From assembly GCA_020427145.1 (NCBI GenBank), contig JAGQOU010000338.1, positions 1,406 to 65,405 of the forward strand: 64,000 nucleotides of DNA, written 5' to 3'. A model generated the notes under the pieces. It did not search any database. It was given only the letters and a program-made list of their open reading frames with translations, and was not told where the DNA came from. Shown here one piece after another: positions 1-64,000 of this stretch. Numbering within the stretch: the stretch's first letter is position 1; each line of letters starts with the position of its first letter. The position numbers were made by a program, and so were the translations under genes. The stretch is from Planctomycetales bacterium. Its GTDB lineage: Bacteria > Planctomycetota > Planctomycetia > Pirellulales > Lacipirellulaceae.

Positions 1-1
1 C

Positions 2-163
2 ACCACGCCGCCCAAGGCGACTGTCGTCCGAACCGCCGCGTCGCCGTCGCTTAGCAACGGCCTGCATACGACTCCGACCAGCCCGACCGGTTACGCTCAG
101 CCGCAATCGACGGGTCAGCCGCAGACGCCGCCGCCGTTCAAGCCGACCCAGCCGCGGTTCTAA
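2..163 (+). CDS. 3' end of a CDS entering from upstream of the window; Pro/Thr/Gln-rich low-complexity C-terminus
   Basis: Frame is open from the window edge to TAA at 161-163 (..TPTSPTGYAQPQSTGQPQTPPPFKPTQPRF*). An intrinsic terminator follows about 70 nt later. No domain recognisable. Confidence 0.35.
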   Translation, partial: TTPPKATVVRTAASPSLSNGLHTTPTSPTGYAQPQSTGQPQTPPPFKPTQPRF

Positions 164-232
164 AGCGATACGAATCGGCCGCTCGTGGCGGCCGCTCGTC
201 CCGACTCGGCGCTCGGCGCCCATTCAGCGAGA

Positions 233-264
233 GCCGCCCCCCGGTGGTCCGGGGGCGGCTTTTT
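233..264 (+). terminator. Rho-independent terminator
   Basis: GCCGCCCCCCGG-TGGT-CCGGGGGCGGC stem-loop (one bulged C) followed by TTTTT, downstream of the partial CDS. Confidence 0.7.
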
Positions 265-394
265 GCTGCGCCGATGGCGAACCCTGCTATCATTAGGCAC
301 TCTTTCTTTCTGATCTTGCCAGCGACGGTCGTGGACCGCGCCGACTCCTGCTGGGCCTGCCGAGGTCTGCGAACTCGACTCCGCCGAGAATCCG

Positions 395-1714
395 ATGCAC
401 GACCTGGTGTTTGCCGCCCTCTGCCTTGCCGTCACCGCGACGACTCCCTCTAGCTCGGGCGACTGGCCCCAGTTTCGCGGTCCCTCGGGCCAGGGGATGG
501 CCGAGTCCGCACCCATGGCGTGGTCCGAAGAGAGCGGCGTGCGTTGGAAAACGGCGCTGCCCGGGCGCGGCTGGTCGTCGCCAGTCGTGGCCGATCGCCA
601 GATCTGGGTGACGACGGCCACCGAACAGGAGCCGACCGCCGAACAGGTCGCCAAGGTCCGCGACAAATTCCACGGCACGCCCAACGCCAACTCGATGAAC
701 ACGGTCGCGTCGATCGACCTGTGGGCGATCCAACTCGACGCCGCCACGGGGGACATCGTCCGGGAAGTCAAATTGTTCCACATCGACGACCCCGACCCGA
801 TCCACGGCCTCAACAGCTACGCCTCGCCGTCGCCGGTGCTGGCCGACGGGCGTTGCTATTGCCACTTTGGCAGCTTCGGCACGGCTTGCGTCGACTGCAC
901 CAGCGGTGAGGTCGTGTGGCGCAATGCTCTTTCGCTGGAACACATGGTCGGCCCCGGCAGCTCGCCGGTCGTACATGACGATCTGCTGATCATTCCGTGC
1001 GACGGCTGCGATCGTCAATTCGTCGCAGCGCTGCATCTGGCGACAGGCAAGACGGCCTGGAAAACGCCGCGGCCGCCCATTCGCAAAGAAGACGGCGATC
1101 TGCGCAAGGCGTTTTGCACGCCCCTGGTGATCGAAGTCGACGGCGTCGAGCAGGCGGTGATTCCCGGCGCCCAGTGGTTCATCGCCTACGATCCGCACAC
1201 CGGTAAGGAACTGTGGCGAGTGGATCACGGGTCGGGCTTCTCAAACGTGCCGCGGCCGGTATTCGACGGACAGAACGTCTTCCTCTGCACGGGCTTCGGC
1301 CCCACGGAGTTGTGGGCGGTGGATCCGCGCGGCCGGGGCGACGTCAGCGCGACGCACGTCGCGTGGAAGGCGACCGGCAAACGGATTCCCACGCAGCCCT
1401 CGCCCGCACTGGTCGACGGCCGACTGTATCTGGTCAACGACACCGGCGTGGCCAGCTGCTACGACGCGACCTCCGGCGAGTTGGTGTGGATCAAACGCGT
1501 CTCGGGCAACTTTTCGGCGTCGCCGCTCGCTGCTGACGGACGCGTCTACTTCTGCAATCGCGAGGGCATCACAACCATCGTCGAAGCCGGCGACAAATAC
1601 GTCGAACTCGCGAAGAACCGCCTCGACGGTTCCATCATGGCGTCGCCGGCCGCGACCGACGGCGACCTGCTGCTGCGCACCGATACGCATCTGTATCGGA
1701 TCAACGGCGAATAG
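395..1714 (+). CDS. PQQ-like (BamB-type) beta-propeller repeat protein, secreted
   Basis: 439 aa with a short N-terminal hydrophobic leader. Contains DWPQFRGP and repeated W..........SSPVV.D..I / DG.LY.....G blades typical of PQQ-enzyme-repeat propellers. Confidence 0.8.
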   Translation: MHDLVFAALCLAVTATTPSSSGDWPQFRGPSGQGMAESAPMAWSEESGVRWKTALPGRGWSSPVVADRQIWVTTATEQEPTAEQVAKVRDKFHGTPNANSMNTVASIDLWAIQLDAATGDIVREVKLFHIDDPDPIHGLNSYASPSPVLADGRCYCHFGSFGTACVDCTSGEVVWRNALSLEHMVGPGSSPVVHDDLLIIPCDGCDRQFVAALHLATGKTAWKTPRPPIRKEDGDLRKAFCTPLVIEVDGVEQAVIPGAQWFIAYDPHTGKELWRVDHGSGFSNVPRPVFDGQNVFLCTGFGPTELWAVDPRGRGDVSATHVAWKATGKRIPTQPSPALVDGRLYLVNDTGVASCYDATSGELVWIKRVSGNFSASPLAADGRVYFCNREGITTIVEAGDKYVELAKNRLDGSIMASPAATDGDLLLRTDTHLYRINGE

Positions 1715-2009
1715 ATGCGCCGCCGCGGCGGCCGTGCTGCCAAGGTTCGAGACCTGGGCGACCACTTCACGCAGCCGGAGCCGCCCGCCGCCGGCCGCGG
1801 AAGCCCTGCGTCAGAACCGGCACTGCGGGAATGACCGGAATCTTCGCGCCGGCACTCCGCGGGCGGCGAGCTCCGCTCGCTCGTCGTTCGTTGCTGGAAC
1901 GCAGGGCGGGATTTATGATGGGGGTTCTTATACGTGCGCCGTCGCGGGTTTAAAGGACCTCGGCTAGCTGACGCACGCCGAACGATTCTTCTCACCCCCG
2001 CGATCGACC

Positions 2010-2993
2010 ATGTCCGAAACCGCGCCCTGGATTACTTACCGCCCCGAACTGAAGGTCCTCGATTGCACGATCCGCGACGGCGGGTTGATCAACAATCATC
2101 AGTTTACCGACGAGATCGTGCGGGCCACCTACGAGGCGTGCGTGGCGGCGGGCATCGACGCCATGGAGGTGGGATACAAAAACTCTCCCAAACAGTTTCC
2201 CAAAGACGAATACGGTCCCTGGCGTCATTGCGACGAGGCCGACCTGAACCGAGTGTTCGCCGGACACGACGCCAAGGCGACCGGCCTCAAGCTGTGCGCG
2301 ATGGCCGACGCGGGCAAGAGCGACTATCGCACGCAGGTCGTGCCGCGCGACGAGAGCGTGCTCGACATGATCCGGGTCGCGTTCTACGCGCACCAGGTAT
2401 CCGAGGCGGTCGAGATGATCGCGCACTTCACGGAATTGGGCTACGAAACGACCGCCAATTTGATGGCCGTCTCCAGCATCAAGGACGTTGAAATCGACAC
2501 CGTGCTGACGGCGATCGCCCCTACGGCCGCCGGCACGATGGTGATCGTCGACAGCTTCGGCCATCTCTACCGCGAACAAATCGACCGGCTGTACAAGAAG
2601 TACGCTAAGGCGATGGAGGGCACCGGCAAGGAAGTCGGCATCCACGCGCACAACAACATGCAACTGGCGTTCGCCAACACGATCGAAGCGATCATTCTCG
2701 GCTCGAACCGCGTCGACGCGACAATGGCCGGCTTGGGACGCGGGGCGGGCAACTGCCCGATGGAGCTGCTGTTGGGCTTCTTGCGGAACCCGAAGTTCCG
2801 GTTGCGGCCGGTGATCGAGCTGCTGCAGAACCACATTTTCCCGCTGCGCGCCACGGTCGATTGGGGGCCCACCGTCCCGTACAACATCACCGGTCAATTG
2901 AACTTGCACCCGCGCGCAGCGATGCAGTTCCGCGCCAGTGAGAACCCGGACGAGATTCTGGAATTCTACGACGAGATTATCAGCGAAGACTGA
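2010..2993 (+). CDS. DRE-TIM metallolyase / HMGL-like (pyruvate carboxyltransferase-domain) aldolase
   Basis: 327 aa. N-terminal LDCTIRDGG signature of the HMGL-like family. TIM-barrel-like alternation with HAHNN metal-ligand motif (GIHAHNNMQLAFAN). Confidence 0.8.
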   Translation: MSETAPWITYRPELKVLDCTIRDGGLINNHQFTDEIVRATYEACVAAGIDAMEVGYKNSPKQFPKDEYGPWRHCDEADLNRVFAGHDAKATGLKLCAMADAGKSDYRTQVVPRDESVLDMIRVAFYAHQVSEAVEMIAHFTELGYETTANLMAVSSIKDVEIDTVLTAIAPTAAGTMVIVDSFGHLYREQIDRLYKKYAKAMEGTGKEVGIHAHNNMQLAFANTIEAIILGSNRVDATMAGLGRGAGNCPMELLLGFLRNPKFRLRPVIELLQNHIFPLRATVDWGPTVPYNITGQLNLHPRAAMQFRASENPDEILEFYDEIISED

Positions 2994-3067
2994 GCCGGCG
3001 CGATGAAGCACACAAGAAATCCACGCGAATCGTGAGCGCCCCAGTTTGCTGCGCCACGCCGACGCCG

Positions 3068-4204
3068 CTAGAGTGCGATCGCCGGGGCGCCGCCGTCGTC
3101 GCGATGGCCCAGCTGCCGGAACGTCTCGGCGTCGACGTCGAAGCTGACCATCTCCACGGAGCCGTCGCACTTGGATATCAGGCAGCCGGCAAGATGGGCG
3201 CTGCCGAACAGTTCTCGCGGGCCGATCTCGTCGATCGAGTTCTCGTAGAGGTCTGACACGTCAGCGGCGTCCGCCCGCGGCACGTGGGTGGGCGTCGTGC
3301 CGTCGAAATACGTCGAGCGCACCAGGTCGTCCTGAAAGCCGGTGTACATCGACCAATCGTCGGCCAACCAATGCTGCTCGACCGCGTAGGTCGAAGGGGG
3401 CGTCCAGCGTTCGCCCAGGCAGAGCGTGTTGGACAACCCGTCGGCGACTTGCCGCACCTGCACGGCATTGCCGCAATACGTGATGCCGTTGAAGTCCGAA
3501 CTGGCCGGCGGAAACACGCCCGTGGGATCCGGTTCGTACGACCGCGGACAGATCGCCTGACAATGCTGGTCGAACCCGGTCTGATCGCCGACGCTGATTG
3601 CGTAGTCGCCATGGGCGCGGTCGTCGGCGTCGTAGTTGTCGGCCCCCCCGGTTCCATCGCCCGAGCGTGGCCGAAACGCGGGCGAATTGGCCGTGACTTC
3701 GTTGGCATAGGGCCCGCCCGCACGGCGCGACGGGCAGTTCATCAGCGGCAGCGGCGTCGCGTCCCGCTGCCGGAGCAAGCGAAAGCGTTCGGCGCCTGTC
3801 GTCCCGGTTCCCGCATCGTGCAGCAGCTGTTGCTCGATGAACGGCAAGGTGGCGTACAACCACCCGCCCGGCTGCTCGGCGTCCGATCCTCGATCCGGGT
3901 CGCCGGTCCACGAGCCGTACCATCCCGAGGAAGGGAGTCGGCGGTTGGTCGACTCGAAGTGCAACACGCCGAGGGTCAGGTTCATGAGGTTGTTGGTGCA
4001 TTGAATCCGCCGCGCCGCTTCGCGGGCCGCCTGCACGGCCGGCAGCAATAGGGCGACCAACACGCCGACGATGGCAATCACGACCAGCAATTCGACAAGC
4101 GTGAAACCGCGTCGCTGCCCGGGGCGAGCGGGGCAGAGAATTCGACAGAGACTCGAAGGCAGCGGCTGAGACATCGCACTTCCAAGGGGGCGGCAACCAG
4201 TCAC
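3068..4204 (-). CDS. DUF1559 protein with type IV pilin-like N-terminus and C-terminal H-X9-DG motif
   Basis: [41 protein letters not shown] prepilin cleavage/methylation helix. C-terminal [16 protein letters not shown] (H-X9-DG). Alternative start is the ATG at 4174. Confidence 0.9.
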
Positions 4205-4451
4205 CCGACAAATTGCGATCGCAGTCGCTTCGCGCTCACGACTTAGCGCTCATGCGTCCCAAGCCGCAGCACGGCCGGTCGATTCAATTTGGCGAGTTCG
4301 CAACGTCAGCTCCAGTTATATCGCGATAACTCAACCCGCTCCATGGGGCGGAGATCACGATCGTCCCCACTCGGGGGAAACAATATTCCCAGTTCGAGGG
4401 CGTCCGGCGACCTGTCAGTGACGATCCGGGCGCCTTGCGACGTGATGCCAA

Positions 4452-5816
4452 TCACTTCCCGCCGCTGGCTTTGTGGCCCAGATCAAGACACAGCAACTCT
4501 CGCTCGTTGCGTAGATAAAGCCGCCCGTCGGCGAGTGCGGGGGCAGTGTAGCAGGGGGCGTCCAACAGCGGCTCGGGCGTCATGCATTCGAGTTCAGGCT
4601 CTTGGGGATTGATCTTCATCGAGGCCAAATGCCCCTGTTCTCCCCACAGGATGAAATGCGTGGGGGTGCGAATCGAAGAGCCTCGCGACAAATCCGAAGG
4701 AAATTGCCACTGCCGTTTGCCGGTGGCAAGTTCCTGGCAACAGAACGTGGCGCCACGGTTCCACTTTGAGGTGTAACCGTAGACGAAGCCCTCGTGGTGC
4801 GAGAGGTTGTTGAACTGGCTGTCGATGCCGCGGCGATCGCCCCACAGCTCTTCAAAGGTGCGATCGGGTTTAATTCGCAGGCATTTGCACCCAGGGCCAG
4901 GTCCCATCGCCAGGAACACGCGATCGCCAATCACAAGGGGCGAAGTCGCATTGAACGAATCGGGCGCCTTGGGGGCGAACGGGAATTCCCAGAATACTGT
5001 GCCATCTTGGGGACCAAGCGCAACGAGCCCTTCCTGCGTCAATACAAACACATAGCGCTGAGCGTGAATCGTCGCGGCCTTCGGCATGCAATAGCCAAAC
5101 CGGTGGTTCGTGGCGCGCCATACCTCTTCGCCCGATTCCTTGTCAAACGCGACGATGCCGGAGTCCGGTTCCGAACCGCCGACGTTGTAGATGAACAGAT
5201 CGCCTTCCAGACATGCGGCGGGACCAACGCCAAACAGCGTTTTCTTAATTGCATACTCGGCGCGTAGGTCGCGCTGCCAGATCAACTCGCCCGTGTCGAG
5301 CGCCAGACAATGGAGTTTGCCTTCGGCTCCCACGGTCCACACGCGATTGCCTTCGATCGTTGGCGTGGCGTAGGTGCCGTGACTGTATTCATAGAGGCAC
5401 CTAAACGCCGTCGGATAGCGGTACTCCCAAAGCGGCTCGCCGCTGGCGGCATCCAGGCACGAGACCGCTTCCTCGTCATCCAAGCGGTGAAAGAGAATCA
5501 GCCGTCCGTCGGAAATAACCGGCACGCTATATCCTGTGCCTATGGCCCTGCGCCACAACACGACGGGCCCCTCATCGGGCCACCTGGTCAGCAAGTTTGA
5601 TTCGTTTGTGCTGCTGTCGCAGTGCGGTCCGAACATGGTCGGCCAGCCGAGCAGCTCGCCCGGCGAATCACTTAGCGAAGCGTTCGACGGCAGCGCCGCT
5701 GAACCAACATGGGATCGGACCGGACTCGCCTCGTTACTGCAGCCAAGCATCAACGACAAGATCCCGGCAACTGCCAAACGTCTTGCAAAGAACTGAAATC
5801 GGTCGACTGCGAGCAC
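4452..5816 (-). CDS. PQQ-like beta-propeller repeat lipoprotein
   Basis: The 762-aa ORF in the track runs upstream into the lyase gene; its Arg-rich N-terminal part is not coding-like. An in-frame GTG at 5816 gives VLAVDRFQFFARRLAVAGILSLMLG|C (lipobox). The ATG at 5750 is the alternative start. The body has PQQ-repeat blades (DG.L......G.L.CLD..TGE..W). Confidence 0.75.
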   Translation of the reverse strand: MLAVDRFQFFARRLAVAGILSLMLGCSNEASPVRSHVGSAALPSNASLSDSPGELLGWPTMFGPHCDSSTNESNLLTRWPDEGPVVLWRRAIGTGYSVPVISDGRLILFHRLDDEEAVSCLDAASGEPLWEYRYPTAFRCLYEYSHGTYATPTIEGNRVWTVGAEGKLHCLALDTGELIWQRDLRAEYAIKKTLFGVGPAACLEGDLFIYNVGGSEPDSGIVAFDKESGEEVWRATNHRFGYCMPKAATIHAQRYVFVLTQEGLVALGPQDGTVFWEFPFAPKAPDSFNATSPLVIGDRVFLAMGPGPGCKCLRIKPDRTFEELWGDRRGIDSQFNNLSHHEGFVYGYTSKWNRGATFCCQELATGKRQWQFPSDLSRGSSIRTPTHFILWGEQGHLASMKINPQEPELECMTPEPLLDAPCYTAPALADGRLYLRNERELLCLDLGHKASGGK

Positions 5817-5971
5817 GCGAATTCTCCGCGATAAGTTCTTCTGCGGCTGAGACCGCAGATTCTCGCCCCCGATGGTGAAGAAATGATTAACGACGTCAAA
5901 GTGCAGTACCTTGCCCTGTTGTGTCGTGCGGACGTACGCGATGCGCAAAGCCGCCGGCAGCGCCGTGGCGT

Positions 5972-8098
5972 TCAGCGGAACCGAGCGAATGGCGTCACCA
6001 CAAAAATTGCAGCCAGCACCAGAGACGTCGGCTCTGGCACGCCCGCGGCGAGCGTTCCGTCGCTGGTTGCGCCGAAATTGGCCGACCAATACGCGAAGTC
6101 CTGTTGGGAAACTGTCCCCGGCAACTGGGTTCGCTGCCACGCCAGAAAATCGGCACCGTCGACCAGGTCGTCCGCATTGAAGTCGCCCAGCAACGCGTCG
6201 ATTTCCAACCGCAGCGCGTCGTACACGATTCCCTGGTTGACGCTGCTGCCGGGACTGGCGTGGGAGAGCGTAAGCGTATTGGCGCCGGGCACGAGCATGC
6301 TGCTGTTGATGGGGATCTCGATAAACGAATAGGGGCCCTGCGCCCCGCTGCGACTGAGGACGCTGCCGCTGTTGGGGATATCCCAGTTTGATTTGACGGT
6401 CGCCCCGTTGAGTTTCACGCGGAGGTTGGCATCCTGTTGACCGGCCACCGCAATGGTGAGCGTCATCACCCGCCCCGCGGGAACCGTGCCGACGTCGAAC
6501 TGGACGTCCCATTCGGGCGAGTGTCCGTCGGGGGCGCGCTCCCAATGGGCGAAGTTCCAGTCCTGGGCCTCTTCGCTCTGCCCGATCACGAAGTTCACGT
6601 CGTTGGGAAAGTCGCCAGCGTACTTGTCCCACATGCCGTACTGGCGGTAGTCGTTGTCGGCGCCGTGGCGAAATTCCTCCCCCGAGCGGTCGAACACGCC
6701 GATCTGCCACAAATAGGCTCCGTGATCGGCCACCTGCCAATCGACGACGCCCAGATCGAGCGCGGCTCCGCCCTCAACCTGCAGATCGTCGAGGTGCATT
6801 TCGCCCGCGGCGTCGTTGCCGTACGCGGTCAGGCGATAGCTGCCGGGGCGCACATTCGGCAACTCGAACGTGCCGTCTGCGGCGACGGTGGTCCAGTATT
6901 GGTAGCCTTGCTTGGAGAACTGAAACTCCGTGCGATTGTCGGCCAAAACGATTTTGGCGCCGGCGACGGCGTCGAGCCCCGCGACGTGCAGCGTGCCGAG
7001 CACCTGCCCGCGGTCGGGAGTCTCGATCCAACCGGGTGCGCCCAGCGAATCGTAGAACGCGCGATGGTAGTCGGGGTCGAAATAAGTCGCGGCGTCGGCG
7101 GCAAGCTGCGAGCCGTTTCCCTCCGAGTTCAAGTGCACGTATAGGGGGCCGAGTGCGCGGTCGTAATCGCCCACGGTTTCCACCGAACCGGGCGTGCTGA
7201 AGTGCTGGCCGACGAGCATGCCCAACAGCACGGGCGTCGTCGTCGTCTGATGCACGGTGAGTTCCTGCTTGGTCGGACCGCCGAGGAGCGTCTCGCGATT
7301 GGGTTGCACGATCCAGGCGCCGTAATCGTGACCGTAGTACCCATAGACGCCCAGCTCGTCGTACTCGGCCGCCCAATCGTACTTGGTGTAAACGTTCTTG
7401 CCGGTCTCCGCCTCATACGCGGTGCCGGGCTGCAGCAGGTCGGTGGCATCCTGTAGCGTTGCGATTTTGTTCACCAGATCGGCCGGAGTCGGCATGATGG
7501 ACTGGCGATCCTCGGCGACATAGTGATGGTCGAAAAGGCTCGGGTCGGCCCGCAGCACGAATCGCATTTCCTCGATCCGCTTGTCGGCCATGGCGGCAGC
7601 GTGATGGACGTCGGCGTAGACGTGAAAACCGCTTTCGCCGTCGCGCAGCACGTAGTGCTGGGTGACGTCCATGGGCATCGACGAGGAGGCCGGATAGTGC
7701 AGGACGACGTCGACGAAGTCGGCGCCGAGCGTGTAGCTGCTGGTCGTCCCGCTGGATCCCATCTGCCAGTAGGTTGAGCCGCTGACGCCAATGTCGCCGA
7801 CGTTGGCAGAAAAATAGCCGCGCGTTCCCCCTTCACTCATGAGGGATTGCGTACCGAGGGTGAGCCCGGTCATCAGGCCGTTGGTCTTGCCAACCGCAAA
7901 GGAGACAAGGCCGTTGTCGACGTTGATCGCGTTTGCGGACTCAGTCACCGTGGGAGCTGCGAAACCCGCCGCGGCGCGCAGCAGCGCCAGCGACACAACA
8001 ACCGCGGCGAGGATCACAGCGCGAAAGGGATCGCTGCGCGAGCGTCGCGCGCAGGTGGAGCAAGACAGCAACTCTCTCATGGCGAATGCCGTCAACAC
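5972..8098 (-). CDS. Polysaccharide lyase family 4-like rhamnogalacturonan lyase with dockerin-like + PEP-CTERM tail
   Basis: 708 aa with a signal peptide. VDNGLVSFAV..., YVLRDGESGFHVY, GAWIVQPNRETLLGGPTKQELTVHQ and ALGPLYVHLNS match my recollection of the RGL4 N-terminal/fn3/CBM-like architecture. The last 71 aa (5975-6187) read GDFNADDLVDGADFLAWQR...FAYWSANFG...VPEPTSLVLAAIFVV. Confidence 0.8.
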   Translation of the reverse strand: MLTAFAMRELLSCSTCARRSRSDPFRAVILAAVVVSLALLRAAAGFAAPTVTESANAINVDNGLVSFAVGKTNGLMTGLTLGTQSLMSEGGTRGYFSANVGDIGVSGSTYWQMGSSGTTSSYTLGADFVDVVLHYPASSSMPMDVTQHYVLRDGESGFHVYADVHHAAAMADKRIEEMRFVLRADPSLFDHHYVAEDRQSIMPTPADLVNKIATLQDATDLLQPGTAYEAETGKNVYTKYDWAAEYDELGVYGYYGHDYGAWIVQPNRETLLGGPTKQELTVHQTTTTPVLLGMLVGQHFSTPGSVETVGDYDRALGPLYVHLNSEGNGSQLAADAATYFDPDYHRAFYDSLGAPGWIETPDRGQVLGTLHVAGLDAVAGAKIVLADNRTEFQFSKQGYQYWTTVAADGTFELPNVRPGSYRLTAYGNDAAGEMHLDDLQVEGGAALDLGVVDWQVADHGAYLWQIGVFDRSGEEFRHGADNDYRQYGMWDKYAGDFPNDVNFVIGQSEEAQDWNFAHWERAPDGHSPEWDVQFDVGTVPAGRVMTLTIAVAGQQDANLRVKLNGATVKSNWDIPNSGSVLSRSGAQGPYSFIEIPINSSMLVPGANTLTLSHASPGSSVNQGIVYDALRLEIDALLGDFNADDLVDGADFLAWQRTQLPGTVSQQDFAYWSANFGATSDGTLAAGVPEPTSLVLAAIFVVTPFARFR

Positions 8099-8649
8099 GG
8101 AGACAAGAAGAATCGATCGATCGCGCTGCTAGTATACGCGGCGATTAGATTTGATGCACCGACGGCGGCGCCCGATTCGCCCGACCGCGTACCATCGGCG
8201 CAGCGGACGCATGCGATGCCCCTCGACCGCTGCAATTGCGCATCGGCCGCGGGGCTCGCCTTGGCGCCGCGTTCTTGGCAGGCCGCAGGCAGGCTCTCAC
8301 GGCGCATCGCCCGCCTGGCGAGGGCGGCGGCAGGTAGCGAAAATTCTTTGCGGAAAGTTGAATTTTGCTGCCTGAATGGGTATTCCAAATCGACTTTTCG
8401 CTTATTCGGAAATTCGGTCGTCGATCGCCGTCACGGGCGACATTTCAGCGCGTGACTTTTTCGGCGAGAAAGGCGTCCAAACGCTGGTTTTCGGGGGGCC
8501 ACGCATCTAGAGTGAACGAAGCTGAATGACCGCGAGCAGGAAGTCACACCCTTCAAGTTGTGCCATTGCAGCCGCCCCGCTTACTCGTTGCGGGGCGGGT
8601 CTTCAGCGCTCACGTCTACTTCTCTTATCTTGATTCTGGGAGACGCTCC

Positions 8650-9780
8650 ATGAAGGCAACCTTAGTTGCGCTGGTGCTTGCCGCGCTGGCACTCGTCGTT
8701 TGGGGGGACGCCGCCCGCGGCGCAGGCCTCTTAGCGCCCGGCGACGCGATTATCGCCATCGACCTCGATCCCATCATCTCCGAAAGCGGATATCCAGGCG
8801 GCGAGGCGCCTCAGTTTGCCGTCGATGGAACGCTGGCCAAGTATTTGAACTTCAAGGGTTTCAACGTCGGCTTCATTGTCACGCCGAATCTCGGCGCCGC
8901 GTCGATAGCCGAGGCGCTGCGACTGACCACGGCTAACGATGCTGAAGACCGCGACCCCGCATCGTATGAGATTTGGGGCACCAACGACGCCATCGTCAGC
9001 GCCGACAACAGCACGGGGCTGGGCGAAAACTGGACGCTGCTCTCCTCCGGCGGGCTCTCCCTGCCCGCAGCCCGGGATACCGTCGACGCGCTGATCCCGT
9101 TTGCGAATACCGATTTGTACACATCGTACAAATTCATCTTTCCAACCAACAAAGGCTCGAATCTCTTTCAGATCGCCGAGGTGGAATTATTTGGCGACGT
9201 TCCCTCGCTCGCCATGTCCGACGTCGATCTGCTGAATGCCGGCGATTCGGTACTGGCTGTTCAATACGGCCCGGACAGCCGTTTCCCCAGCGGGGAGAAT
9301 CCCGGCAATCTGCTCGATGGAAATGTCGATACGAAGTATCTGAACTTCGGCGCCGCGAACTCCGGCTTTATCGTGACGCCAGCCGGCGGCCCGAGCGTAG
9401 TAACGAATTTCCGCATCTCCACGGCCAACGACTTTGATAACCGCGATCCCACGTCTTATGAAATCTACGGCACAAACGACGTGGTCTTGAGCCAGGAGAA
9501 TAGTAGGAGCGATGGCGGCGAGAATTGGACGCTGATTACGGCCGGTTCAATCGCGTTGCCGACCGATCGCAAAGTGGATGGTCCGCTCGTGGAATTCGCC
9601 AACACCGACGCATACGCCTCGTACCGCGTCGTGTTCCCGACACTGGGCTTGGATCCCAACTCGATGCAGATTTCGGAGTTCCAGTTCAATTGGGTCCCCG
9701 AGCCGTCGTCGGTGGCGTTGGGCTTGTTTGCTGTTGCGGCCTGTGGTTGCGCCTCACGGCGGCGGTTGGTGCGCGGCTAG
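8650..9780 (+). CDS. Secreted protein with two discoidin-like (F5/8 type C-like) modules and a PEP-CTERM anchor
   Basis: The start is taken at the ATG at 8650 (MKATLVALVLAALALVVWGDAARGAG signal peptide), not at the ORF-track start 8560. Modules lie at about 8728-9195 and 9226-9690 (KYLNFG..NSGFIVTP...TTAND..DRDP.SYEI.GTND...ENWTL...Y.SY...FPT). The tail is VPEPSSVALGLFAVAACGCASRRR. Confidence 0.85.
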   Translation: MKATLVALVLAALALVVWGDAARGAGLLAPGDAIIAIDLDPIISESGYPGGEAPQFAVDGTLAKYLNFKGFNVGFIVTPNLGAASIAEALRLTTANDAEDRDPASYEIWGTNDAIVSADNSTGLGENWTLLSSGGLSLPAARDTVDALIPFANTDLYTSYKFIFPTNKGSNLFQIAEVELFGDVPSLAMSDVDLLNAGDSVLAVQYGPDSRFPSGENPGNLLDGNVDTKYLNFGAANSGFIVTPAGGPSVVTNFRISTANDFDNRDPTSYEIYGTNDVVLSQENSRSDGGENWTLITAGSIALPTDRKVDGPLVEFANTDAYASYRVVFPTLGLDPNSMQISEFQFNWVPEPSSVALGLFAVAACGCASRRRLVRG

Positions 9781-9840
9781 CGGCGACGGCTCGCCATCGC
9801 GGCGAGACTGTTGAACGCGAGAGGGAATGACCAACTTACG

Positions 9841-9878
9841 AAAAGAGCCCCGGCTGCAATGGCCGGGGCTCTTTTTTT
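9841..9878. terminator. Bidirectional intrinsic terminator between convergent genes
   Basis: AAAA-GAGCCCCGGC-tgcaatg-GCCGGGGCTC-TTTTTTT: a 10-bp GC stem flanked by an A-run and a T-run. It lies between the stops at 9780 (+) and 9911 (-). Confidence 0.75.
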
Positions 9879-9910
9879 GTCGCTCGAATTGCGGTGACTT
9901 CCGCGCCGCG

Positions 9911-10837
9911 TCAATCCTTGAAGTACTCGGGATTCTCGCGGCTGAAGTCCGCGTCGGTGAAACCGTTGTTGACCTTCAAGTTCATGTAGGTGTAGGTCTC
10001 TTCCAGCGGCGGCGCTTCGCCGGGGCGCTCGGGCCACAGGTAGGCCTCGTAGCGGATGGGGATCCGCAGTTCGTTGTCGATATAGACGCGGGCCTTGTGG
10101 AAGCGGAAGTTGCGCCGCTCGACCGGGTGCGTCACGTCCAGCAGCGTCACGGGACGCTTGACGCCGGTCTTGGGGCCCAGTTCGGTTTGCAGGTGCTGCA
10201 CTTCGCACTCGCCAAACTGCACGTCGTTGCTGGCAACCATGACCAACTCGTCGGTCAGGGCCTTCACGCCGAGCTTGGTGATCGGGTACTTCTGGCCCTT
10301 CATCGCGAGCCGGCCGTTGGGGTCGAGTTCGAACACGCCCAGTTTGCGGCGGAAGCCGCAGTCACGCGCCAGCAGCTTGCCGTTCGTGCCGTTGGGGCCT
10401 TCGACGTACATGCACTCGCGCCCCTTGTTCGGGGCCAGGAAGAACATGTAGACGCTGTAGGGTTGGTGCCGCACTTTGATGTAGGCGACTTCCTGATCCA
10501 TCAGCTCGCCGTCGATCCGCTCCTGCTTATACATGATCGCGGAGTAGTCGCGGATGGTGTTGTCGATGGTCGCCAGGCTCCCCTTGGCGAGCCGCAGCGC
10601 GGGCATCAGCGGATGCTCGCCGGGCCGCTGCGTCAGATCGAACGGAGCCCCGGGAGCGGGCGTGCCCGGCACGATTCGCGAAGCGACTTGCGTGGGAGCC
10701 GGCTCTTCGTGGGCCACCCGCATGATCGGCTCGACCCATCGGTCTTGCTGGGCGCGGGCGAGTGGCGTCGTCGCCAAGGCGCTGGCGGCAAGGGCCGACA
10801 GCGACACGATGCGGTGGAAGGCGGGTGACTTGAACAT
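9911..10837 (-). CDS. DUF1571-like secreted protein
   Basis: The start is taken at the ATG at 10837 (MFKSPAFHRIVSLSALAASALATTPLARA signal peptide, GGAGAG Shine-Dalgarno upstream); the longer 474-aa ORF upstream is not coding-like. The body (DYSAIMYKQERIDGEL..EVAYIKVRHQPYSVYMFF...GRLAMKGQKYPIT) fits my recollection of DUF1571. Confidence 0.75.
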   Translation of the reverse strand: MFKSPAFHRIVSLSALAASALATTPLARAQQDRWVEPIMRVAHEEPAPTQVASRIVPGTPAPGAPFDLTQRPGEHPLMPALRLAKGSLATIDNTIRDYSAIMYKQERIDGELMDQEVAYIKVRHQPYSVYMFFLAPNKGRECMYVEGPNGTNGKLLARDCGFRRKLGVFELDPNGRLAMKGQKYPITKLGVKALTDELVMVASNDVQFGECEVQHLQTELGPKTGVKRPVTLLDVTHPVERRNFRFHKARVYIDNELRIPIRYEAYLWPERPGEAPPLEETYTYMNLKVNNGFTDADFSRENPEYFKD

Positions 10838-11323
10838 GATCGCTACTCTCCTCGAGCGTGGCAGCTTTGCGGGCGAGCCGACGCCGCTGGTGGGGGCGAG
10901 GGCGTGTACGGGGGCGTGCAAGGCGACTTGGGGGGCGGTGCCGTTGGATTTCTCTGTGAAAACGTCCGCTATACCGTGCGACGCCGTGGTTCGCGATGCG
11001 AACGACGGACGACTTGCCCCCGGGAAGTCCACGATGCCGGCGACCGGCGGGTCCCGATCAGCAGCGCGCCCACAGGGCAAATATCGCACGGCGCAAGCGA
11101 AATAATGACAATTTGCGTCAGAGGCAGCTGGGTTTGCCCAACCGGACCAACCCGGCCCCTTCATCCGGCGACGCAATGCACTAGGATTTGTCGAGCCGGG
11201 GCGATGTTTCGCGAGAAACTGTTCGGTCGCCTGGCTCGTCAAACCGCTGCACATCGCGCCGTCTGATGCGACGCGGGGCGGGATCGTATCGTTTGCCCCC
11301 GCCACGGGGAAGAGGAACTTCAA

Positions 11324-11986
11324 TTGGCTCAACATCCCTTATTGGTAATACGAACCGTCGTGTCGGCGCTGTTCGAGGAGAATGCTTTCATCATCGCCGC
11401 GGCGGATCGCGACGACTGCGTCGTGGTCGATCCGGGGCTGGAACCGGACAAGATCATCGCCGAAGTGCATGCATTGGGGCGGACCCCGGCGGCAATCCTC
11501 AACACGCACGGCCATGCCGATCATATTGCCGGCAACGCCGCGCTGAAGGCCGAGTGGCCAGACATCCCGCTGGTGATCGGCCGCGGCGATGCCGCGAAAC
11601 TCACCGACGCGACGGCCAATCTGTCGGCAGGATTCGGGCTTCCCGTGACGAGCCCGCCGGCGGATCGCCAAGTCGACGAGGGCGACGTGCTGGAGATTGC
11701 CGGCGTCGCGTGGACCGTGTGGGACACGCCGGGGCACTCGAGCGGGCACGTCGCGTTCGTGGCGCTCGAACTGCAGCCGCATCTCGTGCTGGGGGGCGAC
11801 GTGCTCTTCGCCGGCAGCATCGGCCGCAGCGATTTTCCCGACAGCGATTCGGCGGCGCTGTTCGCTTCGATCCGCGAAAAGCTGTTCTCGCTGCCTGACG
11901 ACGCGATCGTGCTCGCCGGCCACGGTCCGGCCACGACCATCGGACGGGAAAAACGCACCAACCCGTTTGTGGGCGAGCGGCGCTGA
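11324..11986 (+). CDS. MBL-fold metallo-hydrolase (glyoxalase II/YcbL-like)
   Basis: 220 aa. HxHxDH motif (NTHGHADHIAGN). TPGHSSGHV and GDVLFAGSIGRSDFP are typical of small MBL hydrolases. Confidence 0.85.
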   Translation: MAQHPLLVIRTVVSALFEENAFIIAAADRDDCVVVDPGLEPDKIIAEVHALGRTPAAILNTHGHADHIAGNAALKAEWPDIPLVIGRGDAAKLTDATANLSAGFGLPVTSPPADRQVDEGDVLEIAGVAWTVWDTPGHSSGHVAFVALELQPHLVLGGDVLFAGSIGRSDFPDSDSAALFASIREKLFSLPDDAIVLAGHGPATTIGREKRTNPFVGERR

Positions 11987-11989
11987 CCG

Positions 11990-13780
11990 TCAGTCCTCGT
12001 CTTCGCTGCCGTCGGAAAACGATTGCGTGGCGCGCAATTGCGGGTCGACGTGGTCGTCGGCGACGTCCTCGGCAACCATGGTGGCCGGCAGTTCCAGCGT
12101 GAAGCAACTGCCATGGCCCACCGTGCTGGCGACCGTAATCTTGCCGCCGTGCTCTTCCAGGATCTTCTGCGACACCGGTAGCCCCAGCCCCGTGCCGCGG
12201 CCGCCTTTGCGGGAAACAAACGCCGTGAAGATGGCCTCCATGTCCTCGGGAGCGATCCCCGGGCCGTTGTCTTGCACGGTGACGTACGCCGTTTTGTGCG
12301 GCTCGTCGTAGCGCGTGGCGACGGTCACGGCGCCCTGTTCGGTCTCGTCGCAGGCGTCGATCGCGTTGGTCACCAAGTTGAGAATCGCGCGGTGCAAGCC
12401 CTCGGGGTCGAACATCAGCTGCGGCATCGCGTCGTCGGGCTGCCACTGTAACGCAACCCCCAGATCGTCGGCGCGCGTTTGCATGAGTTCGACGACGTCG
12501 GCCGCAACTTCGTTGAGTTGCCCCGGCTCGGGCTCGGGCTCGCGTTCTTTGCTGAACGTGAGCATGTCGAGCACGAGCGCCGAGATGCGTTCCTGATTTC
12601 GTTCGACGATGCTCCAGCCTTTGCGAATGGTCCCGACCGCGCTCTGCGCTTCGTCGAGGTCCGCTTCCCCCTCGCTCGTCGCGTTGTCGTGCGCGTTGAG
12701 CCCCAACTCAATCAGATAGCTGCCGCCGCGGACGCCCTGCAGAATGTTTTTGATATGGTGCGAGAGCGACGCGACCGCCTGCCCCACGGCCGCCAAACGT
12801 TCGGCCTGCACCAGAGCTTTGTAGTACGACGTATCCTCCACCGCGAGCGCCGCCTGGTGCCCGATGGCGATCATCAACCGCAGATGCTCTTCGGTAAACT
12901 GGTTGGCGCCCTTGGAGAGCACCAGCCGCTGCGGCGTGGCGGCGGTGTCGATGTAGATGACCCCGACAATGTCGTAGCGACCTTGCATCGGCACGCAGAT
13001 CGCTTCCCGCACGGCGAGATTCACGATGCTTTGCGCCGGGTCCCAGCGACTGTCGTCGCGGGCGTTGCTGGTCAGCACGCCTTCGCGATGTTCCTCGACG
13101 TAGTCGAGAATGGTCTTGCTGATCGAGATTTTCTCTTGCGTCTGCGAACCGCGCCGGTGCCGGCGCACCTTTGGCTCCAGCTTGCCCGTCTCCAGGTTCT
13201 TCATCATGATGCAGCCGCGGTCGGCGTCGACCCAATCGAAGATCATATCCATGATTCGATTGAGCAGCTGGTCGATGTCGAGCGTGTGACTCACGGCCAA
13301 GGCCGTGCGATACATGATCTGCAGGTTGCTGCGCGCCTGGGCGAGAAACGGGTTGGACGATCCGCGGGCGTTGGGCATCAGCCATTCGCTGCCGCCGGTT
13401 TGGCTCAGCGATGCAACGATCCGCGAACCGTCGTCGCCGCTGGTGATCGGCACGATGTTGACCAGGTCCGCCAAATCCTCCGGCGGCGTGTCGTGCGAGC
13501 TCGTGTACAGCAGCGTGGACCGCCCCACCTGCACCTGGTCGCCGGTCAAAAGCGGCTGTTCGGTGACCGCCCGACCGTTGATGAAGGTGCCGTTGCTGCT
13601 GCCGGAGTCGCGCAGCAGATAGCCGTCGCCGCGACGCACCAATTCCGCGTGATTGCGCGACACTTCCGTATCGTGCAATCGGATGGAATTGGCCTGCGTC
13701 CGGCCGATTGAGTGAACGGAATCATCCAGTTCAAACCGCGCACCCTGGTCGCGGCCGTGGATTACAAACAACGATGCCAC
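11990..13780 (-). CDS. FHA-GAF-HisKA-HATPase sensor histidine kinase
   Basis: 596 aa. N-terminal FHA domain (IGRTQANSIRLHDTEVSRNHAEL...SSNGTFINGR). Central GAF-like region. H-box SLSHHIKNILQGV. C-terminal N/G1/G2 boxes (NLVTNAIDA, DNGPGI, GTGLGL). No TM segment seen. Confidence 0.9.
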   Translation of the reverse strand: MASLFVIHGRDQGARFELDDSVHSIGRTQANSIRLHDTEVSRNHAELVRRGDGYLLRDSGSSNGTFINGRAVTEQPLLTGDQVQVGRSTLLYTSSHDTPPEDLADLVNIVPITSGDDGSRIVASLSQTGGSEWLMPNARGSSNPFLAQARSNLQIMYRTALAVSHTLDIDQLLNRIMDMIFDWVDADRGCIMMKNLETGKLEPKVRRHRRGSQTQEKISISKTILDYVEEHREGVLTSNARDDSRWDPAQSIVNLAVREAICVPMQGRYDIVGVIYIDTAATPQRLVLSKGANQFTEEHLRLMIAIGHQAALAVEDTSYYKALVQAERLAAVGQAVASLSHHIKNILQGVRGGSYLIELGLNAHDNATSEGEADLDEAQSAVGTIRKGWSIVERNQERISALVLDMLTFSKEREPEPEPGQLNEVAADVVELMQTRADDLGVALQWQPDDAMPQLMFDPEGLHRAILNLVTNAIDACDETEQGAVTVATRYDEPHKTAYVTVQDNGPGIAPEDMEAIFTAFVSRKGGRGTGLGLPVSQKILEEHGGKITVASTVGHGSCFTLELPATMVAEDVADDHVDPQLRATQSFSDGSEDED

Positions 13781-14121
13781 GCGTCTTGGCTCTTTTGCTC
13801 GACGAAAAGGGACGCCTGAGGGGAGGTTCCAGAAGTCCCCTGATTGTACGAGGGGGCTGCAAATGCGGATAGTCCCTGCGGGCGCAGTCGCTTGTCCGGC
13901 AAGGAGTTACGGACGCCCCGGCGTTCGGGCGAGGCCGGTTGGGTAAGAGTTGCGGCCCCGCGGCTCAACTGCCCTTGCCCCGGTTGGACTTGGTCGACAC
14001 AATACGCCCCGCCTATCAAGCCCGTCGTCCGCTTCCCCCGCGGCAATCGCTGCCGCCCCTGCGGACGGGACCCACTACGTTCCGGTCATGGATGACCAAA
14101 ATTTCAGCAAGGAGTGCTGAC

Positions 14122-14736
14122 GTGAAAAAGCTGCTGCTTTCAGCCGTCGCGATGGGGCTCGCCCTGACCTCGGCAAACGTCTCTGTGGCCCAGAATCCTC
14201 ATGGGGCCAACGCCGCTAAGTATGGCGTCGCCGTCGTCGACGTGACGTACATCTTCAAGGAGTATCCCAAGTTCAAGTCCATCATGGACGGGATGAAGAA
14301 GGAGATGGAGGCGGCCGAAACGCAGTTGAAGGCCGACCGCGATCGCATTCAACAACTGCAAGAACGCCGCGACACGCTGCAACCGAGCAGCGACGAGTTC
14401 AAGCAACTCGACGAGACCCTCGCCCGCCAGCAGGCCGAATTCCAGATCAAAGCCGGCACCATGCGCCGCGACATCATGGAACGCGAGGCCAAGGTCTACA
14501 TGGAGACCTACCGCGAAGTGGCTGCCGCCGTCCGGGCGTACGCCACCAGCAACAACATTGGTCTGGTGATTCGCTACAACGGCGACGACGTCAACTCGTC
14601 GGAGAATCGCCAGGACGTGCTGCGGGCGATCAATCAGCCGATCGTCTACCAGAACAGCGTCGACATCACGCCTGACGTGCTGCTGTTGTTGAACCGCGGC
14701 ACTGGCGTCGCTGCCCGTCCGCGGATGCAGCAGTAG
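14122..14736 (+). CDS. skp: OmpH/Skp family periplasmic chaperone
   Basis: A GTG at 14122 sits 7 nt after AAGGAG (14109-14114) and gives VKKLLLSAVAMGLALTSANVSVAQ as signal peptide; the ATG at 14092 is the alternative start. The body is a coiled-coil, Lys/Glu/Gln-rich Skp-like sequence (VVDVTYIFKEYPKFKS...). The gene lies upstream of lpxC and lpxA. Confidence 0.8.
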   Translation: MKKLLLSAVAMGLALTSANVSVAQNPHGANAAKYGVAVVDVTYIFKEYPKFKSIMDGMKKEMEAAETQLKADRDRIQQLQERRDTLQPSSDEFKQLDETLARQQAEFQIKAGTMRRDIMEREAKVYMETYREVAAAVRAYATSNNIGLVIRYNGDDVNSSENRQDVLRAINQPIVYQNSVDITPDVLLLLNRGTGVAARPRMQQ

Positions 14737-14756
14737 TAGTCGATTTGTTGCGCCGT

Positions 14757-14785
14757 GTCGGCGTCGTCGTTGCGACGACGCCGAC
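14757..14785 (+). other. Perfect 13-bp GC-rich stem-loop between skp and lpxC
   Basis: GTCGGCGTCGTCG-TTG-CGACGACGCCGAC with no T-run after it. It lies 21 nt after the skp stop and 50 nt before the lpxC ATG. Confidence 0.5.
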
Positions 14786-14835
14786 GCGTGTCGCTTCCGC
14801 CTTGATTCTGGCTTGGCTTCAGTGAAAGGGCTCGC

Positions 14836-15705
14836 ATGCCCGCCGCCCCCTTGCAGCAAACGCTCGCCGCGCCCGCGGTCGTCTACGGCTTCGGCTACTA
14901 CAGCGGAACCGACGTGCGACTGGAATTCCGCCCGGCGCCAATCAATTCCGGCGTGGTTTTCGTGCGGCCCGACGTCAGCGGTCACGCTCGCGTCCCCGTC
15001 CAGTGCGATCTGCGGACCGACGTGCCGCGGCGAACAAACCTGCGGCGGGGCGACGTCGAAGTGGCGATGGTCGAGCACGTGCTGGCCGCGCTGGCCGGAC
15101 TGCAGATCGACAATTGCGAGATCTGGATCGACCAACCGGAGATGCCCGGCTGCGACGGATCGGCCGACGCCTTTGTGCGGGCGATTTTCGGCGCCGGGAT
15201 CGTGGAGCAAGACGCCACGGCGCCGACGTTCGAGGTGACTCGCACTCTCCGCGTCGAGCACGGCAACTGCTGGATCGAGGCCTCGCCCAATCCGCAGGGG
15301 CAGCTGCACATCGAGTATCGCCTGGACTATCAACACGACTCCGTGATCGGCCGGCAAACGGCGTCGCTGACGGTCACGCCCGACGCCTTTCGTCGCGAAC
15401 TGGCGCCTTGCCGAACGTTTTTGCTGGCGAGCGAAGCCGAACAGCTTCGCGGCGCCGGACTGGGCTTGCGCGTCACGCACCGCGACCTGCTGGTGTTCGA
15501 CCAGCAAGGACCGATTAAGAACAAGCTTCGATTCCCCAACGAGTGCGCTCGCCACAAGGCGCTCGACGTGCTGGGGGACTTGGCGCTGATGGGCCGACGG
15601 GTTGTCGGCAATTTCGTGGCCTACCGCAGCGGACATCGGCTCAACGCCGAACTGGCAACGCGCCTGCTCAACAACGCTGCGAAGCCCATGCGAATTAGCG
15701 CCTAG
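14836..15705 (+). CDS. lpxC: UDP-3-O-acyl-N-acetylglucosamine deacetylase
   Basis: 289 aa. VEHVLAALAGLQIDN, MPGCDGSADAFV and HKALDVLGDLALMG match conserved LpxC blocks (compare E. coli TVEHLNAALAGLGIDN / IMDGSA / HK.LD..GDL). Confidence 0.9.
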   Translation: MPAAPLQQTLAAPAVVYGFGYYSGTDVRLEFRPAPINSGVVFVRPDVSGHARVPVQCDLRTDVPRRTNLRRGDVEVAMVEHVLAALAGLQIDNCEIWIDQPEMPGCDGSADAFVRAIFGAGIVEQDATAPTFEVTRTLRVEHGNCWIEASPNPQGQLHIEYRLDYQHDSVIGRQTASLTVTPDAFRRELAPCRTFLLASEAEQLRGAGLGLRVTHRDLLVFDQQGPIKNKLRFPNECARHKALDVLGDLALMGRRVVGNFVAYRSGHRLNAELATRLLNNAAKPMRISA

Positions 15706-15722
15706 TGAAAATGAGATGCGGT

Positions 15723-15752
15723 TTCACCACGGAGACGCGGAGACCACGGAGG
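15723..15752 (+). repeat. ACCACGGAGAC-RCGGAG extragenic repeat, copy 1
   Basis: TTCACCACGGAGACGCGGAGACCACGGAGG, internally about 8-nt periodic (CNCGGAGA), in the lpxC-lpxA spacer. Its partner is at 32199-32226 on the opposite strand. Confidence 0.55.
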
Positions 15753-16071
15753 TTTTGGATGCGGAATTGGCTATGACAACGCCCAGCGGCGCGCAACAGC
15801 AATTGCGACGAACGCGGAGCAGACGCCCTGAATCGCAATTCGGTTCAACGACGGCGTTTCCCGCTGCGTCTGCGATTGTTGCGAACCCTGCAGCCAATTT
15901 CCAAGTCCTGACTTTCCGCGCCCTTCGCGCCTCCGTCGTGAAGAAGACGATCGGCGGCAGATAAGAGAGAGACGCAACATGGCAGGCGACGCGCTTGCCC
16001 ACTGACGACGCGACCAGTTCGGCAGGCATGTCCAACGCCGTGCAGTCGCCCAATGCAGGATCGTAGACGAA

Positions 16072-16878
16072 ATGGCTACCAGCATCGCCGCAAATGCGTG
16101 GGTTGATCCCCGCGCGCACTTAGACGAAGAGGTCGAGGTGGGGCCGTTCTCCATGATTGGGCCCGATGTGCGCATCGGCCGCGGCACGCGGCTGCTAAGT
16201 CATGTGACCGTGATGGGCCGCGTGGAGATTGGCGCCGACAACGTCATCTACCCCAATGCCGTCATCGGCGGCGAGCCCCAGGACGTCAGTTACGACGGCT
16301 CGGACACGCGCGTGGTCATCGGCGACGGCAACGTCATTCGCGAAGGCGTGACCATTCACCGCGGCAGTCAAAAAGAAGACGGCCTCACGCAGGTGGGCGA
16401 CCACAACTTTCTGATGGCCAATTGCCACGTGGCCCACGATTGCCAAATCAGCAACCATGTGACCATCGCCAACGGCACGCTGCTGGCCGGGCACGTGCAT
16501 GTGCACGACCACGCCAACATTTCCGGCGCCGTGGCCGTACATCACTTCGTGACCGTCGGTCGGTACAGCTTCCTCGGCGGGCTCAGCCGGGCGCTGCACG
16601 ACATCCCCCCTTACATGCTGTGCGAAGGTGCGCCCGCGCGGCCGCGATGCATCAACATTGTCGCGTTGCGCCGGCACGATTTCTCGCGTGAAACGATCGA
16701 CTGCCTGGCGGCGGCCCATCGTCTGCTCTACCGCTCCAAGGTCGACGCGACCCATGCGGTGGAGATTCTGCAATCCAAGGACCAAATGTGCCCCGAGGTT
16801 GAGGAGCTGTTCGAGTTTCTCTCCGGGCAACAGGCAGGCAAACACGGCCGCGGCCGGGAAATGAGGAGAGCGGCGTGA
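16072..16878 (+). CDS. lpxA: Acyl-ACP--UDP-N-acetylglucosamine O-acyltransferase
   Basis: 268 aa. Left-handed beta-helix hexapeptide repeats, then a C-terminal helical domain. DPRAHL...VGPFSMIGPDV.IG, NCHVAHDC.I.NH and GG.S....D.PPYML are LpxA-like. Confidence 0.9.
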   Translation: MATSIAANAWVDPRAHLDEEVEVGPFSMIGPDVRIGRGTRLLSHVTVMGRVEIGADNVIYPNAVIGGEPQDVSYDGSDTRVVIGDGNVIREGVTIHRGSQKEDGLTQVGDHNFLMANCHVAHDCQISNHVTIANGTLLAGHVHVHDHANISGAVAVHHFVTVGRYSFLGGLSRALHDIPPYMLCEGAPARPRCINIVALRRHDFSRETIDCLAAAHRLLYRSKVDATHAVEILQSKDQMCPEVEELFEFLSGQQAGKHGRGREMRRAA

Positions 16879-17987
16879 AACGGGTACGCATGGCAGTCGT
16901 CGGCACGGGCCACCTGGGAAAGATTCACGCCCGGCTGGCCGCCGGTTTGCCGGAAATTGAACTCACCGCGGTGGTCGACGCCAATCGCGCCGCCGCCGAA
17001 GCCGTGGCCCAGGAAACGGGCGCCCGCCCTGTGGCGCAGCTCGTCGATCTGGTCGGCGAAGTCGATGCGGCCGTCGTGGCCACGCCGACCGACACGCACT
17101 TTGCCGTCGCCAGTCAGCTGATCGACAGCGGCATTCACGTGCTGGCGGAAAAGCCGCTCGCGCCCACGGTGGACGAAGCCGACCGTCTGGTGCGGCTCGC
17201 CCGTCGCGCCCACTGCGTGCTGCAAGTGGGCCACGTCGAACGATTCAACCCGGCGCTGGAAGCGGTGCGCGACCAACTGATCGATCCGAAATACATCGAA
17301 GCCCGCCGGCAGAGCACGTACACGTTCCGCTCGACCGACGTCGGCGTGGTGCTCGACCTGATGATTCATGACATCGACATCGTGCTGTCGCTCGTGCAGT
17401 CGGCAGTCACCAGCGTCGACGCGCTGGGCGTATCGGTGATGGGCGGGCACGAAGACATGGTCAGCGCCCGCCTACATTTCGAATGCGGCGCCGTGGCGAG
17501 TCTCACGGCCTCGCGCACCAGCTACGCTCCGGCGCGGCACATGCAGGTGTTCACGCCGCACCGCTTCGCTTCGATCGACTTTGCCACTCGGCAGGCGACG
17601 ATTGTGAATCCCCACGACATCATTCGCCAACGGCGTCTGAACGCCAACGAGCTGGCCGCGCACGCGCAGGCCGCGATGCGTGAACAACTGTTCGAAAACT
17701 GGCTGGTGAAGAACACCGTCGAGGCGCCCGCGACCAACGCCATCGAAAACGAGTTGCGCGACTTCGCTGCGGCGATCCTTACCGGCAGCGAACCGCGCGT
17801 CACCGGCGCTGCGGGCCGCGACGCCGTGTTCGTGGCCGAAATGGTGCTGGCCAGCGTTGCCGCCCACCGCTGGGACGGTCGCAACGGGCAACGCATCGGT
17901 CCGCTCGCCCAACCCCAATCGCCGGCCGCCGCGCCGGACGACTTCGGCAACGACGACGACACGGTCATCTGGCGTAAAGCAGGCTGA
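16875..17987 (+). CDS. Gfo/Idh/MocA family NAD(P)-dependent oxidoreductase, translationally coupled to lpxA
   Basis: 370 aa. Rossmann motif VGTGHLGKIH. EKPLA motif (VLAEKPLAPT). The GTG start overlaps the lpxA TGA (GTGA); the ATG at 16890 is the alternative start. Confidence 0.85.
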   Translation: MKRVRMAVVGTGHLGKIHARLAAGLPEIELTAVVDANRAAAEAVAQETGARPVAQLVDLVGEVDAAVVATPTDTHFAVASQLIDSGIHVLAEKPLAPTVDEADRLVRLARRAHCVLQVGHVERFNPALEAVRDQLIDPKYIEARRQSTYTFRSTDVGVVLDLMIHDIDIVLSLVQSAVTSVDALGVSVMGGHEDMVSARLHFECGAVASLTASRTSYAPARHMQVFTPHRFASIDFATRQATIVNPHDIIRQRRLNANELAAHAQAAMREQLFENWLVKNTVEAPATNAIENELRDFAAAILTGSEPRVTGAAGRDAVFVAEMVLASVAAHRWDGRNGQRIGPLAQPQSPAAAPDDFGNDDDTVIWRKAG

Positions 17988-18472
17988 GTTGGCTGCTTCC
18001 TGGCTAGCCACGGTCGATTCACGCCACGGACCGCGGGCTGTTCTCGAAGAGTACGGCCCGCGCTGACGACGCGACCGCGTTGTGCTCAAGACGGGTGGGC
18101 GTCGGCAAGCCCTGCCGCCGATCTTGTGCTGCCCCCTCTTTCTGGGGATTGGGCCAGCCTGCGACTCCACGCACGGGTCTCTTTGCAGGCGTCGTTTGCA
18201 GCGCGGAGCGCGTCGACCGCCGCGCGCCTGTCGTCGCTGCGTGGTGCTGCTCCAAGAGCGCATTTTCCGTCATAGTTGGAAGCGGACTCGGCGCCGTGGT
18301 ATGGTGGTCCGTTGAGAGGTTTCTTGTGGCAACGCGTTGGCGTTGACAAACAATCTCAAACGCCAAGAAACGCTCCTCTTCACAACTGCTCTGGCCCCGC
18401 CGTCTGATCCGATGTTGATCGCCCGCGGGGTCGCGGCTGCTGCGAGGTTTTCAACCGCCAAAGGAGGCGGGC

Positions 18473-19177
18473 ATGATGATCACTCGGGCCGGTTTCTTTG
18501 CCGCTGTCGCGTTGGCGGCGTCCTTTGCGGTCGCAGCGGAGACGGCCAAGCAGAAGTCCGACGACGGCTTCACCGCCATGTTCAACGGCAAGGACCTGAC
18601 CGGCTGGGAGGGGGCGCTGGGGTGGTGGGAAGTTCGCGACGGGATACTCACCGCCGAAAGCACGCCGAGTAAGCCCTGCCAGCGGTCGCATTACCTCTAC
18701 TGGAAAGGCGGCGAGCCGGCGAATTTCGACCTGCGCGCGACCTACCGCATCAGCGGAGAGGCCAACTCGGGCATCCAGTTTCGTAGCGAGCGGCGGCCCG
18801 AGTGGGACACGTGGGGCTACCAGGCCGACCTCGACTCCGCCGGCCAATACACCGGGTGCCTTTACCAGCACGACCGCGGTCTGGTCGCACAGCGCGGTCA
18901 GCGCGTGCTTATCGACGCGTCCGGTCACAAGGAGATCACCACAATCGGCGACGCCGCAAAACTGCTCAAGGCGGTTCGCCCCGACGACTGGAACGAGTAC
19001 CGCATTCTTGCCAAGGGCCCGCAGATCACGCTGTGGATCAACGACGTGCTGATGTGCCAGGTCGAAGATCACCAAGAGAAGTTCACGCGGCCCCAGGGGA
19101 TCATCGCCCTGCAGTTGCATCAGGGGCCGCCGATGAAGGTTGAGTTTAAGGAATTGAAGATTCGGACTCTCGACTAA
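18473..19177 (+). CDS. DUF1080 (3-keto-disaccharide hydrolase-like) secreted protein
   Basis: 234 aa. AAAGGAGG Shine-Dalgarno upstream and a signal peptide. FNGKDLTGWEG...W.V.DG.L, NSGIQFRS, NEYRI.A.G..I.LW.N and IALQLH are hallmark DUF1080 blocks. Confidence 0.85.
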   Translation: MMITRAGFFAAVALAASFAVAAETAKQKSDDGFTAMFNGKDLTGWEGALGWWEVRDGILTAESTPSKPCQRSHYLYWKGGEPANFDLRATYRISGEANSGIQFRSERRPEWDTWGYQADLDSAGQYTGCLYQHDRGLVAQRGQRVLIDASGHKEITTIGDAAKLLKAVRPDDWNEYRILAKGPQITLWINDVLMCQVEDHQEKFTRPQGIIALQLHQGPPMKVEFKELKIRTLD

Positions 19178-19230
19178 CTGCTTCCGGTTCATCGGCGACG
19201 ATCAACCGACTGTTTTGGGGAACAACAATC

Positions 19231-20640
19231 ATGGCAAGCAAGAAGTTCACCCGGCGCGACGCGCTGAAGACGGGAGCTGCGGCGTTGGCTCTGCCCACGT
19301 TTGTTCCGGGCGCGGCCTTGGGACTCAACGGGGCCGCGCCGCCGAGCGAGACGGTCCGCGTGGGGCTGATCGGCTGCGGCGGTCGCTCCCGGGGGTTGAT
19401 CCCCGAAGGCGCCGACGTGAAAGGCTTCAACGTGGTCGCGGCCTGCGACTGCCTGAAGAAACGAGCGGAAGACCATGCCGCGGCGCTCTCCGGCGGAGCG
19501 AAGTGGGGCGTCTACGAAGACTTCCGCAAGATGATCGAGCAGGAGAAACTCGACGCCGTGATGGTCGAGACGACCACGCACGCCCGCGCGTGGATCACGA
19601 TTCTCGCCATGCAAATGGGCGTGGACGTTTATATCGAGAAGCCCATTTCGCTCACGGTTGCTGAAGGCCGCGCGATGGTCGACGCGGCACGGGCGTACGA
19701 CTGCGTGACCCAGGTGGGCACGCAGCAACGCAGCATGCCAATCAACAACTGGGCGAGCGATCTGGTCAAGAACGGCGCGATCGGCAAGATCAAGACCGTG
19801 CTGGCGCCGAATTTCATCGGCCCGTTTCACTGGACCGGCGCGACGCAGCACCAGTCCGCCGCCCCCGGCGAGCCGTGGTGGAACGTGTGGACCAATCAGG
19901 CCGAGCTGCGTCCGTACTCCGAAGCGTTGCACCAAGGCTGGGCCCGTTGGTGGGACTACGACTCGGGCGGGCTCTGCTTCGGAGTGACCGGCTGGGGAGC
20001 CCATTCTTACGACCAAATCAACCGGGCCTTGGGCACAGACGACACGGGTCCCGTGGAAGTGATCCTCGAAGAAGCGGTTGCCGATCGCGACTCGGGAAAG
20101 TTTGCGCCCAGCGAGTCGGTCGGCGGCGTGGCGCCGGGCGCCACCGGCGACATTGACACGGGGGCCGATTATTACAGCATGGCGAAGCTGTCAGGGCCTC
20201 GGGCGAAAGTGAAGATGCGATTCGCCAACGGGACCGAAGTCCGTTTGCACCTCGATGGCGATCGCGGCCCGGGGCTGGGCGCAATCTTCGTCGGCGACGA
20301 GGGCAAGATCGAAATCAATCGCAACAAAATCGCCAGCAATCCGAAGGAACTCACGCGGTCGCCGGACAACCCAGGCCCCAATCGCCGTTCCGAATCGGCC
20401 TATCACATTGAGAATTGGATCGAGTGCATCAAGTCGCGGCAACGGTGCAACGCCGACATCGAAATCGGCCAGCGCTCGTCCACCCTCTGCATCCTGGTGA
20501 ACATCGCGCGCGACGTCGGCCGCGTGGGCGAAACGCTGCGCTGGGACCCCGCCGCCGAACGGTTCACCAACTGCGACGAGGGCAACCTGATGCTGTCGCG
20601 ACCGCGGCGCAAAGGGTTTGAGTTGCCGAGCATCGGCTAG
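19231..20640 (+). CDS. Tat-exported Gfo/Idh/MocA family oxidoreductase
   Basis: 469 aa. Twin-arginine leader MASKKFTRRDALKTGAAALALP. Rossmann GLIGCGGRS. EKP motif (YIEKPISL). DUF1080 + Gfo/Idh/MocA is a common planctomycete pairing. Confidence 0.85.
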   Translation: MASKKFTRRDALKTGAAALALPTFVPGAALGLNGAAPPSETVRVGLIGCGGRSRGLIPEGADVKGFNVVAACDCLKKRAEDHAAALSGGAKWGVYEDFRKMIEQEKLDAVMVETTTHARAWITILAMQMGVDVYIEKPISLTVAEGRAMVDAARAYDCVTQVGTQQRSMPINNWASDLVKNGAIGKIKTVLAPNFIGPFHWTGATQHQSAAPGEPWWNVWTNQAELRPYSEALHQGWARWWDYDSGGLCFGVTGWGAHSYDQINRALGTDDTGPVEVILEEAVADRDSGKFAPSESVGGVAPGATGDIDTGADYYSMAKLSGPRAKVKMRFANGTEVRLHLDGDRGPGLGAIFVGDEGKIEINRNKIASNPKELTRSPDNPGPNRRSESAYHIENWIECIKSRQRCNADIEIGQRSSTLCILVNIARDVGRVGETLRWDPAAERFTNCDEGNLMLSRPRRKGFELPSIG

Positions 20641-20646
20641 CTCGGC

Positions 20647-22116
20647 CTATGCCAGATCCCGATCCTCAAACAGCAGTAGCGCCAGCAGCATGGCCACGCC
20701 GCAGTACAGCGCGGTGTAGAGCAGCGCCCAGCCGAGGTACGCCATGGGGACCGTCGATTCGCCGGCGATGGCGCCCTCGATCTCGAAGTGGTCGAGCACT
20801 GGCAGGATCGTGGACACCAGTCGGCCGAAGAAGCGGACGAATACGATTTCGTTGAGAGCCGACTGCGACTTGACGATCAACGCCGCGAGGTGCCCCAGCA
20901 CGTAAATCGAGCCGCAGATGATCAGGTTGGGCAGCATCGGCAATCGCGTCGACACCGCCACGCTGATCGCGGCGAGCACCACCGACTCGAAGAAGGCGAG
21001 CACCAACCCCGGGATGATTCGCACCACTTCGGTGTGACACTCGGTCCATACCGGCATGGTCTTGGAGGATTCGCGGGCGTCGTACACCACCTTGAACGAC
21101 ACGCACGCCAGGAACACTACGCCCAGCACGACGAACATCAGCACGATCGGCCAGATGATGCCGAGGAATTTGCCGATGATGAACTGCCGGCGGCCGACCG
21201 GTTTGGAGAGCACGGTCAGCGCGGTGCGGCCTTCGATTTCGTCGGCGACCGACGTACTGGCGGTCCACAACGCCATGATGATCGCAAGCACCTTGATGGT
21301 GGTCATGCCCGAGGTTTTGAGCATCTTCACGTCTTCGCCAAACGTGTTGTAGGGGATGAACACGTAGGCCACCAGCGCCACCACGCCCAAGCCCGTGAGC
21401 AGCGCGAACAGCGGTTGGGAGATCGTCTCCTTGGCCGTGGCTGCGGCGATGACGGAGACGCGCGGAGCGAGCCAGCGAATCAGAAAGTAAATGCCGAACA
21501 GTCCGATGACGCTGACCGCGGCGATGGGGATCTGCCGCGCCTGCGGCGTCTTGACGTCGGTCTCGGCGAGAAACGTGAAATCGCTGTCGGAGGCCGTTTC
21601 GTTGGTCACGTACAGCGTGGTCACATCTTCGTCAAAGCCGCGCGGCGTGGGGCTGCCCGGCGTCCAGCGATACTGATCGCCCCCTTCGACCAACACCAGC
21701 GGATCGACGTAGCCCTTGCCCTCTTCGGTGTTCACGGCGACGTCTTCGTCGCTGTCGATGACATACTCCTGCAGTTCCTCGCCGCGGAAAACGAGCGGCA
21801 CCGGAAAGTCCTCGGAATTGGCGGGGACCGTAACCTGTACCACTTTGGGACCGACGGCGGTCAACCGACCTAAGGATTCCATCACGGCGCTCACCGGCAT
21901 CGTGGGGGCGGCAAAGATCGCCAGCGCCGCCATGGCTGCCACGACGTAGCCAATCGGTTGTAAGACGCCCTCATGCACGGCGGACGCCATCGCGTCGGCC
22001 GCGGGACGCCGCACGAGGTACAACAGGGCCCACAGCGCCAGCAGCGCCGCGGCGCCGATCGTGACGCCCACCGACAGGACCCAGATGGGGGTCAACCAGA
22101 TATACAGCTTTTCCAT
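20647..22116 (-). CDS. ABC-2-type transporter permease-like membrane protein with a large extracytoplasmic loop
   Basis: 489 aa with multiple TM helices. The C-terminal half (ADEIEGRTALTVLSKPVGRRQFIIGKFLG...) resembles ABC-2/NosY-like permeases. No ATPase gene is adjacent. Confidence 0.6.
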   Translation of the reverse strand: MEKLYIWLTPIWVLSVGVTIGAAALLALWALLYLVRRPAADAMASAVHEGVLQPIGYVVAAMAALAIFAAPTMPVSAVMESLGRLTAVGPKVVQVTVPANSEDFPVPLVFRGEELQEYVIDSDEDVAVNTEEGKGYVDPLVLVEGGDQYRWTPGSPTPRGFDEDVTTLYVTNETASDSDFTFLAETDVKTPQARQIPIAAVSVIGLFGIYFLIRWLAPRVSVIAAATAKETISQPLFALLTGLGVVALVAYVFIPYNTFGEDVKMLKTSGMTTIKVLAIIMALWTASTSVADEIEGRTALTVLSKPVGRRQFIIGKFLGIIWPIVLMFVVLGVVFLACVSFKVVYDARESSKTMPVWTECHTEVVRIIPGLVLAFFESVVLAAISVAVSTRLPMLPNLIICGSIYVLGHLAALIVKSQSALNEIVFVRFFGRLVSTILPVLDHFEIEGAIAGESTVPMAYLGWALLYTALYCGVAMLLALLLFEDRDLA

Positions 22117-22158
22117 GGCGATCTTGCAGTCGTGGGGACCAAGCAGCGGAAGCTGCGA

Positions 22159-22428
22159 TCAGGTGCGAATCTCAAATCGGGCGAACTCGCCGTTGGCGGG
22201 ACGCACGTCGGTGGTCATGTCGCGGATGTTCGGTTCCATTTCGTCGGCCACGGCAGCCAGAAACGCACGGAGCTCAGCGGGCTCGCCTTCGGCAATCAGA
22301 TGCACCCGCCCGTCGGGCAGATTCTCCACATAGCCGGTCACGGCAAACCGGGTCGCGATGCTGCGGGTCGTGTAGCGAAAGCCAACGCCCTGCACCCGAC
22401 CGCTGAAGTACGCCTCTTGTCGTTGCAC
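22159..22428 (-). CDS. acyP: Acylphosphatase
   Basis: GRVQGVGFRY...GYV.N..DGRV....EG signature. The start is uncertain: an in-frame GTG at 22428 gives 89 aa, while the 221-aa ORF upstream is Arg/Pro/Gly-rich and not coding-like. Confidence 0.7.
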   Translation of the reverse strand: MQRQEAYFSGRVQGVGFRYTTRSIATRFAVTGYVENLPDGRVHLIAEGEPAELRAFLAAVADEMEPNIRDMTTDVRPANGEFARFEIRT

Positions 22429-22694
22429 GATGATTTGATCAGTTTTCGGATCGCGATTCCGCGGGCCGCGGACGCCCCGGCGGGAGCGACCAGCGAAAGC
22501 CGGCTCGATCGCGGCGTCGGCGAAGCTTGCACTGATTGCCGGACGCCCCGGCGGTCCTCGCCACGACGCCGTAACCGGCCATGGCCTAAGCAGTTCCGGT
22601 CGCGGGTCGAAATGCGAATAACTCAGTATATCAGCCGGCGGCGGGCCTTCCAGCCTTGACCCAGGGAGCCCCGATTCGTACGCTCCGCCACGCG

Positions 22695-24026
22695 ATGAAC
22701 CGCCCCCACCAGCACAATTTCTGGCACTTTCCCCACCCGGCCCAACGTCGAGCGACGCGGGGGACGATTCGCGTCGTGCGCCCGTGGCGTACTCGGGGCC
22801 TGACGGCACTGCTGTGCGGGGCACTGGCTCTGGCCGGATGGCCGCCGGCGGCCCACGCGACCGACGGCTTGCTGCTGCTGACCAACGGCAATCTGCTGGC
22901 CGGCAACGTGGTCCGTGAGGGCGACTTTTACAAACTCACGCGGCCGGGCAGCGAGCTGATGATCCCCGCGAGCCAGGTCGACTCGTTCTGCCGATCGTCC
23001 GCCGAAGCCTACGAAGTGCGTCGCCGCCGCACGTACGACGACGCGGCCGGGCACGTCCAGCTGGCGCGGTGGTGTCTGCAGCATGCGTTGTGGCAACACG
23101 CGGCGGGCGAGGTGCTCGTCGCCCGCGCACAAGACCCGCAGAGTCCCGGCTTGCAATTCGTCGAACGCCAACTGGCCGCTGAACTGCGCCGGCAGGCGGA
23201 ATCTCATGCCGCAACGCACTCCGCGGCAGGCGACCCCGCGTCACGCCCCCCGGGGGGCGTCTCGTCGGCCGACGCGCCCAACGCGGGCGCGACGGACGTC
23301 GAGACGGCCCGCCCGGCGATTGTTCCCTCGCTTGCGGCGCGGGCGCAGTTTGTCCGCTCGATTCAACCGATGCTCGTTCACAGTTGCGCCACGACCGGCT
23401 GCCATCAACCCGGCACGTCGACGCCAATGCCCTTAGATCGCATGGCGATGACCGGCGGCGGCAGCCCGGCGGCGGTCGAGAGAAACCTGCAAGCGGTCAT
23501 GCCGTTGCTGGACGTGAAAGCGCCCGACGACTGCCAGCTGGTGCAGTGGGCGCGGCGGAACCACGCCCCCGCCGGCGGCGCGAACACGGCAATTTCGGCG
23601 CATCAGGCCGAGTTGCTGGTGCAGTGGGTGCGCGACGCGGTCGGCTACGTGCCGCCGCCACCGCCCAGCGAATCGCCCGCCAACCCGCCGGATGACTTTG
23701 GCGAGGCAGCGAGGAACAGCGAAGAAGAGTTCCTCAGCGCCGACGAAATGCTGCTGAGCGATGCCGAGTTGAAAGAGTACGGCGTGTCGGCGCCCAGTGC
23801 GCTCGCCGCGGAAGCCTTGCCGGCGCGCGACGAAATGATCGCGGTTGGCGAAGTGCGCTCTGAGCCCGCCCCGCCGCCCGGGCCTCGCGATCCGTTCGAC
23901 CCGGCGGAGTTCAATCGGCGCATCGCCAAACGCCGCGCTGATATGCAAGCGTCGCAGGCCAAAGCGACCGATTCCACAAGCGCCGACGAAGGCGCTACCG
24001 GTTCCAACCCAGCGCCGACGCAGTGA
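22695..24026 (+). CDS. Secreted hypothetical protein with a degenerate PSCyt-like Cys/His motif and an acidic Pro-rich C-terminus
   Basis: Signal peptide RTRGLTALLCGALALAGWPPAAHA. Start options are TTG 22656, ATG 22695 and GTG 22776. The internal IQPMLVHSCATTGCHQPG resembles the planctomycete cytochrome-like motif but reads C-x4-CH. Confidence 0.6.
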   Translation: MNRPHQHNFWHFPHPAQRRATRGTIRVVRPWRTRGLTALLCGALALAGWPPAAHATDGLLLLTNGNLLAGNVVREGDFYKLTRPGSELMIPASQVDSFCRSSAEAYEVRRRRTYDDAAGHVQLARWCLQHALWQHAAGEVLVARAQDPQSPGLQFVERQLAAELRRQAESHAATHSAAGDPASRPPGGVSSADAPNAGATDVETARPAIVPSLAARAQFVRSIQPMLVHSCATTGCHQPGTSTPMPLDRMAMTGGGSPAAVERNLQAVMPLLDVKAPDDCQLVQWARRNHAPAGGANTAISAHQAELLVQWVRDAVGYVPPPPPSESPANPPDDFGEAARNSEEEFLSADEMLLSDAELKEYGVSAPSALAAEALPARDEMIAVGEVRSEPAPPPGPRDPFDPAEFNRRIAKRRADMQASQAKATDSTSADEGATGSNPAPTQ

Positions 24027-24273
24027 TTGTCGCGGACGCGTTGGTCGCCGCCTGCTCGTCGAGCACCGGTGCGCTGCCGTCGGATTCTTCCACAGCGGGC
24101 AACGGCGCGGTCGTGTAGCTCTGCGGGCCGGTGAACGCCGAGCCGGCGCGGCCGTAAGGATTGTGATATGGGCTATCGGCCACCGGCGAACTGTAGTCGC
24201 AACAGTCGCTGCACATGCGGCAGCCGCCGGCCAGCGCCAAGCATGCCGCGATCGCGGCAAGTTTTCTTGTCAT
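23995..24273 (-). CDS. Small Cys-rich lipoprotein
   Basis: 92 aa. GGGGGGAGA Shine-Dalgarno 4 nt upstream. MTRKLAAIAACLALAGG|C lipobox followed by CRMCSDCCDY. The 3' end overlaps the convergent gene by 32 nt. Confidence 0.5.
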   Translation of the reverse strand: MTRKLAAIAACLALAGGCRMCSDCCDYSSPVADSPYHNPYGRAGSAFTGPQSYTTAPLPAVEESDGSAPVLDEQAATNASATITASALGWNR

Positions 24274-24566
24274 GGATCTCCCCCCAATTTTGCGTACGCG
24301 CGCAGGCTAAACCCGCGCGCGAACTGCAGTTCGTTACACAATCGAATCGGCAGATGCCGCCGTGCGGCCTGAGAAAAGCCCGGGAGAAAGCTGGCTGGCG
24401 GCCCTCCCGAGTGCTAGCAAAGGGGCGGCTCGGATGGCGGGGGACGACCTGCAGCTGTCCCCGGGCGAGGCGCAATCCGATGGTGCGCACTGGGGGCTAC
24501 GCTGCGCTGCGTCCCCAGCCACCCTCCGGTGTGAACGCCAATTCTCATCGCTAGTCGGCCGGTGGG

Positions 24567-25235
24567 CTACGCGCCGTCCCACCCGAGCGCCGCACCAATG
24601 CGCGGATCGGCCAACGACTCGGCGACGAATTGCGCGCCGGGGAATTCATGGTTCTCGCTGCGTCCCGCTGGCACGGCGACGACAAAGGCGCCGGCGGCGA
24701 CCGCGGCGCGGCAGCCGATTTGGCTGTCCTCAAGCACCAGCATCTCGGCGGGCGTCACGCCGTGCCGCTCAGCGGCCAGCAGATAGACGTCGGGGGCCGG
24801 CTTGCCGTGTGTGATGTCTTCGCCCGATAGCACAAACGCGAACCGCTCGGTCAGCTGGCTCAGGTCAAGCACGCGCGTGACGAAGTCGCGGCCGCTGCTG
24901 GTGGCGATCCCCTTGGGAATGCCCACCGCTTCGAGCGCCGCCAACAGATCGAGCAGGCCCGGCATCGGCGCCAGCCGTGCGGGTAGCAGATCGGCGAAAA
25001 TCTCCGCCGACTCGGCCGCGAGCTCCTCGGGCGTATCGCTCAGGTCGTGCCAGTCGACCATCACCTGCAGTGCCAGCAGCGACTTGCGTCCCATCATCTC
25101 GTCGAGCAGGTCGCCGGTGATCTGCTTGCCGCGGCGGACCAACACCTCGCCGCCGACCTGCTGATAAAGCTCCTCGGTGTTGAACATCAGGCCGTCCAAA
25201 TCGAAGGTGACGGCGCGAAGCGGCGAAGACGACAC
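24567..25235 (-). CDS. HAD-IA family hydrolase (beta-phosphoglucomutase-like)
   Basis: 222 aa. Motif I FDLDGLM, motif II ATSS, motif III K (HGKPAPD), motif IV LEDS. Confidence 0.85.
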   Translation of the reverse strand: MSSSPLRAVTFDLDGLMFNTEELYQQVGGEVLVRRGKQITGDLLDEMMGRKSLLALQVMVDWHDLSDTPEELAAESAEIFADLLPARLAPMPGLLDLLAALEAVGIPKGIATSSGRDFVTRVLDLSQLTERFAFVLSGEDITHGKPAPDVYLLAAERHGVTPAEMLVLEDSQIGCRAAVAAGAFVVAVPAGRSENHEFPGAQFVAESLADPRIGAALGWDGA

Positions 25236-25376
25236 GGCGGGACTCGGGGCAAAATTCTGCGGCGGGGGACGGCGAGGCGGGATCGCACTTGCGACGCCGG
25301 TATTCTACGCGCTGCGGGGCGGCTCGTCATGGCCGTGCGCCGATTTCGCCCGCCGCTGCCGATAACGCCGTGCCGG

Positions 25377-26102
25377 CTACTGACGGCTTGCCGCGTCGCG
25401 CTCGCCGCTGCGCTGCGCCACCCGAATGGCCTGAATCTCGTCCGGCGAAAGCGTTCGACCGGCAACCCAGAACTCGCCGTCGCGCAGCGCCAACGCCGTG
25501 AGTTCTCGCGGCTCGGTGGTCCGGGCCATCAAGCCGGCCAGATCGGCGGTTGCTGCGGGCCGTCCGTCCGCGTCGGTCCAGGCGACGGGGATCGCCAATC
25601 GCACCGCGGCCAGGGCGATTTGCTTCTTGACCTTGCTCAACGGCAACGGCAACGCGCCGGCGCGCGCCTCCTGCAACTGCAGCTCCAGACAATTCGGCCC
25701 CGTCAACTTCGCGGCGGCAATCACGCTGACCACCGTGTCGATGCTGCCCTCGGCGTAGCGAAAACCAACCAACAGACGGTCGCTCTCCAGGGCAATGCGC
25801 ACGTCCGAAACCGTCGGCGGCAACAGGTTCGCGTCCTTGTCCGACAAGACCGAGGCGAGCCATCCATTGACTTGCGCTGCGGTGAACGTGGCATTCCACT
25901 CGTCGGGCGACTCGGGGGCGTCGACCAGCTCGGCGACTTGCTCTTCCAGCTGGTGCGCGGCAGCGGCCAGCTCGCCCGGGTCCGCGGCCAGGGCCTGCTG
26001 ATAGAAGGGCTGCACCTCGCTGAGCGCGTCGACTGCGGCCCGATAGGCGAACATCCCGCCCACGGACAGCGCAGCGAGCGACACGGCGGCAATTTTGAGC
26101 AT
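25377..26102 (-). CDS. Membrane-anchored hypothetical protein
   Basis: Start taken at the ATG at 26102 (MLKIAAVSLAALSVGGMFAY TM anchor). The rest of the 537-aa ORF is antisense to lysS and not coding-like. No domain recognised. Confidence 0.55.
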   Translation of the reverse strand: MLKIAAVSLAALSVGGMFAYRAAVDALSEVQPFYQQALAADPGELAAAAHQLEEQVAELVDAPESPDEWNATFTAAQVNGWLASVLSDKDANLLPPTVSDVRIALESDRLLVGFRYAEGSIDTVVSVIAAAKLTGPNCLELQLQEARAGALPLPLSKVKKQIALAAVRLAIPVAWTDADGRPAATADLAGLMARTTEPRELTALALRDGEFWVAGRTLSPDEIQAIRVAQRSGERDAASRQ

Positions 26103-26420
26103 TCGCGGCACGGAATGGACTCTCGCAGACACGGCGGCAAAACCCGGCGGCGGGCAATGGTAGGAATCTGGCGGCGGCAGGTCAATTTCGAACAGCCGGG
26201 AAGCCAGCACCGCCAGCGGGAGACCGCAGTGGCGGGGCGTTGTTCGATTGACCGCGTATCGGGAAACCTCGAACGGGCCCGTCGCCAGACCGTCAGTGAC
26301 ATTGTGGCCGGGTGCGGCGTTCACTAAAATCTTTCCGCTCTTAGCTTTACTGCGCAAACTGCCGCGACCGTCGCGGCGTCCCACCACCACTCTGCCCGCC
26401 GCCCCGCTGGCCTGCCCACA

Positions 26421-28106
26421 ATGACGACCGCGATGACCGACGCCCCCGACCCCGCCGATTCTCCCGCCCCGGACGCTTCGAACCTGGAAGCCGCCCGCCG
26501 CGCGAAGCTTGCGCGATTGGTCGAGTTGGGCGTCGATCCCTGGGGCGGCCGATTTGACGACCGGCAATTCATCGGCGACGTGCGCGCTCGGTTGGGCGAA
26601 GTCGTCTATCGGCTCGAAGACGGGACCGACATCCCCCTGCCCGACTTCGCCAACGCGCCGGACGATTTCAACTTTCGCCAATGGAAGGCCGACCAAGGCA
26701 AGGGCGAACTCGTCGGCCCGCAGGTGCGCGCTGCCGGGCGCATCGTGCTGAGCCGCGACAAGGGCAAGCTGCAGTTCATCGACATCCGCGACATGACCGG
26801 CGACATCCAACTGATGGTCGGTCAAAAGCAGGTCGGCGACGACTGGGAAATCGCCCAGCAGCTCGACCTGGGCGACCTCATTGGCGTCGACGGCATGCTG
26901 GGCGTCAGCAACACGGGCGAGCTGTCGATCTTCGCCGCGCGGTTGCACTTTCTGACCAAGAGCATCGAGACGCCGCCCGAGAAGCATCACGGGCTGAGCG
27001 ACCCCGAGCTGCGCCAGCGGCAGCGGTACCTCGACCTGACCTACACCGAAGGGGTGATGCCGCGGTTTTTAGACCGCACGCGCATCGTCGCTTCGATCCG
27101 CCGCACGCTGGCCGAACGCAATTTCGTCGAGGTGGAAGGCCCGACGCTGCACGCCATTGCTGGCGGAGCCGCGGCGCGGCCGTTCACCACGCACCACAAC
27201 GCGCTGGACATCGACCTGTTTCTGCGAATCGCGTTGGAGCTGCATCTCAAGCGGCTGCTGGTGGGCGGCGTGGAGCGCGTGTACGAACTGGGCCGCGTGT
27301 ATCGCAACGAGGGGATCAGCCCCAAGCACAATCCCGAGTTCACGATGCTGGAGGTCTATCAGGCGTACGGCGATTACGTCGCGATGATGGATCTCACCGA
27401 GGCGCTGGTGTGCGACGCAATCAAGGCCCGGCGAGCGGGGGGCATGAGCCCCCTGTTAACTGGCGCCACAAGCGATGCCGACAATTCAAGCGGCTCGAAC
27501 AAACAGGGGGCTGACGCCCCCCGCTCGCCGTACTTGCTTCCCTGGGGCGACGCGACGATCGACTTCACGCCGCCGTTTCAGCGCAAGACCTACGCCGAGT
27601 TGTTCGCCCAGCACGCGGGCGTCGATCCCGACGATGAGGCCGCCGTCGCCAAGCTTGCCAAGTCGCTGGGAATCGAAACCGCCGGCCGGCATCCCGACGT
27701 GATTAAGAACGACGTGTTCGAGGAAAAGGTCGAAGACGCGCTGGTGGGGCCGATTTTCGTCACCGACTACCCGGCCAGCATCTGCCCGCTCACCAAACGC
27801 AAGCGCGACAATCCCGCGATCGCCGAGCGGTTCGAGCTGTTTGTCGAGGGCATGGAGATCGCCAACGCCTACACCGAACTGAACGACCCCGACCTGCAGG
27901 AAGAACTGTTCAAGAGTCAGCTGGCGGGACTCAGCGAAGAAGACTCGATGGCCAAGATGGACCACGATTTCATCCGCGCCCTGCGGCACGGCATGCCCCC
28001 CGCGGGCGGCCTGGGCGTGGGGATCGACCGGCTGGTGATGTTGCTGACCAACTCGCAAACGATTCGCGACGTGATTTTGTTCCCGCTGTTACGGCCGGAG
28101 CGATAG
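26421..28106 (+). CDS. lysS: Lysine--tRNA ligase, class II
   Basis: 561 aa. OB-fold anticodon-binding region. Class II motifs (FVEVEGPTLH, RVYELGRVYRNEG, GLGVGIDRLVMLL). Contains a low-complexity insertion at about 27430-27530. Confidence 0.95.
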   Translation: MTTAMTDAPDPADSPAPDASNLEAARRAKLARLVELGVDPWGGRFDDRQFIGDVRARLGEVVYRLEDGTDIPLPDFANAPDDFNFRQWKADQGKGELVGPQVRAAGRIVLSRDKGKLQFIDIRDMTGDIQLMVGQKQVGDDWEIAQQLDLGDLIGVDGMLGVSNTGELSIFAARLHFLTKSIETPPEKHHGLSDPELRQRQRYLDLTYTEGVMPRFLDRTRIVASIRRTLAERNFVEVEGPTLHAIAGGAAARPFTTHHNALDIDLFLRIALELHLKRLLVGGVERVYELGRVYRNEGISPKHNPEFTMLEVYQAYGDYVAMMDLTEALVCDAIKARRAGGMSPLLTGATSDADNSSGSNKQGADAPRSPYLLPWGDATIDFTPPFQRKTYAELFAQHAGVDPDDEAAVAKLAKSLGIETAGRHPDVIKNDVFEEKVEDALVGPIFVTDYPASICPLTKRKRDNPAIAERFELFVEGMEIANAYTELNDPDLQEELFKSQLAGLSEEDSMAKMDHDFIRALRHGMPPAGGLGVGIDRLVMLLTNSQTIRDVILFPLLRPER

Positions 28107-28124
28107 TGCGACAACCGCCATTTT

Positions 28125-28150
28125 CCCCCGGTCAGTGACCGGGGGCTAAC
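28125..28150. repeat. REP-like palindromic element, copy 1
   Basis: CCCCCGGTCA-G-TGACCGGGGG-CTAAC, 19 nt after the lysS stop. Near-identical to 28846-28874. Confidence 0.7.
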
Positions 28151-28184
28151 GCCTGAGCTGATCGCCAAATCAAACACGCCCTAG

Positions 28185-28207
28185 CCCCCGGCGCAAGCCG
28201 GGGGTTT
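28185..28207 (+). terminator. GC-rich hairpin with GCAA loop and short T-tract; probable lysS terminator
   Basis: CCCCCGGC-GCAA-GCCGGGGG followed by TTT. Confidence 0.55.
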
Positions 28208-28285
28208 AAGTGAAACAAGCCCCCTGGTTCGATCTCGGCAATTCCGTTTTGGATCGCGATTGGACCTTGAGGTACAATTCAGACC

Positions 28286-28837
28286 ATGAGCACCGTCGCA
28301 CTTGTCACTGCCGAGGAATTGCTTGAGCACTATGCGCACAAGCAACGCTGCGAACTCATCGCGGGGGAGGTTGTCGTCACGTCGCCAGCAGGGTGGAAGC
28401 ACGGTGACATTGGCGGCCGAATACAATCGCTGTTGGCGCACCACGTCAAACCGCCGAAGCTCGGCAGGATCTTTCTGGCGGAGACTGGCTTTCTGGTCGG
28501 ACGCAATCCTGATACGGTCCGCGCCCCCGACGTCGCCTTCATTGCCAAGGAGAATCTGCCAGCAACAATGCCCGAGTCGGCGTTCTGGCCGGGAGCCCCT
28601 GACTTGGCGGTCGAGGTGCTCTCGCCGGACGATCGCACCGTTGCCGTCGACAAGAAAATCCAAACCTGGCTCGCTGCTGGCGCCAAACTGGTCTGGGTCG
28701 TCGACCCGGAATTGGAGACAGTCGCGATCTACCGTTCGACGACCGACGTCTCGATCGTCGCGCGCGACGGACGCATCACGGGACGCGACTCAATCGCCGG
28801 ATTCGAATGCGACGTGCGCGAGTTTTTTGAGGAATGA
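28286..28837 (+). CDS. Uma2 family (DUF820) endonuclease
   Basis: 183 aa. ELI.GEVV..SPAG..HG, APDVAFI and PDLAVEVLSP.D...........W...G...VWVVDP are the conserved PD-(D/E)xK Uma2 blocks. Confidence 0.85.
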   Translation: MSTVALVTAEELLEHYAHKQRCELIAGEVVVTSPAGWKHGDIGGRIQSLLAHHVKPPKLGRIFLAETGFLVGRNPDTVRAPDVAFIAKENLPATMPESAFWPGAPDLAVEVLSPDDRTVAVDKKIQTWLAAGAKLVWVVDPELETVAIYRSTTDVSIVARDGRITGRDSIAGFECDVREFFEE

Positions 28838-28845
28838 ATTCCACT

Positions 28846-28874
28846 TAGCCCCCGGTCACTGACCGGGGGCTAAC
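28846..28874. repeat. REP-like palindromic element, copy 2
   Basis: TTAGCCCCCGGTCA-C-TGACCGGGGGCTAAC, 9 nt after the Uma2 stop. The central base is complementary to that of copy 1, so the two copies are in inverted orientation. Confidence 0.7.
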
Positions 28875-28880
28875 TACGAA

Positions 28881-28895
28881 TCCCAAGGACGGGAA
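28881..28895 (+). promoter_or_regulatory. Conserved 15-nt RBS leader TCCCAAGGACGGGAA, copy 1
   Basis: Ends 2 nt before the ATG at 28898. An identical 15-mer at 29627-29641 precedes the ATG at 29646. Confidence 0.55.
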
Positions 28896-28897
28896 GA

Positions 28898-29614
28898 ATG
28901 ATTCGCCGAACCCATGCCATGCCGTTGGTTGCCGTTGCGTTGCTGACGACCTTCGTCGGCTGTTGCGAACCCGTCGAAATCACGCACCCTATTTGCGAGA
29001 TCGGCGACGACGTCGATGTGTCGCCGTATCTTGGTGTTTGGGAATGTGCGTATCGAATCGATCCCGTCTTCGGCGATCGTGATGGCGAAGGCGAAACGCG
29101 ACTGATCATTTCTTCGGTGGCGAACGATCGAGTTGAAGTTCGCGAAGACGAGGACGTGTCGTTCGCAACCATCGGTCGCCTAACGGAAATTGGCGCCGTG
29201 GCGTATTATGAAATCGAGAAATACGAGTTGGTTGCCGCTGACCCGGAAGTACTGAACGCCATAGAAAACGGAAAGGACTCGCAAACGTGGCAACTCCTCG
29301 ATACGAGCCCGCGAGAATGGCAAACGCCGAAGCTCGTTGCCAAGGTCATGCTCAAAGACGGCGACTTGTTCGTTGCGTCGGCTTACGAACTTGACGAATT
29401 GCTGCGGAACGCCGTCGCCGCTGGGACGCTCGCGGGCGAACTGGTTGACGAAACGCTACATGTGACGGCCACCACTGAGGAATTGCTAGCATTCTTGCGT
29501 AAGCATCCGTCGCATCCCGCGTGGTCAGTTGCCTGCTACAAGCGAGTTGGCGACCTCGCAGAAACCGGCTGTCGAGGTTTCAATGACTCGAAGACGCTGA
29601 TCGCTGATCGCTAA
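28898..29614 (+). CDS. Hypothetical lipoprotein
   Basis: 238 aa. MIRRTHAMPLVAVALLTTFVG|CC lipobox. Acidic, no recognisable domain. Confidence 0.6.
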   Translation: MIRRTHAMPLVAVALLTTFVGCCEPVEITHPICEIGDDVDVSPYLGVWECAYRIDPVFGDRDGEGETRLIISSVANDRVEVREDEDVSFATIGRLTEIGAVAYYEIEKYELVAADPEVLNAIENGKDSQTWQLLDTSPREWQTPKLVAKVMLKDGDLFVASAYELDELLRNAVAAGTLAGELVDETLHVTATTEELLAFLRKHPSHPAWSVACYKRVGDLAETGCRGFNDSKTLIADR

Positions 29615-29626
29615 CCGCTCTCCCTC

Positions 29627-29641
29627 TCCCAAGGACGGGAA
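29627..29641 (+). promoter_or_regulatory. Conserved 15-nt RBS leader TCCCAAGGACGGGAA, copy 2
   Basis: Identical to 28881-28895. Ends 4 nt before the lolC/E-like ATG. Confidence 0.55.
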
Positions 29642-29645
29642 CCTC

Positions 29646-31247
29646 ATGTACAAACTCCTGCTCTGCTGGCGTTATCTGCGCACGCGGTACATCGCGCTGG
29701 TGTGCATCGTCAGCGTCATGCTCGGCGTGGCGACGATGGTGGTCGTCAACGCCGTGATGGCCGGCTTCTGCAATGAGATGAAGATCCGTCTCAACGGCAT
29801 GCTGGGCGATCTTGTGGTCGAATCCAATAGCCTCGACGGGGCGCCAGACGCTGAGTCCGCGATGCAGTTGATTCGCCAAGTGACCGGCGATGACGTGGTC
29901 GGCATGAGTCCCACCGTCACCGTGCCGGCGCTCATGTATATCGACGTGCGCGGGCAGTCGCTCACGCGCCAGATCCTGCTGGTGGGAATCGACGATGCGA
30001 CGTACGCCGAAACGGGTTCGTTTGGCGACTATCTGCAGCACCCGGCCAATCGCGAGCAGCTTTCCTTCGAGCTGCGCGACGGCGACTACGACGTGTACGA
30101 CCATCAAGCCGCCGGCGACCCGGACGCCAAGCCGCGCGACGCGATGCGCGAGGCGGGCTGGGTGCATCGTCGCATGGTGGCGGCGGCCAAGGCGGCGCAG
30201 CGCACGGCGATCGAACGCATGAATCGAGCTCGCGCCAGCCTGGCGACCGCGCCGGGCGCCGATCCCGCGGCCGGCAGCGATTCGCCCGCGTCAATCATCG
30301 CCGCCAATCCGTCCGGAATCGCCGTCAGCAACCCTTTCGAAGCCATGGATCCCGAGGAGGCGCAAGGGCGCGACTTCGACCCGGCGATCGACGTTCATAC
30401 GGGCATGGTGGTCGGACTGGGGGTCTGCAGCTTTCGCGATGCGGCGGGCTACGATCGCTACTACGCCGTTCCCGGCGACGACGTGAAGGTCGCGTTCACC
30501 AAGGCCTCTATGCCGCCCGAGATTCTCAGCGACAACTACACGATCGTCGACCTCTACGAAAGCAAGATGCAGGAGTACGACTCCAATATGGTGTTTGTGC
30601 CACTGCGAAAGTTGCAGGAAAGTCGCGGCATGATCGACCCCACGACGGGGATCGCGCGTTTCGGGGCAATCCACATGAAGGTGGCTCCCGGGGTCGACGC
30701 CGAAGCGCTCCGCGATCGCCTGCAGGAAGTCTTCCCCATCGAGCAGTTCTCGGTAAGCACGTGGCGCGACAAGCAAGGCCCGCTGCTGGCCGCCGTGCAG
30801 ATGGAAACGGCCGTGCTGAACGTGCTGCTGTTCATGATCGTCGCCGTGGCCGGGTTCGGCATCCTGGCGATCTTCTTCATGATCGTCGTCGAGAAGACCC
30901 GCGACATCGGTATTCTCAAGTCGCTGGGCGCCTCGGCGTCCGGCGTCATGGGCATTTTCCTCACCTACGGACTCAGCTTGGGAACCGTCGGGGCCGGCGT
31001 GGGGGTCGTCATCGGCCTGACCTTCACGCACTACATCAACGAGATTGCCGACGGACTCAGTTGGCTCACGGGCCAGCCGGTGTTTGATCCGTCCGTGTAC
31101 TACTTCTATAAGATCCCGACGATCATCAACCCGTTGACTATCGTTTGCATCGCCCTGGGCGCGATTGCCATTGCCGTTGCCGCCAGCGTATTGCCGGCGC
31201 TACGGGCCGCTCGACTTCATCCCGTGAGGGCGTTGCGCTATGAGTGA
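29646..31247 (+). CDS. LolC/LolE-family (FtsX/MacB-type) ABC transporter permease
   Basis: 533 aa. N-terminal RYLRTRYIALVCIVSVMLGVATMVVVNAVMAGF is the Lol/MacB TM1 signature. Large periplasmic domain. C-terminal FtsX 3-TM bundle (DIGILKSLGAS). Confidence 0.85.
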   Translation: MYKLLLCWRYLRTRYIALVCIVSVMLGVATMVVVNAVMAGFCNEMKIRLNGMLGDLVVESNSLDGAPDAESAMQLIRQVTGDDVVGMSPTVTVPALMYIDVRGQSLTRQILLVGIDDATYAETGSFGDYLQHPANREQLSFELRDGDYDVYDHQAAGDPDAKPRDAMREAGWVHRRMVAAAKAAQRTAIERMNRARASLATAPGADPAAGSDSPASIIAANPSGIAVSNPFEAMDPEEAQGRDFDPAIDVHTGMVVGLGVCSFRDAAGYDRYYAVPGDDVKVAFTKASMPPEILSDNYTIVDLYESKMQEYDSNMVFVPLRKLQESRGMIDPTTGIARFGAIHMKVAPGVDAEALRDRLQEVFPIEQFSVSTWRDKQGPLLAAVQMETAVLNVLLFMIVAVAGFGILAIFFMIVVEKTRDIGILKSLGASASGVMGIFLTYGLSLGTVGAGVGVVIGLTFTHYINEIADGLSWLTGQPVFDPSVYYFYKIPTIINPLTIVCIALGAIAIAVAASVLPALRAARLHPVRALRYE

Positions 31248-32061
31248 AATCCACTCCGACCTGTCCGCCACCAGCGGCGGCGACCTGGCGCTCACGGCGC
31301 CGATTACGCCGCGTCGCAGCACCGCCCCGCACAACCGGCTTGCGCCCCACGGCGCGGCGACGGTCCTGCCGAGCGTGCTGGGCTGTCGCAACCTGTTGAA
31401 AAGCTACCAGAAGGGTTCGCTGGAAATCCCCGTGCTGCAGGGCATCGACCTGGACGTGCGGCAGGGCGAGTTCCTGGCGATCGTCGGCCAAAGCGGCAGC
31501 GGCAAGAGCACCCTGCTGCACCTGCTGGGCACGCTCGACCGCCCCGACGCCGGCGAAGTGTACTTCAACGGCCGGCGCATCGACAATCTGTCCGCATCGG
31601 TACACGACGAGCTGCGCAATCGCGGCTTCGGCATGATCTTCCAGGCCTACCACCTGCTGCCCGAGTTGACGACGCTGGCCAACGTGCTGGCCCCCGCTCT
31701 AGTCGCCGAAAGCACGCTCGGCTACTGGCGGCGGCGACGCGAATACCGCCAACGGGCGCGTGACCTGCTCGATTTGGTGGGATTGGGGCACCGGCTCAAG
31801 CACAAACCGCGGGAACTCTCCGGCGGCGAGATGCAGCGAGCCGCCATCGCCCGGGCCCTGCTCATGCAGCCGCGGGTCCTGCTGGCGGACGAACCGACCG
31901 GCAATCTCGACCGGTCGACCGGCGAGTCGATCATGCGGACCCTGGTCGAGTTGAATCGCCGGGACGGCCTCACTATAGTCATGGTCACGCACGACCCGTG
32001 GATCGCCCAACAGGCGGATCGCACCGTGCAACTGGTCGAAGGGCGGATTGCCGCCCCGTAA
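31240..32061 (+). CDS. lolD: ABC transporter ATP-binding protein, LolD-like
   Basis: Walker A GQSGSGKST, signature LSGGEMQR, Walker B LLADEPTGNLD. The start overlaps the permease stop by 8 nt. About 45 aa of N-terminal extension, so an internal start is possible. Confidence 0.8.
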   Translation: MSEIHSDLSATSGGDLALTAPITPRRSTAPHNRLAPHGAATVLPSVLGCRNLLKSYQKGSLEIPVLQGIDLDVRQGEFLAIVGQSGSGKSTLLHLLGTLDRPDAGEVYFNGRRIDNLSASVHDELRNRGFGMIFQAYHLLPELTTLANVLAPALVAESTLGYWRRRREYRQRARDLLDLVGLGHRLKHKPRELSGGEMQRAAIARALLMQPRVLLADEPTGNLDRSTGESIMRTLVELNRRDGLTIVMVTHDPWIAQQADRTVQLVEGRIAAP

Positions 32062-32198
32062 CCGTGGTTCCGCAATCGCCGATTGAACCGCGGAGACGCA
32101 CTGAGCCCCGAGTCCGTCTCGCCCGGGCCGTTTGGCCCGCGGGCGCCGTCAAACGCGAAACGAACTTGCGTTTGAGACGCTGGCGCGACTCGAACCTG

Positions 32199-32226
32199 CT
32201 CCGCGCCCTCCGTGTCTCCGTGGTAA
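32199..32226 (-). repeat. ACCACGGAGAC-RCGGAG extragenic repeat, copy 2
   Basis: The minus strand reads TTACCACGGAGACACGGAGGGCGCGGAG. It lies 22 nt upstream of the ilvE ATG, in the opposite orientation. Confidence 0.55.
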
Positions 32227-32247
32227 ATCCCCTTTTCAAGACAAGCC

Positions 32248-33105
32248 ATGTCACGACAAGTTTATCTCGCCGGCAAGCTCGTCCCCGCTGAACAAGCGAC
32301 GGTGAGCGTCTTCGACCACGGACTGCTATACGGCGACGGGGTTTTCGAGGGCCTGCGCAGCTACGGCGGCAAGGTGTTTCGCCTGGCCGAGCACGTCGAC
32401 CGCTTGTACGAGTCGGCGCTAGCGATCTGCCTGAAGATCCCGCTGTCGCGCGACGAAATGGCAGCGGCGATCAACGAAACGGTGGCCGCGAATGAGATCA
32501 AGGACGGCTACATTCGCGCCGTCGTCACCCGCGGCTCCGGGACGTTGGGGCTCGACCCCAATCGCTGCAGCAATCCGCAAATTATCATCATCGCCGACGC
32601 GATCAAACTGTACCCGCAAGAGTACTACGACAACGGCCTGGAGTTGATCACCTCCAGCGTGATTCGCAACCACCCGGCCGCGCTCTCCCCGCGGATCAAG
32701 TCGCTCAATTACCTCAACAACATCCTGGCGAAGATCGAGGGCATGAAAGCCGGGTGCATCGAAACGCTGATGCTCAACCACAAGGGCGAGGTTGCCGAAT
32801 GCACCGGCGACAACATCTTTCTGGTGAGACACGGCAAGATTCTCACGCCGTCGCTCGATGCGGGCATTCTCGAGGGCGTCACCCGCAACGCCGTGATTGA
32901 GCTGGCCGCCGCCGCGGGCATCGAGGTGCGCGAGTGCGCGATCACCCAGCACGACGTCTACATCGCCAACGAATGCTTCCTCACCGGCACCGCCGCCGAG
33001 ATCGTGCCCGTGGTGAAGGTCGACGACCGCGTGATCGGCGACGGCCGCCCGGGCGCCGTCACCCGGCAACTGACCGAACAGTTCCACGAACTGGTGCGAG
33101 CGTGA
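32248..33105 (+). CDS. ilvE: Branched-chain amino acid aminotransferase (PLP fold type IV)
   Basis: 285 aa. FDHGLLYGDGVFEGLR, GYIR..VTRG.G.LG, NYLNNILAK (catalytic-Lys region) and EGVTRNAVIEL blocks. Confidence 0.85.
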   Translation: MSRQVYLAGKLVPAEQATVSVFDHGLLYGDGVFEGLRSYGGKVFRLAEHVDRLYESALAICLKIPLSRDEMAAAINETVAANEIKDGYIRAVVTRGSGTLGLDPNRCSNPQIIIIADAIKLYPQEYYDNGLELITSSVIRNHPAALSPRIKSLNYLNNILAKIEGMKAGCIETLMLNHKGEVAECTGDNIFLVRHGKILTPSLDAGILEGVTRNAVIELAAAAGIEVRECAITQHDVYIANECFLTGTAAEIVPVVKVDDRVIGDGRPGAVTRQLTEQFHELVRA

Positions 33106-33196
33106 ACCCCGGCGCCGCCGGGCGCGTTGACGCCCCCCGCCGCGGCGCCGTACCATCCACCAACCAGCACTGCCGGCCCACCCGCCGCCAGTTGCC

Positions 33197-33272
<76 letters not shown>

Positions 33273-33330
33273 TGATGGCTTTCGACGGTCGCTGACAAGC
33301 GATATCTCAGCGGTCGCATGGCGGGCCGAT

Positions 33331-35109
33331 TCACGATCGCCGTCGCCCGCGGCTTTGGCCGGCTCGGCTGACCATCCCGAGCGTGAGCGCCAGGGCGGCT
33401 AGCAACGCTGCCGACGGCTCGGGGGTCGCCGCCAGGGCATTCGCCGACGCTGCCCCCGCTCCGAAGTTGGCTTGCCAATCGGCCAAATCCGCCGCCCCCA
33501 GCGCGGTCGGGGACTCGCCCCGTTGCCACGCGAGAAAATCGCCGCCGTCTACGTCGAAGTCGCCGTCAAAATCGCCGGTCGGGCCCGGTGCCGTGACGGT
33601 GAGCATCGTGTAACCAGCCAGATCGCCTGTGGTGAGATACTCAAGCGTGTAATCGTCGCCGTAGGTGGCATCTGTGAGAGAAGCGAGATGTCCGTCCTCG
33701 GGATTCCAGTAGCGGATAGCGTCGTTTCCCTGGACGAATCCCAAGAACTGCGTCAGCGAGTCGTCGACATCACCGGGGATTGCCAGCATGCCGCCACTCG
33801 CCATAGCAATGGAATTGTCGTGACGCGGAGTCGCGCTAATCGTAAGCGCGTAATCAACCGTCAACAATCCGCCGTCAGTGATATTGAGCATCGCGTCCCC
33901 GCCGACATCAAGTACTCCACGGACGTTCCACTTCGATCCGGCGCCATGAATGCGAACCTTCCCGGATGAGCTGGAAAAGGACCCAATCGCACCCCAACTG
34001 CAGCTTACCTCGCCGCCGCTAGTGATGTTGAGCGTGCCGTTACCCCCACGCCCGACGTAAAGACCATAGTTACTGGTGGTCCAATTTGCGTTGGCGCCTG
34101 ACACAGTCACATCGCCCACCGCGCCCCATTCGTAGCCGATGTACGCCCCTTCGCTGCGAACCGAGCCGCCTTCAGCGATTGCGACGTTCCCTCTGCCGCT
34201 AATACCGGCGTAGAGTGTCGAGCTATTCCAGACCGACCCCTCCCCCTCCACCGTAACCCAGCCAATGGAATTCTCATCGACGCCGATGCGGCTGTGTCCC
34301 TGATTGCTAACTGTTCCCCTATTGCTAATAGAAAGCGTGCCCGTGCCGGCGCGGCCAACCATGAGACCGCCGGTGTTGGTCAAAGTCGATCCCGAGCCAT
34401 CGACCATCACGACGCCGCTGGAACCGGAAACATCCCCGATAATGCCTGTAAAGTTGCCGCCCGCCATGACGTACCCGCCGTTAGAAACGGTGAGCGAGCC
34501 TATTCCTTCACGACCAACTAAGAACTCGCCACGCAATTCCCAATTCGTGCCGGCGCCATCAACTGAAACCTGACCGGTCGACCCGGGGGCGTCGCCGATG
34601 ACGCTCGTGTCTTGGCTGCGGAGTGCACCGCCTTGGGAAATCGTTAACATTCCGTGGCCGCTATTGCCAACCGAAAGAGACTCGTCGACAGACCAGCGCG
34701 AATTCAAGCCATTCACAGTGACCTGGCCCATGGAGCCCGAGTTCTGACCGACGCGTCCTGCGTTGGTCCGAACCGATCCACCTCCATTGATTTCAAGTAT
34801 TCCTGAACCGTCGACGCCGATGTCGAGACTCTCGACACTGTGCCAAGTCGATCCTTCGCCAAGGACCGTTATCTGACCGAATGCGCCGGCTTGGTATCCC
34901 GCGTACCCAGACGACGACATGAGGTCGCTATCGGAATCAACGACTATCGTTCCGCTTGCTGAATTGCCAATGTAGGCAGTCGTTTCAGTTGTCCACGCTC
35001 CTGGATCAGCCGGGCCTATGTCGCCGGTCGAGTTGATGGCAGCCCGCACCGGAGCCGCCGAGTGATACAAGGTGACGACAAGAAGCGCAGAGCCTATGTG
35101 ACGCAACAT
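33331..35109 (-). CDS. Secreted tandem-repeat (beta-helix-like) protein with dockerin-like + PEP-CTERM tail
   Basis: 592 aa with a signal peptide. About 8 tandem units of about 47 aa (G.G.L.I..GG.V......IG...GS.G.V.V.G.GS.W.....L.VG). The tail at 33334-33576 reads GDFDGDFDVDGGDFLAWQRG...LADWQANFG...TPEPSAALLAALAL. Confidence 0.8.
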   Translation of the reverse strand: MLRHIGSALLVVTLYHSAAPVRAAINSTGDIGPADPGAWTTETTAYIGNSASGTIVVDSDSDLMSSSGYAGYQAGAFGQITVLGEGSTWHSVESLDIGVDGSGILEINGGGSVRTNAGRVGQNSGSMGQVTVNGLNSRWSVDESLSVGNSGHGMLTISQGGALRSQDTSVIGDAPGSTGQVSVDGAGTNWELRGEFLVGREGIGSLTVSNGGYVMAGGNFTGIIGDVSGSSGVVMVDGSGSTLTNTGGLMVGRAGTGTLSISNRGTVSNQGHSRIGVDENSIGWVTVEGEGSVWNSSTLYAGISGRGNVAIAEGGSVRSEGAYIGYEWGAVGDVTVSGANANWTTSNYGLYVGRGGNGTLNITSGGEVSCSWGAIGSFSSSSGKVRIHGAGSKWNVRGVLDVGGDAMLNITDGGLLTVDYALTISATPRHDNSIAMASGGMLAIPGDVDDSLTQFLGFVQGNDAIRYWNPEDGHLASLTDATYGDDYTLEYLTTGDLAGYTMLTVTAPGPTGDFDGDFDVDGGDFLAWQRGESPTALGAADLADWQANFGAGAASANALAATPEPSAALLAALALTLGMVSRAGQSRGRRRS

Positions 35110-35870
35110 GAAAGGGCTGCGGGGCTGGAGAGCAAGGTGATTCGGGTACTCGCAGTGTAGACGATGGCAGTCGTTGTGTCCTGCAAAGAGTCGCCAATTG
35201 GCGGGAGTCGAGCCGGCCGCGGTCGCGTGAAACTGGCGAATACGGTGTATTTACAGCCGTCCCAGTGGGAAAACCCTCCGGTCGGGTCCTTCCGCCGCCC
35301 GCCCCACTGAGCCGACGCCCGCGATCGCACGTCAAGCACACAGACGCTCCCCAAGGGCCTCCCTCCACCACAACCAAGCACGTCGCTGCCCTCCTGCCAA
35401 CCTCAGCGATTTCCACCTGCCCCCTCTGTCGAAACTCGCGAAGGCGTTCGCGACGCTGGCGGGCTGGTCGCGGGTGCTTAGATTGGCGAAGATAGTCACG
35501 TTACCGTCACTCCGGCATTAACACCGGCTGCACTTCCGCCGGCTGATACCGTCACGCCGGCCCGCTTGTGTTCTTCGCGTTCGGGCGAAACGGCGCCGAT
35601 TCGTCAGCGGGCTGCGACGATCTCGGCCCGGGAGCGGTCGGGGACACTCGGCGACCGTTCCGTTACTCTGACCAGGGCGGGGCCCTCCATGGGAGGGTGT
35701 GCGGTTCCGTCACTTCGCTGATACTCTGGCGGAGCTTGGACTTCTGTCGATTCGTCGTGGCGCCAGGTTAGGGTGTTTGCTGCCGGCCGAGAATATCGCA
35801 CGGGACGCAAGAGCGTGTATAATGGGCGGCGGCACTCGCTTCTCTCTCTTCCGGAACAGGAGATGGACTC

Positions 35871-36800
35871 ATGAGGACGTTCGCATTCATGCTTCTCGTG
35901 GCAGTCGCTGCCGCAAACGTTGTTCGGGCCGATGTGTTCGGCAGCGGGGCGGATACGTTCGAGATTGAATTTGTGACCATCGGCGATCCTGGCAATCCTG
36001 CCGACACGACAGGAGCCCCGAACCCTGCCGGCTCAGTTCCCTATCAATATCGAATTGGCAAATTCGAGGTTTCAGAGGCCATGGTTGATATCGCGAATAG
36101 CATGAGTTACTTGAGAATTGTGCACGACGACCGAGGCCCCAACAAACCTGTCACCCAGATCAGCTGGTACGAGGCCGCCCGGTTCGTCAATTGGCTCAAT
36201 ACCACCAATGGCCACCCGCCGGCCTACAAGTTCGTTGCGAACAGGGGATTGCGATTTGAATTGTGGCAACCAGGCGACCCTGGATACAATCCGGCGAATG
36301 CTGTTCGCAATAGCTTGGCATTTTACTTTCTGCCCAGCACGGACGAGTGGTACAAGGCTGCCTACTATGACCCAACGTCAGGCGCCTACTACGACTACGC
36401 GACGGGGAGTGATATCTCGCCCACGGCAGTCGCCAGCGGTTCGGCGGCAGGCACCTCGGTCTACGGTCAGCCGCACTTGCAGGGCCCCGCCGATATCACG
36501 CTTGCGGGCGGTCTGAGTCCCTACGGCACTATGGCCCAAGGAGGCAATGCCTTCGAGTGGGAGGAGACGGAATTCGACTTGGTCAATGACATGGCTTCGT
36601 CTGTTCGCGGAACACGCGGCGCCTCTTGGGGACACTCCAGCGACTTCTTGCGGTCGTCGGTTAGAACTCCTTTTGATCCGGGTTTGGGGGCCTCGGACGT
36701 TGGCTTCCGCGTCGCCTCCCGCATTCCCGAGCCCAGCACGCTGTTGCTGGGCTTGGTTGGCTTCGGCTTGTTGCTGCGAACGAAGCGAGCGTCCCCTTAG
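35871..36800 (+). CDS. FGE-sulfatase/SUMF1-like domain protein with PEP-CTERM anchor
   Basis: 309 aa with a signal peptide. FEIEFVTIGDPGNPAD...YRIGKFEVSEAM, GNAFEWEE, RGASWGHS and VGFRVA are blocks of the FGE-sulfatase (C-type-lectin-like) fold. The tail is IPEPSTLLLGLVGFGLLLRTKR. Confidence 0.75.
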   Translation: MRTFAFMLLVAVAAANVVRADVFGSGADTFEIEFVTIGDPGNPADTTGAPNPAGSVPYQYRIGKFEVSEAMVDIANSMSYLRIVHDDRGPNKPVTQISWYEAARFVNWLNTTNGHPPAYKFVANRGLRFELWQPGDPGYNPANAVRNSLAFYFLPSTDEWYKAAYYDPTSGAYYDYATGSDISPTAVASGSAAGTSVYGQPHLQGPADITLAGGLSPYGTMAQGGNAFEWEETEFDLVNDMASSVRGTRGASWGHSSDFLRSSVRTPFDPGLGASDVGFRVASRIPEPSTLLLGLVGFGLLLRTKRASP

Positions 36801-36812
36801 ATCGCCGCTACA

Positions 36813-37370
36813 GTGTTATCGTGGCCGTCGATGCGCTCGCTGGCTACAATCGGCCCCATGACGCTCCTGATCGCCAGCCTCTATCTCGGAACGCTCGCCG
36901 TGGGATCGTTCATTGCGATCGCCTGCAGTGATTCCGTCTTAAGCGTGCTTCTTCCAAGTGATGCGGAGTGCGACCCTTGGCCGCTGTGGCTGTTTTGTAG
37001 CGCGACGATGATCTGCGCCGTTGCATATTTCGTCAATGACGGGCCCAACCGGGGCGACTGGATGACCGCGGGCGCCGGCGTCGCGCTGGTATATCTCTGG
37101 TGGGGCATGTCGGAACGATTCCGAGAGGGTGACCAATGCGGTTGTTATTGCTCGCGCTGGCGTTCGCGTCAGGTTGTTCCGTTCCGCCTCCAAATTGTGG
37201 CCCGGCGACGATTACCGAAGGCTTTCCTGCGACAGTCTCGATTGTCATTGACAACCCGGGACGGCAACCGTTGCAGGTCACCCGTGTCACGTCGATCATA
37301 TCGCAACACCACCTGCTCGTGGCGCGGGGCGCAGGCATGCCGGCAGAATTCTCCGACGCCTGCGTGGTGA
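36813..37370 (+). CDS. Possible small 3-TM membrane protein; 3' end unreliable
   Basis: The first ~110 aa contain three hydrophobic segments. The last ~75 aa are Arg/Cys-rich and overlap the next gene, which is well supported, by 235 nt. A frameshift or an earlier true end is possible. Confidence 0.35.
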   Translation: MLSWPSMRSLATIGPMTLLIASLYLGTLAVGSFIAIACSDSVLSVLLPSDAECDPWPLWLFCSATMICAVAYFVNDGPNRGDWMTAGAGVALVYLWWGMSERFREGDQCGCYCSRWRSRQVVPFRLQIVARRRLPKAFLRQSRLSLTTRDGNRCRSPVSRRSYRNTTCSWRGAQACRQNSPTPAW

Positions 37371-37702
37371 CTCAGGGCGATGTCGCCGCTGGCGGAAAAT
37401 CCACGGTTGAGTTTGAGTGGGTATGGAAGTCTCCGCCTAATTCACCGGCGGCGTTGGCGGTCGTGGAAGCGTCCTTTCGGATCGAGTTTAGCAGCGGAGC
37501 CGTTGACACAACTGGGATCAACGCCGCCGTGCTAGAATCTCAACCAGACGTTTTCGCGATGACGATCGCAAACAGGAATGAGTCTGCTACTGTTCGGCGG
37601 CGGGTCATTGGGCTCACTGAGGAAATCTCAGGGAGTTCCGATCGTCTCGACGAGATTCGACTTTGGGCGTCGGGTAAGTTGCCAGCCGACAACACCAAAT
37701 AG
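37136..37702 (+). CDS. Hypothetical lipoprotein
   Basis: 188 aa. GAGAGGG Shine-Dalgarno 6 nt upstream. MRLLLLALAFASG|C lipobox. Beta-rich body, no domain recognised. Confidence 0.6.
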   Translation: MRLLLLALAFASGCSVPPPNCGPATITEGFPATVSIVIDNPGRQPLQVTRVTSIISQHHLLVARGAGMPAEFSDACVVTQGDVAAGGKSTVEFEWVWKSPPNSPAALAVVEASFRIEFSSGAVDTTGINAAVLESQPDVFAMTIANRNESATVRRRVIGLTEEISGSSDRLDEIRLWASGKLPADNTK

Positions 37703-38294
37703 TCGCTCCGGCCCCCCATCACGCCCCGGCCGTGCTACGCTCCGCGGCATGACACACCGCGTGATCGACTTGCTGGATTTCACCCTCGACGCCGATCAGG
37801 CGCTGATTGGCCCGCTGGACCGCCGGGGACTCTCCGAAGCTGGTTGCCCCAACGGCTGGCCACTTCGACCGCAGCGCCGCACGATCGATCTGCGGGCCGG
37901 CGATAAGATCCTCTGCGAGGGGCGCTGGCATTGGTTCAGCGAGTCTAAGGCAATCGCGTCGCCTGACGACGCGGGCGGGTACATTCACCGCGTTGTGGAG
38001 GACGTGCAGCGGATTGCGTCGGGGTCGGGTGAGCAGGCCGTGCTACGCCGGAGAGAGCGGCACGAATCTCCGCAGAAAACGCCGTACGCAGGGGTGGCGG
38101 CGATCCGCATTCCGAATTCACCGTGCGTTTCGCACGACGACGCCCCAAATGCCGGCTCGCAGGCTACAATCGCGGTTGTCGACGCGGTGTCAGATCTGTT
38201 TGGCTGCCATTGCGCCTGTTTCGAGCGGGACAAGCTCATTCGCCACAGACCGAGGAGCCGCATCGTGCCGCCACGCGGGAATCGCACAGCTGAC

Positions 38295-39179
38295 ATGGGC
38301 GCCCGAGGTTTGAGGTCTCCCTGGAGCCTGGTGGTGATAGTCTGCCTCGCCTTTTGCGGTCAGCGGGCGGCCAGCGGCGGGACCGTGCAGGTCGCGCTGT
38401 TCACCGGCTTTAACGCCGGCGCCAACGCCGGCATGGACGTCCTCAATGAATTCCTGGCCGCGTCGGCCGTGAACGACTACACGGGCATGGTCTTCGAGTG
38501 GACGCAGCGGGAAAATGCGTTTGACTGGATTCAACAGCACGCCGAGGAACGAACCACGCTGGTCGTCATCGGCCATAGCTTTGGCGGGAATAGCGCTCTG
38601 CAATTGGCCAACAACTACCTCAAACCTGCGGGGGTCGCGGTCGATCTGACGATTCAAATCGACTCGGTCGAAAACTTCTACACGGGCTGGAACAACGTCT
38701 TGCCGAGCAATGTCGAGGCCGGGATCAACTACTTTCAGCACGCCACCGGATTTCTCGAACCGCAGGGCGAAGACTACGTGCAGGGCGCGCAGAATTATAA
38801 CGTGGAGGTCCTGTTCAACGACACGTCGATCACGCACACCTCGATCGACAACGATCCACGGCTGCACAGCCGCATCGTGCAGGACATCTTGGAAAACCTC
38901 AATCAGCCGACGGCCGACTTCGATGGCGACGGACTGATCGATGGCGCCGACTTTCTCAAATGGCAACGGGGCGAATCGCCGCGGGGCGGTAGCGCCGACG
39001 ACTTGGCGTTGTGGCAGTCGCAATACGGCGCCGGCGGGCCGGCGTCCGCGTCGGTCGCCGTCCCTGAACCAGCTTCGGCAACACTCGTTGCAATTGTGGT
39101 TGGATTCGCAGCCATCGTTGGTCGCAACCGAGCCAAGATTTACCCGAGGAGGTCGGGGGACTCGTTGGCGCGCCGGTGA
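38295..39179 (+). CDS. Alpha/beta-hydrolase (lipase-like GHSFGG) protein with dockerin-like + PEP-CTERM tail
   Basis: Start placed at the ATG at 38295 (MGARGLRSPWSLVVIVCLAFCGQRAASG signal peptide); the ORF is open in frame back to 37578. Nucleophile elbow VVIGHSFGGNSA. The tail at 38913-39176 reads ADFDGDGLIDGADFLKWQRG...LALWQSQYG...VPEPASATLVAIVVG. Confidence 0.65.
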   Translation: MGARGLRSPWSLVVIVCLAFCGQRAASGGTVQVALFTGFNAGANAGMDVLNEFLAASAVNDYTGMVFEWTQRENAFDWIQQHAEERTTLVVIGHSFGGNSALQLANNYLKPAGVAVDLTIQIDSVENFYTGWNNVLPSNVEAGINYFQHATGFLEPQGEDYVQGAQNYNVEVLFNDTSITHTSIDNDPRLHSRIVQDILENLNQPTADFDGDGLIDGADFLKWQRGESPRGGSADDLALWQSQYGAGGPASASVAVPEPASATLVAIVVGFAAIVGRNRAKIYPRRSGDSLARR

Positions 39180-39185
39180 GATGGC

Positions 39186-42100
39186 TCACTCGTTGCCGCT
39201 GATCATGCCGTCGGCGGGGCCGCTATTGCGTCTGGCGACCCACGATTCGCCGAAGTGCGTCAGCGCCAGGTCGAATGCCGCTCGATGGCGTGTCGCGCCT
39301 GACCGCCGCTGCGCCTCTTCGCGGCGCGGCGTCTGCGGCCGCGGCGACGACTCGCCGGTCAACGACCGGGATAGGCCACGCTCCATTCCGTCTTGATGCG
39401 GCCCATTGAAGACAGCTTCGTCGCGCCAGGCGTCTTGAGCGATTGCGTCGTCGTCCATCAGCAACGCAATCCCGGCAAAGTCGCTCTGCCTGGACGCTTC
39501 AATCGCCTCGGCCGCTTGGTCAGAAAACGCAGCGGCCACCGCGGGCGCCAACGTGGTTCCGAAAGAGGCGCCCCATTGGGCCAGATCGGCGCCATCGACG
39601 TCGCGATCGGCGTCGGCGTCGCCATCGGCCGCCGTGGCGGTAAGCTGTGCGGCGCCAAACCCGCGCTGCCAAATGAGGAAATCGCCGCCATCGACGTCGG
39701 CGTCGCCGTCGAAGTCGCCGGGGACCGCCGGACCTTCGCCGCTCGTGCCGGGCGAACCGCCGCGGTAGTAACTGGCCCGCCAGTTCGCACCGGCGGCGGG
39801 ATCGGCAAAGGGATCGACAATCTCCACCGAATGGCCGCCGCCGTCGGCAACAGCCGGCCATGGAAAACTATCGTCGTAGGTGAAATCCTGGATCGTCTGC
39901 CCCTGGGCCCCAAGCAGGGCAATCCGCTCGCCGCCGTTCGATAGACTCGCCGATCCGTAGCCCTGGGGCGCCAGGTTCACGCCCGCGCCGTAGACTGCGG
40001 CAAAGGCAACCGGGTCCTTGGCCACCACGATCCGCGCACCGGCGGCGAGTTCGATGCCCGCGGGGAAGGAGTAGGGCGTTGACGCAAACTGAGCGATTTG
40101 CACGCCGTCGAGACTCACCGGCTGATTGCTCGGGTTGAGCAATTCGATGAACTCGAGAGACTGCTCGTCCGCCACGCCGGCCTGCGGCGCCGGGTTGTAA
40201 TGGAACTCCACAAGGCGGAGGTTCGAGGCGTCCGCCGGCGCCACGGAGGTAAACTCGGCCTCGTTGGCCGCCGACCAGACGCCGCCGCTAAGCGCACGGG
40301 CCCGCACTTGGACGGCGCCAACGATGTCCACCGGCGTTCCATTGTAAAGTTGCGCGGTCGCCGAGACGGCGCCGCCGATCGCCCGCGGGTCGGAGCCGTC
40401 GGTCGTGTACCAAATCGCCCCGGCCGGCGCCGACATCGTCAAGTCGTAACCCGCCGGCACTTGTCCGCCAAATTGGCTGAAGGTCGGCGCGGTGACGTTT
40501 GAGTAGAGTCCCGCCGAACGCAGCTGATTAAGGAAGATGGATTGGCGGTTGTTGAGGAAACCCAGCACGTTGCCGATTTCGTTGATCCATTGAGTCTCGA
40601 CGAGAGGCGTGCTGTAGTGCATATCGCCCCAACGCGCCGATTCGGCAACGATCGCCTCGGCAATTTCATCGGTAATGTCCAGATAGCGAGCCACGGACTT
40701 GGCGGTCGAGAGCGGACCATCGTTGAAGAACGCCCGATGCACGCGGTCGGCAAAGGCGATGCGGAATTCCTCGCTCGACTTCAAACTCGAATAGGGGATG
40801 GCCGCCCCCTCGGACACGCCAGTTCGATTGGTCGTGACGCTGGACCCGAGCCCCAAGGCGGTTTCCGTGTCCCAACTGATGAATTTGAAGCCCGTGCTGT
40901 CGGGGACGTTCTCCCGCACGGCCCACCAGTTGCGATGCGGCCAATCGACGTTGCCCATGTAGAAATTGAGCATCAAGTAGTCGATGTAGTTGGTCGCGTC
41001 GAGGTACGTGGCCAAGGCGGGATTGTCCGACCCGTCGGGATTGAGCCCCAGTACCTGCATGTAGGCCGCCGTCTTGGCCGATTGCGACGACGCCGAACCG
41101 ACCGCGTGCGACAGCGAAACCAGCGTGTTCCAGGCGTCCATCGTGCCGCTGTTGATGGCGCCCGAATTGATGGCGTCCCAGTCGTCCTTGGCGCCGCCGA
41201 AATAGCTGGCCGCGAACGAGTCGTCCGGCCGCTCGACTGGCGTGTAGAGCCCCCAATAGACGCCGTTGATATAAAGATGCACTCGCGAATGATGCGACGA
41301 AGGCTGGCCCAGGGCCAGTTGCGACTCGTTGCCAAACGCGTTGCGGGCGTACTGGGCCTTAGCGCCCGCGGCGTCCCACGCGTAGCCGTCGTTCGAATCC
41401 ATGCGGAGCACAATCGTGTCGAACGACGACGCGGCGTCGTTGCCGAATAGCGGGAAGTCGAGCTTGGTATTGCCCTCGTAAATCCCCTTGAACACCAACC
41501 GCATCGAATGCTTCTTGCTGAGCGAGTCGTTGCGAAAAGCGCCGCCGTGCATGCGAACGCCGGCGTCGATCTGGAACTCTTCTCCTGTCGCCGGGTCGAT
41601 GTACTCGACGCTCACAGCGCGCTCCCAGGCGCTGCCGCTGGCGGTTGAGTTGGTGTAGATGCCGGTGGGGCCGAACAGATCGTCGACGTCCATCACCAAC
41701 GACATCGTGGGAATGGCTTGGAGATCGTCCTTGATCGTCGCCGCGTAAATGCCGCCGTACTTGTCGCCGCCAATCGAGACGCCGGACGAGTTGAAGTTGC
41801 CAATGACGTCAGGGTCGAGACCGTAGTCGGCGCTGAAGGGCCCCCAGTTCGCGGGGAAGCCTTTATTGAGCGTGTTCAGATAGGTCTGCTGGACAATGTC
41901 GTCGACGAAAAAGTACGAGCTCGTCGCGGGCGACGACGGCAGGTAGCCGTCGTGGAACGCTTGCACGCGAATGGTCGTCGTGGCCGAGACAGTGATCGGC
42001 GCCGAGTAGAGCGAACCGTTGGTCGGCGAAGGCGCCGAGCCGTCGGTCGTGTAGTAGACGTCCCCCGGCGATACGCCGCTGTCAATGCTCAACTGGAAGG

Positions 42101-43805
42101 GCGCTGAGTAGAACCCATGGGGAACGCTCAACGTCGGCGTCGCAACAATGCCCGCATAACCCTCGCTGTTCGGCGCGCCGGGCGTGGGATTGGGCATGTA
42201 TTCCAGCGCCAACGTGTCGTCGACGAGCTCCGTCGCCGTCAGCCGAGGAACGGACAGCAGGTCGGAACTGACGTCGGTGATGTTCAGAGCGTGAATCGCG
42301 AGCACGTTCGTGCCCGCAACTAGGCTGTTCAGGTACGGCGTCAGGTTAAACTTCTGCGGCTGGACGGCCAAATTGTCGTCCCGATTCTCGGTGGCGTGCG
42401 ATTGATAATTCGGCAAGGCAGGCGCGGCCGCCGACGCGACGCGCACGCCGTTGAGATAGGCGACGAAGCCGTCGTCGTACTGCATATCGAGGGTCAGGGA
42501 ACCCAGCGCCGCGGGATCTGCGACGTCGAAATCGATTCGCTGGTAGACGCTGGTGGGATTCGAGTTCCACTGAGACGCGACGTTCAGGTCCACCAGTGGA
42601 GTAAAGTCGACGGCCCCGTTGGTGAGCAATTCGAATTCCGCGACCTGAATCGCAACGGGTTGGTTTTGCCCCGTGACCCCGAACTCCGTTTGCAGGTCAA
42701 ACCGGTAGTACTCGTAGGCGACGTAGTTCTCGAATTCATAGAGTCGCGTTTCAAACCGACCGGCAAAATTTTGCGCCGTGCGCGTGTCGATGACCGTGTA
42801 GTTGTTGCCGTCGTTCGAGCCGCTCAACGTCCAGGAATAGGGATCGCGATCCTCCGCGTCGTTGGCCGACGTGATGGTGTAAGCGCTAACGACTTGCTTG
42901 ACATTGTCGTCGAATTGAAACTCGTAGTAGGTGCCGGCGGGCATAAAGGCCAGCCACTTAGTAGCGGTGGAATTGTCGAGCGCCTTGTCTGGCTCTTCAT
43001 TGGTGGGCGACCCGGGAAAACCGCCGGCCGAGATTGTGCCGTTGACGACGCCATTCTCCTCAGGATCCGTGAAGTCGCCGCCAATCAGCCCTTCGGACAG
43101 TAGCGTGCCGTTGGGGATATTGGGCGGCGGGGCGTTGCCGACGTCGTAGCCCAGCCCCGAACCGCTGGAGGTCAACCAGCCGGCGTCATTAAACGAATTT
43201 AACGTCCATGCCGGCGGCACGCCAACCGACGGCGCATCGAGCGCGCCGTTGACGGGCAACAAGGCCGTCATTGGCGAGGCGGGGCCGACAAGCTCCAGCG
43301 CATTGACGTTCTCGTTGACGCCGTAGGAAACGTCGGTGCGCTGCGCCGGGTACTCGGGCGCAAATTCGTGAACTACGGTGTTCGCCGCATCCGTCAACGC
43401 GAGATACTCGCCGTCGGCGCTCAGACCGAAGTTTGCGTGCAGGCGGCCGTCGGCATCGACGTAGTCGTCAGTCGGCTGCCCCGAGGCGAACACGACCAGA
43501 TAACCGCCCGGTTCAAGGACCGTCTGGGGCGCTGCGGGAAACGTCCACTTCGCCGGACTCTGCTCGTCGTCAGTGAGGTGCCAGCCGGCCAGATCCACCG
43601 TCGCGGTCGTGGGATTGTAGATCTCGATCCAATCGGACGACTCGCCGTCTCCGTCGAAGAGCGTCGTGCTATTGGACGCCATGAACTCGCTAATCAACGG
43701 ACTTGCGCTGAGCAGATGGCGGTGCTCTAAGATCTCAAGCGAAAGCACTCGACGGCCAGGCGAAGGGTAACGCGTATCGGAGCGAGATGGCATAGGTGCG
43801 AACAC
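39186..43805 (-). CDS. Giant exoprotein: LTD - F5/8 type C - CHB_HEX_C-like - CotH kinase-like - CHB_HEX_C-like - LTD - double dockerin-like repeat
   Basis: 1539 aa. GTG start (the ATG at 43793 is the alternative). N-terminal GRRVLSLEILEHRHLLSA motif. Lamin-tail-like segments (ISEFMASN...DWIEIYNP...L.GW.L; later LVEFHYNP...EFIELLNP). Discoidin block at about 42624-43034. CotH-like blocks (HSMRLVFKG, VHLYINGVYWGLYTPVERPDD, YIDYLMLNFYMGNVDWPHRNWW, FISWDTE). Dockerin-like pair at 39558-39719. 123-aa acidic tail with no PEP-CTERM. Confidence 0.85.
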   Translation of the reverse strand: MFAPMPSRSDTRYPSPGRRVLSLEILEHRHLLSASPLISEFMASNSTTLFDGDGESSDWIEIYNPTTATVDLAGWHLTDDEQSPAKWTFPAAPQTVLEPGGYLVVFASGQPTDDYVDADGRLHANFGLSADGEYLALTDAANTVVHEFAPEYPAQRTDVSYGVNENVNALELVGPASPMTALLPVNGALDAPSVGVPPAWTLNSFNDAGWLTSSGSGLGYDVGNAPPPNIPNGTLLSEGLIGGDFTDPEENGVVNGTISAGGFPGSPTNEEPDKALDNSTATKWLAFMPAGTYYEFQFDDNVKQVVSAYTITSANDAEDRDPYSWTLSGSNDGNNYTVIDTRTAQNFAGRFETRLYEFENYVAYEYYRFDLQTEFGVTGQNQPVAIQVAEFELLTNGAVDFTPLVDLNVASQWNSNPTSVYQRIDFDVADPAALGSLTLDMQYDDGFVAYLNGVRVASAAAPALPNYQSHATENRDDNLAVQPQKFNLTPYLNSLVAGTNVLAIHALNITDVSSDLLSVPRLTATELVDDTLALEYMPNPTPGAPNSEGYAGIVATPTLSVPHGFYSAPFQLSIDSGVSPGDVYYTTDGSAPSPTNGSLYSAPITVSATTTIRVQAFHDGYLPSSPATSSYFFVDDIVQQTYLNTLNKGFPANWGPFSADYGLDPDVIGNFNSSGVSIGGDKYGGIYAATIKDDLQAIPTMSLVMDVDDLFGPTGIYTNSTASGSAWERAVSVEYIDPATGEEFQIDAGVRMHGGAFRNDSLSKKHSMRLVFKGIYEGNTKLDFPLFGNDAASSFDTIVLRMDSNDGYAWDAAGAKAQYARNAFGNESQLALGQPSSHHSRVHLYINGVYWGLYTPVERPDDSFAASYFGGAKDDWDAINSGAINSGTMDAWNTLVSLSHAVGSASSQSAKTAAYMQVLGLNPDGSDNPALATYLDATNYIDYLMLNFYMGNVDWPHRNWWAVRENVPDSTGFKFISWDTETALGLGSSVTTNRTGVSEGAAIPYSSLKSSEEFRIAFADRVHRAFFNDGPLSTAKSVARYLDITDEIAEAIVAESARWGDMHYSTPLVETQWINEIGNVLGFLNNRQSIFLNQLRSAGLYSNVTAPTFSQFGGQVPAGYDLTMSAPAGAIWYTTDGSDPRAIGGAVSATAQLYNGTPVDIVGAVQVRARALSGGVWSAANEAEFTSVAPADASNLRLVEFHYNPAPQAGVADEQSLEFIELLNPSNQPVSLDGVQIAQFASTPYSFPAGIELAAGARIVVAKDPVAFAAVYGAGVNLAPQGYGSASLSNGGERIALLGAQGQTIQDFTYDDSFPWPAVADGGGHSVEIVDPFADPAAGANWRASYYRGGSPGTSGEGPAVPGDFDGDADVDGGDFLIWQRGFGAAQLTATAADGDADADRDVDGADLAQWGASFGTTLAPAVAAAFSDQAAEAIEASRQSDFAGIALLMDDDAIAQDAWRDEAVFNGPHQDGMERGLSRSLTGESSPRPQTPRREEAQRRSGATRHRAAFDLALTHFGESWVARRNSGPADGMISGNE

Positions 43806-44166
43806 GGATGAGACTGCAAAGGAGACAGGCCCCGGCGAGCGGCGCCGGTGGCGCGCGCCGGTCTGCGAGCAACGACGCCGACGCCCTGGCTTGCGCGACT
43901 CCCGGCGTCAAACGGCATTTATCAACCGGGGAGACGAATCACAGCGTCGGCAACGGCGATTTGGAGGACGACCGTCCGCCAAACGACGCCCGCAAAACAA
44001 CGTTTGCCGACTCTGCAGTTGGGAAAAAACTCCGCGGTCGACGTCACGCTGGTCTAGAAAAGCGCCCCAGCGACGAACCGCGTCTTTCAGCGTGATCCCT
44101 TCCGCCGGGCAATGCAAGTCACTGGCGCCGCAACTTGTTTCGCCGAAGCCGTTGAGCGACCACGAC

Positions 44167-45687
44167 CTAATTTGTCATTTCGCCGATCGGCGCGTCGCGG
44201 CCTCCCGAGGCGTCAAAAATCGTCACGCGGATGTCGTCGAAATCCTCATCGATGCCGGACCCGTAGGAATCTTCCATGCCGATGACCACGCACCCCTGTT
44301 GTTCATTGCAAACCTTGATCGCCGACGATTCCCACGTTGAGCCATTCCCAGCAGGCAAGATCGACGTCCTGTGTTCGCCGAACAGCGCCAATTGCAACTC
44401 AACGTCGCCGCGGTTCTCAAGCAGCACGCCGCCGAGATTCGCCGACAGCCCTGTCCCGCGAGTCGCGCTCCACAGAATCTCGCCCGTCTCTTCGTTGGCG
44501 AGAAAGACGCAATTCTCCAATGCTGCCGCGGTGGTCACCCCCAGCACGACCAACTCGCCCGGAGCCAGCCGAAAACGGTGCATTTCCGAGGGTTCCGTCC
44601 GTGGCGTTCCGACGCTCTCCAGCGCGGCGCCGACGACGCGCAAACCTCCCAACGGGCGCCGCTCGTCGCGACTTCGCGATTCGATATGCAGCATGACGGA
44701 AATGTCGTCGTAGTCACCGTCAGCCGGGACGCTATGCGGCCGGACGTACGACTCAATACCCCCATCGTCACAGCCCAGCAGAACCACATCCGGCTCGTCA
44801 ATCACGACCTTCATGTCGCTGATTCGCCACCGCAAATCATCCATGTCGCTGAGCGAATCCGGATCCACGACTTGATGAATGCCGGTGAGCAGATAGTACT
44901 TCGGCATCGCGGAATCGTTGGAGGCCGACCAGGTGCCCAGCAGGCCATACTGGCGAGTCGTTCGCAGATAGCCGCTGCCATCCCGAATATAGTTGTTGAA
45001 CGAAACGCTCCGGCGAATCGGCATGCCCCGGGCATCGAGTTCGGTAATGGAAAAGTTGTTTTCCGACCTCGCATCGGCGGTGATGACCACGTCGGCCGTC
45101 TCGCCTGGCTTCAGTTCAAGCAGGTAAGCATTCACGGTCGCCCCGGTACTCAACTGCAAGGCGACGCGGCCCGGGCGCACCTCAGCCGCCACGAGATCGT
45201 TCTCAATGGAGTTCGCGAAGTAGGGTCCCGTCCACTTCACGTGCGTCACCTGCGGAATCCGCCACATCTCGCTGGGTTCGGCCGCAGCGGGCGGTTTCTC
45301 TGCAACGACGGCATGCGCCGACGCACCGTCGGGGCCTGCTCCGCGCCACAGGGGCGCGGCCGCCAAGAGCCCGATCAACCCTGCCGCCGTCGCCGCGCCA
45401 ATCCCCCATCTGCGACGAGAGGACCGGCGATCGCTCACGGGCTCGGCAAAGCCATTGGACGGAACCAACAGTTGGCTTGAATCCGCAGAGACGCTGGCGC
45501 CTAGCAACGTCTGGCATTCAATCCCCAACAGGACGTGCGTGTCCATCCATTGCCAGTAGTGGTCCTGCAATTCGGGATTGTCGAGCAAAATCTGTTCGAG
45601 CTCGCCCACCAATGACTGGCTGGAGCCCTCGTCGGCTAGCTGCGACAACAGCGTTTCGAGTTGGCGTATGTCTGCCCGCGTTATCAT
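44167..45687 (-). CDS. Single-pass anti-sigma-like protein with a large extracytoplasmic domain
   Basis: 506 aa, 56 nt downstream of the ECF sigma gene. N-terminal helical region (DIRQLETLLSQLADE...LLDNPELQDHYWQWMDTHVLL) is typical of planctomycete anti-sigma partners. TM segment at IGAATAAGLIGLLAAAPLW. The C-terminal ~390 aa contain two D-x-DYDDI / DEDFDDIRV acidic motifs. Confidence 0.7.
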   Translation of the reverse strand: MITRADIRQLETLLSQLADEGSSQSLVGELEQILLDNPELQDHYWQWMDTHVLLGIECQTLLGASVSADSSQLLVPSNGFAEPVSDRRSSRRRWGIGAATAAGLIGLLAAAPLWRGAGPDGASAHAVVAEKPPAAAEPSEMWRIPQVTHVKWTGPYFANSIENDLVAAEVRPGRVALQLSTGATVNAYLLELKPGETADVVITADARSENNFSITELDARGMPIRRSVSFNNYIRDGSGYLRTTRQYGLLGTWSASNDSAMPKYYLLTGIHQVVDPDSLSDMDDLRWRISDMKVVIDEPDVVLLGCDDGGIESYVRPHSVPADGDYDDISVMLHIESRSRDERRPLGGLRVVGAALESVGTPRTEPSEMHRFRLAPGELVVLGVTTAAALENCVFLANEETGEILWSATRGTGLSANLGGVLLENRGDVELQLALFGEHRTSILPAGNGSTWESSAIKVCNEQQGCVVIGMEDSYGSGIDEDFDDIRVTIFDASGGRDAPIGEMTN

Positions 45688-45743
45688 ATGGTTACGTCGT
45701 TTGCAAAAAGTCCTTGCCTAAATCCTCTTGTCGCATACCCGTT

Positions 45744-46376
45744 TTACGAAGAATACGATCCCTCGCTTCCGAGCGAGAGGCGACGCTCAATGCACCGGCG
45801 CAGCGATTTTCGTATCCGAAACAGGCACGATTTGACCGCAGCGGGCGTCTTTTGGGTCTGCTCCGCAATCTCGCAAATGGCGCTGTTGGAAAAATAGCGG
45901 TGGACCAGCATCTTCTTGTCGCCTTCGTTGAGCGACTGGACGCAAACCCGCAACGCACGCCGCGAGGGTTCGATGTCTTTTGAGGCAATCGGCCGCTGGA
46001 CCAGCTGCGACACCAACTCGCTGCTGAAGACGTGTCGATCGCGTCCCCGGTCTCGGAGCCACGCTTTTACCTGCCAGAGCGCCACGGAGCGCGCCCAAGC
46101 GTCAAAACTGGTTCCCGGACGAAACTCTTCGGCCTTTCTCCAGAGGACGATATTTGCCTCCTGGAGAATATTACCGGCGTCGTTCGGGTCTCCTACAAGT
46201 CCGCAAATGTATCGAAACAGCCCCACCTGGGCGCCCGTCAACAGGCGAACAAACTCATCGCTGGAGCCCCCCCGAGGGCTCTCCTCCGGAAATCGATCAG
46301 GTCCAAACGGTTCGGGTGGGAGTCGTGAGGCCATGGACATGAGCTCGATGGCTTGAGCGGACGAGTCGCGACGCAA
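45744..46376 (-). CDS. ECF-type RNA polymerase sigma-70 family factor
   Basis: 210 aa. Region 2 (LFRYICGLVGDPNDAGNILQEANIVLWRKAEEF....F.AWA..VA). Region 4 (ICEIAEQTQKTPAAVKSCLFRIRKSLRRCI). Several possible starts. Confidence 0.85.
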   Translation of the reverse strand: MRRDSSAQAIELMSMASRLPPEPFGPDRFPEESPRGGSSDEFVRLLTGAQVGLFRYICGLVGDPNDAGNILQEANIVLWRKAEEFRPGTSFDAWARSVALWQVKAWLRDRGRDRHVFSSELVSQLVQRPIASKDIEPSRRALRVCVQSLNEGDKKMLVHRYFSNSAICEIAEQTQKTPAAVKSCLFRIRKSLRRCIERRLSLGSEGSYSS

Positions 46377-47835
46377 TCGGCCGAAAACGAGAATCCGGCC
46401 AGATTCTTACCGCCGAACGATACCAGTCCGCAGGACGAAGGCAACCCAGCCCAGCCACCTGGGCAGCCCCTGGCGCGCGGCTCGCCTTGCGAAGCACGAA
46501 ATCACACAATCATCTTATTTGACAAGAGGTTGCGACAATTGGCGCCCAGCCTCCTCCCGCCATTGGCACACTGCCTGCGGCGGATCTCTCACGCCAAATG
46601 AACCATTCTCAGCTGGACCAATCGCAGCCCTCTCCGAATAGAAATACCACGGTAGACCGCAGGGTTGCAAAAAAACCGCGTGGACGGGCTAGCCCGACGC
46701 CGCCCAGCCGCTCGCCAACGGCCTCCATGCAGTTCCGAACTGGCGAAAGGCTCGCGGCTTGCCGCACATACTCCATCCACGCCCGCCACACGCTGGACCG
46801 ACTTGACAAATCTGCCACCAATTTCGATCTCTCGCAGGCCTCCCGCCTAAGCGATTTGCCCGCTGGTCCAGGATTGACCATTCCAACGAAGGCGTTTCCC
46901 AGCGCCCAGCTCGACGCAAGTTGTTTATCACAATCGGATTTCGGACGAGGTACGACCCTCCTCTGCTCCGGCTACGAGGCCGACATGCGGATTACCGCAT
47001 TCGCAAATCAACGGCGCATCTTGCCGCCGCCTGACAGTTTGCGAGTAAAACTCTCAAAAAAAACGAGATCATCGGCAACCTCGCGCCACCGACTGGTATT
47101 TCCTTCTACAGGGCAAATCGGCGTCGACGAAGTGGCGAAGCATTCTCGTCTTCCTGCCAAAGTGTATTCGCGGTTCGCATGACCGCCGATTTTCCCGCCA
47201 TGTCGTCTACGACCCCAGGGCAGCAGGGTCGTGAGAGCCGTTTACGCCGCAGCGTCGGCATGAGGTCACTCCAGCATGGGGGCCAATGTTGCCTAGTTTT
47301 TGACACGAAGAGGGCGTCGAGCTTGTCGCTTGGCAGCGGGGCGCCCGGCAGGTCGGATATGAGGCTATCCGACCGTTTGCCGAAGCGAAGCTGCGGTTAA
47401 TCGCCGCAAATGAGTTCTGGAATAGAGTAGCGGCAGGGTTACGACATAGTTTTGTTCGCTCGCGCGGGCAAGTTCGGTGGCCAAGGCAATTTGTAGGCCT
47501 TGGCTACCAAGCCGGCAGCGAGCGACGATTTTGGTCGCGCGCCGCGGGCAGACACTCCCGCGACGGGCGGATCGACCGAGAAGCTGCGTTGGTCATGCGG
47601 GGGCAAGCGACCGGCGCTCGCTTCTCGGTCGTCCGCTTCGTCGCTGAGCGCGATCGCAGAATTTGAGGGCGCACGTCAAGAGAATGGCGTTGCGCACAGT
47701 GGCAATCACCCCGAATTGAGACCGCCGTGAACATGGTCCGGGCGGGAGATTGCGTTGTGGAAGTCGTTCAAATCGTACGCAGTGCAACCGAGAACCAGAC
47801 TGAACAGCTCATCGCTTTTAGGAGATTTGATTGCC

Positions 47836-49644
47836 ATGACGAGGTTTCTTAAGTCGTTTGCCGCATCTCTGGGGTTGCTGGCCCTGTTGTCCCAGGCGCA
47901 TGCCGCGCCGTTCCTCAGCACCAACGATTTCATCATCGCGATCGACACCGACCCGGCGAATTTGCCGAGCAACTACCCCGGCGGTGAAGCGCCGATCAAC
48001 GCCCTTGATGGCGCAAGCACGTCGAAGTATCTGAACTTCGCCAAACTAAACTCAGGCATTATCGTGCAGCCGTTCATTGGCAGTACGACGGTCCAAAGCA
48101 TCCAGCTGACCACTGGTGACGATGCGGTCGAGCGGGATCCCTTTTCGTGGGAGTTGTATGGGACGAACGATCCGCTGTCGTCGGTCGACAATGGCGACGG
48201 AAGTGCGGAGAATTGGACGTTGATCGCGCAAAACGACGCAAACTTGCCGGAGGAGCGTCAAACGCTTGGCCCCGTGCAATCGTTTAGCAATTCGACGTCG
48301 TACTCGGCCTACCGCGTCCTCTTCCCCACCGTCAAAGACCCTGGCGGGGCCAACTCGATGCAGATTGCTGACATTGGGCTGTACGAATCAAACGACGCCA
48401 GTGGTCTGAGCGTTTGGGACGCATTTGAAACTGACGTTGTCGCGTTCGCCTATGCCCAACCCGATTCGAGATACTTCGACTACGAGGGCCCGGAAAACGT
48501 GCTTGACGGCAGCACGTTGGTACCGCGAGCTCCGCAGAGCGGCTATCCTGCGGCCGAGGGCCCGACGAATATCCTCGATGGCAACAGCGGAACGAAGTTC
48601 CTGAACTTCGGCGACGTGAACTCGGGCTTCATCGTCACCCCCGCATCGGGTGCGGCGCAAGTGCAAAGCTTTCAGATTACCACGGCCAACGACGCCGCGG
48701 TACGCGATCCGGGAAGCTGGCAGCTATACGGCACGAACGATCCGATCGTCAGCCTCGACAACAGCTACGGCGACGCCGAAAGCTGGACCCTGCTGGACGG
48801 AGGCGACTTGGCGTTGCCCGATGAGCGCTTCACCATGGGATCCGTCGTGCCGGTGAGCAACGCCGGGACGTACACGTCCTACAAGATGGTGTTCCCCACG
48901 GTCAAAGGCCCCAATGACGGCACCCTGCAGTTCGCCGACATGTCCTTTTACACTTCGACCGACGGCACCGGGTCCAACATCCTGGCGCCGGGAGATGCGA
49001 TCCTGGCGATCGACGAATCCCCGGCGACGCAGCTTACCAAATATCTTAACTTCGGCGGCGAGCGCAGCGGCTTGATTGTGACGCCCGACGCCGGCGCCAA
49101 GGTGCTGACGGGCTTCCAGATCACGACCGCCAACGACTTTGATTCGCGCGATCCGACAAGCTATGAGATTTACGGCACGAACGATCCGATCACCAGCGAA
49201 GCCAACGGCAACGGCGACAGCGAGAACTGGACGTTGATTTCCTCGGGCGCCCTGGATCTGCCGTTGGAGCGTCAAACAGATGACGAGCTAATCTCGTTTG
49301 CCAACTCGACTGCTTATGCATCGTACAAGGTCATCTTCCCGACCCTGAGGGATCCCGGCGAGAACTTTGACAACTCGATGCAGATTGCCAACATCCAGTT
49401 CTTTGACGATTCGGTCGGCGTCGACGTCGACCTGAACGACGACGGCAAGGTCGATGGCGCCGACTTCCTGCTGATCCAGCGGACCAACCCCGCGTTGACC
49501 GGCGACTGGCAAAGTCAGTTCGGCGCGACCGGGCTGGCCTCGGCCGCCGCGGCGGGCGTGCCGGAACCGACTTCGCTGGTCTTGGTCGTTGCGGCGGCTG
49601 CCCTGATGGCAGCCGCCGGCCGCGGCCGGATCGGACGGAGCTAG
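47836..49644 (+). CDS. Secreted protein with three discoidin-like modules, dockerin-like repeat and PEP-CTERM anchor
   Basis: Start at the ATG at 47836 (AGGAG 12 nt upstream; MTRFLKSFAASLGLLALLSQAHA). Modules at about 47911-48387, 48415-48951 (with a partial internal duplication of the N-terminal strand) and 48976-49404. Dockerin-like segment at 49426-49524 (DLNDDGKVDGADFLLIQR...DWQSQFG). VPEPTSLVLVVAAAAL at 49555-49641. Confidence 0.85.
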   Translation: MTRFLKSFAASLGLLALLSQAHAAPFLSTNDFIIAIDTDPANLPSNYPGGEAPINALDGASTSKYLNFAKLNSGIIVQPFIGSTTVQSIQLTTGDDAVERDPFSWELYGTNDPLSSVDNGDGSAENWTLIAQNDANLPEERQTLGPVQSFSNSTSYSAYRVLFPTVKDPGGANSMQIADIGLYESNDASGLSVWDAFETDVVAFAYAQPDSRYFDYEGPENVLDGSTLVPRAPQSGYPAAEGPTNILDGNSGTKFLNFGDVNSGFIVTPASGAAQVQSFQITTANDAAVRDPGSWQLYGTNDPIVSLDNSYGDAESWTLLDGGDLALPDERFTMGSVVPVSNAGTYTSYKMVFPTVKGPNDGTLQFADMSFYTSTDGTGSNILAPGDAILAIDESPATQLTKYLNFGGERSGLIVTPDAGAKVLTGFQITTANDFDSRDPTSYEIYGTNDPITSEANGNGDSENWTLISSGALDLPLERQTDDELISFANSTAYASYKVIFPTLRDPGENFDNSMQIANIQFFDDSVGVDVDLNDDGKVDGADFLLIQRTNPALTGDWQSQFGATGLASAAAAGVPEPTSLVLVVAAAALMAAAGRGRIGRS

Positions 49645-49692
49645 CAGCCAAGGTCGGCAAACAATTCGTATTCGTGTCTTAGGAGCCGTTGG

Positions 49693-50805
49693 ATGTCTCG
49701 GCGAGAAAATCTGAGGAGTCGTGGTTTCACGCTGGTCGAGTTGCTGGTGGTGATCGCCATCATCGGCGTTCTGGTGGCGCTACTGCTGCCCGCCATTCAG
49801 GCCGCCCGCGAGGCGGCCCGGCGGACGCAATGCACCAACCAGGTGAAGCAGATGATGACGGCGATGCTCAACCACGAGAGCGCCAAGCAGGCGTTTCCCA
49901 GCGGTGGCATCATTCCGTGGCCCAACATTCAGGACTACCTGACAGGCCCAAACGGTCGACCGTACGGGCCCGAAAAGCAGGGTCTAGGATGGGCGTATCA
50001 AATCCTTCCATACATCGAAGCGGACAACGTCCTGAATATTTCGAATCAGGCAACGTTGAACGAAACCGTCGTTCCCATGGTCAACTGTCCGTCGCGAAGG
50101 GGTGCGTCGTTTTATGTCGACGACATAACGGGTGAAAGAACGTCGCTAATGGACTACGCCGGTGCAGTTCCTTACCCCTCGGATAGTCAGAAGGGCCTCC
50201 CACCAGGAAGACCCGCTCCCTGGTACAACGTGACGGCGAGCGGCGGGGCGAACGACACAATAGGTTGCAACGAGGAGGGATTTTGGGGCGCCAAAGGAAA
50301 TGATCAGCCAGTCCATACGATCAAGCCGATCTCCTTTTTTGACGGCGATCCCAACTGGTACGGATTCTGGGGCGTGATTGTTCGCAGCAACCTATGCGTC
50401 GGCTGTGGCGGCGTATCCGGATACTATACGAAGATTTCCTTCGCCCAAATTGAGGACGGATCGAGCAATACGATCGTTATCGGCGAAAAACGCATGTTCC
50501 CCTCACGCTACGATACTGGCGATTGGGCCGACGACCGCGGTTGGACCGGCGGGTGGGACGCTGACATCTTGCGGTCGACGATTTGTGAGATCGGTCCCGA
50601 TGAGGACGTCCCCAACGATTCCTTACACCAACGTGAGTATCAAAGACTCGCCGGTTTTCGGTTCGGTTCGGCACACACCGGCGGAATGAATGCTGGCTTT
50701 GCTGATGGTTCGGTCCATTTTATGGGATACGATCTCGAGCCTCGGACGTTCAACAGTCTGGGGCATCGCAGCGACGGGGCGACTATTGACACGGGGGCGC
50801 TGTGA
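49693..50805 (+). CDS. DUF1559 protein with type IV pilin-like N-terminus and H-X9-DG motif
   Basis: 370 aa. AGGAG Shine-Dalgarno upstream. [41 protein letters not shown]-terminal SAHTGGMNAGFADGSV. Confidence 0.9.
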   Translation: MSRRENLRSRGFTLVELLVVIAIIGVLVALLLPAIQAAREAARRTQCTNQVKQMMTAMLNHESAKQAFPSGGIIPWPNIQDYLTGPNGRPYGPEKQGLGWAYQILPYIEADNVLNISNQATLNETVVPMVNCPSRRGASFYVDDITGERTSLMDYAGAVPYPSDSQKGLPPGRPAPWYNVTASGGANDTIGCNEEGFWGAKGNDQPVHTIKPISFFDGDPNWYGFWGVIVRSNLCVGCGGVSGYYTKISFAQIEDGSSNTIVIGEKRMFPSRYDTGDWADDRGWTGGWDADILRSTICEIGPDEDVPNDSLHQREYQRLAGFRFGSAHTGGMNAGFADGSVHFMGYDLEPRTFNSLGHRSDGATIDTGAL

Positions 50806-51242
50806 TCAGACAACGCCTGCAAACATGCGTCGTCACGATTCTACTTGGCGTCGTCGCTGCTACCGCTGGATGCACCGGCGATGGAACGTCTGCCGATGCG
50901 CGCGATCAGAAGAATTCACGTTTGGGATTCTTAGTGAAGCTTCATACTTACGCTATCAAGCAGCTCCGGCATCCGCCGCGAAGCGAAAGTGAATTCAAGG
51001 AATTCGTCGCCAAGCAAGACGCCTCTATGTTTGAGCGGATGAACGTCGCTTCGGCCGATGAGTTGTTCGTCTCGGACCGCGACGGCAAGCCGTACGTCGT
51101 GATCTACGGCAAGCCGCCCGTTGGGGCTGTTGGCATCGTGGCTTACGAATCAGAAGGCGTCGATGGCGTGCGCGAAGTAGGTTTCGATACGGGAGACGTA
51201 CTGAGCATGACAGCCGAAGAATTCGCTAAGACGGGACTGTAA
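50802..51242 (+). CDS. Small lipoprotein translationally coupled to the DUF1559 gene
   Basis: 146 aa. The GTG overlaps the DUF1559 TGA (GTGA). Lipobox VVAATAG|C. Confidence 0.6.
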   Translation: MIRQRLQTCVVTILLGVVAATAGCTGDGTSADARDQKNSRLGFLVKLHTYAIKQLRHPPRSESEFKEFVAKQDASMFERMNVASADELFVSDRDGKPYVVIYGKPPVGAVGIVAYESEGVDGVREVGFDTGDVLSMTAEEFAKTGL

Positions 51243-51296
51243 CGACCAGCCGCTGGGTCGGTTTCGTGAAATATCGCCGCTGCCGCTGGCGACGTG

Positions 51297-51355
51297 CTTG
51301 CCGCACTCTAGTTTTGCGTTCTTGCGCACTCGCAGCGTCGCACCGTAGCGCACTC
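51297..51355 (+). promoter_or_regulatory. Three direct repeats CTTGC(C)GCACTC / TAGCGCACTC spaced 23-24 bp, abutting the start of the 1199-aa gene
   Basis: The GCACTC cores end at 51308, 51331 and 51355. The putative TTG start is at 51360. Function unknown; candidate regulator-binding sites. Confidence 0.35.
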
Positions 51356-51359
51356 AACA

Positions 51360-54300
51360 TTGAGAGGCAACGCTGTGGCTATTCCCCATCGGCCGCGAAA
51401 CCACGGGGCTCTGTCCCGCGGTCGCCGGCCTGTTTCGCATAGTTTGCATGTCGAGCATCTTGAGCCGCGGCATCTGCTCGCCGGCGACGTGTTCCTCATC
51501 AACTTCCAGTTCGACGAAGTGCCGACGCCCGACAGCTACGTGCGCGACGTCGGCGCCCTGTTCGGCGATCGCGGCAACGGCCTCACCTACGGCTGGTCGT
51601 CCGATCACACCGACGTGTCCCGCGACCGGGGCGTCGATCTCGATCAGCGCACCGACACGCTGATTCACTTTCACCAGAACGCCAACTGGGAATTGCAGCT
51701 GCCCAACGGCGACTACGAGGTGACGGTCGTCGTGGGCGATCCCGGCACCAACGACGGCGTGCATACCGTGAACGTCGAGGGGGTCAGCTTCTTTGCGGCT
51801 GTGCCCGACGGAAATACGCCGCTGTTGGCAACGCAGGTCGTGACAGTGGCCGACGGCCGCCTGACGCTCGATCAGGGCGCTGCCGCGGACAAGGCGACGC
51901 GCATCGACTACATCCACGTGATTGGCGTGCCCAGCGCCCCCAACGCGGCGCCGGCGGCGCCAACGGTCACTGAGCCGGCCGCCGAAGGGCAACAGGTCAA
52001 TCCCACCGACGTCCACATGGAAGCCGTGGGCTTTTCGGATGGCGACGGGAACGCCCATAAGTCGTCCGACTGGGAAATCTGGACGACCGGCGCGAGCCCC
52101 GAACTGGTGTGGGCGACCATCGGCATTCAGGGCGTCGAGCGTCTGCACACCCACCTGGGCGACGGCTTTTTCCAGAACTCCCACGCCGGCCGACTCGACC
52201 TGTTGCCCAATACGGACTATCAGCTGCGGGTGCGGTTCCGCGACGATGCCGGGTCGGTCAGCGCGTACTCCGTTCGCAACTTTCACACCACCAGCGCCAC
52301 AACGACGTTCCCCCTGCAGATTGAAGACGTTGTGGCATCGCCGGCGCCCGCTTGGGACACCGTGTTCGGCGCGCCCGTCGAGCTGCCGGACGGCACGACG
52401 ATCCTGTCGCCCGGCGATGCGATCGTGGCCATCGACACCGACGGCAACAGTTCGTATCCGGGCGGCGAATCGCCGCCCAACGCCGTCGACGGCACGCTCG
52501 CCAAGTATCTCAACTTTGGCGAGATCAACTCGGGCTTCATCGTGACGCCGGCGACCGGTTCGTCGACCGTCACCGGATTTCAAATCACCACGGCCAACGA
52601 CGCCGACGAGCGCGATCCCACCGCGTGGCAATTGTTTGGGACGAACAGCCCCGTCGTCAGCACCGACAACAGCACCGGAGCCGGCGAGAGCTGGACGCTG
52701 ATCGACTCGGGGTCCGTCGCGCTGCCGCTTGCGCGCGATACGCTGGGGCCGTTGGTGGCCGTGACCAACACGACCGCGTACACGTCGTACCGGATGGTGT
52801 TTACGGGAGTGCGGAACTCGGGGGCCGCCAACTCGATGCAGATTGGCGAGATCCAGTTCTTTGCCGACGACGCGGGTCCCGCAACGCCGCCGTCGCTGCG
52901 CATGGAAACGCCGGATGGCACGCCGCTGCTGCGAATCGACGGCGACTCGGCGCCTGGCAATCTTGTGACGGACTCTCCCACGCTGCCGTCTCACAAGCCG
53001 GTGCGAATCGTGATCGACGCCGGGTCGCGCGGCCTGTTTTTAGGCCAAAGCGATCTGACCTTCACCGACGAAACAGATAACGAACACACGATTTTCCTGC
53101 CCGAGGTTGATCTCGCCGCGGGCGAGTCGCTGACTCTTTGGGCGGCACTGGACGGGGCGACGTATTTTGGGACCGCAGGGCAGACGGCCCCCAATTTCGA
53201 CAGCCTCGCCCGTGCCGCCCAACTTGATTTGCCGTTTATTGCCCTGCAATCCGGCTTCATCGTCGAGGAGGTGGCGGGCGGCATGCAGTTGCCGACCAAC
53301 ATCGCCTTCGTCCCCAACCCTGGCTCCGCGCCCGGCGACCCGCTGTTTTACGTCACCGAGTTGTACGGCACGATCAAGGTCGTCACCAACGACGGCACGA
53401 CCAGCGACTACGCCACCGGGCTGCTCAATTTCAATCCGACCGGCAACTTCCCCGGCTCCGGCGAGCAGGGACTCACGGGAATCGTGGTCGATCCGGCCAC
53501 CGGCGATGTGATCGTCTCGCGCGTTCGCGACACCGACGGGCAACCGGGCGGCGCCCATCACCCGCAGGTCGTCAAGTTCACCAGCCTCGACGGCGGTCTC
53601 ACCGCCGCCACCGAAACGGTGCTGTTGGACATGGTGGGCGAGTCACAGGGGCAATCGCACCAAATCTCCAACGTGTCGATCGGGCCCGACGGGATGCTAT
53701 ACGTCCACAACGGCGATGGATTTGACGCAAGCACGGCGCTGAACCTCGACTCGTACCGCGGCAAGATTCTGCGAATGACGCTTGACGGCCAACCGTTGGC
53801 CGACAACCCCTTCTACAACGCCGGCAACGGGATCAACTCGCGCGACTACGTCTACGCATACGGTTTTCGCAATCCGTTTGGCGGCGCCTGGCGCGCGGCC
53901 GACGGCACGCACTATGAGGTCGAGAACGGACCGAGCAGCGATCGCTTTGCGAAGGTCAACCCGGGGCAGAGCTATCAGTGGGACGGCTCCAACGCGTCAA
54001 TGTTCACCAACGCGCTGTACAACTGGGATCCGGCCCACGCCCCGGTGAACATCGCGTTTGTGCAGCCCGAGACGTTTGGCGGCAGCGGCTTTCCCTCGCA
54101 ATACTGGGACCAGGCCTTTGTCAGCGAATCGGGCCCGACTTACGGCTTAGGTCCGCAGGTCCTTGGCAAGCGCATCGTCGGATTCCAATTGGACGCCCAG
54201 GGCAACGTCACCAGCGGACCGGAAACGTTGGTCGAGTACGTAGGCATGGGCCGCGGCACCGTGGTGGGACTGGCGGCGGGCCCCGATGGCTTGTACTTCA

Positions 54301-54959
54301 CCGAGTTGTATAAAGACGTCGACGCCGTGACGCCGATCGACGCCGGCGCACGCGTGTTCCGCGTCCGCTACATCGGCGGAAATTCAGCGGACTTCACCGG
54401 CGACGGGTTCGTCGACGGCGCCGACCTGTCGGTGTGGGAAACCAACTTCGGCGCGCCCAGCGGCGCCTCGCGCACCACCGGCGACGCCGACGCGGATCAT
54501 GACGTCGATGGCGCGGACTTCCTCCTCTGGCAACGCAGCTACTCGCCCGCTCCGGCGGCGGCAAACGAGGGCCTCGTCGCCGCTTCCAGCGGCTCCACCG
54601 CGTCGCTCGTCACAGCGGCGGCGAGTTTCGAGAGCGAACCGGCGGCGGCTGACTCACCCGACGAATCGTTAGCCGCGATGCCGTCGGTGGCCGCCGCCTG
54701 CGATCTGCTCAATCATGCGATGGGGACCGAGCACGACGGCGACGCTGCGGAGTTGCACGACGAGTTCTACGCGGATGTTTCGAGCCATTGGCGACCGCGA
54801 ACTGCGACCACGGAGACGGGATTCGACGCACCGAGCTTGAACCGGGCGGCGAGGCCAGGCCATCACGCTCAGCAGCACGACCAGGCGACTGACGCCGCGG
54901 GCGAGTTGGAGGGGATCGGACGGGCGCTGCGACATCTGTTGCGAGGCCGCGTCAGGTAA
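51360..54959 (+). CDS. Giant exoprotein: malectin-like CBM - discoidin-like module - PQQ-type sugar (sorbosone/glucose) dehydrogenase-like propeller - double dockerin-like repeat
   Basis: 1199 aa. Non-ATG start (TTG 51360 or GTG 51375). N-terminal RGRRPVSHSLHVEHLEPRHLLAG motif. Malectin-like FLINFQ...GLTYGWS...NGDYEVTVVVGD. Discoidin module at 52401-52862. SGDH-like blocks (LPTNIAFVP, YVTELYGTIKVV, GPDGMLYVHNGDG, GKILRMTLDGQPLADNPF, AYGFRNPFG). Dockerin-like pair at 54387-54542. 138-aa tail with no PEP-CTERM. Confidence 0.85.
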   Translation: MRGNAVAIPHRPRNHGALSRGRRPVSHSLHVEHLEPRHLLAGDVFLINFQFDEVPTPDSYVRDVGALFGDRGNGLTYGWSSDHTDVSRDRGVDLDQRTDTLIHFHQNANWELQLPNGDYEVTVVVGDPGTNDGVHTVNVEGVSFFAAVPDGNTPLLATQVVTVADGRLTLDQGAAADKATRIDYIHVIGVPSAPNAAPAAPTVTEPAAEGQQVNPTDVHMEAVGFSDGDGNAHKSSDWEIWTTGASPELVWATIGIQGVERLHTHLGDGFFQNSHAGRLDLLPNTDYQLRVRFRDDAGSVSAYSVRNFHTTSATTTFPLQIEDVVASPAPAWDTVFGAPVELPDGTTILSPGDAIVAIDTDGNSSYPGGESPPNAVDGTLAKYLNFGEINSGFIVTPATGSSTVTGFQITTANDADERDPTAWQLFGTNSPVVSTDNSTGAGESWTLIDSGSVALPLARDTLGPLVAVTNTTAYTSYRMVFTGVRNSGAANSMQIGEIQFFADDAGPATPPSLRMETPDGTPLLRIDGDSAPGNLVTDSPTLPSHKPVRIVIDAGSRGLFLGQSDLTFTDETDNEHTIFLPEVDLAAGESLTLWAALDGATYFGTAGQTAPNFDSLARAAQLDLPFIALQSGFIVEEVAGGMQLPTNIAFVPNPGSAPGDPLFYVTELYGTIKVVTNDGTTSDYATGLLNFNPTGNFPGSGEQGLTGIVVDPATGDVIVSRVRDTDGQPGGAHHPQVVKFTSLDGGLTAATETVLLDMVGESQGQSHQISNVSIGPDGMLYVHNGDGFDASTALNLDSYRGKILRMTLDGQPLADNPFYNAGNGINSRDYVYAYGFRNPFGGAWRAADGTHYEVENGPSSDRFAKVNPGQSYQWDGSNASMFTNALYNWDPAHAPVNIAFVQPETFGGSGFPSQYWDQAFVSESGPTYGLGPQVLGKRIVGFQLDAQGNVTSGPETLVEYVGMGRGTVVGLAAGPDGLYFTELYKDVDAVTPIDAGARVFRVRYIGGNSADFTGDGFVDGADLSVWETNFGAPSGASRTTGDADADHDVDGADFLLWQRSYSPAPAAANEGLVAASSGSTASLVTAAASFESEPAAADSPDESLAAMPSVAAACDLLNHAMGTEHDGDAAELHDEFYADVSSHWRPRTATTETGFDAPSLNRAARPGHHAQQHDQATDAAGELEGIGRALRHLLRGRVR

Positions 54960-55075
54960 CTGCTGGCGCACCGTACCATTGCGATCGTCGCGCAGGCTTC
55001 GAGTGCGAACAGGCGGCCATCGCGTTTCCGGCATCGCGCCCCCTGACCGCTCGCCGTGGCGATCTGAAGAATGCC

Positions 55076-56428
55076 CTATGCGCTGGCCAAACCGGGCAGC
55101 GGCCCGGTGCTGTCGCCCACGCGGTCGAGCGGCGCGCCAAGTCCTTGCAGCATGGTCAGGAACAAATTCATCAACGGCGTTTGCGACGGATAAGCGATGT
55201 GGCGCCCCGGTGCGAGCAAGCCGCCGCCGCGCCCCGCGACCAGCACCGGCAGGTCGTCGTGATTGTGGCGATTGCCGTCGCCGATGCCGCTGCCGTACAC
55301 GAGCATCGTGTTATCGAGCAGCGATTGCCCCTGCTCGTCCGCCGCGGCCAGCCGGCCCAGAATGTAGGCGAGTTGCTCCACGTGAAAGCGATTGATCTGC
55401 GTGATCTTTTCGAGTTTTTCGGCGCGCCCCTCATGGTGCGACAGGGCATGGTGGCCGTCGCTGATGCCGAGTTCGCGATAAGCGCGGTTGCTCCCCTCGT
55501 TGGCGATCATCAGCGTGCAGACCCGCGTGGCGTCGGTCCGAAACGCCAAGATCATCAAGTCGGCCATCAGCCGAATGCGTTCGCCATAGTCGTCCGGCGG
55601 ACCCTCGGGCCGGGCGAGTTGACCATCGGGCGATTGCAATGATGACGCACGCTCCAGCCGCTGTTCGATCTCGCGAATCCCCTCGACGTACTCCTGCAAC
55701 TTGTGCCGGTCGGCGCCGCTGAGCTGCGGTTGCAATTGCCGCGCATCGGCGGCGACAAAATCGAGGACGCTTTGCCTGCCCGTTTGCCGGCGGTAGCGCG
55801 ACTGTCGTTGATCAATCGCCGAGCCGGCGCTGAACAGACGATCGAACACCAGGGCGGGATTCGTTTCTTTGGGAAGCGGCTGGGTGGGCGACTTCCAGGC
55901 CAGCGTGTTGGAGTAGGCGCAGCTGTACCCGGAGTCGCAAGACCCCGCGAGCTTGCCCGGCTCGCAGCCCAGCTCCAACGACGGGAATTGCGTAGCGCGG
56001 CCGATGAGCTGTGCGGCGATCTGGTCGACCGACACGCCGGCGCGGATGTCGTTGCCGTTGGTCTTTACCGCTTGCGTGCCGGTGAGAAACGTCGCGGCGC
56101 TACGAGCGTGGTCCCCGGCGCCGTCGCCGTTGGCGCGGGCCTTGTCATGTGTCAGCCCGCTCAGCAACGTGATTTCCCGCTGAAACGGCTGGAGCGGCTC
56201 CAAGATGCGCGGCAGCTGAAAGTCGGCGCCCTCAGCCACGGGCTTCCACGCCGGCATGTGGATGCCGTTGGGAACGTAAAGCACTGCCAACCGCGTCGGC
56301 GACGGGGTCGGACCGGCAGCGGCGTACGCGCTTCCGGTCGGCAACAGGCTTTCCAACGCCGGCAGGGCGATGGCCGTGCCCAAACCACGCAAGAACTGCC
56401 GCCGCTCGAGACCTGGGTTCCGGGACAT
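55076..56428 (-). CDS. DUF1501 (sulfatase-fold) protein with Tat signal
   Basis: Start at the ATG at 56428 (MSRNPGLERRQFLRGLGTAIALPALE). DHARSAATFLTG and GNRHNHDDLPVLVAG blocks. The ATG overlaps the upstream gene's TGA by 1 nt. Confidence 0.9.
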   Translation of the reverse strand: MSRNPGLERRQFLRGLGTAIALPALESLLPTGSAYAAAGPTPSPTRLAVLYVPNGIHMPAWKPVAEGADFQLPRILEPLQPFQREITLLSGLTHDKARANGDGAGDHARSAATFLTGTQAVKTNGNDIRAGVSVDQIAAQLIGRATQFPSLELGCEPGKLAGSCDSGYSCAYSNTLAWKSPTQPLPKETNPALVFDRLFSAGSAIDQRQSRYRRQTGRQSVLDFVAADARQLQPQLSGADRHKLQEYVEGIREIEQRLERASSLQSPDGQLARPEGPPDDYGERIRLMADLMILAFRTDATRVCTLMIANEGSNRAYRELGISDGHHALSHHEGRAEKLEKITQINRFHVEQLAYILGRLAAADEQGQSLLDNTMLVYGSGIGDGNRHNHDDLPVLVAGRGGGLLAPGRHIAYPSQTPLMNLFLTMLQGLGAPLDRVGDSTGPLPGLASA

Positions 56429-58806
56429 CAGTGAGATTCCTCCTCGGCCGCTCCGGGGGAGCGAGCGTATTGAAAGGGCGTGCTCTTGACGATCGCCAGC
56501 GTCAACGCTGAAAAGCGATCGTCGCCCTGGGCGGCTACCGCCGCGATCTGCTCCACCGCGCAATGGTCGTAGTGCTCCAGCCCCCGCGCCAACGCAAAGG
56601 TGAGCAGCTTCTCCGTCAACGCCGTTCGGAAGTCGTCGAAACGGTCCAATAGCAGCGATCGCAGGCCAACCGGTCCTTGAAACTCCGTACCGTCGGGCAA
56701 CGAGCCCTTATCGTCAATCGGCTGGCCGGCGTCGGAATCGCGCAACCGGCCGAGAGCGTCGAAACGCTCCAGTGCAAAACCGAGCGGATCCATGTTGACG
56801 TGACACGATGCGCAACCGGGTTGGCTGCGATGCGCTTCGAGGCGCTCGCGCAGCGTCCCGGCGGGTTGCGTCGGATCGTGCTCCGGCAAGGGCGGTACGT
56901 TCGGCGGCGGCGGGGGAGGCTCGTCGCCCAACAAATTGGCGAGAATGTACTTGCCACGCACCACGGGCGACGTGCGATTGGGATGGCTGCTCACGGCCAG
57001 CGCACTAGCCAAGCCGAGCACGCCGCCCCGACCCTGGTTGCGTTGCTGGTCGCTGAGCGGCACGCGGCGGAACTCCGGCCCCGCGACGCCCTCGATCCCG
57101 TAGTGCCGGGCGAGTCGCTCGTTGAGGTACGTGAAATCGGCATCGAGAAAAGTGCGAATCGGCAGATCGTTGCGGACGATCTCCAAGGCGAACTCTTCGG
57201 TCTCCTGTCTCATCGCCGCGCGGAGTCCCTCGTCGAATTCGGGAAAGATTTGCGGGTCGGGACTCAATGTCTGTAACTGGCGGGTTTCGAGCCATTGTCC
57301 GGCGAAGCTCGTCGCCAAGTGCCTGGCCCGCTCGTCGTGCAACATCCGCGGCACCTGGGCGTCGAGTTCGCTGCGCAGTCGCCCGGCCGCCGCGAGTTGC
57401 AGCAACGTTCGGTCCGGCGTCGATCCCCAGAGGAAGTAACTCAATCGCGCCGCGAGTTCGAACTCGTCGACCTGGATCGCTTCGCCCGGGGGCGTCCCCG
57501 CCGGGACGTTCCCCAACAGCAGAAATCGGGGCGAGACCAACACCGCCTGCAGCGCCACCTGCATCGCTCGTTGGTAGCTGCCCCCGTCGTGTCGCACTTG
57601 TTCGAGAATCTGCAGCAACCGATCCACCTCGCCGGGCTCCACGGGCCGCCGCCAGGCGAGCGGCAAGAACTCGCGCCATTGTCCCGCGGCGATCTCGCGC
57701 CACCCGGCGCCAGATTGCCATTGCTCGGGGGCGGGCGTCTCCTTGAGCAGATTGTCGCGCGTCGCCGCGGGGGCCTGCTCCGCGAAATGGTGTGGTCCGG
57801 TGACCGACAGACTGTGAACGATGAGGTTGCGATCTCTCGCCGCGGGATCGCCCGCCTGCGGATTGTAATAGTCATTGAGAAAAGCGACGCCCAGTTCCAC
57901 CGTGGCGCCAGCGGCCAGATCAACCAGTACGGTGAAGTGATCAAACTCGTCGGCGTCCGCGCACACGTCGCACTCCAGCACCTGCCGACCGCCAGACTGC
58001 AGCGACATCCGCACGGGCTCGTCGCCCGCCTGTTCGCCGGCAACGACGGCGCACAATGCGTACTGACCGCTCTCTGGCGGCGTGAATTGGGCGGTCGCGG
58101 TCGCGCGGGTGTAGAGCCTCCTCCCCGCACCGCCGTCATGCACAGCCACGCCTGGGCCTTGGCTGAGGGCCATCGGCGCGCCTTGGTCGGGCAGGTTTTC
58201 CGGAGCGGGCACCGCCTGTTCGGCAATCTGCTCCGCGGCCGTGAGATACTTCTCGACCAACGCTGGCGACAAACTCAATACATTGGCGTTGTTGTCGAAC
58301 CCGTAGGCGAGCTCGTCGGGCGGGAAGAGTTCCGCCACGGCAAAGTCGACGCCCAGCAAATCGCGAATCGTGTTGCGATACTGCTCGCGGTTGAGCCTGC
58401 GCAGCGGAACGCGCCCTGGCTCAAGCTCGCCGGTGCAGTCGACTTGATCGAGCCGCGTTTGCAGCCACGCGATCAAGTCTTCTCGCTCCGCTGCGGCGGG
58501 CTGAGGCATCTCCTCGGGCGGCATGTCGCCGGCGCGAAGCCGCCGGACGACGTCGAGCCACCGCTGGCGATCCTGTTGAAAGTCGTCGCCGCCCTGAAGG
58601 CGATCGACAGCGAGCCCTGACTCGGCGTCATCGCCGGCGTGACAGTCGCCGCAATAGGTTGCCAACAGCGGACCGGCGAACGACTCGTACGCCGGCAACG
58701 GCTCAAGCGGCGCTTCCGCAACGGCCCCGTGAGAAATCAACCCTGCGATCGCCAACGCCAGCGCCCCAAGAGCGGCGTTGGCGCCGCGACTGTTCGTGTC
58801 GTGCAT
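56428..58806 (-). CDS. DUF1592/DUF1595/DUF1587/DUF1588/DUF1585-family protein with N-terminal CxxCH motif
   Basis: Start probably the ATG at 58806 (signal-like ALGALALAIAGLISHGAVA); the ORF track starts at 58914. YCGDCHAG heme-like motif. LSYFLWGSTPD, NERLARHYGI, RTSPVVRGKYI and CASCHVNMDPLGFALE blocks. Canonical partner of DUF1501 in Planctomycetota. Confidence 0.9.
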   Translation of the reverse strand: MHDTNSRGANAALGALALAIAGLISHGAVAEAPLEPLPAYESFAGPLLATYCGDCHAGDDAESGLAVDRLQGGDDFQQDRQRWLDVVRRLRAGDMPPEEMPQPAAAEREDLIAWLQTRLDQVDCTGELEPGRVPLRRLNREQYRNTIRDLLGVDFAVAELFPPDELAYGFDNNANVLSLSPALVEKYLTAAEQIAEQAVPAPENLPDQGAPMALSQGPGVAVHDGGAGRRLYTRATATAQFTPPESGQYALCAVVAGEQAGDEPVRMSLQSGGRQVLECDVCADADEFDHFTVLVDLAAGATVELGVAFLNDYYNPQAGDPAARDRNLIVHSLSVTGPHHFAEQAPAATRDNLLKETPAPEQWQSGAGWREIAAGQWREFLPLAWRRPVEPGEVDRLLQILEQVRHDGGSYQRAMQVALQAVLVSPRFLLLGNVPAGTPPGEAIQVDEFELAARLSYFLWGSTPDRTLLQLAAAGRLRSELDAQVPRMLHDERARHLATSFAGQWLETRQLQTLSPDPQIFPEFDEGLRAAMRQETEEFALEIVRNDLPIRTFLDADFTYLNERLARHYGIEGVAGPEFRRVPLSDQQRNQGRGGVLGLASALAVSSHPNRTSPVVRGKYILANLLGDEPPPPPPNVPPLPEHDPTQPAGTLRERLEAHRSQPGCASCHVNMDPLGFALERFDALGRLRDSDAGQPIDDKGSLPDGTEFQGPVGLRSLLLDRFDDFRTALTEKLLTFALARGLEHYDHCAVEQIAAVAAQGDDRFSALTLAIVKSTPFQYARSPGAAEEESH

Positions 58807-59290
58807 GGTAGTGACGCTGCCAGGAACAAAGTTCGCGGGCCATCGCTGCGCGATCCGCGCAACGTGCAAGACGCACCTACCACTATACGGCCACCGATAC
58901 GGCCCCGTAAACATGACGGAAGATTGCCTGAATTACCTCGCCGCAGACCACGAACTCGAATTCGCGTGGTTTTTCATCGCAGAGACGCACGCCGCGCTCA
59001 TCAGCCTCACTTCGCGATGAGCCATATTGCGATTCAATCTCTCCCATAGCGTGAAATCAGACACATTTCACGCGAGCGCGAGTCGCTGCGACGCGAATGC
59101 GTAGCCGAGATCGGACGGCCCGTCGCTGCCGCGATTCGGGGAAAAACTCATTGTTCGCACGTCTTCGCGCAATCTGAACAACGGAGCGAGCGGGCAAACG
59201 ATGCGAAACGTCGCTCGCGGCGCCAACGGTCGCTGTCGATGCGCGTCACGCATGGGCGTGGGGGCAAGTACGCTACCCTGCTGGCTGGCG

Positions 59291-60589
59291 TCACGTCGAC
59301 GCGGGATGCCGTGCCTTGCCCCGACTGGGGATCATCCGGCGCAGTCGATCCGATGCGAACGGGCGGGACACCTCGTCCGCATCAGTCCGACTCTCTCGTA
59401 AGGCCCAGCTGCCAGCTGCCAACGCCGCCAGAACCGACCACGAGGCGTAACTCCGTTCTCGTTCAGCCACAGGACTCACGGGGCCCGCCACGCCAGTCCA
59501 TGCGGCGAAGGCGGTGTCGCGTTCCGCGGTTGCGGCTTGATGCGAGTCCGTCTCGCCCTGCGCAGCGACGGATTCCGAACGCTCAACGCGCCCCGTGCGA
59601 ACCGTCGCCAGTGCGGGTTGAATCACTGTCGGCGATGCAATCTCCGCGGTTGCGCTACGGTGCGCGGACTCGCTCTCCCGCGAAGCCGTTGGAACCTGGT
59701 GGTTCGCTGGCTGGGTCTCGTGAGCATCAGCAAGAGATCGCGGCGCCGCGGCGGCGGCACGAAGCCGCGTCACGCGGGCTTCGACGAATGCGTCGGCGGG
59801 TTGGTCGACCGACGACAACGGCTCAACGTCGTGAACCTCATCAGCGCGGGCACGCGCTGGACCGCCGGACGCGATCGGCGGGGTCTCAGCGGCCGCGACC
59901 TCAAACGCCGCTTCGCGTCCCTGCGACGTCGTGAGACGCGGCAATGCGTTTCGCTTTGGCGCCTCCGAACCGCGGTGCATGTCAACGGGTTCGCGCTCCG
60001 TCAGATGCTGAGAATGTTCCCGCAAATCGACGAACGGCCCGGACAAGGACGCCAACGCCTCAGCCACGGGAATCTCGTTGGGCGCCTGCGGCAGAACGCC
60101 CGGCGTGGGAATGGTGGTTACGGACGCCGGAAACCAGCCGTAGAGACTGCCGTCCGAATCAAACGCCAGGTTCAGGGCGTGTCCGTCTACAGTCAAAGAA
60201 TAAAGCAGTTGGTCAGCGCTATAGTTATGGTTGTCGAAGAAGGAGACAACGGAGCCCGATACGCGCAACCGCTCCACAACATCCCCATCAGCCAACGCTA
60301 GGTCAGAGGCGGTGAGAGCGCTTTGAATGTCGATAGAACCTTGAGTCGTCGCCGAAGCGTCGAATCCTGCAAATACAATCGCCGACGCTGCCGCAGCGGG
60401 CTCGCGCAATTGCAGACGCAAAGCCGTCAAGTCAATCGACGTCGCGAGATCGCCGCTGGACGGAATGGTCGCCGACAATGTTGTTGCCAACGCCAGACGG
60501 TCTTCGCATTGTTCAAATGCAAGCCGGCGGCGCGAATCGCCGCTCGGAAGGTCACGGCGACGCTTACGTGCGATACGCCAATTCTTCAT
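59291..60589 (-). CDS. Hypothetical exported protein translationally coupled to the Ser/Thr kinase
   Basis: The ATG at 60589 overlaps the kinase TGA (ATGA). 432 aa. N-terminal basic stretch + SRRRLAFEQCEDRLALA motif. Middle beta-rich region. Long acidic/Ala-rich disordered half. Hydrophobic YASWSVLAALAAGSWAL near the C-terminus. Confidence 0.6.
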   Translation of the reverse strand: MKNWRIARKRRRDLPSGDSRRRLAFEQCEDRLALATTLSATIPSSGDLATSIDLTALRLQLREPAAAASAIVFAGFDASATTQGSIDIQSALTASDLALADGDVVERLRVSGSVVSFFDNHNYSADQLLYSLTVDGHALNLAFDSDGSLYGWFPASVTTIPTPGVLPQAPNEIPVAEALASLSGPFVDLREHSQHLTEREPVDMHRGSEAPKRNALPRLTTSQGREAAFEVAAAETPPIASGGPARARADEVHDVEPLSSVDQPADAFVEARVTRLRAAAAAPRSLADAHETQPANHQVPTASRESESAHRSATAEIASPTVIQPALATVRTGRVERSESVAAQGETDSHQAATAERDTAFAAWTGVAGPVSPVAERERSYASWSVLAALAAGSWALRESRTDADEVSRPFASDRLRRMIPSRGKARHPAST

Positions 60590-63492
60590 GACTGCTCTCC
60601 TAACTTCGCCAAGAGCTTTGCGTCGAGCCGGGTACGCACCGCCGCTGGCAAGGCGTCGCGGGGCAGCGGTCCGTCGGCCGCGGACCACGCTTCGATTGCC
60701 GCGGTCAAGGTCGTGGCCGCCTCGGCCAGTATAGCGTCCCGCGCGCGGTTGCCGTCCTCACCGCCGGCAAGCTCGTCGGCCGCCTCGGCCATCGCCAGGG
60801 CCATGGCATACAACGCGGGACCGTCGCCCTGCCACAACTCGCGCTGCTCGATCAACGCGGCCGCCGCGTCGCCGGAGCGACCGGCCGCCCGCAGACAGCG
60901 GACGTAGTTCGCGTAGTGCTTGCTCAGATAGTCATGGAACTGGCGCCGCTGGCCCGATTCGCTCCAAGCGGTGCGCTGCCGCGCAATCGCCGCCTCGTAG
61001 CGTCCGATCGCCGCCGCCCAGTCGCCAGCCGCCTCGTCCGCCATCGCCTGATTGTTGAGCACCCCGGCCAGCGCGCTGGCAAACCGCGTCTCCGCGGGAT
61101 AGTCGCGCACCAGTTCGTCCAGCAGCGCGATCGCTCGCTCGAACGCTTCCCGCGCACGCTGCGGCGCTCCGGAGCGCGTCTCCGCCTGGCCAAGATTGTT
61201 GAGCGTGACTGCCAAGTCGCTGCGATGTTGCACGACCGCCGGGGCCTGCCGCATGAGCGTCTCCTGAATGGCGGCCGCGTCGCGCAACGAAACGACCGCC
61301 GCTGCGCCGTCGTCCAAATGGCCCTGAATGGCGCCCAGGTTGTTCAAACACAACGCCAGGTCGGCTTGATACGTGGAGACGGCCGCCGATTCGCCGGCGG
61401 CCGAATCGACCAGTTCGCTGAGCACGGCGATCGCACGCTCGCACGAACGGCGCGCCGCGGCGAAGTCGCCCGGCTGCTGGACGAAGCTGTGATTATTCAG
61501 CGCGAGCGCCAAATCATATTTCGCGTCAGCCAGTTCGGGATCGCCAGCGACGACGCGCTCCAGCGTTTCGATAGCAGCCGCCAAATCGGCCTGCGCAGCC
61601 GCGTCGTCCCCCTGGCGTCGTGACAAGAGGCCGCGATTGGCTAGAATCTGGGCGAGTTGCCTGTGGCTTGCGGCGTCGGCGGGAGCGTTCCTGACCAGCG
61701 CCTCCTGCAATGCGGCGGCGCGCGTGTAGCAGCGTCCCGCCTGCTCGTTGTCGCCGTGCTCGGCGTACAACAGGCCCAAACTGTTCCAGCAGGCCGCTTG
61801 CTGCTGGCGATAATCCCCAGCCTCGTCGCCCTGGTCCGCCAGTTGGCCAAAGGCCTCGCTGGCGGCGCGCAGATACTGCTCGGCCGCGTCAAAATCGCCC
61901 AATCGCCCGGCGACCATGCCGGCCTGATACTGCGTGGTCGCCAACTCGGCCGTCAATTGCGAATCGCTCACCGCTTGGGCGATGAAATTGCGGTAATACT
62001 CCAGCGTGTCGGCCAGCACCGCGCGTCGCAGCGGCTCGCTGCCGGGGAGTCGTTCCAGTTCGCGCACAAACTGCCCGCCGAAGCGGTCCACGACGCGGCG
62101 GGCTTGGTCCAGGCTCGCCTGGGCGTCGGCCAGCGCGGCGGCGGTGCGGGCTTGTTCGCTCGATAGCAGTACCGCCCCGGTCGTGGACAACACGGCGACG
62201 ACGGCCACGAAACCTCCCAGCGCCGTCGCGGCAACGCGATGCCGGCGAACCAACTTGCTTGCGCGGTCAACCAGCGTGGGCCGGCGGGCATGCGTCGGCT
62301 TGCTGGCGAGGAACCGTCGCAGATCGGCCGCCAACTCGCCTGCCGTCGCGTAGCGATCCTCGCGGGACTTGGCCAGCGCGTGCATCACGACAGTCTCCAG
62401 GTCGATCGGCGTCTCGGCCGCCAGTTCGCGCAAGCGGCGCGGCTCACGCGCAATCACGGCCTGGGTCACTTCTCGGCGGTCGTCGCCGGGAAACGCCGGC
62501 TCCAGGGCGAGCAGTTCGTAAAGAGTCGCCCCCAACGAGTAAACGTCCGTCCGCGCGTCGACGAGCGCCTGATGGCCGGCAGCCTGTTCGGGACTCATGT
62601 AGCGCAGCGTGCCCACGACGTCGCCGGTCGCCGTGACGCCCGGGTCGCCCTGAATGCGAGCGAGACCGAAGTCAGTGATCCACACCCGGTTTCGCTCGTC
62701 GAGCAACAGGTTTGACGGCTTCACGTCGCGATGGATCACGCCGCAATCGTGGGCGTACTGCAAGGCGTCGGCGGCCTGAGCGCCGAGTTCCGCCACCGCG
62801 CGGCAGTAATCGCGCACGCAGCCGCGACGCGCGGCGCCCAGCTGCGTGGAACTGAGGACCGAGTTGGGCGACGAGTCGGCCGCCGGCGCAGTCGTTCCGC
62901 CCGGACCCGCCGTTTCGGCGCTGCGCAGCGCGGCGGCTCGGCGCAACTCGAGAATCAGCCGATCGAGCGACTGACCCTGCACCAGTTGCATCGCATAGAA
63001 GTGGACGCCCCGCTCCTGGCCGACGCCGAACACGGGCACAATGTGCGGGTGATGCAATTGCGCAGCGGCACGGGCCTCGTTCTGAAATCGCGTCAGCTGC
63101 TTGCGGTCCCACATCGCGGCAAACGGCAATACCTTTAGCGCGACGCGACGCGTGAGCGAAATCTGTTCCGCCTCGTACACGACGCCCATGCCGCCGCGGC
63201 CCAACTCGCGGACAATGCGATAATCACCCAGGCGACTTTCCGGCGACGCGACGCTGGGGCCGCGCGTCGCGTCCTCGGGCGTCGCAGCGCCTTGCGCGGC
63301 GCGATGCAGTTGCTCGATACTGCGAGCAAACTCGCGAATATCCGCCGCCAGCGCAGGATGGGCCGCCGCCAGGGCGTCAATATCAAGCGGCGCCCCCGCC
63401 TCCAACGAGACAAGATACTCGTCGAGTAGCGTCGCGAGTCGCTCATCGACTGGGTGATCGATCGTGGTCGACGCCCCGGGTGCGCGATTCAT
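60586..63492 (-). CDS. Ser/Thr protein kinase with TM segment and large TPR repeat domain
   Basis: Start at the ATG at 63492, overlapping the sigma-factor TGA (ATGA). Kinase subdomains GRGGMGVVYEA, ALKVL, HRDVKPSNLLLD, DFGLA and SPEQ. TM segment ALGGFVAVVAVLSTTGAVLL. About 10 TPR-like units with recurring LNNLG / L.NRG helices. Confidence 0.9.
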   Translation of the reverse strand: MNRAPGASTTIDHPVDERLATLLDEYLVSLEAGAPLDIDALAAAHPALAADIREFARSIEQLHRAAQGAATPEDATRGPSVASPESRLGDYRIVRELGRGGMGVVYEAEQISLTRRVALKVLPFAAMWDRKQLTRFQNEARAAAQLHHPHIVPVFGVGQERGVHFYAMQLVQGQSLDRLILELRRAAALRSAETAGPGGTTAPAADSSPNSVLSSTQLGAARRGCVRDYCRAVAELGAQAADALQYAHDCGVIHRDVKPSNLLLDERNRVWITDFGLARIQGDPGVTATGDVVGTLRYMSPEQAAGHQALVDARTDVYSLGATLYELLALEPAFPGDDRREVTQAVIAREPRRLRELAAETPIDLETVVMHALAKSREDRYATAGELAADLRRFLASKPTHARRPTLVDRASKLVRRHRVAATALGGFVAVVAVLSTTGAVLLSSEQARTAAALADAQASLDQARRVVDRFGGQFVRELERLPGSEPLRRAVLADTLEYYRNFIAQAVSDSQLTAELATTQYQAGMVAGRLGDFDAAEQYLRAASEAFGQLADQGDEAGDYRQQQAACWNSLGLLYAEHGDNEQAGRCYTRAAALQEALVRNAPADAASHRQLAQILANRGLLSRRQGDDAAAQADLAAAIETLERVVAGDPELADAKYDLALALNNHSFVQQPGDFAAARRSCERAIAVLSELVDSAAGESAAVSTYQADLALCLNNLGAIQGHLDDGAAAVVSLRDAAAIQETLMRQAPAVVQHRSDLAVTLNNLGQAETRSGAPQRAREAFERAIALLDELVRDYPAETRFASALAGVLNNQAMADEAAGDWAAAIGRYEAAIARQRTAWSESGQRRQFHDYLSKHYANYVRCLRAAGRSGDAAAALIEQRELWQGDGPALYAMALAMAEAADELAGGEDGNRARDAILAEAATTLTAAIEAWSAADGPLPRDALPAAVRTRLDAKLLAKLGEQS

Positions 63493-64000
63493 GGCGTCTC
63501 CCCGGCAGTTTCGCTCGCGTCGATCATCCGCTCGCGCAGTTCGCGAATCGCCCGCAGCCAGATCATGCGCACCGCGCCAGCCGATCGCTCCATATGTTGC
63601 CCAATGGCCTCGAACGGCAAGCTCTGCAAATGTCGCAGGACGATCACCTCGCGATAGTCCGCAGGCAGGGACGCCAGGCAATTGGCCAAGGCCAGTTGCT
63701 GCTCGTTCTGCTGCAGTCGCGCGCTGGGCGACGCGATGGATTCGGCCAGGATTGAGTCCAGGCGCACCGTCGATTGCTCGAGGGAGTTGGCCACGGCGTC
63801 GAGCGACACCTCGCGGTGCACCGAGCGTTTCGCCGCCAGCACGTGCTGCTCGACGGCTCGGTGGACGTTGTTCACAAGAATTCGCCGCAGCCAGGCGCAG
63901 AACTCGCCGGCCGACGTTCCGCGGAATTGCCCAAAGTCCCGATTGGCCTCCAGAAAAGTCTCCTGCACGACATCCGATGGGCTCAACCGCCGGCGCAGGG
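63489..64000 (-). CDS. ECF-type sigma-70 family factor (5' end outside window)
   Basis: The frame is open to the window edge. Region 2 ..DVVQETFLEANRDFGQFRG....F.AWLRRILVNN. Region 4 LPFEAIGQHMERSAGAVRMIWLRAIRELRE. Confidence 0.85.
   Translation of the reverse strand, partial: LRRRLSPSDVVQETFLEANRDFGQFRGTSAGEFCAWLRRILVNNVHRAVEQHVLAAKRSVHREVSLDAVANSLEQSTVRLDSILAESIASPSARLQQNEQQLALANCLASLPADYREVIVLRHLQSLPFEAIGQHMERSAGAVRMIWLRAIRELRERMIDASETAGETP

Follow-up and report, generated by a model that had tools for sequence, protein, structure and literature searches.

A half-dockerin-like module joined to the PEP-CTERM signal at the C-terminus of unrelated planctomycete proteins

Four secreted proteins encoded in the 64 kb window, which is the whole stretch of DNA analyzed here, end in a common tail of about 80 residues that combines a half-dockerin with a PEP-CTERM signal. 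As a previous sequence-only reading of this DNA had proposed, the proteins that carry the tail are mutually unrelated; their Pfam/NCBIfam matches are to different families, namely, PL4 domains, TIGR04393 repeats, a weak alpha/beta-hydrolase match, and discoidin/DUF5000. The tail is a composite of two known parts that was previously undescribed. With moderate confidence, we consider it to be a dockerin-derived hairpin with a single Ca site (a half-dockerin), welded some 10 to 12 residues from PEP-CTERM and shuffled as a unit, which may act as a Ca-dependent contact module on the envelope. As part of this explanation, the unit would move among unrelated secreted passengers in the Pirellulales and especially in the Lacipirellulaceae.

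The order of elements in the tail is the one initially described. The first element consists of a Ca loop and a helix with the consensus DFDxDGxVDGxDFLxWQR; in all four copies, the loop has 12 residues with D/N at positions 1, 3, 5, 9, and 12, and it is followed by DFLxWQR in three copies and by DFLLIQR in that of the 3x discoidin protein. A spacer of 7 to 14 amino acids leads to a loop-less W-x3-[FY]-G helix (DLxxWxxx[FY]G). In four of four copies, an Ala/Gly/Ser linker of 10 or 11 amino acids joins this second helix to [VT]PEP, after which come a hydrophobic stretch and, at the C-terminal end, a basic tail.

All four tails lie at the positions originally reported, two on each strand. The gene for the PL4 lyase (5972-8098, minus strand) encodes the Ca loop and helix 1, DFNADDLVDGADFLAWQR (amino acids 639-656), at 6131..6184 (profile E 1.9e-14), the loop-less helix 2, DFAYWSANFG, at 6071..6100, followed by a 10-residue linker, and the PEP-CTERM signal, VPEPTSLVLAAIFVVTPFARFR, at 5972..6040 including the stop codon, which matched PF07589 with 14.1 bits, below the cut-off. 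The T5SS/PEP-CTERM-repeat protein (33331-35109, minus strand) has its Ca loop and helix 1, DFDGDFDVDGGDFLAWQR, at 33520..33573 (profile E 1.4e-21), helix 2, DLADWQANFG, at 33460..33489 with an 11-residue linker, and TPEP, transmembrane stretch, and RGRRRS at 33331..33426. The ORF of the alpha/beta-hydrolase (37578-39179, plus strand, with a likely true start at 38295) contains DFDGDGLIDGADFLKWQR as Ca loop and helix 1 at 38916..38969 (profile E 3.4e-21; AF2 pLDDT >90 here), helix 2, DDLALWQSQYG, at 38997..39029 with a 10-residue linker, and VPEP, transmembrane stretch, and basic tail at 39060..39179 (PF07589 20.8 bits versus a cut-off of 20.7). The ORF of the 3x discoidin protein (47755-49644, plus strand, with a likely start at 47836) has a divergent Ca loop and helix 1, DLNDDGKVDGADFLLIQR, at 49429..49482 (Dockerin_1 E 0.0087; profile E 5.2e-4), a shortened spacer and helix 2, GDWQSQFG, at 49501..49524 with an 11-residue linker, and VPEP, transmembrane stretch, and GRGRIGRS at 49558..49644.

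The shared tail is real. A profile search was conducted with an HMM built from 13 metagenomic modules only, with no window sequence included, and in the window this model matched six modules and no more (E values of 1.4e-21, 3.4e-21, 1.9e-14, 1.2e-11, 1.8e-10, and 5.2e-4), namely, the four tails, of which the 3x discoidin copy was the weakest, and modules in two extra ORFs. No match was obtained with the same HMM in 20 shuffled windows. The tail might be considered mere Asp/Gly-rich and Ala-rich sequence of a high-GC genome, given that the window has 63.6% G+C and that the linkers are rich in Ala, Gly, and Ser. However, the E values of this independent model, the empty shuffles, and the position-specific conservation in thousands of homologues refute an origin by chance or low complexity, the probability of which we regard as negligible; a confidently predicted AF2 fold also speaks against it.

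The two further modules, which the sequence-only reading did not include, are located in giant proteins; they retain both Ca loops and are not accompanied by PEP-CTERM. One is found at 39558-39716 (minus strand), near the C-terminus of a 1539-residue LTD/discoidin/CotH protein (39186-43805), where an acidic tail of some 125 residues comes after it; the module matched positions 1-50 of the 57 positions of Dockerin_1 with 20.2 bits. The other, at 54390-54536 (plus strand) of a 1199-residue discoidin-like/GSDH protein (51360-54959), matched Dockerin_1 with 20.0 bits and has swapped segments, with the WxxxFG type first and the WQR type second. Alignment of the one-loop tails with these modules revealed a clean gap of 15 columns that coincides exactly with the second loop, with W at position 16 in both segments. 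The existence of relatives with both Ca loops shows that the second element of the tail is a decayed dockerin segment, in agreement with the initial view of a helix that has lost its Ca loop, and that the tail as a whole derives from a two-segment dockerin-like module.

Apart from PEP-CTERM and one weak EF-hand match, Dockerin_1 (PF00404) was the only matching Pfam domain family. The one-loop form scored 14-18 bits and the two-loop form up to 20.2 bits, so that every window copy lies below the Pfam gathering cut-off of 22.9 bits; among full-length relatives, 30 of 76 matched Dockerin_1, with a best E value of 3.9e-22. Profile matches in the PDB were mostly dockerins (11/16 and 7/15 among the matches listed; best E 2.9e-4), and the similarity to solved dockerins was restricted to the Ca loop. 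AF2 modelled the one-loop module with confidence (pLDDT 84, residues 10-45 >90) as a loop-helix-connector-helix arrangement, whereas the model of the two-loop module was poor (pLDDT 58). In a Foldseek search of the PDB with the one-loop model, dockerins accounted for 12 of 14 matches at TM scores of 0.46-0.62, none of which was significant (best E 0.8). These different searches support the proposal that a dockerin-type Ca loop and helix make up the first element, at scores that for the window copies remain below curated thresholds. Binding of Ca by the tail is predicted from the ligand positions only.

Comparison with other PEP-CTERM proteins indicates that the module is optional and not part of PEP-CTERM itself, as had been suspected. 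Two proteins encoded on the plus strand of the window were confirmed to lack it: a 2x discoidin paralogue (8650..9780), in which PEP-CTERM starts right after the last domain residue, and an FGE-sulfatase-like protein (35871..36800), in which it directly abuts the domain. Within the discoidin paralogue pair, which shares 47% identity, the difference is exactly the module insert. At the sampled loci, 53 of 157 PEP-CTERM ORFs are devoid of the module, and the same module type is also present on proteins without PEP-CTERM, inside the window and elsewhere. At loci L020 and L050, another domain of 160-270 residues lies between the one-loop module and PEP-CTERM. In Pfam and NCBIfam, no model covers the module and no extended PEP-CTERM model includes the upstream part; the existence of such a model had been named as speaking against a composite tail. 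In the literature consulted, no mention of a dockerin together with PEP-CTERM was found.

Recurrence beyond the window, the absence of which would equally have weakened the proposal, is extensive and involves thousands of proteins from the Pirellulales. Among 5.8e9 sequences searched, 14 metagenomic proteins matched with E values down to 3e-17, and clustering at 50% identity resulted in 7,196 clusters at E<=1e-3 and 1,661 at E<=1e-10. A genome scan provided more than 556 pattern matches, 359 of which were confirmed. Of the 79 loci retained, almost all carry the label Pirellulales/Lacipirellulaceae or Planctomycetota. Copies are numerous within individual genomes, and Lacipirellulaceae genomes have dozens each. 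Passengers are highly diverse, with 58 Pfam families over 76 proteins. In representatives made non-redundant at 50% identity, G19, S21, P22, P24, L25, S26, and N36, which the extraction pattern left free, are each 76-99% conserved, and W16, Q17, and R18 are near-invariant at positions that this pattern restricts. We count the conservation at the free positions in favor of a constraint on the module that may go beyond a spacer role.

The distance to the sorting signal is also conserved. Among the representatives, 88 of 103 have a linker of 9-12 residues between FG and xPEP, as do 64 of 76 one-loop copies at the loci, and a spacing of 10-13 residues is seen in 10 of 11 two-loop copies with PEP-CTERM and in most single-segment copies with PEP-CTERM. 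The one-loop form is linked to PEP-CTERM in 76 of 85 cases versus 11 of 25 for the two-loop form (Fisher p 7e-6), a statistic drawn from related, non-independent sequences in samples centered on the module. Since dockerins and PEP-CTERM both favor the C-terminus, some adjacency is expected anyway.

In the mechanism that we favor, the protein would be exported by Sec via its N-terminal signal peptide, and the PEP-CTERM helix would retain it in the cytoplasmic membrane until exosortase processing at the PEP motif, a step taken from the PEP-CTERM literature. The half-dockerin would then fold around one Ca2+ to form an anchor-proximal foot of the mature protein, and Ca-dependent protein-protein contacts via a common putative partner could hold the processed enzymes and binding proteins at or within the cell envelope. 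Docking, which we infer, is the weakest of these steps. The 64 kb window encodes neither a cohesin-like protein nor an exosortase, so that "sort, then dock" is an inferred mechanism; ten multi-pass membrane proteins adjoining cassette genes elsewhere comprise transporters and similar proteins but no exosortase. If the dockerin lies only 10 residues away from a membrane or an attachment point, steric hindrance may impede a cohesin-type partner, and the high conservation of the 38-residue fold could stem from folding needs alone.

The module may instead be a passive stalk, that is, a non-cellulosomal, dockerin-like, Ca-stabilized mini-domain that serves as a rigid spacer and has no specific partner, its place next to PEP-CTERM being a coincidence of two elements that both lie at the C-terminus. 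We judge this possible but rather doubtful. In Planctomycetes that have no cellulosomes, dockerin-like modules are known to have multiplied by duplication (PMC5264255; PMC6461901), sorting of the PEP-only proteins of the window presumably proceeds in the absence of the module, the window lacks a cohesin, and small folds use most of their residues for stability. However, the 9-12 residue linker length is held despite its low-complexity composition, enrichment ahead of PEP-CTERM is specific to the decayed one-loop form, and the connector GESPNPLS is near-invariant, at pattern-free positions, among representatives less than 50% identical. Furthermore, PEP-only domains sit directly on xPEP, so that there is no obvious need for a pure spacer.

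The same spacing, maintained whether the module has one loop, two loops, or a single segment, and the strong tie of the one-loop form to PEP-CTERM would also fit an extended sorting signal, in which the half-dockerin is a recognition or positioning handle for exosortase or a dedicated paralogue, holds the PEP motif at a set distance, and acts during processing rather than afterwards; a precedent is the PGF-pre-PGF domain ahead of a sortase-type signal (IPR026453, listed in a table of PMC5244752). This option appears improbable, given the module-less proteins with near-identical PEP, transmembrane, and basic regions in the same window and at the sampled loci, the occurrence of the module type on proteins without PEP-CTERM, the distant modules of L020 and L050, and the lack of an exosortase gene linked to cassette genes in the window and the sampled neighborhoods.

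The favored half-dockerin composite resembles several known systems. It shares with type I dockerins, of which C. acetobutylicum Doc0917 (6kg9/6kgc) and C. cellulolyticum (2vn5/2vn6) structures have been solved, the 12-residue F-hand Ca loop with the D/N pattern and the helix that follows, a duplicated two-segment origin, of which both segments survive in two window proteins, and the C-terminal location on secreted enzymes. It differs in the 15-residue deletion of the second Ca loop, in scores of 14-20 bits in the window versus 22.9, in the family-specific motifs WQR-GESPNPLS and DLxxWxxN[YF]G, and in its Gram-negative planctomycete host, with no cellulosome context, an exosortase signal next to it, and no cohesin found in the window. 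Sortase-anchored cellulosome scaffoldins, such as Ruminococcus flavefaciens ScaE, carry cohesin and LPXTG. They too unite a cohesin-dockerin-type module and a sortase-class anchor signal in one protein, but there the anchored protein bears the cohesin and the enzymes the dockerin, whereas here the dockerin-like module is found together with the anchor signal on the enzymes themselves. The PGF-pre-PGF domain is archaeal and lies just N-terminal of the PGF-CTERM/archaeosortase signal on diverse passengers. The likeness, a conserved domain regularly placed ahead of a sortase-family signal, is an analogy only; this domain is presumably unrelated in sequence and has no known Ca-loop or dockerin ancestry.

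The sorting part has the hallmarks of PEP-CTERM/exosortase signals (TIGR02595, PF07589; PMC1569441), in that the proteins have a signal peptide and their extreme C-terminus combines [VT]PEP with a hydrophobic helix and a cluster of basic residues; the curated models, however, comprise 24 positions and stop at PEP, leaving the 38-residue module and the 9-12 residue linker outside. Planctomycetes are a known PEP-CTERM lineage, and R. baltica has 12 such proteins and the EpsH homologue RB2461 (Haft et al. 2006, PMC1569441). Non-cellulosomal cohesin/dockerin systems have been put forward for Planctomycetes in the "planctosome" hypothesis (Andrei et al. 2019, PMC6461901), and dockerin expansions were noted in kelp-associated members (PMC5264255). 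Described there are canonical pairs of cohesin and dockerin in another family, with no mention of PEP-CTERM, whereas the module described here is half-decayed and exosortase-tied, and no cohesin was found in the window. Common to both are dockerin-type modules on non-cellulolytic secreted proteins of Planctomycetes; an LTD giant with a dockerin-like module is likewise encoded in the window (39186-43805).

Four proteins of the window end with a common C-terminal cassette, in which a half-dockerin module with one Ca loop is followed by a linker and a PEP-CTERM signal. These tails had been located in the sequence-only reading, and sequence inspection found all four at the places it gave, two of them on the minus strand. 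They belong to a PL4 rhamnogalacturonan-lyase-like protein (5972-8098, minus strand), a TIGR04393 'T5SS/PEP-CTERM-associated' repeat protein with seven repeats (33331-35109, minus strand) that is annotated as 'hypothetical protein' in the NCBI MAG of the window, 'Planctomycetales bacterium' (KDA44_*, MCA92373xx), an alpha/beta-hydrolase-like protein (ORF 37578-39179, plus strand), and a 3x discoidin/DUF5000 protein (47755-49644, plus strand). The hydrolase ORF is probably over-extended upstream, with a true start at 38295 and a protein of 294 aa, because a signal-peptide-like sequence begins at this position; the upstream part (37578-38294, 239 codons) had no Pfam match. Putative N-terminal signal peptides of the cassette proteins were identified by inspection, namely, MTRFLKSFAASLGLLALLSQAHA/AP, MLRHIGSALLVVTLYHSAAPVRA/AI, MGARGLRSPWSLVVIVCLAFCGQRAASG, and ...AVILAAVVVSLALLRAAAGFAAP. 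The four tails share a uniform layout: a 12-residue loop and DFLxWQR, separated by 7-14 residues from a W-x3-[FY]-G helix, then an Ala/Gly/Ser linker of 10 or 11 residues and [VT]PEP. The loop of each cassette has D or N at positions 1, 3, 5, 9, and 12 and continues into DFLxWQR, replaced by DFLLIQR in the discoidin cassette. The resulting Ca-ligand pattern is present in all four first segments (DFNADDLVDGAD, DFDGDFDVDGGD, DFDGDGLIDGAD, and DLNDDGKVDGAD), and these ligand positions suggest that the module may bind Ca. Direct inspection showed that 4/4 proteins close with xPEP, a hydrophobic helix, and a basic cluster, in this order.

An HMM derived from 13 metagenomic modules only was used to search the six-frame translation of the window. 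It matched the four cassettes and two further ORFs, with E values of 1.4e-21, 3.4e-21, 1.9e-14, 1.2e-11, 1.8e-10, and 5.2e-4 for the six modules, and had zero matches in 20 shuffled windows. These independent matches refute a chance resemblance of the shared tails, the probability of which is practically nil.

The module had been considered an optional add-on to PEP-CTERM, and this view holds. The module is indeed missing from the two proteins cited as lacking it, at 8650-9780 (2x discoidin) and 35871-36800 (FGE-sulfatase-like), each of which passes from its folded domain directly into xPEP. A natural control is provided by the discoidin paralogues 8650-9780 and 47836-49644, which are 47% identical (E 3e-87) to the last domain residue; past the end of this domain, one leads to VPEP at once, and the other has the module and linker inserted. 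In 1.33 Mb of sampled loci, a sample centred on modules, the module was found on 104 of 157 PEP-CTERM-type ORFs and was absent from 53.

An extended PEP-CTERM model that would include the WQR region was also ruled out. Full proteins were scanned with Pfam and NCBIfam and isolated cassettes with Pfam, and no model in these collections spans the region; the nearest, NF038129, scored 17 bits, below its cut-off of 65. The PEP-CTERM models proper are so short that their matches are marginal by nature: PF07589 (cut-off 20.7 bits) scored 20.8 bits on the hydrolase and 19.7, 14.1, and 12.1 bits on the other cassette proteins, the last in the full protein only, and all TIGR02595 scores were <16.

The distance from the FG of helix 2 to xPEP was 9-12 aa in 88 of 103 representative relatives and in 64 of 76 one-loop copies at sampled loci. 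Copies with both Ca loops and PEP had a spacing of 10-13 aa in 10 of 11 cases, that of single-segment copies with PEP was comparable, and xPEP followed the last module within 90 aa in 108 of 141 best representatives with the motif found. PEP linkage was seen for 76 of 85 one-loop versus 11 of 25 two-loop copies (odds ratio 10.7, Fisher p 7e-6), values that are indicative only, as the sequences are related. Two copies counted as one-loop without PEP, at the sampled loci L020 and L050, belong to PEP-CTERM proteins all the same, in which a further domain separates the module from the signal. Other, divergent dockerin-like variants with one loop or two segments were also noted directly before PEP-CTERM (loci L010, L041, L062, L077, L079, L050, L036, and L068), such as ...DxNxDxxxDxxDFxxF[KR]xxYDxxNGAGAF... 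or two copies of DG[LF]DLGILLGxW, each preceding VPEP; the pairing of dockerin-like modules with PEP-CTERM is thus broader than the WQR subtype.

The second element of the cassette had been read as a helix without its loop, which is borne out by alignment with the complete two-loop modules of two giant secreted proteins that lack PEP-CTERM and were missed in that reading. One is an LTD/discoidin/CHB_HEX_C/CotH protein of 1539 aa (39186-43805, minus strand) with its module at 39558-39716 (GDFDGDADVDGGDFLIWQRG...GDADADRDVDGADLAQWGASFG), and the other is a discoidin-like + GSDH protein of 1199 aa (51360-54959, plus strand), in whose module (54390-54536) the two segment types are in swapped order. 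Both modules contain the two tandem Ca-loop + helix segments of ~22 residues each that are a feature of type I dockerins, whereas the four PEP-linked cassettes have one loop only, the second Ca loop being absent and 15 residues gone from the second segment. In the alignment, a clean 15-column gap covers the second Ca loop, and Trp is found at position 16 of both segments. The second element is therefore a dockerin-type segment in which the helix and D12 remain and the loop has been lost.

As to the proposed likeness of the first element to dockerin, the evidence is consistent with it, but the scores of the window modules are sub-threshold. Dockerin_1 (PF00404) is the sole Pfam domain family on the modules besides PEP-CTERM and one EF-hand_1 match (E 0.08). 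It scored 20.2 and 20.0 bits on the two-loop window modules (profile positions 1-50), 17.9 and 14.1 bits on two one-loop modules, and gave no match on the other two, so that 0/6 reached the Pfam gathering cut-off of 22.9 bits. Among full-length relatives, 30 of 76 had a Dockerin_1 match at E<=0.01 (best 3.9e-22), and the representative P0015, with several tandem modules, was just above the cut-off; the strongest scores probably come from such multi-copy proteins. Searches of PDB sequences with module profiles retrieved mostly dockerins, including 6kg9, 6kgc, 6kge, 2vn5/6, 5lxv, 1daq, and 8ajy, with a best E of 2.9e-4 and a match restricted to the Ca loop. The AlphaFold2 model of the one-loop module, based on a 24-sequence alignment, had a pLDDT of 84 (residues 10-45 >90) and consisted of coil including the loop (residues 1-17), a helix (18-25), a connector, and a second helix (35-44). 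Dockerins accounted for 12 of the 14 Foldseek matches listed for this model against the PDB (TM 0.46-0.62), of which none was significant (best E 0.8). The two-loop module was modelled poorly (pLDDT 58), and its sole Foldseek match was polcalcin (E 1.7). A canonical EF-hand (PF00036/PF13499) was ruled out because no helix entering the loop is predicted in the AlphaFold2 model; EF-hand_1 matched 1 of the 6 window modules and 4 of 76 relatives.

Residue conservation was analyzed in the modules of 71 representatives that were mutually <50% identical. Among the positions left free by the extraction pattern, G0 (92%), F2 (93%), V8 (93%), G19 (99%), E20 (76%), S21 (97%), P22 (93%), P24 (86%), L25 (89%), S26 (94%), and N36 (76%) were conserved, and positions 4, 11, 15, 27, 28, 32, 34, and 35 were variable. 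W16, Q17, and R18 reached 97-100% at positions restricted by the pattern. Loop positions 1, 3, 5, 9, and 12 were 75-100% D and otherwise N, the pattern itself having limited position 12 to D and positions 1, 3, and 9 to D/N. Since positions 17 and 18 belong to the residues by which type I dockerins classically recognise cohesins, a conserved interaction surface on the module appears plausible; the folding needs of so small a domain could be an alternative cause of the conservation.

The cassette recurs well beyond the window. With the hydrolase cassette as query, 14 metagenomic proteins (E 3e-17 to 2e-8) were retrieved from 5.8e9 sequences, which have in common GDFDxDGDVDGxDFLKWQRGESPNPLSxxDLAxWxxNYG followed by a linker and VPEP. 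Those of the 14 with a named source are from Planctomycetes/Pirellulales MAGs, where their only annotations are 'hypothetical protein' and 'PEP-CTERM sorting domain-containing protein'. A module-only profile, built without the PEP-CTERM columns, matched 7,196 cluster representatives (50% identity) at E<=1e-3, of which the weakest may be generic multi-loop dockerins, and 1,661 at E<=1e-10; a word-indexed protein search with the profile returned 20 short fragments only. When one genome per species was scanned, >556 pattern matches were obtained, of which 359 were confirmed. The 79 loci kept are mostly from Bythopirellula, Lacipirellula, Adhaeretor, Pirellula, and Pirellulales, the remainder being mostly unclassified Planctomycetota MAGs, and many loci share one genome. 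The neighbourhood in the window is typically planctomycetal as well (DUF1559, DUF1552/1585/1587/1588/1592, and DUF1571). Some cassette contigs carry the labels of other MAGs, namely, beta proteobacterium (L035), Granulosicoccus (L006, L028, and L057), and Pyrinomonadaceae (L044); L035 is probably mis-binned and planctomycetal because two DUF1559-type genes are on the contig. The passengers are diverse, with 58 Pfam families across 76 proteins, including peptidase M10, FG-GAP, PATR, FGE-sulfatase, Laminin_G_3, Kelch, SASA esterase, and LRR. Approximately 40% of the best-scoring relatives have 2-4 tandem modules, and tandem one-loop copies were seen to precede a single PEP-CTERM among representatives P0015-P0157 (e.g., P0053, P0054, P0055, and P0015).

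No Cohesin domain was detected in any window ORF scanned, and no exosortase (EpsH/Xrt) is encoded in the window. A screen of the 79 loci and the window gave 29 multi-pass ORFs, and there was no exosortase among the 10 neighbours of cassette genes that were domain-scanned, which corresponded to CDP-diglyceride synthase, DUF819, acyltransferase, RhaT, SBF, ABC permeases, Lnt, and MurJ. The pilin-like DUF1559 was ruled out as a module-specific neighbour, since PEP-only genes show equal adjacency: a DUF1559/N-methyl gene lies <=300 nt downstream on the same strand in 8 of 104 cases where the ORF carries the module and in 4 of 53 where it does not, compared with ~0.5% expected from the background (0.016 motifs per kb per strand). 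It is thus PEP-CTERM genes in general to which these neighbours are linked. Examples are 49693-50805 in the window, after 47755-49644, positions 10339 and 15919 of L035, and read-through regions of L055 and L078.

The initial observation as a whole is thus confirmed, and its interpretation is partly supported. The best-supported view of the cassette is that of a dockerin-derived hairpin with a single Ca site that has been welded to PEP-CTERM and is shuffled as a unit. Cassette proteins would be exported via Sec and then undergo the exosortase processing proposed for PEP-CTERM proteins (Haft et al. 2006, PMC1569441); R. baltica possesses PEP-CTERM proteins and an EpsH homologue (PMC1569441). 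After processing, the half-dockerin would be the foot of the mature protein, close to its anchor; we infer a docking role for this foot, most likely that of a Ca-dependent contact module by which the proteins are retained or organised in the envelope. The finding of neither cohesin nor exosortase genes in the window, nor of an exosortase among the 10 scanned neighbours at other loci, speaks against this mechanism.

The half-dockerin may be a passive Ca-stabilised stalk, its adjacency to PEP-CTERM being merely positional, which we consider somewhat unlikely. A planctomycete-specific display, in which the Ca-loaded half-dockerin is the retention element that docks the processed enzyme to a common envelope receptor, either cohesin-like or a complementary half-dockerin in trans, is an unlikely reading. 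If it were true, the tandem copies would represent an in-cis version of half-dockerin pairing, exosortase substrates would form a Gram-negative, non-cellulosomal 'planctosome', and a first molecular handle on the destination of PEP-CTERM proteins would be available. That the exosortase recognises the module as an extended handle is decidedly doubtful; PEP-CTERM paralogues without the module and modules without PEP-CTERM weaken this reading.

Dockerins have been reported in planctomycetes in the context of the cohesin/dockerin 'planctosome' hypothesis for Nemodlikiaceae (PMC6461901), as expansions in kelp-associated strains (PMC5264255), as tags of sulfatases in Lacipirellula parvula (PMC6995999), and on a xylanase of R. 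baltica (PMC2838879). PEP-CTERM is likewise a signal already known from planctomycetes. In the literature searched, no paper contained both 'dockerin' and 'PEP-CTERM', the sole paper with 'dockerin' and 'exosortase' was an ANME review that treats the two topics separately, and PEP-CTERM was absent from the best-ranked papers for its combination with EF-hand, calcium-binding, or dockerin-like. We therefore rate the cassette as undescribed yet very common; it combines two known elements and includes a specialised subtype of dockerin that has decayed. Conceptually, its nearest precedent, a domain coupled to a signal of the sortase class, is the PGF-pre-PGF domain that precedes archaeal PGF-CTERM.

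The cassette is highly conserved, abundant, and clearly delimited and carries no annotation; its parts are familiar, and its function is so far proposed. It joins two questions, the fate of PEP-CTERM proteins after processing and the role of non-cellulosomal dockerins, and offers a concrete handle on both. It is spread over thousands of clusters of lyases, hydrolases, peptidases, adhesin-like repeats, and lectin-like domains and at minimum merits a separate family model. If retention or assembly is indeed mediated by the contact module, this would account for the large, varied set of polysaccharide-active and binding proteins that Pirellulales hold at the envelope and would offer a compact tag of ~80 residues for surface display.

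Both giant proteins open with an LE(I/P)LEHRHLL / LEPRHLL motif (43700-43805, minus strand, and 51400-51480, plus strand), presumably a planctomycete extracellular N-terminal motif, which no Pfam model matched in the scan of the two proteins. The protein at 39186-43805 contains LTD, discoidin, CHB_HEX_C, Fn3_assoc, CotH, and second LTD domains besides its two-loop module, and an LTD-bearing giant protein has been proposed as the membrane tether of the hypothetical 'planctosome' (PMC6461901). One discoidin-like domain (GDAI[IV]AID...YPGGE.P..A.DG...KYLNF...GFIVTP) is common to four window proteins (8650-9780, 47836-49644, ~52400-52900 within 51360-54959, and 39186-43805), the C-terminal endings of which differ, being PEP only, half-dockerin + PEP, or two-loop dockerin + acidic tail. 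Acidic, Ala-rich tails of 80-200 aa follow the non-PEP dockerin-like modules in the window (39186-39560, minus strand, and 54537-54959, plus strand) and at loci L015, L022, L043, L048, L049, L054, L064, and L078. These tails, possibly C-terminal signals of another kind, frequently close with a short motif of the form D-x-[AV]-F-[AE]-x-[WL]; examples of their ends are VFDAVFAEWESVL, VDQMFAEWYEGS, AAAFEQWGDEF, and ENVLDRIFAIL, and AAFDLALTHFGESW in the window.

Follow-up and report, generated by a model that had tools for sequence, protein, structure and literature searches.

Planctomycetes possess a described N-terminal sorting motif, modelled as Pfam PF07595 ('Planc_extracel') and NCBIfam NF012209 ('LEPR-XLL domain'). 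[quoted passage not shown] The citing paper, a 2021 study of the Tuwongella proteome, regards the motif as a planctomycete cell-surface signal and finds it on 8 of the 10 longest proteins; 20 of the 52 Tuwongella motif carriers were detected by mass spectrometry, 8 of these only in the SDS (envelope) fraction (PMC8567305). Planc_extracel has also been listed beside YSIRK, TAT_signal and ESPR among signal-peptide models (PMC10952558).

We analysed a 64,000-nt stretch of planctomycete DNA (the window), for which an earlier note had proposed that a recurrent N-terminal motif marks an uncharacterised export route. An export role agrees with the published hypothesis, but both the motif and the idea of a novel export signal on very long cell-surface proteins were already known from the 2004 and 2021 publications, and the motif is covered by PF07595 and NF012209. 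Judged by sequence comparison, the N-termini of three window proteins, P1, P2 and P3 (Table 1), are divergent copies of this sorting motif. PF07595 matches all three (E-values from 0.019 to 0.0007), and NF012209 matches P2. At E<=0.1, PF07595 matches 59 of 64 scanned N-termini, namely those of 60 sampled motif ORFs, P1, P2, P3 and P0175, the only distant relative of P3 (37% identical); precomputed PF07595 matches exist for about 12 of the listed P2 homologues. None of the three window copies reaches the curated Pfam or NCBIfam cut-off. Because they are sub-threshold variants, the motif is absent from public annotation, where P3 is even truncated to 301 aa and its motif missed.

Table 1 Features of the window discussed in the text
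Feature	Position	Strand	Description
P1	39186..43805	-	1539-aa LTD/F5-8-type-C/CotH/LTD giant; start GTG 43805 or ATG 43793
P1 motif GRRVLSLEILEHRHLLSA	43704-43757	-	aa 17-34; regex match; PF07595 15.1 bits, E 0.019
P1 dockerin-like pair	39558..39719	-	two EF-hand-like D-x-D-x-D...DG.D(F/L)..W segments; PF00404 20.4 bits
P1 C-terminal tail	39186..39557	-	~123 aa past ...WGASFG end of dockerin-like pair
P2	51360..54959	+	1199-aa giant; discoidin-like domain, PQQ glucose/sorbosone dehydrogenase domain
P2 motif RRPVSHSLHVEHLEPRHLLAG	51423-51485	+	aa 22-42; PF07595 19.6 bits, NF012209 14.1 bits
P2 dockerin-like pair	54387..54542	+	PF00404 20.3 bits
P2 C-terminal tail	54543..54959	+	~138 aa past ...WQRSY end of dockerin-like pair
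P3	59291..60589	-	432 aa; own ATG overlaps kinase stop (ATGA)
P3 variant motif SRRRLAFEQCEDRLALA	60485-60535	-	aa 19-35; PF07595 14.3 bits
P3 hydrophobic segment ASWSVLAALAAGSWAL	59399..59446	-	moderately hydrophobic, then 35-aa basic tail; candidate membrane anchor
Ser/Thr protein kinase	60586..63681	-	Pfam Pkinase, TPR repeats; translationally coupled to P3
ECF-type sigma factor	63489..63986	-	Sigma70_r2, r4; 165-aa TTG-start ORF; heads sigma, kinase, P3 operon
ECF sigma factor	45744-46376	-	directly upstream of P1 with anti-sigma-like gene (unit 44167..46376)
Anti-sigma-like protein	44167-45687	-	506 aa, single-pass membrane protein; in 44167..46376 upstream of P1
PEP1	8560..9780	+	signal peptide, two discoidin-like repeats, PEP-CTERM
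PEP2	47755..49644	+	signal peptide, three discoidin-like repeats, one dockerin-like segment, PEP-CTERM
PEP3	35871..36800	+	signal peptide, PEP-CTERM
PEP4	38295..39179 (ORF 37578/38295-39179)	+	signal peptide, dockerin-like segment, PEP-CTERM
PEP5	5972..8098	-	signal peptide, rhamnogalacturonan-lyase domains, dockerin-like segment, PEP-CTERM
PEP6	33331..35109	-	signal peptide, seven T5SS/PEP-CTERM-associated repeats, dockerin-like segment, PEP-CTERM

Anatomy, conservation and distribution of the motif

In each of the three ORFs, a basic leader is followed by L-x-Phi-E-x-L-E-x-R-x-L-L-(A/S), essentially where the earlier note had placed it: its coordinates were exact for P1, began 6 nt early for P2 and were about 3 nt off at both ends for P3. 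A 13-residue peptide with two invariant Glu and one invariant Arg is preceded by an Arg-rich leader of about 20 residues (net charge near +6), and the first folded domain starts 0-5 residues beyond the final LLA or LLS; the LTD domain of P1 begins 4 residues past the motif, and the mature domain of P2 directly after it. The P2 motif aligns column by column with those of ~100 orthologues. Across 95 P2 homologues, E0, E3 and R5 are invariant, L2 is 99% conserved and Pro is frequent at x4; the leader has a mean length of 20.7 aa and a net charge of +6, and the mature domain comes straight after the motif. In P3, C replaces L2 and A replaces L7, a weaker variant that is retained in P0175 as RRLAFEQAESRLALS.

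Start calls here are uncertain because high-GC ORFs stay open far upstream. This, and the scores of the window copies under the curated HMM thresholds, would fit an artefact of chance matches or of mis-called starts that mask upstream signal peptides. We consider such an artefact extremely unlikely, and rejected it. In a six-frame search of the window the motif regex matched 4 times, whereas residue-shuffled frames predict 0.03 matches; 3 of the 4 stand where a long ORF begins. Upstream of the motif in P1, P2 and P3, as far back as the in-frame stop, no start codon precedes any hydrophobic stretch; as the earlier note had said, none of the three has a hydrophobic signal peptide. Moreover, the motif is kept both in ~100 P2 orthologues and in the only distant relative of P3, and the codons at its conserved positions vary synonymously, indicating that selection acts at the level of the peptide. 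Two of the proteins had been said to begin at non-ATG codons; this holds for P2, which offers only TTG 51360 or GTG 51375 (the latter chosen in the public call, MCA9237355.1, 1194 aa), but not necessarily for P1, where a GTG and an ATG are both possible.

Of 120 loci returned by a DNA-pattern scan of genomes for the motif, 69 come from Planctomycetota and cover Pirellulales, Planctomycetales, Gemmatales, Isosphaerales, Phycisphaerae and Kuenenia. Matches from other phyla were rejected as true motifs, being internal or antisense chance hits. The motif is thus confined to Planctomycetota in this sample. Its proposed tie to very large proteins did not survive: sampled carriers range from ~200 to >2250 aa, P3 has 432 aa, and PEP-CTERM proteins of ~1000 aa have ordinary signal peptides.

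Partition between motif proteins and PEP-CTERM proteins

All six PEP-CTERM proteins of the window have a hydrophobic signal peptide, as the earlier note had said, although that of PEP4 (MGARGLRSPWSLVVIVCLAFCG...) exists only if translation starts at the internal ATG 38295. Conversely, we looked for PEP-CTERM in P1, P2 and P3 and found none. The proposed partition between the motif and the combination of signal peptide with PEP-CTERM is real and extends well past the window. In the window together with four further loci (L121-L124), each of the 18 PEP-CTERM proteins has a signal peptide but not the motif, whereas all 7 motif proteins lack both signal peptide and PEP-CTERM; ~13 further proteins from elsewhere, fragments mostly without taxonomy, also combine signal peptide and PEP-CTERM. 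When the P2 orthologue family is taken together with the family-agnostic genome sample, the C-terminus is readable in ~130 motif proteins and the N-terminus in ~160; none of the former has PEP-CTERM and none of the latter a hydrophobic core. PEP-CTERM is seen in 0/30 complete motif ORFs and in 0/120 P2-family members. The motif, in turn, is absent from all of ~32 PEP-CTERM proteins. This cross-tabulation contains many orthologues, and its rows are not phylogenetically independent. In these samples the motif takes the place of an ordinary signal peptide and never occurs with PEP-CTERM. In 59 family-agnostic carriers, no hydrophobic core lies within 30 aa after LLA, and the three hydrophobic stretches upstream of the motif all precede the plausible Met; the P2 family and the window motif proteins likewise have no hydrophobic core.

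Both giants do bear the dockerin-like pairs described earlier, each below the gathering cutoff of Pfam Dockerin_1 (PF00404; 22.9 bits). As a divider of the two classes, however, the pair fails. Dockerin-like segments stand just ahead of PEP-CTERM in 4 of the 6 window PEP-CTERM proteins, and beyond the window a full pair is commonly placed there, so the module is common to both classes; among complete motif ORFs, such segments occur in just 5 of 30. The pair is the usual module ahead of PEP-CTERM, and in the giants a tail takes the place of PEP-CTERM. These tails (128 aa in P1 and 142 aa in P2 if the count begins where the regex match ends) had been described as acidic, which is true of their first 70-90 aa only; the final ~55 aa range from neutral to slightly basic (7 acidic and 9 basic residues in P1, 6 and 7 in P2). 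The P1 tail contains no PEP-CTERM, membrane segment or NCBIfam match.

Separately, a D-x-Phi-F motif recurs 1-25 residues from the C-terminus of some proteins: 40/120 P2-family members, 3/10 tail-type fragments and 2/26 unrelated motif ORFs, compared with 0/39 PEP-type fragments and 0/302 control ORFs. It is not found in the last 45 aa of P1 or P2.

A candidate targeting role and the gene neighbourhoods

We are moderately confident, from sequence and context, that the motif acts as a phylum-specific N-terminal targeting signal standing in place of a Sec signal peptide. The peptide, which has no hydrophobic core, would serve as an address tag across the cytoplasmic membrane to the cell surface or envelope. 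A planctomycete-specific factor would recognise it in extended form, and it would probably be cleaved off after LLA. The C-terminus would then set the fate of the protein: a membrane anchor and basic tail in the kinase-coupled class of P3, a dockerin-like Ca-binding pair and tail in the giants P1 and P2, with PEP-CTERM/exosortase sorting reserved for proteins that have ordinary signal peptides.

Consistent with an extracytoplasmic destination, aa 345-519 of P2 are 50-55% identical to repeats of the signal-peptide-bearing PEP1 and PEP2, and the two classes have the dockerin-like module in common. Pfam detects LTD, CotH, CHB_HEX_C_1, Fn3_assoc and F5_F8_type_C in P1; GSDH, LTD, CotH and discoidin domain families are typically extracytoplasmic. 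In addition, the C-terminal segment of P3 is conserved in P0175 and has clearer equivalents in other kinase-adjacent motif proteins (L048, L096 and L119), each ending, P3 more weakly, in a hydrophobic segment and a basic tail. Under the positive-inside rule this arrangement puts the body of the protein outside, and an N-terminal translocation signal would be needed. The claim of a route distinct from Sec is unsupported; a stop-transfer-type C-terminal anchor in a subset of carriers points to a translocon with lateral exit, such as Sec. With three of its 13 residues charged, the motif could not enter the SecY lateral gate like a normal h-region. To our knowledge, a step from such a tag to the translocon has no precedent.

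The kinase and motif-protein arrangement recurs in L121, L026, L048, L095 and L096, and a sigma gene and ~510-aa gene equivalent to those preceding P1 precede the P2 homologues in L122 and L124. The operon of ECF sigma factor, Ser/Thr kinase and motif protein is conserved, with the same order in L121; the true start of this sigma factor may lie beyond the window, because its frame is open to the right end. Given that P1, P3 and P2 homologues elsewhere directly follow ECF sigma/anti-sigma or sigma/kinase genes, and that the motif, with Pro frequent at x4, resembles an extended recognition peptide rather than a membrane-inserting helix, the leader and motif might instead be an uncleaved handle for envelope or membrane docking, for quality control or degradation, or for ECF sigma/kinase regulation. 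We find this conceivable but doubtful: the carriers have no other export signal, their domains recur in signal-peptide-bearing paralogues nearby, the motif sits exactly at the signal-peptide position in homologous domain contexts, and the C-terminal anchor and basic tail imply an exported body. The enrichment of Tuwongella carriers in the envelope fraction (PMC8567305) also argues against such a handle, although as support for an envelope destination it is indirect and comes from another species.

Comparison with known export systems

Type I substrates of the RTX or LapA type resemble P1 and P2 in being giant and acidic overall (188 acidic to 77 basic residues in P1, 149 to 63 in P2), in having Ca-binding-type repeats towards the C-terminus, in lacking a hydrophobic signal at the N-terminus and possibly in having an N-terminal retention element. 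The export information could accordingly be C-terminal, in the dockerin-like repeats, the acidic tail and an amphipathic terminal D-x-Phi-F-x-x-Phi motif, for which the recurrent tail motif of the P2 family would speak; the basic leader and motif would then be a last-emerging retention or tethering plug, as in LapA-type adhesins. This seems to us quite improbable. Pfam shows no RTX (HemolysinCabind) repeats in P1-P3, and neither the terminal motif (absent from both giants) nor the dockerin-like segments are general among carriers, many of which share no C-terminal element at all; those that end in an anchor and basic tail, the kinase-coupled class, are unfit for a free C-terminal secretion signal. 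P1, P2 and P3 have no ABC, MFP or TolC gene as a neighbour, such genes do not recur in the 69 planctomycete loci, and we found no conserved secretion gene in these neighbourhoods. Lastly, targeting signals typically sit, like this motif, at an invariant and strictly N-terminal position behind an n-region-like leader.

As such a signal, the motif is like a classical Sec (SPase I) signal peptide in its N-terminal position, positive n-region, small residue at -1 with an aliphatic one at -3 (L-L-A) and immediately following mature domain, and Sec signal peptides are found on homologous extracytoplasmic domains. It is unlike one in having three invariant charged residues where an uncharged hydrophobic h-region would be. 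ESPR (autotransporters/TPS), YSIRK-G/S and KxYKxGKxW (accessory-Sec serine-rich adhesins) are also lineage-specific, N-terminal and found on very large surface proteins, but they are located in the n-region ahead of a normal hydrophobic core, whereas no such core follows the planctomycete motif. PEP-CTERM/exosortase sorting shares with it the genome region and the body and dockerin-like modules, yet relies on a C-terminal signal that always accompanies an ordinary signal peptide and never the motif. The closest likeness is to PF07595/NF012209: the window copies share its consensus, the invariant Glu/Glu/Arg, the placement at the very N-terminus behind an Arg-rich leader, the phylum and the association with long multi-domain surface-type proteins, and differ in the His at both x4/x6 or at x6 and weaker RR context of P1 and P2, and, in P3, in having Cys for L2 and Ala for L7.

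A leader-plus-motif peptide on three window ORFs

Three ORFs in the window carry a basic leader followed by a conserved peptide close to their N-terminus: the giants P1 and P2, and the kinase-coupled P3. All core consensus positions are present in P1 (RRVLSLEILEHRHLLS) and P2 (SLHVEHLEPRHLLA). P3 (RRRLAFEQCEDRLALA) keeps both glutamates, the arginine, L-3, Phi-1 and L8, with L2 replaced by C and L7 by A. Across the three proteins the motif begins at aa 17–29, and the leaders are Arg-rich. A six-frame regex search of the window for Phi-E-x-Phi-E-x-R-x-x-L gave four matches against 0.03 expected from residue-shuffled frames, and three of the four lie at the start of long ORFs. The presence of the motif on three ORFs, claimed in an earlier note on this DNA, is thus borne out; the reading of the motif as an artefact is refuted, and we give it almost no weight. 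The earlier note had also considered that a correct upstream start codon might reveal a standard signal peptide ahead of the motif. This is excluded, since between the motif and the upstream in-frame stop of P1, P2 or P3 there is no start codon ahead of any hydrophobic stretch.

Features discussed, with coordinates in the window unless a locus is named
Feature	Coordinates	Strand	Description
P1	39186-43805	(-)	Motif ORF, 1539 aa; GRRVLSLEILEHRHLLSA at aa 17-34
P2	51360-54959	(+)	Motif ORF, 1199 aa; RRPVSHSLHVEHLEPRHLLAG at aa 22-42
P2 discoidin-like domain	52392-52916		aa 345-519
P3	59291-60589	(-)	Motif ORF, 432 aa; SRRRLAFEQCEDRLALA at aa 19-35
PEP1	8560-9780		Two discoidin-like copies
PEP2	47755-49644		Three discoidin-like copies
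PEP6	33331-35109	(-)	Seven T5SS/PEP-CTERM-associated repeats
Long PEP-CTERM ORF	37578-39179	(+)	Internal ATG at 38295
Overlapping ORF	37136-37702	(+)	Lipoprotein-type signal
Sigma–kinase–P3 gene group	59291-64000	(-)	Sigma gene 63489 to window end; kinase 60586-63681; then P3
Sigma/anti-sigma-like pair	44167-46376	(-)	Immediately upstream of P1
Envelope genes	13939-17987	(+)	OmpH/Skp-like, LpxC, LpxA-like acyltransferase
MacB/FtsX-type pair	29646-32061	(+)	ABC system
Operon with P0175	L121, 2439-7167		ECF sigma, kinase, P0175
Sigma/anti-sigma-like pair	L122, 7539-9821		Before P2 homologue
Sigma/anti-sigma-like pair	L124, 7583-9757		Before P2 homologue

The public entry for P2 is MCA9237355.1, whose source is a Planctomycetales bacterium MAG; searching the protein collection for an exact copy of P1 with an ATG start gave no match. 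Neighbouring genes in the window encode DUF1559 with N_methyl, DUF1552 and PSD/PSCyt families. The host of the motif proteins belongs to the Planctomycetota, as expected of members of PF07595 and NF012209.

The anatomy of the motif was taken from the best 120 homologues of P2, found in Lacipirellulaceae and related lineages (Posidoniimonas, Aeoliella, Lacipirellula, Bythopirellula). In every homologue with an intact N-terminus the motif lies directly ahead of the mature domain (...LLAGDTYLVNFQ), and none of them has a hydrophobic signal peptide or a PEP-CTERM ending. The logo of 95 anchored sequences reads R-5 R-4 L-3 (R/Q)-2 Phi-1 E0 x L2 E3 x R5 x L7 L8 A9, with E0, E3 and R5 invariant and L2 99% conserved. 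In these 95 sequences the first Glu lies a median of 21 aa from the annotated start, and the leader averages 20.7 residues, 32% Arg+Lys and a net charge of +6. Pro is the commonest residue at x4, which speaks against an unbroken helix. The codons of the conserved residues vary synonymously between loci that were not chosen by DNA pattern, indicating selection on the peptide; a conserved DNA or RNA element was rejected on the same ground. In the cell the tag would be read as a peptide, and not as a hydrophobic helix.

Separation of the motif from signal peptides and PEP-CTERM

Six window ORFs (PEP1–PEP6) form the contrast class. Each starts with a hydrophobic signal peptide and ends in (V/I/T)PEP, a hydrophobic helix and a basic cluster, and PF07589 (PEP-CTERM) scores 13.5–20.4 bits on three of the six. 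The signal peptide of the long PEP-CTERM ORF exists only from its internal ATG, giving MGARGLRSPWSLVVIVCLAFCG. The open frame probably spans the equivalent of two genes, with the PEP-CTERM protein most likely starting at that ATG; the ORF overlapping it begins MRLLLLALAFASGC. The repeats of PEP6 (TIGR04393, E 1.8e-85) are autotransporter-passenger-like and attached to a PEP-CTERM anchor.

The three motif proteins and six PEP-CTERM proteins of the window show zero overlap in architecture (Fisher p = 0.012). We cross-tabulated the window together with four loci from Lacipirellulaceae or related genomes (L121–L124). All 18 PEP-CTERM proteins (200–1019 aa) have a signal peptide and none has the motif; of seven motif proteins, none has a signal peptide and none ends in PEP-CTERM.

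A family-agnostic sample came from scanning one genome per GTDB species for the back-translated core L..E.LE.R.LLA, which yielded at least 120 loci. Among the matches listed, 69 of 120 loci are from Planctomycetota, spanning Pirellulales, Planctomycetales, Gemmatales, Isosphaerales, Phycisphaerae/Tepidisphaeraceae and Kuenenia. These 69 listed loci contain 70 matches, 59 of which are in frame behind a basic leader and have an upstream Met at a median distance of 26 residues. The 51 listed non-planctomycete matches are internal or antisense in GC-rich genes, and none resembles an N-terminal copy. For the 59 listed carriers, no hydrophobic window (≥2.0) was found within 30 aa after LLA, and the three upstream hydrophobic stretches all precede a plausible Met. 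Among the matches listed, PEP-CTERM endings occur in 0/30 complete motif ORFs and dockerin-like segments in 5/30. We conclude that the partition between the motif and signal peptide plus PEP-CTERM, drawn earlier from the window, is real and general, as seen in the window, in L121–L124, in the P2 family and in the genome sample.

Size is another matter. Carriers among the matches listed run from ~200 to 2250 aa (longer ones are cut by the 8-kb blocks), so the motif is not reserved for giants, and because ~1000-aa PEP-CTERM proteins use ordinary signal peptides, the architecture is not set by protein length. The earlier note's limitation of the motif to very large proteins is therefore not supported.

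In four loci from Planctomycetota MAGs (L058, L059, L075, L088) a conserved family contains an internal LQAEELE(V/I)RALLAD, a chance pattern match. In three of them it lies >300 codons into the gene; the fourth, L059, is cut off upstream by the end of the block. Given such internal matches, the core pattern is not diagnostic without the basic leader and the N-terminal position. A 41-aa leader-plus-motif profile run against a 5.8-billion-protein database returned four short fragments (E-value ceiling, HMMER length bias). Beside the motif ORFs of the 69 listed planctomycete loci we found no recurrent secretion or processing gene, neither peptidase nor transporter; apart from Ser/Thr kinases and common oxidoreductases, no neighbour recurred.

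Shared modules, C-terminal elements and linked regulators

The discoidin-like domain of P2 is 50–55% identical to that of PEP1 and PEP2 (discoidin-like/DUF5000-like, ~155 aa), and P1 aa 258–394 is a 30% relative. These identities suggest that the motif and the signal-peptide plus PEP-CTERM architectures have recently exchanged domains. The Ca-binding dockerin-like module is likewise common to both classes. P1 and P2 contain a two-segment EF-hand-like pattern of the kind that defines type I dockerins (two Ca-binding segments of ~22 residues), and the pairs score 20.4 and 20.3 bits with PF00404 (type I dockerin), below its gathering score of 22.9. Four of the six window PEP-CTERM proteins carry one dockerin-like segment 55–70 residues before the stop. 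A search with the C-terminal module of P1 found many small proteins with the full pair immediately before PEP-CTERM; the matches were mostly short C-terminal fragments and did not cover the N-termini of tail-type proteins, and the ~13 with an intact N-terminus all begin with a classical signal peptide and lack the motif. The dockerin-like pair, earlier taken as a mark of the motif class, thus does not distinguish it. The giants have the same dockerin-like module, but a tail takes the place of the PEP-CTERM anchor. Contrary to the earlier description, the tails of P1 and P2 are not uniformly acidic, being so only in their first 70–90 residues. The motif strictly replaces the signal peptide and never occurs together with exosortase sorting, although body and dockerin-like modules are found with either.

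A recurrent C-terminal motif, (S/A)(I/V/L)-D-x-(V/L/A)-F-x-x-(L/W/F), occurs 1–25 residues from the stop (36 once). It comes after the dockerin-like pair plus an acidic linker, where other proteins have PEP-CTERM. We found it in 40 of the best 120 P2-family proteins, 3/10 tail-type fragments and 2/26 unrelated motif ORFs, and in 0/39 PEP-type fragments and 0/302 control ORFs. Its carriers are the related proteins P0003–P0118, P0125, P0128 and P0137 and the loci L038 and L065; it is weak or absent in the P1 and P2 tails, and no Pfam or NCBIfam model matches it.

The catalytic domain of P2 is a soluble PQQ glucose/sorbosone dehydrogenase, a family that is periplasmic in other bacteria. This domain, the shared domains and the fractionation of motif carriers in Tuwongella, which points to the envelope (PMC8567305), are evidence that motif proteins are extracytoplasmic. 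Beside this evidence stands the alternative that the motif is a handle with a role other than export, which we regard as unlikely. The OmpH/Skp-like, LpxC and LpxA-like genes of the window, not adjacent to motif genes, together with the MacB/FtsX-type pair, fit a Gram-negative-type envelope.

A search of 1.84 billion representative proteins turned up only two relatives of P3. The first is the public call of P3 itself, MCA9237358.1 ('hypothetical protein KDA44_17915', 301 aa), which lacks the motif. It begins at an internal Met (aa 132), and the missing N-terminus is translationally coupled to the kinase stop, which the P3 ATG overlaps (ATGA); the public truncation thus results from a mis-called start. 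The second relative, P0175, is 37% identical, has the same variant motif (RRLAFEQAESRLALS) and also keeps the C-terminal hydrophobic segment and basic tail of P3. It lies in an operon behind genes for an ECF sigma factor and a Ser/Thr kinase with TPR repeats, with 4-nt overlaps, and the window has the same gene order. The third gene of this operon encodes a ~400-aa protein with the variant motif, the hydrophobic segment and the basic tail. A kinase ORF also ends 22–184 nt before the motif in L026, L048, L095 and L096 (Novipirellula, Roseimaritima, a Gemmatales MAG and Singulisphaera). The complete downstream proteins of L048 and L096 have a clear C-terminal hydrophobic segment and then a basic tail, as does the protein of L119, where the kinase ORF is on the opposite strand. 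By the positive-inside rule, this ending would place the body outside the cytoplasmic membrane, which would require a translocation signal at the N-terminus, where the motif is the sole candidate. A one-step system would accommodate a stop-transfer anchor less well than a translocon with a lateral exit, for example Sec. Some carriers are small and membrane-anchored, and these would be much easier reporters than 5000-aa giants.

Immediately upstream of P1 lie genes for an ECF sigma factor and a ~510-aa anti-sigma-like single-pass membrane protein, and the same pair precedes a P2 homologue in Posidoniimonas and Aeoliella (L122, L124). This arrangement suggests sigma/anti-sigma control of motif-bearing giants.

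Proposed route and comparison with known systems

We consider that the motif is probably an export or targeting tag. A planctomycete-specific factor would recognise the basic leader and 13-residue peptide in extended form and hand the chain to a cytoplasmic-membrane translocon. Putative cleavage after L-L-A is plausible because these residues obey the -3/-1 rule and only 0–5 residues separate them from the mature domain. C-terminal elements would then set the final location. A more specific proposal, which we put forward only tentatively, makes the motif the address tag of a Planctomycetota-specific route without a hydrophobic core, which might run through a dedicated receptor that delivers to Sec, or through a machine of its own. 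Proteins on this route would be systematically kept from the exosortase; in a subset, PEP-CTERM would be swapped for the dockerin-like pair, acidic linker and terminal (S/A)(I/V)D-x-(V/L/A)F-x-x-(L/W/F); and ECF sigma/anti-sigma or ECF sigma/Ser-Thr-kinase modules would often govern their expression.

Kyte-Doolittle windows on P1–P3 revealed no Sec-type (SPase I) h-region of ~7–15 uncharged hydrophobic residues after the n-region; the best 12-residue window is 1.4–1.6 and lies outside any possible leader. Nor do the motif N-termini contain a Tat signal (S/T-R-R-x-F-L-K plus a mildly hydrophobic, uncharged h-region): RR is present, followed by the invariant E..E.R and not by an uncharged stretch, and Pfam TAT_signal gave no match to them even at E up to 10. 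A Tat signal, an ESPR-type extension and a prepilin-type leader were all rejected, as no uncharged hydrophobic stretch follows the motif. PEP-CTERM (P-E-P, hydrophobic helix, basic cluster) is absent from P1, P2 and P3.

A T1SS-like model would suit the missing N-terminal hydrophobic core, the acidity of motif proteins, and their C-terminal Ca-binding repeats and recurrent terminal motif. However, RTX repeats (Pfam HemolysinCabind) were not found in P1–P3, and no ABC transporter, MFP or outer-membrane factor gene adjoins them, the only ABC system in the window being the MacB/FtsX-type pair, which is not adjacent to motif genes. Moreover, the tail occurs in a minority of motif proteins, and some carriers end in membrane anchors. 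We therefore judge this model improbable, and retain the export or targeting tag described above.

The motif corresponds to catalogued models with the consensus RRLxxExLExRxLLA. PF07595 (Planc_extracel, Planctomycete extracellular, 20 positions) scores 15.1 bits on P1 (E 0.019), 19.6 on P2 (E 0.0007) and 14.3 on P3 (E 0.034), all below its gathering score of 25.5, and NF012209 (LEPR-XLL domain-containing protein) matches P2 only, at 14.1 bits, under its cutoff of 17; these curated cut-offs are operational thresholds on 20–24-position models. Because ~12 of the listed P2 homologues pass PF07595 (precomputed) and P2 aligns with them column by column, the window copies are treated as sub-threshold members of PF07595/NF012209 by orthology. 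At E ≤ 0.1, PF07595 recognises 59 of 64 N-termini scanned (60 sampled motif ORFs, P1–P3 and P0175; best 3.4e-8), and NF012209 recognises 15. Copies below threshold go unannotated, and the public record truncates one of the three window motif genes.

We found no mechanism for the motif in the literature searched, and we know of no translocon that should recognise this N-terminal tag of hundreds of the largest planctomycete proteins. The problem is two decades old, and our analysis narrows the question without solving it. In Tuwongella immobilis, 20 of 52 motif carriers were detected by mass spectrometry, eight of these 20 in the SDS-soluble fraction only, and eight of the ten longest proteins (4016–10566 aa) carry the motif (PMC8567305). 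Planc_extracel has been grouped with YSIRK, TAT_signal and ESPR as signal-peptide models (PMC10952558). The motif, and the idea of an unusual export signal for large planctomycete surface proteins, are already known; what the earlier note observed, and the core of its export interpretation, are thus not novel (PF07595, NF012209, PMC8567305). Relative to these precedents, the incremental additions here are the strict exclusion of the motif from PEP-CTERM proteins despite shared modules, the recurrent motif in C-terminal tails, a subclass of small, anchor-bearing proteins coupled to kinases, and the sigma-factor linkage of motif genes.

Follow-up and report, generated by a model that had tools for sequence, protein, structure and literature searches.

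Genes of the sigma factor locus

Three genes on the minus strand form the core of the locus in the window, i. e. in the whole stretch of 64,000 nucleotides that was analysed: The gene for a sigma factor is followed after 56 nt by the gene for a putative membrane-bound anti-sigma factor and, after a further 361 nt, by the gene for a giant CotH-LTD protein. Our check of the open reading frames recovered all three exactly, with the order, strand, coordinates and gaps that had been given in an earlier note on this DNA. The genes and the relevant parts of the anti-sigma protein are the following:

45744..46376, minus strand: sigma gene, 210 aa, TTG start (alternative ATG at 46340 and 46334)
44167..45687, minus strand: anti-sigma gene, 506 aa, ATG start
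45502..45687, minus strand: cytoplasmic three-helix domain of the anti-sigma protein, residues 1-62, presumed sigma-binding part
45346..45408, minus strand: single transmembrane segment, residues 94-114, Kyte-Doolittle peak 1.73
44677..45171, minus strand: first LecB/DUF4114-like beta-sandwich, residues 173-337, motif GCDDGG...DGDYDD
44212..44643, minus strand: second LecB/DUF4114-like beta-sandwich, residues 349-492, motif GMED...DEDFDD
43806..44166, minus strand: spacer between the anti-sigma gene and the giant, 361 nt, no family motif
39186..43805, minus strand: CotH-LTD giant, 1539 aa, GTG start (alternative ATG at 43793)

The sigma protein contains the Pfam domains Sigma70_r2 (residues 53-112) and Sigma70_r4_2 (residues 140-192); according to Pfam, regions r1 and r3 are both absent from its 210 amino acids. 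It matches the NCBIfam profile TIGR02989 with 144.4 bits (cut-off 124.55) over 157 of the 158 profile positions, and TIGR02937 with 59.5 bits (cut-off 42.9). As judged from these profile matches, the protein is an ECF (group 4) sigma-70 factor of the Rhodopirellula/Verrucomicrobium family TIGR02989, and it shares 44-67% identity with the sigma factor of every related locus.

The partner fits the generic layout of a single-pass anti-sigma factor: an adjacent, co-directional gene that encodes a short N-terminal domain, one transmembrane segment and an extracytoplasmic C-terminal domain. In the AF2 model of the protein, residues 1-62, which are conserved over 57 family members, fold into three helices (residues 4-20, 24-34 and 38-62) with a pLDDT above 90. 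The positively charged stretch RRSSRRR precedes the transmembrane segment N-terminally, and about 392 residues lie outside the membrane after it. Residues 1-118 gave no Pfam match even at E<=10, residues 1-62 lack an HxxxCxxC zinc-binding motif, and a PDB sequence search with the anti-sigma profile gave no relative, and thus none among the solved anti-sigma factors. Neither a class I anti-sigma domain nor zf-HC2/RskA was found in the 57 family members, and FecR (PF04773), the FecR N-terminal domain and RsgI_N gave no match in the window protein and its 57 relatives. With no known anti-sigma family recognisable in the N-terminal domain by sequence, it is the gene context and the architecture that speak for sigma binding. 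The earlier note had described an ECF sigma/anti-sigma pair whose partner has a helical cytoplasmic N-terminus, one transmembrane segment and an outside domain of about 390 residues unlike FecR or RskA; this description holds, with a genuine ECF sigma factor next to a single-pass, anti-sigma-like protein.

The pairing of the two genes is more than a coincidence: A homologue of the anti-sigma gene lies directly downstream of the same type of sigma gene in all 11 loci examined. The protein belongs to an unannotated planctomycete family with 129 representative clusters at 50% identity, about 100 of them full length and of the same architecture. These relatives come from an exhaustive representative search; a word-indexed protein search gave only two, the same three proteins came back when the 57-sequence alignment was used for it, and a metagenome scan provided one further locus only. 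The gene arrangement of the window is kept in a diverged relative, locus L001.

The giant carries two LTD domains, an F5/8 type C domain, two CHB_HEX_C domains and a CotH domain according to Pfam. The CotH match (PF08757) scores 76.4 bits (cut-off 23.8) and covers residues 751-1089 and profile positions 2-320 of 322; a sequence search found no relative of this domain in the PDB. The giant is 72% identical to its orthologue in L001, which occupies the same position there. CotH-LTD giants are present near the pair in five of the 11 loci and in two different positions: The window and L001 have them downstream of the anti-sigma gene, and three Aeoliella genomes carry them at a distal place of the divergent cluster.

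The extracytoplasmic domain of the putative anti-sigma protein

The two beta-sandwiches of the anti-sigma protein have mostly high pLDDT values in the AF2 model. Domains 1 and 2 are internal repeats of each other (E=9e-4), and each of them terminates in one of two acidic motifs, DGDYDDISV (residues 323-331, nt 44721-44695) and DEDFDDIRV (residues 480-488, nt 44250-44224), to which the earlier note had already drawn attention. All of 57 sequences have residues G305, D307, D308, D325 and D328 of domain 1, and D323 is conserved in at least 90%. At the level of the domains, the best Foldseek matches are LecB, RS-IIL, CV-IIL and thrombocorticin; the comparisons with 1ous, 5a6q, 4ut5, 1uqx and 2boi gave a probability of 1.00 and target-normalised TM scores of 0.68-0.73, and the rmsd of the lectin matches is 3.7-4.2 over about 130 columns; for domain 2 against LecB it is 3.7-4.0. 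In a profile alignment, the segment vGFeDs..d.DfnD falls on VGSEDGTDNDYND of LecB, with E values of only 0.2-0.8. The calcium ligands of LecB, which we take to be E95, D99, D101, N103 and D104 in a numbering that is consistent with the alignment, are aligned with D307, D323, D325, D327 and D328 of domain 1 and with E472, D480, D482, D484 and D485 of domain 2. Fold and motif together show that the ectodomain retains acidic calcium-site residues in two tandem LecB-like domains. In LecB, the calcium site is completed by the C-terminal carboxylate of the neighbouring subunit. Such a terminal glycine carboxylate is impossible in domain 1, which is internal, and domain 2 is without it as well since about 14 to 20 residues trail the end of the domain or its motif.

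The earlier note had also pointed out a likeness to DUF4114 and proposed structure and profile searches with the ectodomain. This likeness was borne out for the family: Pfam DUF4114 (PF13448) is matched by 28 of the 57 members at E<=0.01 (best 1.1e-7), and the searches revealed the fold of the LecB/PA-IIL calcium lectins. In the window protein, domain 2 reaches 17.1 bits against a threshold of 27 (E=0.011, profile positions 50-81 of 85), and this weak match was the only one obtained with Pfam and NCBIfam for the whole anti-sigma protein and its three parts. The LecB and DUF4114 sequence scores of the window protein are below significance; what supports a lectin is the match of the fold, together with the matches at the family level. 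DUF4114 is reported to be a calcium-dependent sugar-binding module (PMC9109919, PMC11934332), and as modelled, the ectodomain most likely binds carbohydrate through calcium.

A paired promoter-like motif and the divergent exoprotein genes

Direct alignment of the DNA upstream of the sigma genes gave nothing alignable. De novo enumeration of dyads over the 11 loci, followed by cross-validation with leave-out position weight matrices (PWMs), identified a conserved two-block motif, cGCGCAACC-N14-GGTAT; in 10 of the 11 loci, two divergent copies of it lie upstream of the sigma gene. The motif contains 25.7 bits of information over 20 sites, a conservation that is somewhat inflated since the consensus sites were picked as best matches; the 14-nt spacer is not conserved. 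The two copies of the window, P1 and P2, are the only matches with at most one mismatch in the 64 kb, and P2 faces a divergent exoprotein operon (47755-54959, plus strand):

46644..46668, minus strand: P1, GCAACC-N14-GGTAT, exact match, faces the sigma gene; predicted autoregulated promoter
47075..47099, plus strand: P2, second copy, exact match, divergent from P1, faces the exoprotein operon
47755..49644, plus strand: 629-aa exoprotein, first gene after P2, weak Pfam/NCBIfam matches
49693..50805, plus strand: DUF1559 pseudopilin-like protein, clusters with the DUF1559 proteins of related loci
50802..51242, plus strand: 146-aa protein of unknown function, 4-nt overlap with the DUF1559 stop
51360..54959, plus strand: GSDH-type exoprotein, 1199 aa, last gene of the operon, Pfam GSDH E=1.4e-27

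With a leave-out PWM that was trained on unrelated loci only, P2 ranks first and P1 third in the window. The ranks are the same, 1 and 3, for the pair of L004, and the divergent pair provides the top two matches in eight of the 11 sequences, including the independent locus L010. A sigma-facing site is present in all 11 loci and a divergent partner site, always directed towards the divergent gene, in 10 of them; L002 has the sigma-facing copy alone, and this copy is weak in the leave-out test. All sites are oriented at their downstream gene. The leaders are unusually long, about 270-300 nt after P1 and about 650-740 nt after P2; no conserved small ORF was found between P2 and the gene for the 629-aa protein, and Rfam gave no match between positions 43600 and 47900. 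Both P1 and P2 lie outside the ranges that the earlier note had singled out for a promoter search (43806-44166, 46377-46500 and 47700-47835). Further PWM matches within coding DNA of L003, L004 and L005 are artefacts; they fall on a string that recurs in coding DNA, TACACGGTATGG, which reads Y-T-V-W in one frame (read by eye), presumably as in dockerin-like repeats.

The 629-aa exoprotein downstream of P2 combines three discoidin-like modules with a dockerin-like motif and a PEP-CTERM-like tail, and homologues are encoded near the sigma/anti-sigma pair in L001 and L004-L007. DUF1559 proteins are found in the neighbourhood of the pair in nine of the 11 loci and are encoded by the first gene after P2 in six of these. 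The 146-aa protein has no Pfam match; its homologue adjoins DUF1559 in L002. The last gene encodes a protein of the GSDH type, i. e. a sugar dehydrogenase beta-propeller, and a GSDH-dockerin homologue is located downstream of the anti-sigma gene in L004. One discoidin-like module is common to the giant, the 629-aa protein and the GSDH protein. Across the loci, the same gene families swap between the position downstream of P1 and the P2 operon.

A putative glycan-responsive switch

We propose that the locus encodes a planctomycete-specific, signal-responsive ECF switch, and we hold this model as a whole with moderate confidence. The partner would tether the ECF sigma factor to the membrane with its cytoplasmic N-terminus of three helices, the two tandem LecB/PA-IIL-like domains outside may bind a carbohydrate ligand via calcium, and binding of this ligand would free the sigma factor, by analogy with other single-pass anti-sigma factors. 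The free sigma factor might then bring RNA polymerase to the back-to-back sites P1 and P2, whose position and orientation suit this role. P1 would drive the sigma and anti-sigma genes, and P2 the discoidin-repeat, DUF1559, 146-aa and GSDH-type genes. From the sequence, the pair appears to switch its own operon and the neighbouring exoprotein operon, and the switch is a real, probably glycan-sensing variant of an ECF system. A promoter of this kind is lacking in front of the giant. Should the giant be part of the regulon, transcription from P1 would have to read through the 361-nt spacer, which makes it a possible member of the P1 transcript.

The earlier note had placed the giant under the control of the sigma factor. 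The three genes are adjacent and co-directional, this arrangement is preserved in L001, and the AAC-N15-CGT element that had been noticed in the spacer is indeed there (44020-44000), besides an overlapping AAC-N16-CGT (44004-43983); these elements are slightly above expectation, which is about 0.07 per 361 nt on one strand for the N15 form. Even so, direct activation of the giant from a cognate promoter within the spacer, such as the N15 element, is highly improbable: The family motif GCAACC-N14-GGTAT is absent from 43806-44166, where the best score is 4.0 and 49 sites of the window score at least as high, a DNA alignment of the window spacer with that of L001 shows no conserved block, and the five spacers upstream of CotH-LTD genes have no common dyad beyond shuffled controls. 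On its minus strand, the spacer contains neither a sigma-70-like promoter nor a terminator-like hairpin. A group-type promoter in front of the giant, the lack of which was half of what the earlier note had itself named as speaking against its proposal, is therefore not found; direct control of the giant is not supported, whereas its linkage to the pair (five of 11 loci, synteny) is plausible. The long, unconserved spacer without a cognate motif would also suit a giant that is expressed independently of this sigma factor, from an unrecognised promoter of the housekeeping or another type, and that owes its position to lineage-specific synteny without regulatory meaning. This is a serious possibility to which we assign somewhat less than an even chance: In six of the 11 loci there is no CotH-LTD gene up to a distance of 10 kb, the downstream neighbour in L002 is a convergent aminotransferase gene, and a spacer of about 320-500 nt precedes every CotH-LTD gene seen, but two independent lineages, with two different arrangements, have giants at no more than about 6 kb from the pair, the giant of the window shares the discoidin-like module with proteins of the P2 operon, and no terminator-like hairpin separates the anti-sigma gene from the giant. 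Control of the giant is only partly supported; a linkage to the pair would probably come about by read-through.

Two further readings concern the 506-aa protein itself. It might be a membrane-anchored lectin or adhesin that is co-expressed with the sigma factor, the paired motif being the operator of another regulator. While the N-terminal domain without similarity to known anti-sigma domains and without HxxxCxxC would agree with such a role, the protein follows the sigma factor directly in 11 of 11 loci, its short helical N-terminal domain, single transmembrane segment and N-in topology are the standard layout of anti-sigma factors, and two blocks with an unconserved spacer of fixed length and a strict orientation fit a promoter better than a palindromic operator; we regard this reading as very unlikely. 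It is somewhat unlikely that the signal for the ectodomain is calcium or another metal, a protein or a component of the cell envelope instead of an external glycan. The conserved residues are metal ligands, the LecB-type C-terminal carboxylate is not available, and the ectodomain is strongly acidic (59 Asp+Glu versus 32 Lys+Arg in residues 119-506), all of which would suit such a signal; however, calcium serves sugar binding in the LecB family and DUF4114 proteins studied (PMC9109919, PMC11934332), and the adjoining genes encode carbohydrate-related exoproteins. Sensing of a glycan by the anti-sigma factor is the reading that we favour.

Planctomycetes possess a great many ECF sigma factors, yet we know of hardly any for which the signal, the promoter or the regulon has been established. 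The locus family supplies testable predictions for all three, i. e. a sensor domain for which calcium plus sugar is a plausible class of ligand, a 25-bit promoter motif and a compact putative regulon of carbohydrate-related exoproteins, and members are present in cultured Aeoliella strains, so that experiments are feasible. To our knowledge, anti-sigma factors with a carbohydrate-binding sensor of their own have so far been known from the clostridial RsgI systems; if our model holds, this principle would extend to ECF sigma factors and to another phylum, and the enigmatic giant CotH-LTD exoproteins could for the first time be approached through their regulation. It is tempting to go further and to speculate that a new class of planctomycete anti-sigma factors reads glycans via tandem LecB-like lectins and, through bidirectional ECF promoters, controls an exoprotein cassette that includes giant CotH-type atypical kinases. 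In this full form the idea is rather unlikely; if it were true, a specific polysaccharide would trigger extracellular phosphorylation or surface remodelling.

Comparison with known systems places the pair close to the classical ECF sigma factors with single-pass anti-sigma factors, such as sigmaE-RseA and sigmaW-RsiW. As in these, the sigma factor consists of sigma-2 and sigma-4 only, the partner is encoded directly downstream and combines a helical cytoplasmic domain, one transmembrane segment and an outside sensor, and, as predicted for P1, an AAC-containing -35 block and a GT-containing -10 block go along with autoregulation; in contrast to them, the N-terminal domain matches no described anti-sigma family. 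The validated sigmaE promoters of Streptomyces coelicolor, with (C)GCAACC at -35 and GGTCT/CGTCT at -10 as in CGCAACC...GGTCTA (PMC6767563, Table 1), have the same two-block architecture as cGCGCAACC-N14-GGTAT, although the spacer is about 2 nt shorter in our motif, its -10 block is GGTAT, and the sigma factors belong to different ECF families. The anti-sigma sensors of the ECF classification paper include no tandem lectin-like sensor, and DUF4114 is not mentioned there (PMC7826278). FecI/FecR and the ECF pairs linked to polysaccharide utilization loci (PULs) of Bacteroidetes (PMC7671368) are likewise tied to an external substrate, which is taken up or processed, and have adjacent targets; here, however, there is no FecR domain and no neighbouring TonB-dependent transducer, and the sensor is part of the anti-sigma factor.

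With the fucose/mannose lectins LecB/PA-IIL, RS-IIL, CV-IIL and BclA, the ectodomain shares the beta-sandwich (Foldseek probability 1.00, TM about 0.7), and its acidic stretch E/D-D...D-x-D-[FYW]-[ND]-D aligns with their calcium ligands. Whereas LecB is a soluble tetramer, the domains are tandem and internal in a membrane signalling protein, a longer loop separates the first acidic pair from the DxDxxD block, and in comparison with LecB and DUF4114, the terminal glycine carboxylate is missing and the sequence scores stay under the curated thresholds. DUF4114 proteins include PilY1.1 of Myxococcus (PMC9109919) and the mannose-binding protein of Acanthamoeba (PMC11934332).

In its mode of action, the predicted switch is matched most closely by the sigmaI/RsgI systems of Clostridium thermocellum (PMC10328401, PMC6852018, PMC4711584). 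The resemblance is functional only: The sigma factor is an ECF protein of TIGR02989 rather than a SigI, RsgI_N and a recognisable autoproteolytic periplasmic domain are absent, the sensor is LecB-like instead of CBM3 or PA14, and the envelope of the host phylum is diderm. Yet RsgI, too, is a membrane anti-sigma factor with outside carbohydrate-binding modules, among them tandem beta-sandwich PA14 domains, and the targets of sigmaI/RsgI are secreted, dockerin-bearing carbohydrate-active proteins (PMC10328401, PMC6852018, PMC4711584).

The sigma/anti-sigma locus and its relatives

The sigma/anti-sigma locus is a real feature of the window, a stretch with a GC content of about 60-68% whose proteins are of the typical planctomycete kind (DUF1559, PEP-CTERM tails and 'Planctomycete extracellular' N-termini). 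The three minus-strand genes lie exactly where an earlier note, made from the sequence alone, had read them, with gaps of 56 nt (sigma/anti-sigma) and 361 nt (anti-sigma/giant):

45744-46376, minus strand, ORF of the sigma factor
44167-45687, minus strand, ORF of the anti-sigma factor (506 aa)
39186-43805, minus strand, ORF of the giant, a CotH-LTD exoprotein

Judged by its membership in NCBIfam TIGR02989, the Rhodopirellula/Verrucomicrobium ECF family (144.4 bits, cut-off 124.55), the sigma is an ECF factor, paired with a single-pass partner. This partner indeed contains the one transmembrane segment and the two acidic motifs that had been noticed before: a single hydrophobic segment at residues 94-114 with RRSSRRR just before it, and DGDYDDISV (residues 323-331) and DEDFDDIRV (residues 480-488). 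The whole protein had no match in Pfam and NCBIfam, and tests for membership in ZAS, RskA, FecR and RsgI placed it in none of them. A word-indexed protein search yielded no more than two relatives; when 1.84 billion representatives were searched exhaustively with a profile, 129 clusters emerged, and about 100 of these are full length, at about 500 aa, and share the layout of the window protein. In the family alignment of 57 sequences, about 60 conserved aa at the N-terminus are followed by a variable linker, which contains the transmembrane segment, and by two outside domains that end in IGWDDSG...DxDFDD and GFED...DWNDxRV. In this alignment G305, D307, D308, D325 and D328 are invariant, and the halves of the outside part form an internal repeat (E=9e-4).

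We compared 11 loci: the window, two Logan contigs (L001 and L002), seven genome contigs from Pirellulales or other Planctomycetota including three Aeoliella genomes (L003-L009), and a single metagenome contig (L010). In all of them a sigma, 44-67% identical to that of the window in the others, lies directly upstream of an anti-sigma homologue. The surroundings are more variable: a CotH-LTD giant directly follows the anti-sigma in the window and L001 only, and in L002 a convergent aminotransferase gene takes this place. The three Aeoliella genomes have the giant at the distal end of a divergently transcribed cluster (DUF1559, an ORF of about 900 aa, a PEP-CTERM protein, CotH-LTD), and in L004 homologues of the discoidin-repeat and GSDH-type genes of the window's divergent operon lie downstream of the anti-sigma. 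The same few gene families thus change sides of the sigma/anti-sigma unit. DUF1559 genes are nearby in 9 of the 11 loci, and in six of these they open the divergent cluster.

The ORFs of about 900 aa are all on the minus strand (L003 5070-7823, L004 5050-7707, L005 4790-7474, L006 4719-7487 and L007 4857-7535). The two that were scanned (L003 and L005) have a PEP-CTERM-like match near residues 430-450, an odd position for a C-terminal sorting signal; the ORFs may have been called too long, or the match may be an internal anchor. In L009 an IS200-like transposase gene (4466-5479, plus strand) is found where P2, the divergent motif copy (6439-6468, minus strand), should meet the divergent operon, suggesting that this cassette is disrupted.

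A probable lectin-like sensor

The AlphaFold2 model of the anti-sigma, built from the alignment of 57 sequences (mean pLDDT 76.9), starts with three helices (4-20, 24-34 and 38-62; pLDDT above 90); the linker and transmembrane region are disordered, and two beta-sandwiches follow (173-337 and 349-492, pLDDT mostly high). When the sensor was compared with the PDB using Foldseek, calcium-dependent lectins were the only compact matches of high probability: LecB/PA-IIL, RS-IIL and CV-IIL at probability 1.00 (target-normalised TM 0.68-0.73, rmsd 3.7-4.2) and, more loosely, the sponge lectin thrombocorticin, also at 1.00. A profile of the second domain aligned its C-terminal stretch with VGSEDGTDNDYNDAVV of LecB, CV-IIL, RS-IIL and BclA (E 0.2-0.8). 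In LecB, we take this stretch to hold the calcium ligands E95, D99, D101, N103 and D104, a numbering that is consistent with the printed profile alignment; the equivalents are D307, D323, D325, D327 and D328 in domain 1, and E472, D480, D482, D484 and D485 in domain 2.

The earlier note had likened the acidic motifs to DUF4114-type calcium-binding repeats. The window protein itself matches Pfam DUF4114 only weakly (E=0.011), but 28 of 57 relatives match it at E<=0.01 (best 1.1e-7). DUF4114 has been tied to PA-IIL-type lectins and calcium-dependent function in Myxococcus PilY1.1 (PMC9109919), and in the mannose-binding protein of Acanthamoeba the domain that contains DUF4114 is reported to bind mannose (PMC11934332). 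The comparison made in the note was therefore right, and it can be narrowed down to a predicted tandem lectin sensor of the LecB type.

A divergent promoter-like motif

Enumeration of dyads in the 450-nt stretches that precede the sigma cores revealed GCAAC...GGTA in 6 of 10 loci, with its reverse complement equally frequent, as compared to a maximum of 4 in shuffled sequences. The sites form a divergent pair within the intergenic region upstream of sigma, and each is oriented toward its own downstream gene. From 20 sites the consensus is cGCGCAACC-N14-GGTAT-n-(T/A) (25.7 bits), with an unconserved spacer of fixed length. With position weight matrices trained solely on loci outside the lineage of the tested locus, the pair took the top two places in 8 of the 11 sequences, the independent L010 among them; in L004 and across the whole 64-kb window it ranked first and third. 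In L002 there is a single weak site, which faces sigma. With at most one mismatch, the window contains two matches, both exact:

46644-46668, minus strand, P1, facing sigma
47075-47099, plus strand, P2, facing the gene of the 629-aa protein

The two-block architecture resembles that of the validated ECF target promoters of S. coelicolor sigE (PMC6767563). P1 is predicted to be the promoter through which the sigma and anti-sigma genes are autoregulated, and P2 the promoter of the operon 47755-54959, which encodes the 629-aa discoidin-repeat protein, a DUF1559 protein, a 146-aa protein and a 1199-aa GSDH-type protein (gaps of 48, -4 and 117 nt, in this order).

Both leaders in the window are unusually long, about 270-300 nt from P1 to the sigma start (46377-46643) and about 650-740 nt from P2 to the 629-aa gene (47100-47754); distances in the other loci are mostly 45-370 nt. 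The P2 leader has no ORF conserved with L001, and the 1.38-kb intergenic region may harbour something unrecognised. The third-best match in the window (21046-21075, minus strand, 14.8 bits, CGCGAATCC...CGGTATGG) falls within the long ORFs 20647-22116 (minus) and 20788-21873 (plus) and is probably due to chance. Matches at L003 5295-5324, L004 5182-5211 and L005 16125-16153 were rejected as false: a recurrent coding string, TACACGGTATGG, mimics the -10 half; read in one of its frames, it would encode Y-T-V-W, as dockerin-like repeats do.

The giant and the proposed circuit

The giant has two LTD, one F5/8 type C, two CHB_HEX_C and one CotH domain. Its discoidin-like module, which is common to the 629-aa and GSDH-type proteins and resembles the accessory domains of the GH92 mannosidase 7NSN, was seen in four proteins:

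42582-43013, in the giant
47977-49437, three copies in the 629-aa protein
52392-52889, in the GSDH-type protein
8713-9687, in the ORF 8560-9780, far from the locus

As read from the sequence, the C-terminus of the giant (39186-39700) carries two dockerin-like D-x-D-x-D-G-x-D-F/L-x-x-W motifs after the second LTD and ends in a low-complexity Ala/Arg/Glu-rich tail of about 120 aa without PEP-CTERM. Two more exoprotein genes converge on its 3' end (35871-36800 and 37578-39179, both plus strand): both products have PEP-CTERM tails; one contains an FGE-sulfatase domain, and the other resembles alpha/beta-hydrolases and bears a dockerin-like D-x-D-G-D motif.

The idea that the sigma pair controls the giant is only partly supported. 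The AAC-N15-CGT element described before is present in the 361-nt spacer (44020-44000), but the family motif is absent there: the best score is 4.0, a value reached or exceeded at 49 sites of the window. The minus strand of the spacer contains no sigma-70-like promoter, the spacer has no Rfam match and nothing in common with that of L001, and among the five spacers that precede CotH-LTD genes no shared dyad exceeded shuffled controls. Since the motif, promoter and dyad scans were negative, no group-specific promoter lies upstream of the giant as far as can be judged from the DNA, one half of what the earlier note had named as refuting its proposal. The link is nevertheless kept alive, because the minus strand of the spacer is free of terminator-like hairpins, the order sigma, anti-sigma, giant is retained in the diverged L001 (giant 72% and anti-sigma 48% identical, intergenic DNA unalignable), and CotH-LTD giants occur near the pair in two lineages in two different arrangements; the discoidin-like module that the giant has in common with the 629-aa and GSDH-type proteins adds to this. 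Read-through into the giant could thus bring it into the regulon, a possibility that we place somewhat below an even chance.

Gene order, domain layout, fold, the conserved acidic residues and the motif with its position and orientation come from the data; building on them, we propose that the N-terminal domain of the anti-sigma would bind sigma and that its ectodomain would bind a glycan in a calcium-dependent manner; a signal would then release sigma, which might recognise P1 and P2. In a limited literature search, no anti-sigma carrying a LecB/DUF4114 sensor turned up. The clostridial SigI/RsgI systems come closest in mode of action: in them, anti-sigmas with carbohydrate-binding sensors control dockerin-bearing secreted proteins (PMC10328401, PMC6852018, PMC4711584).
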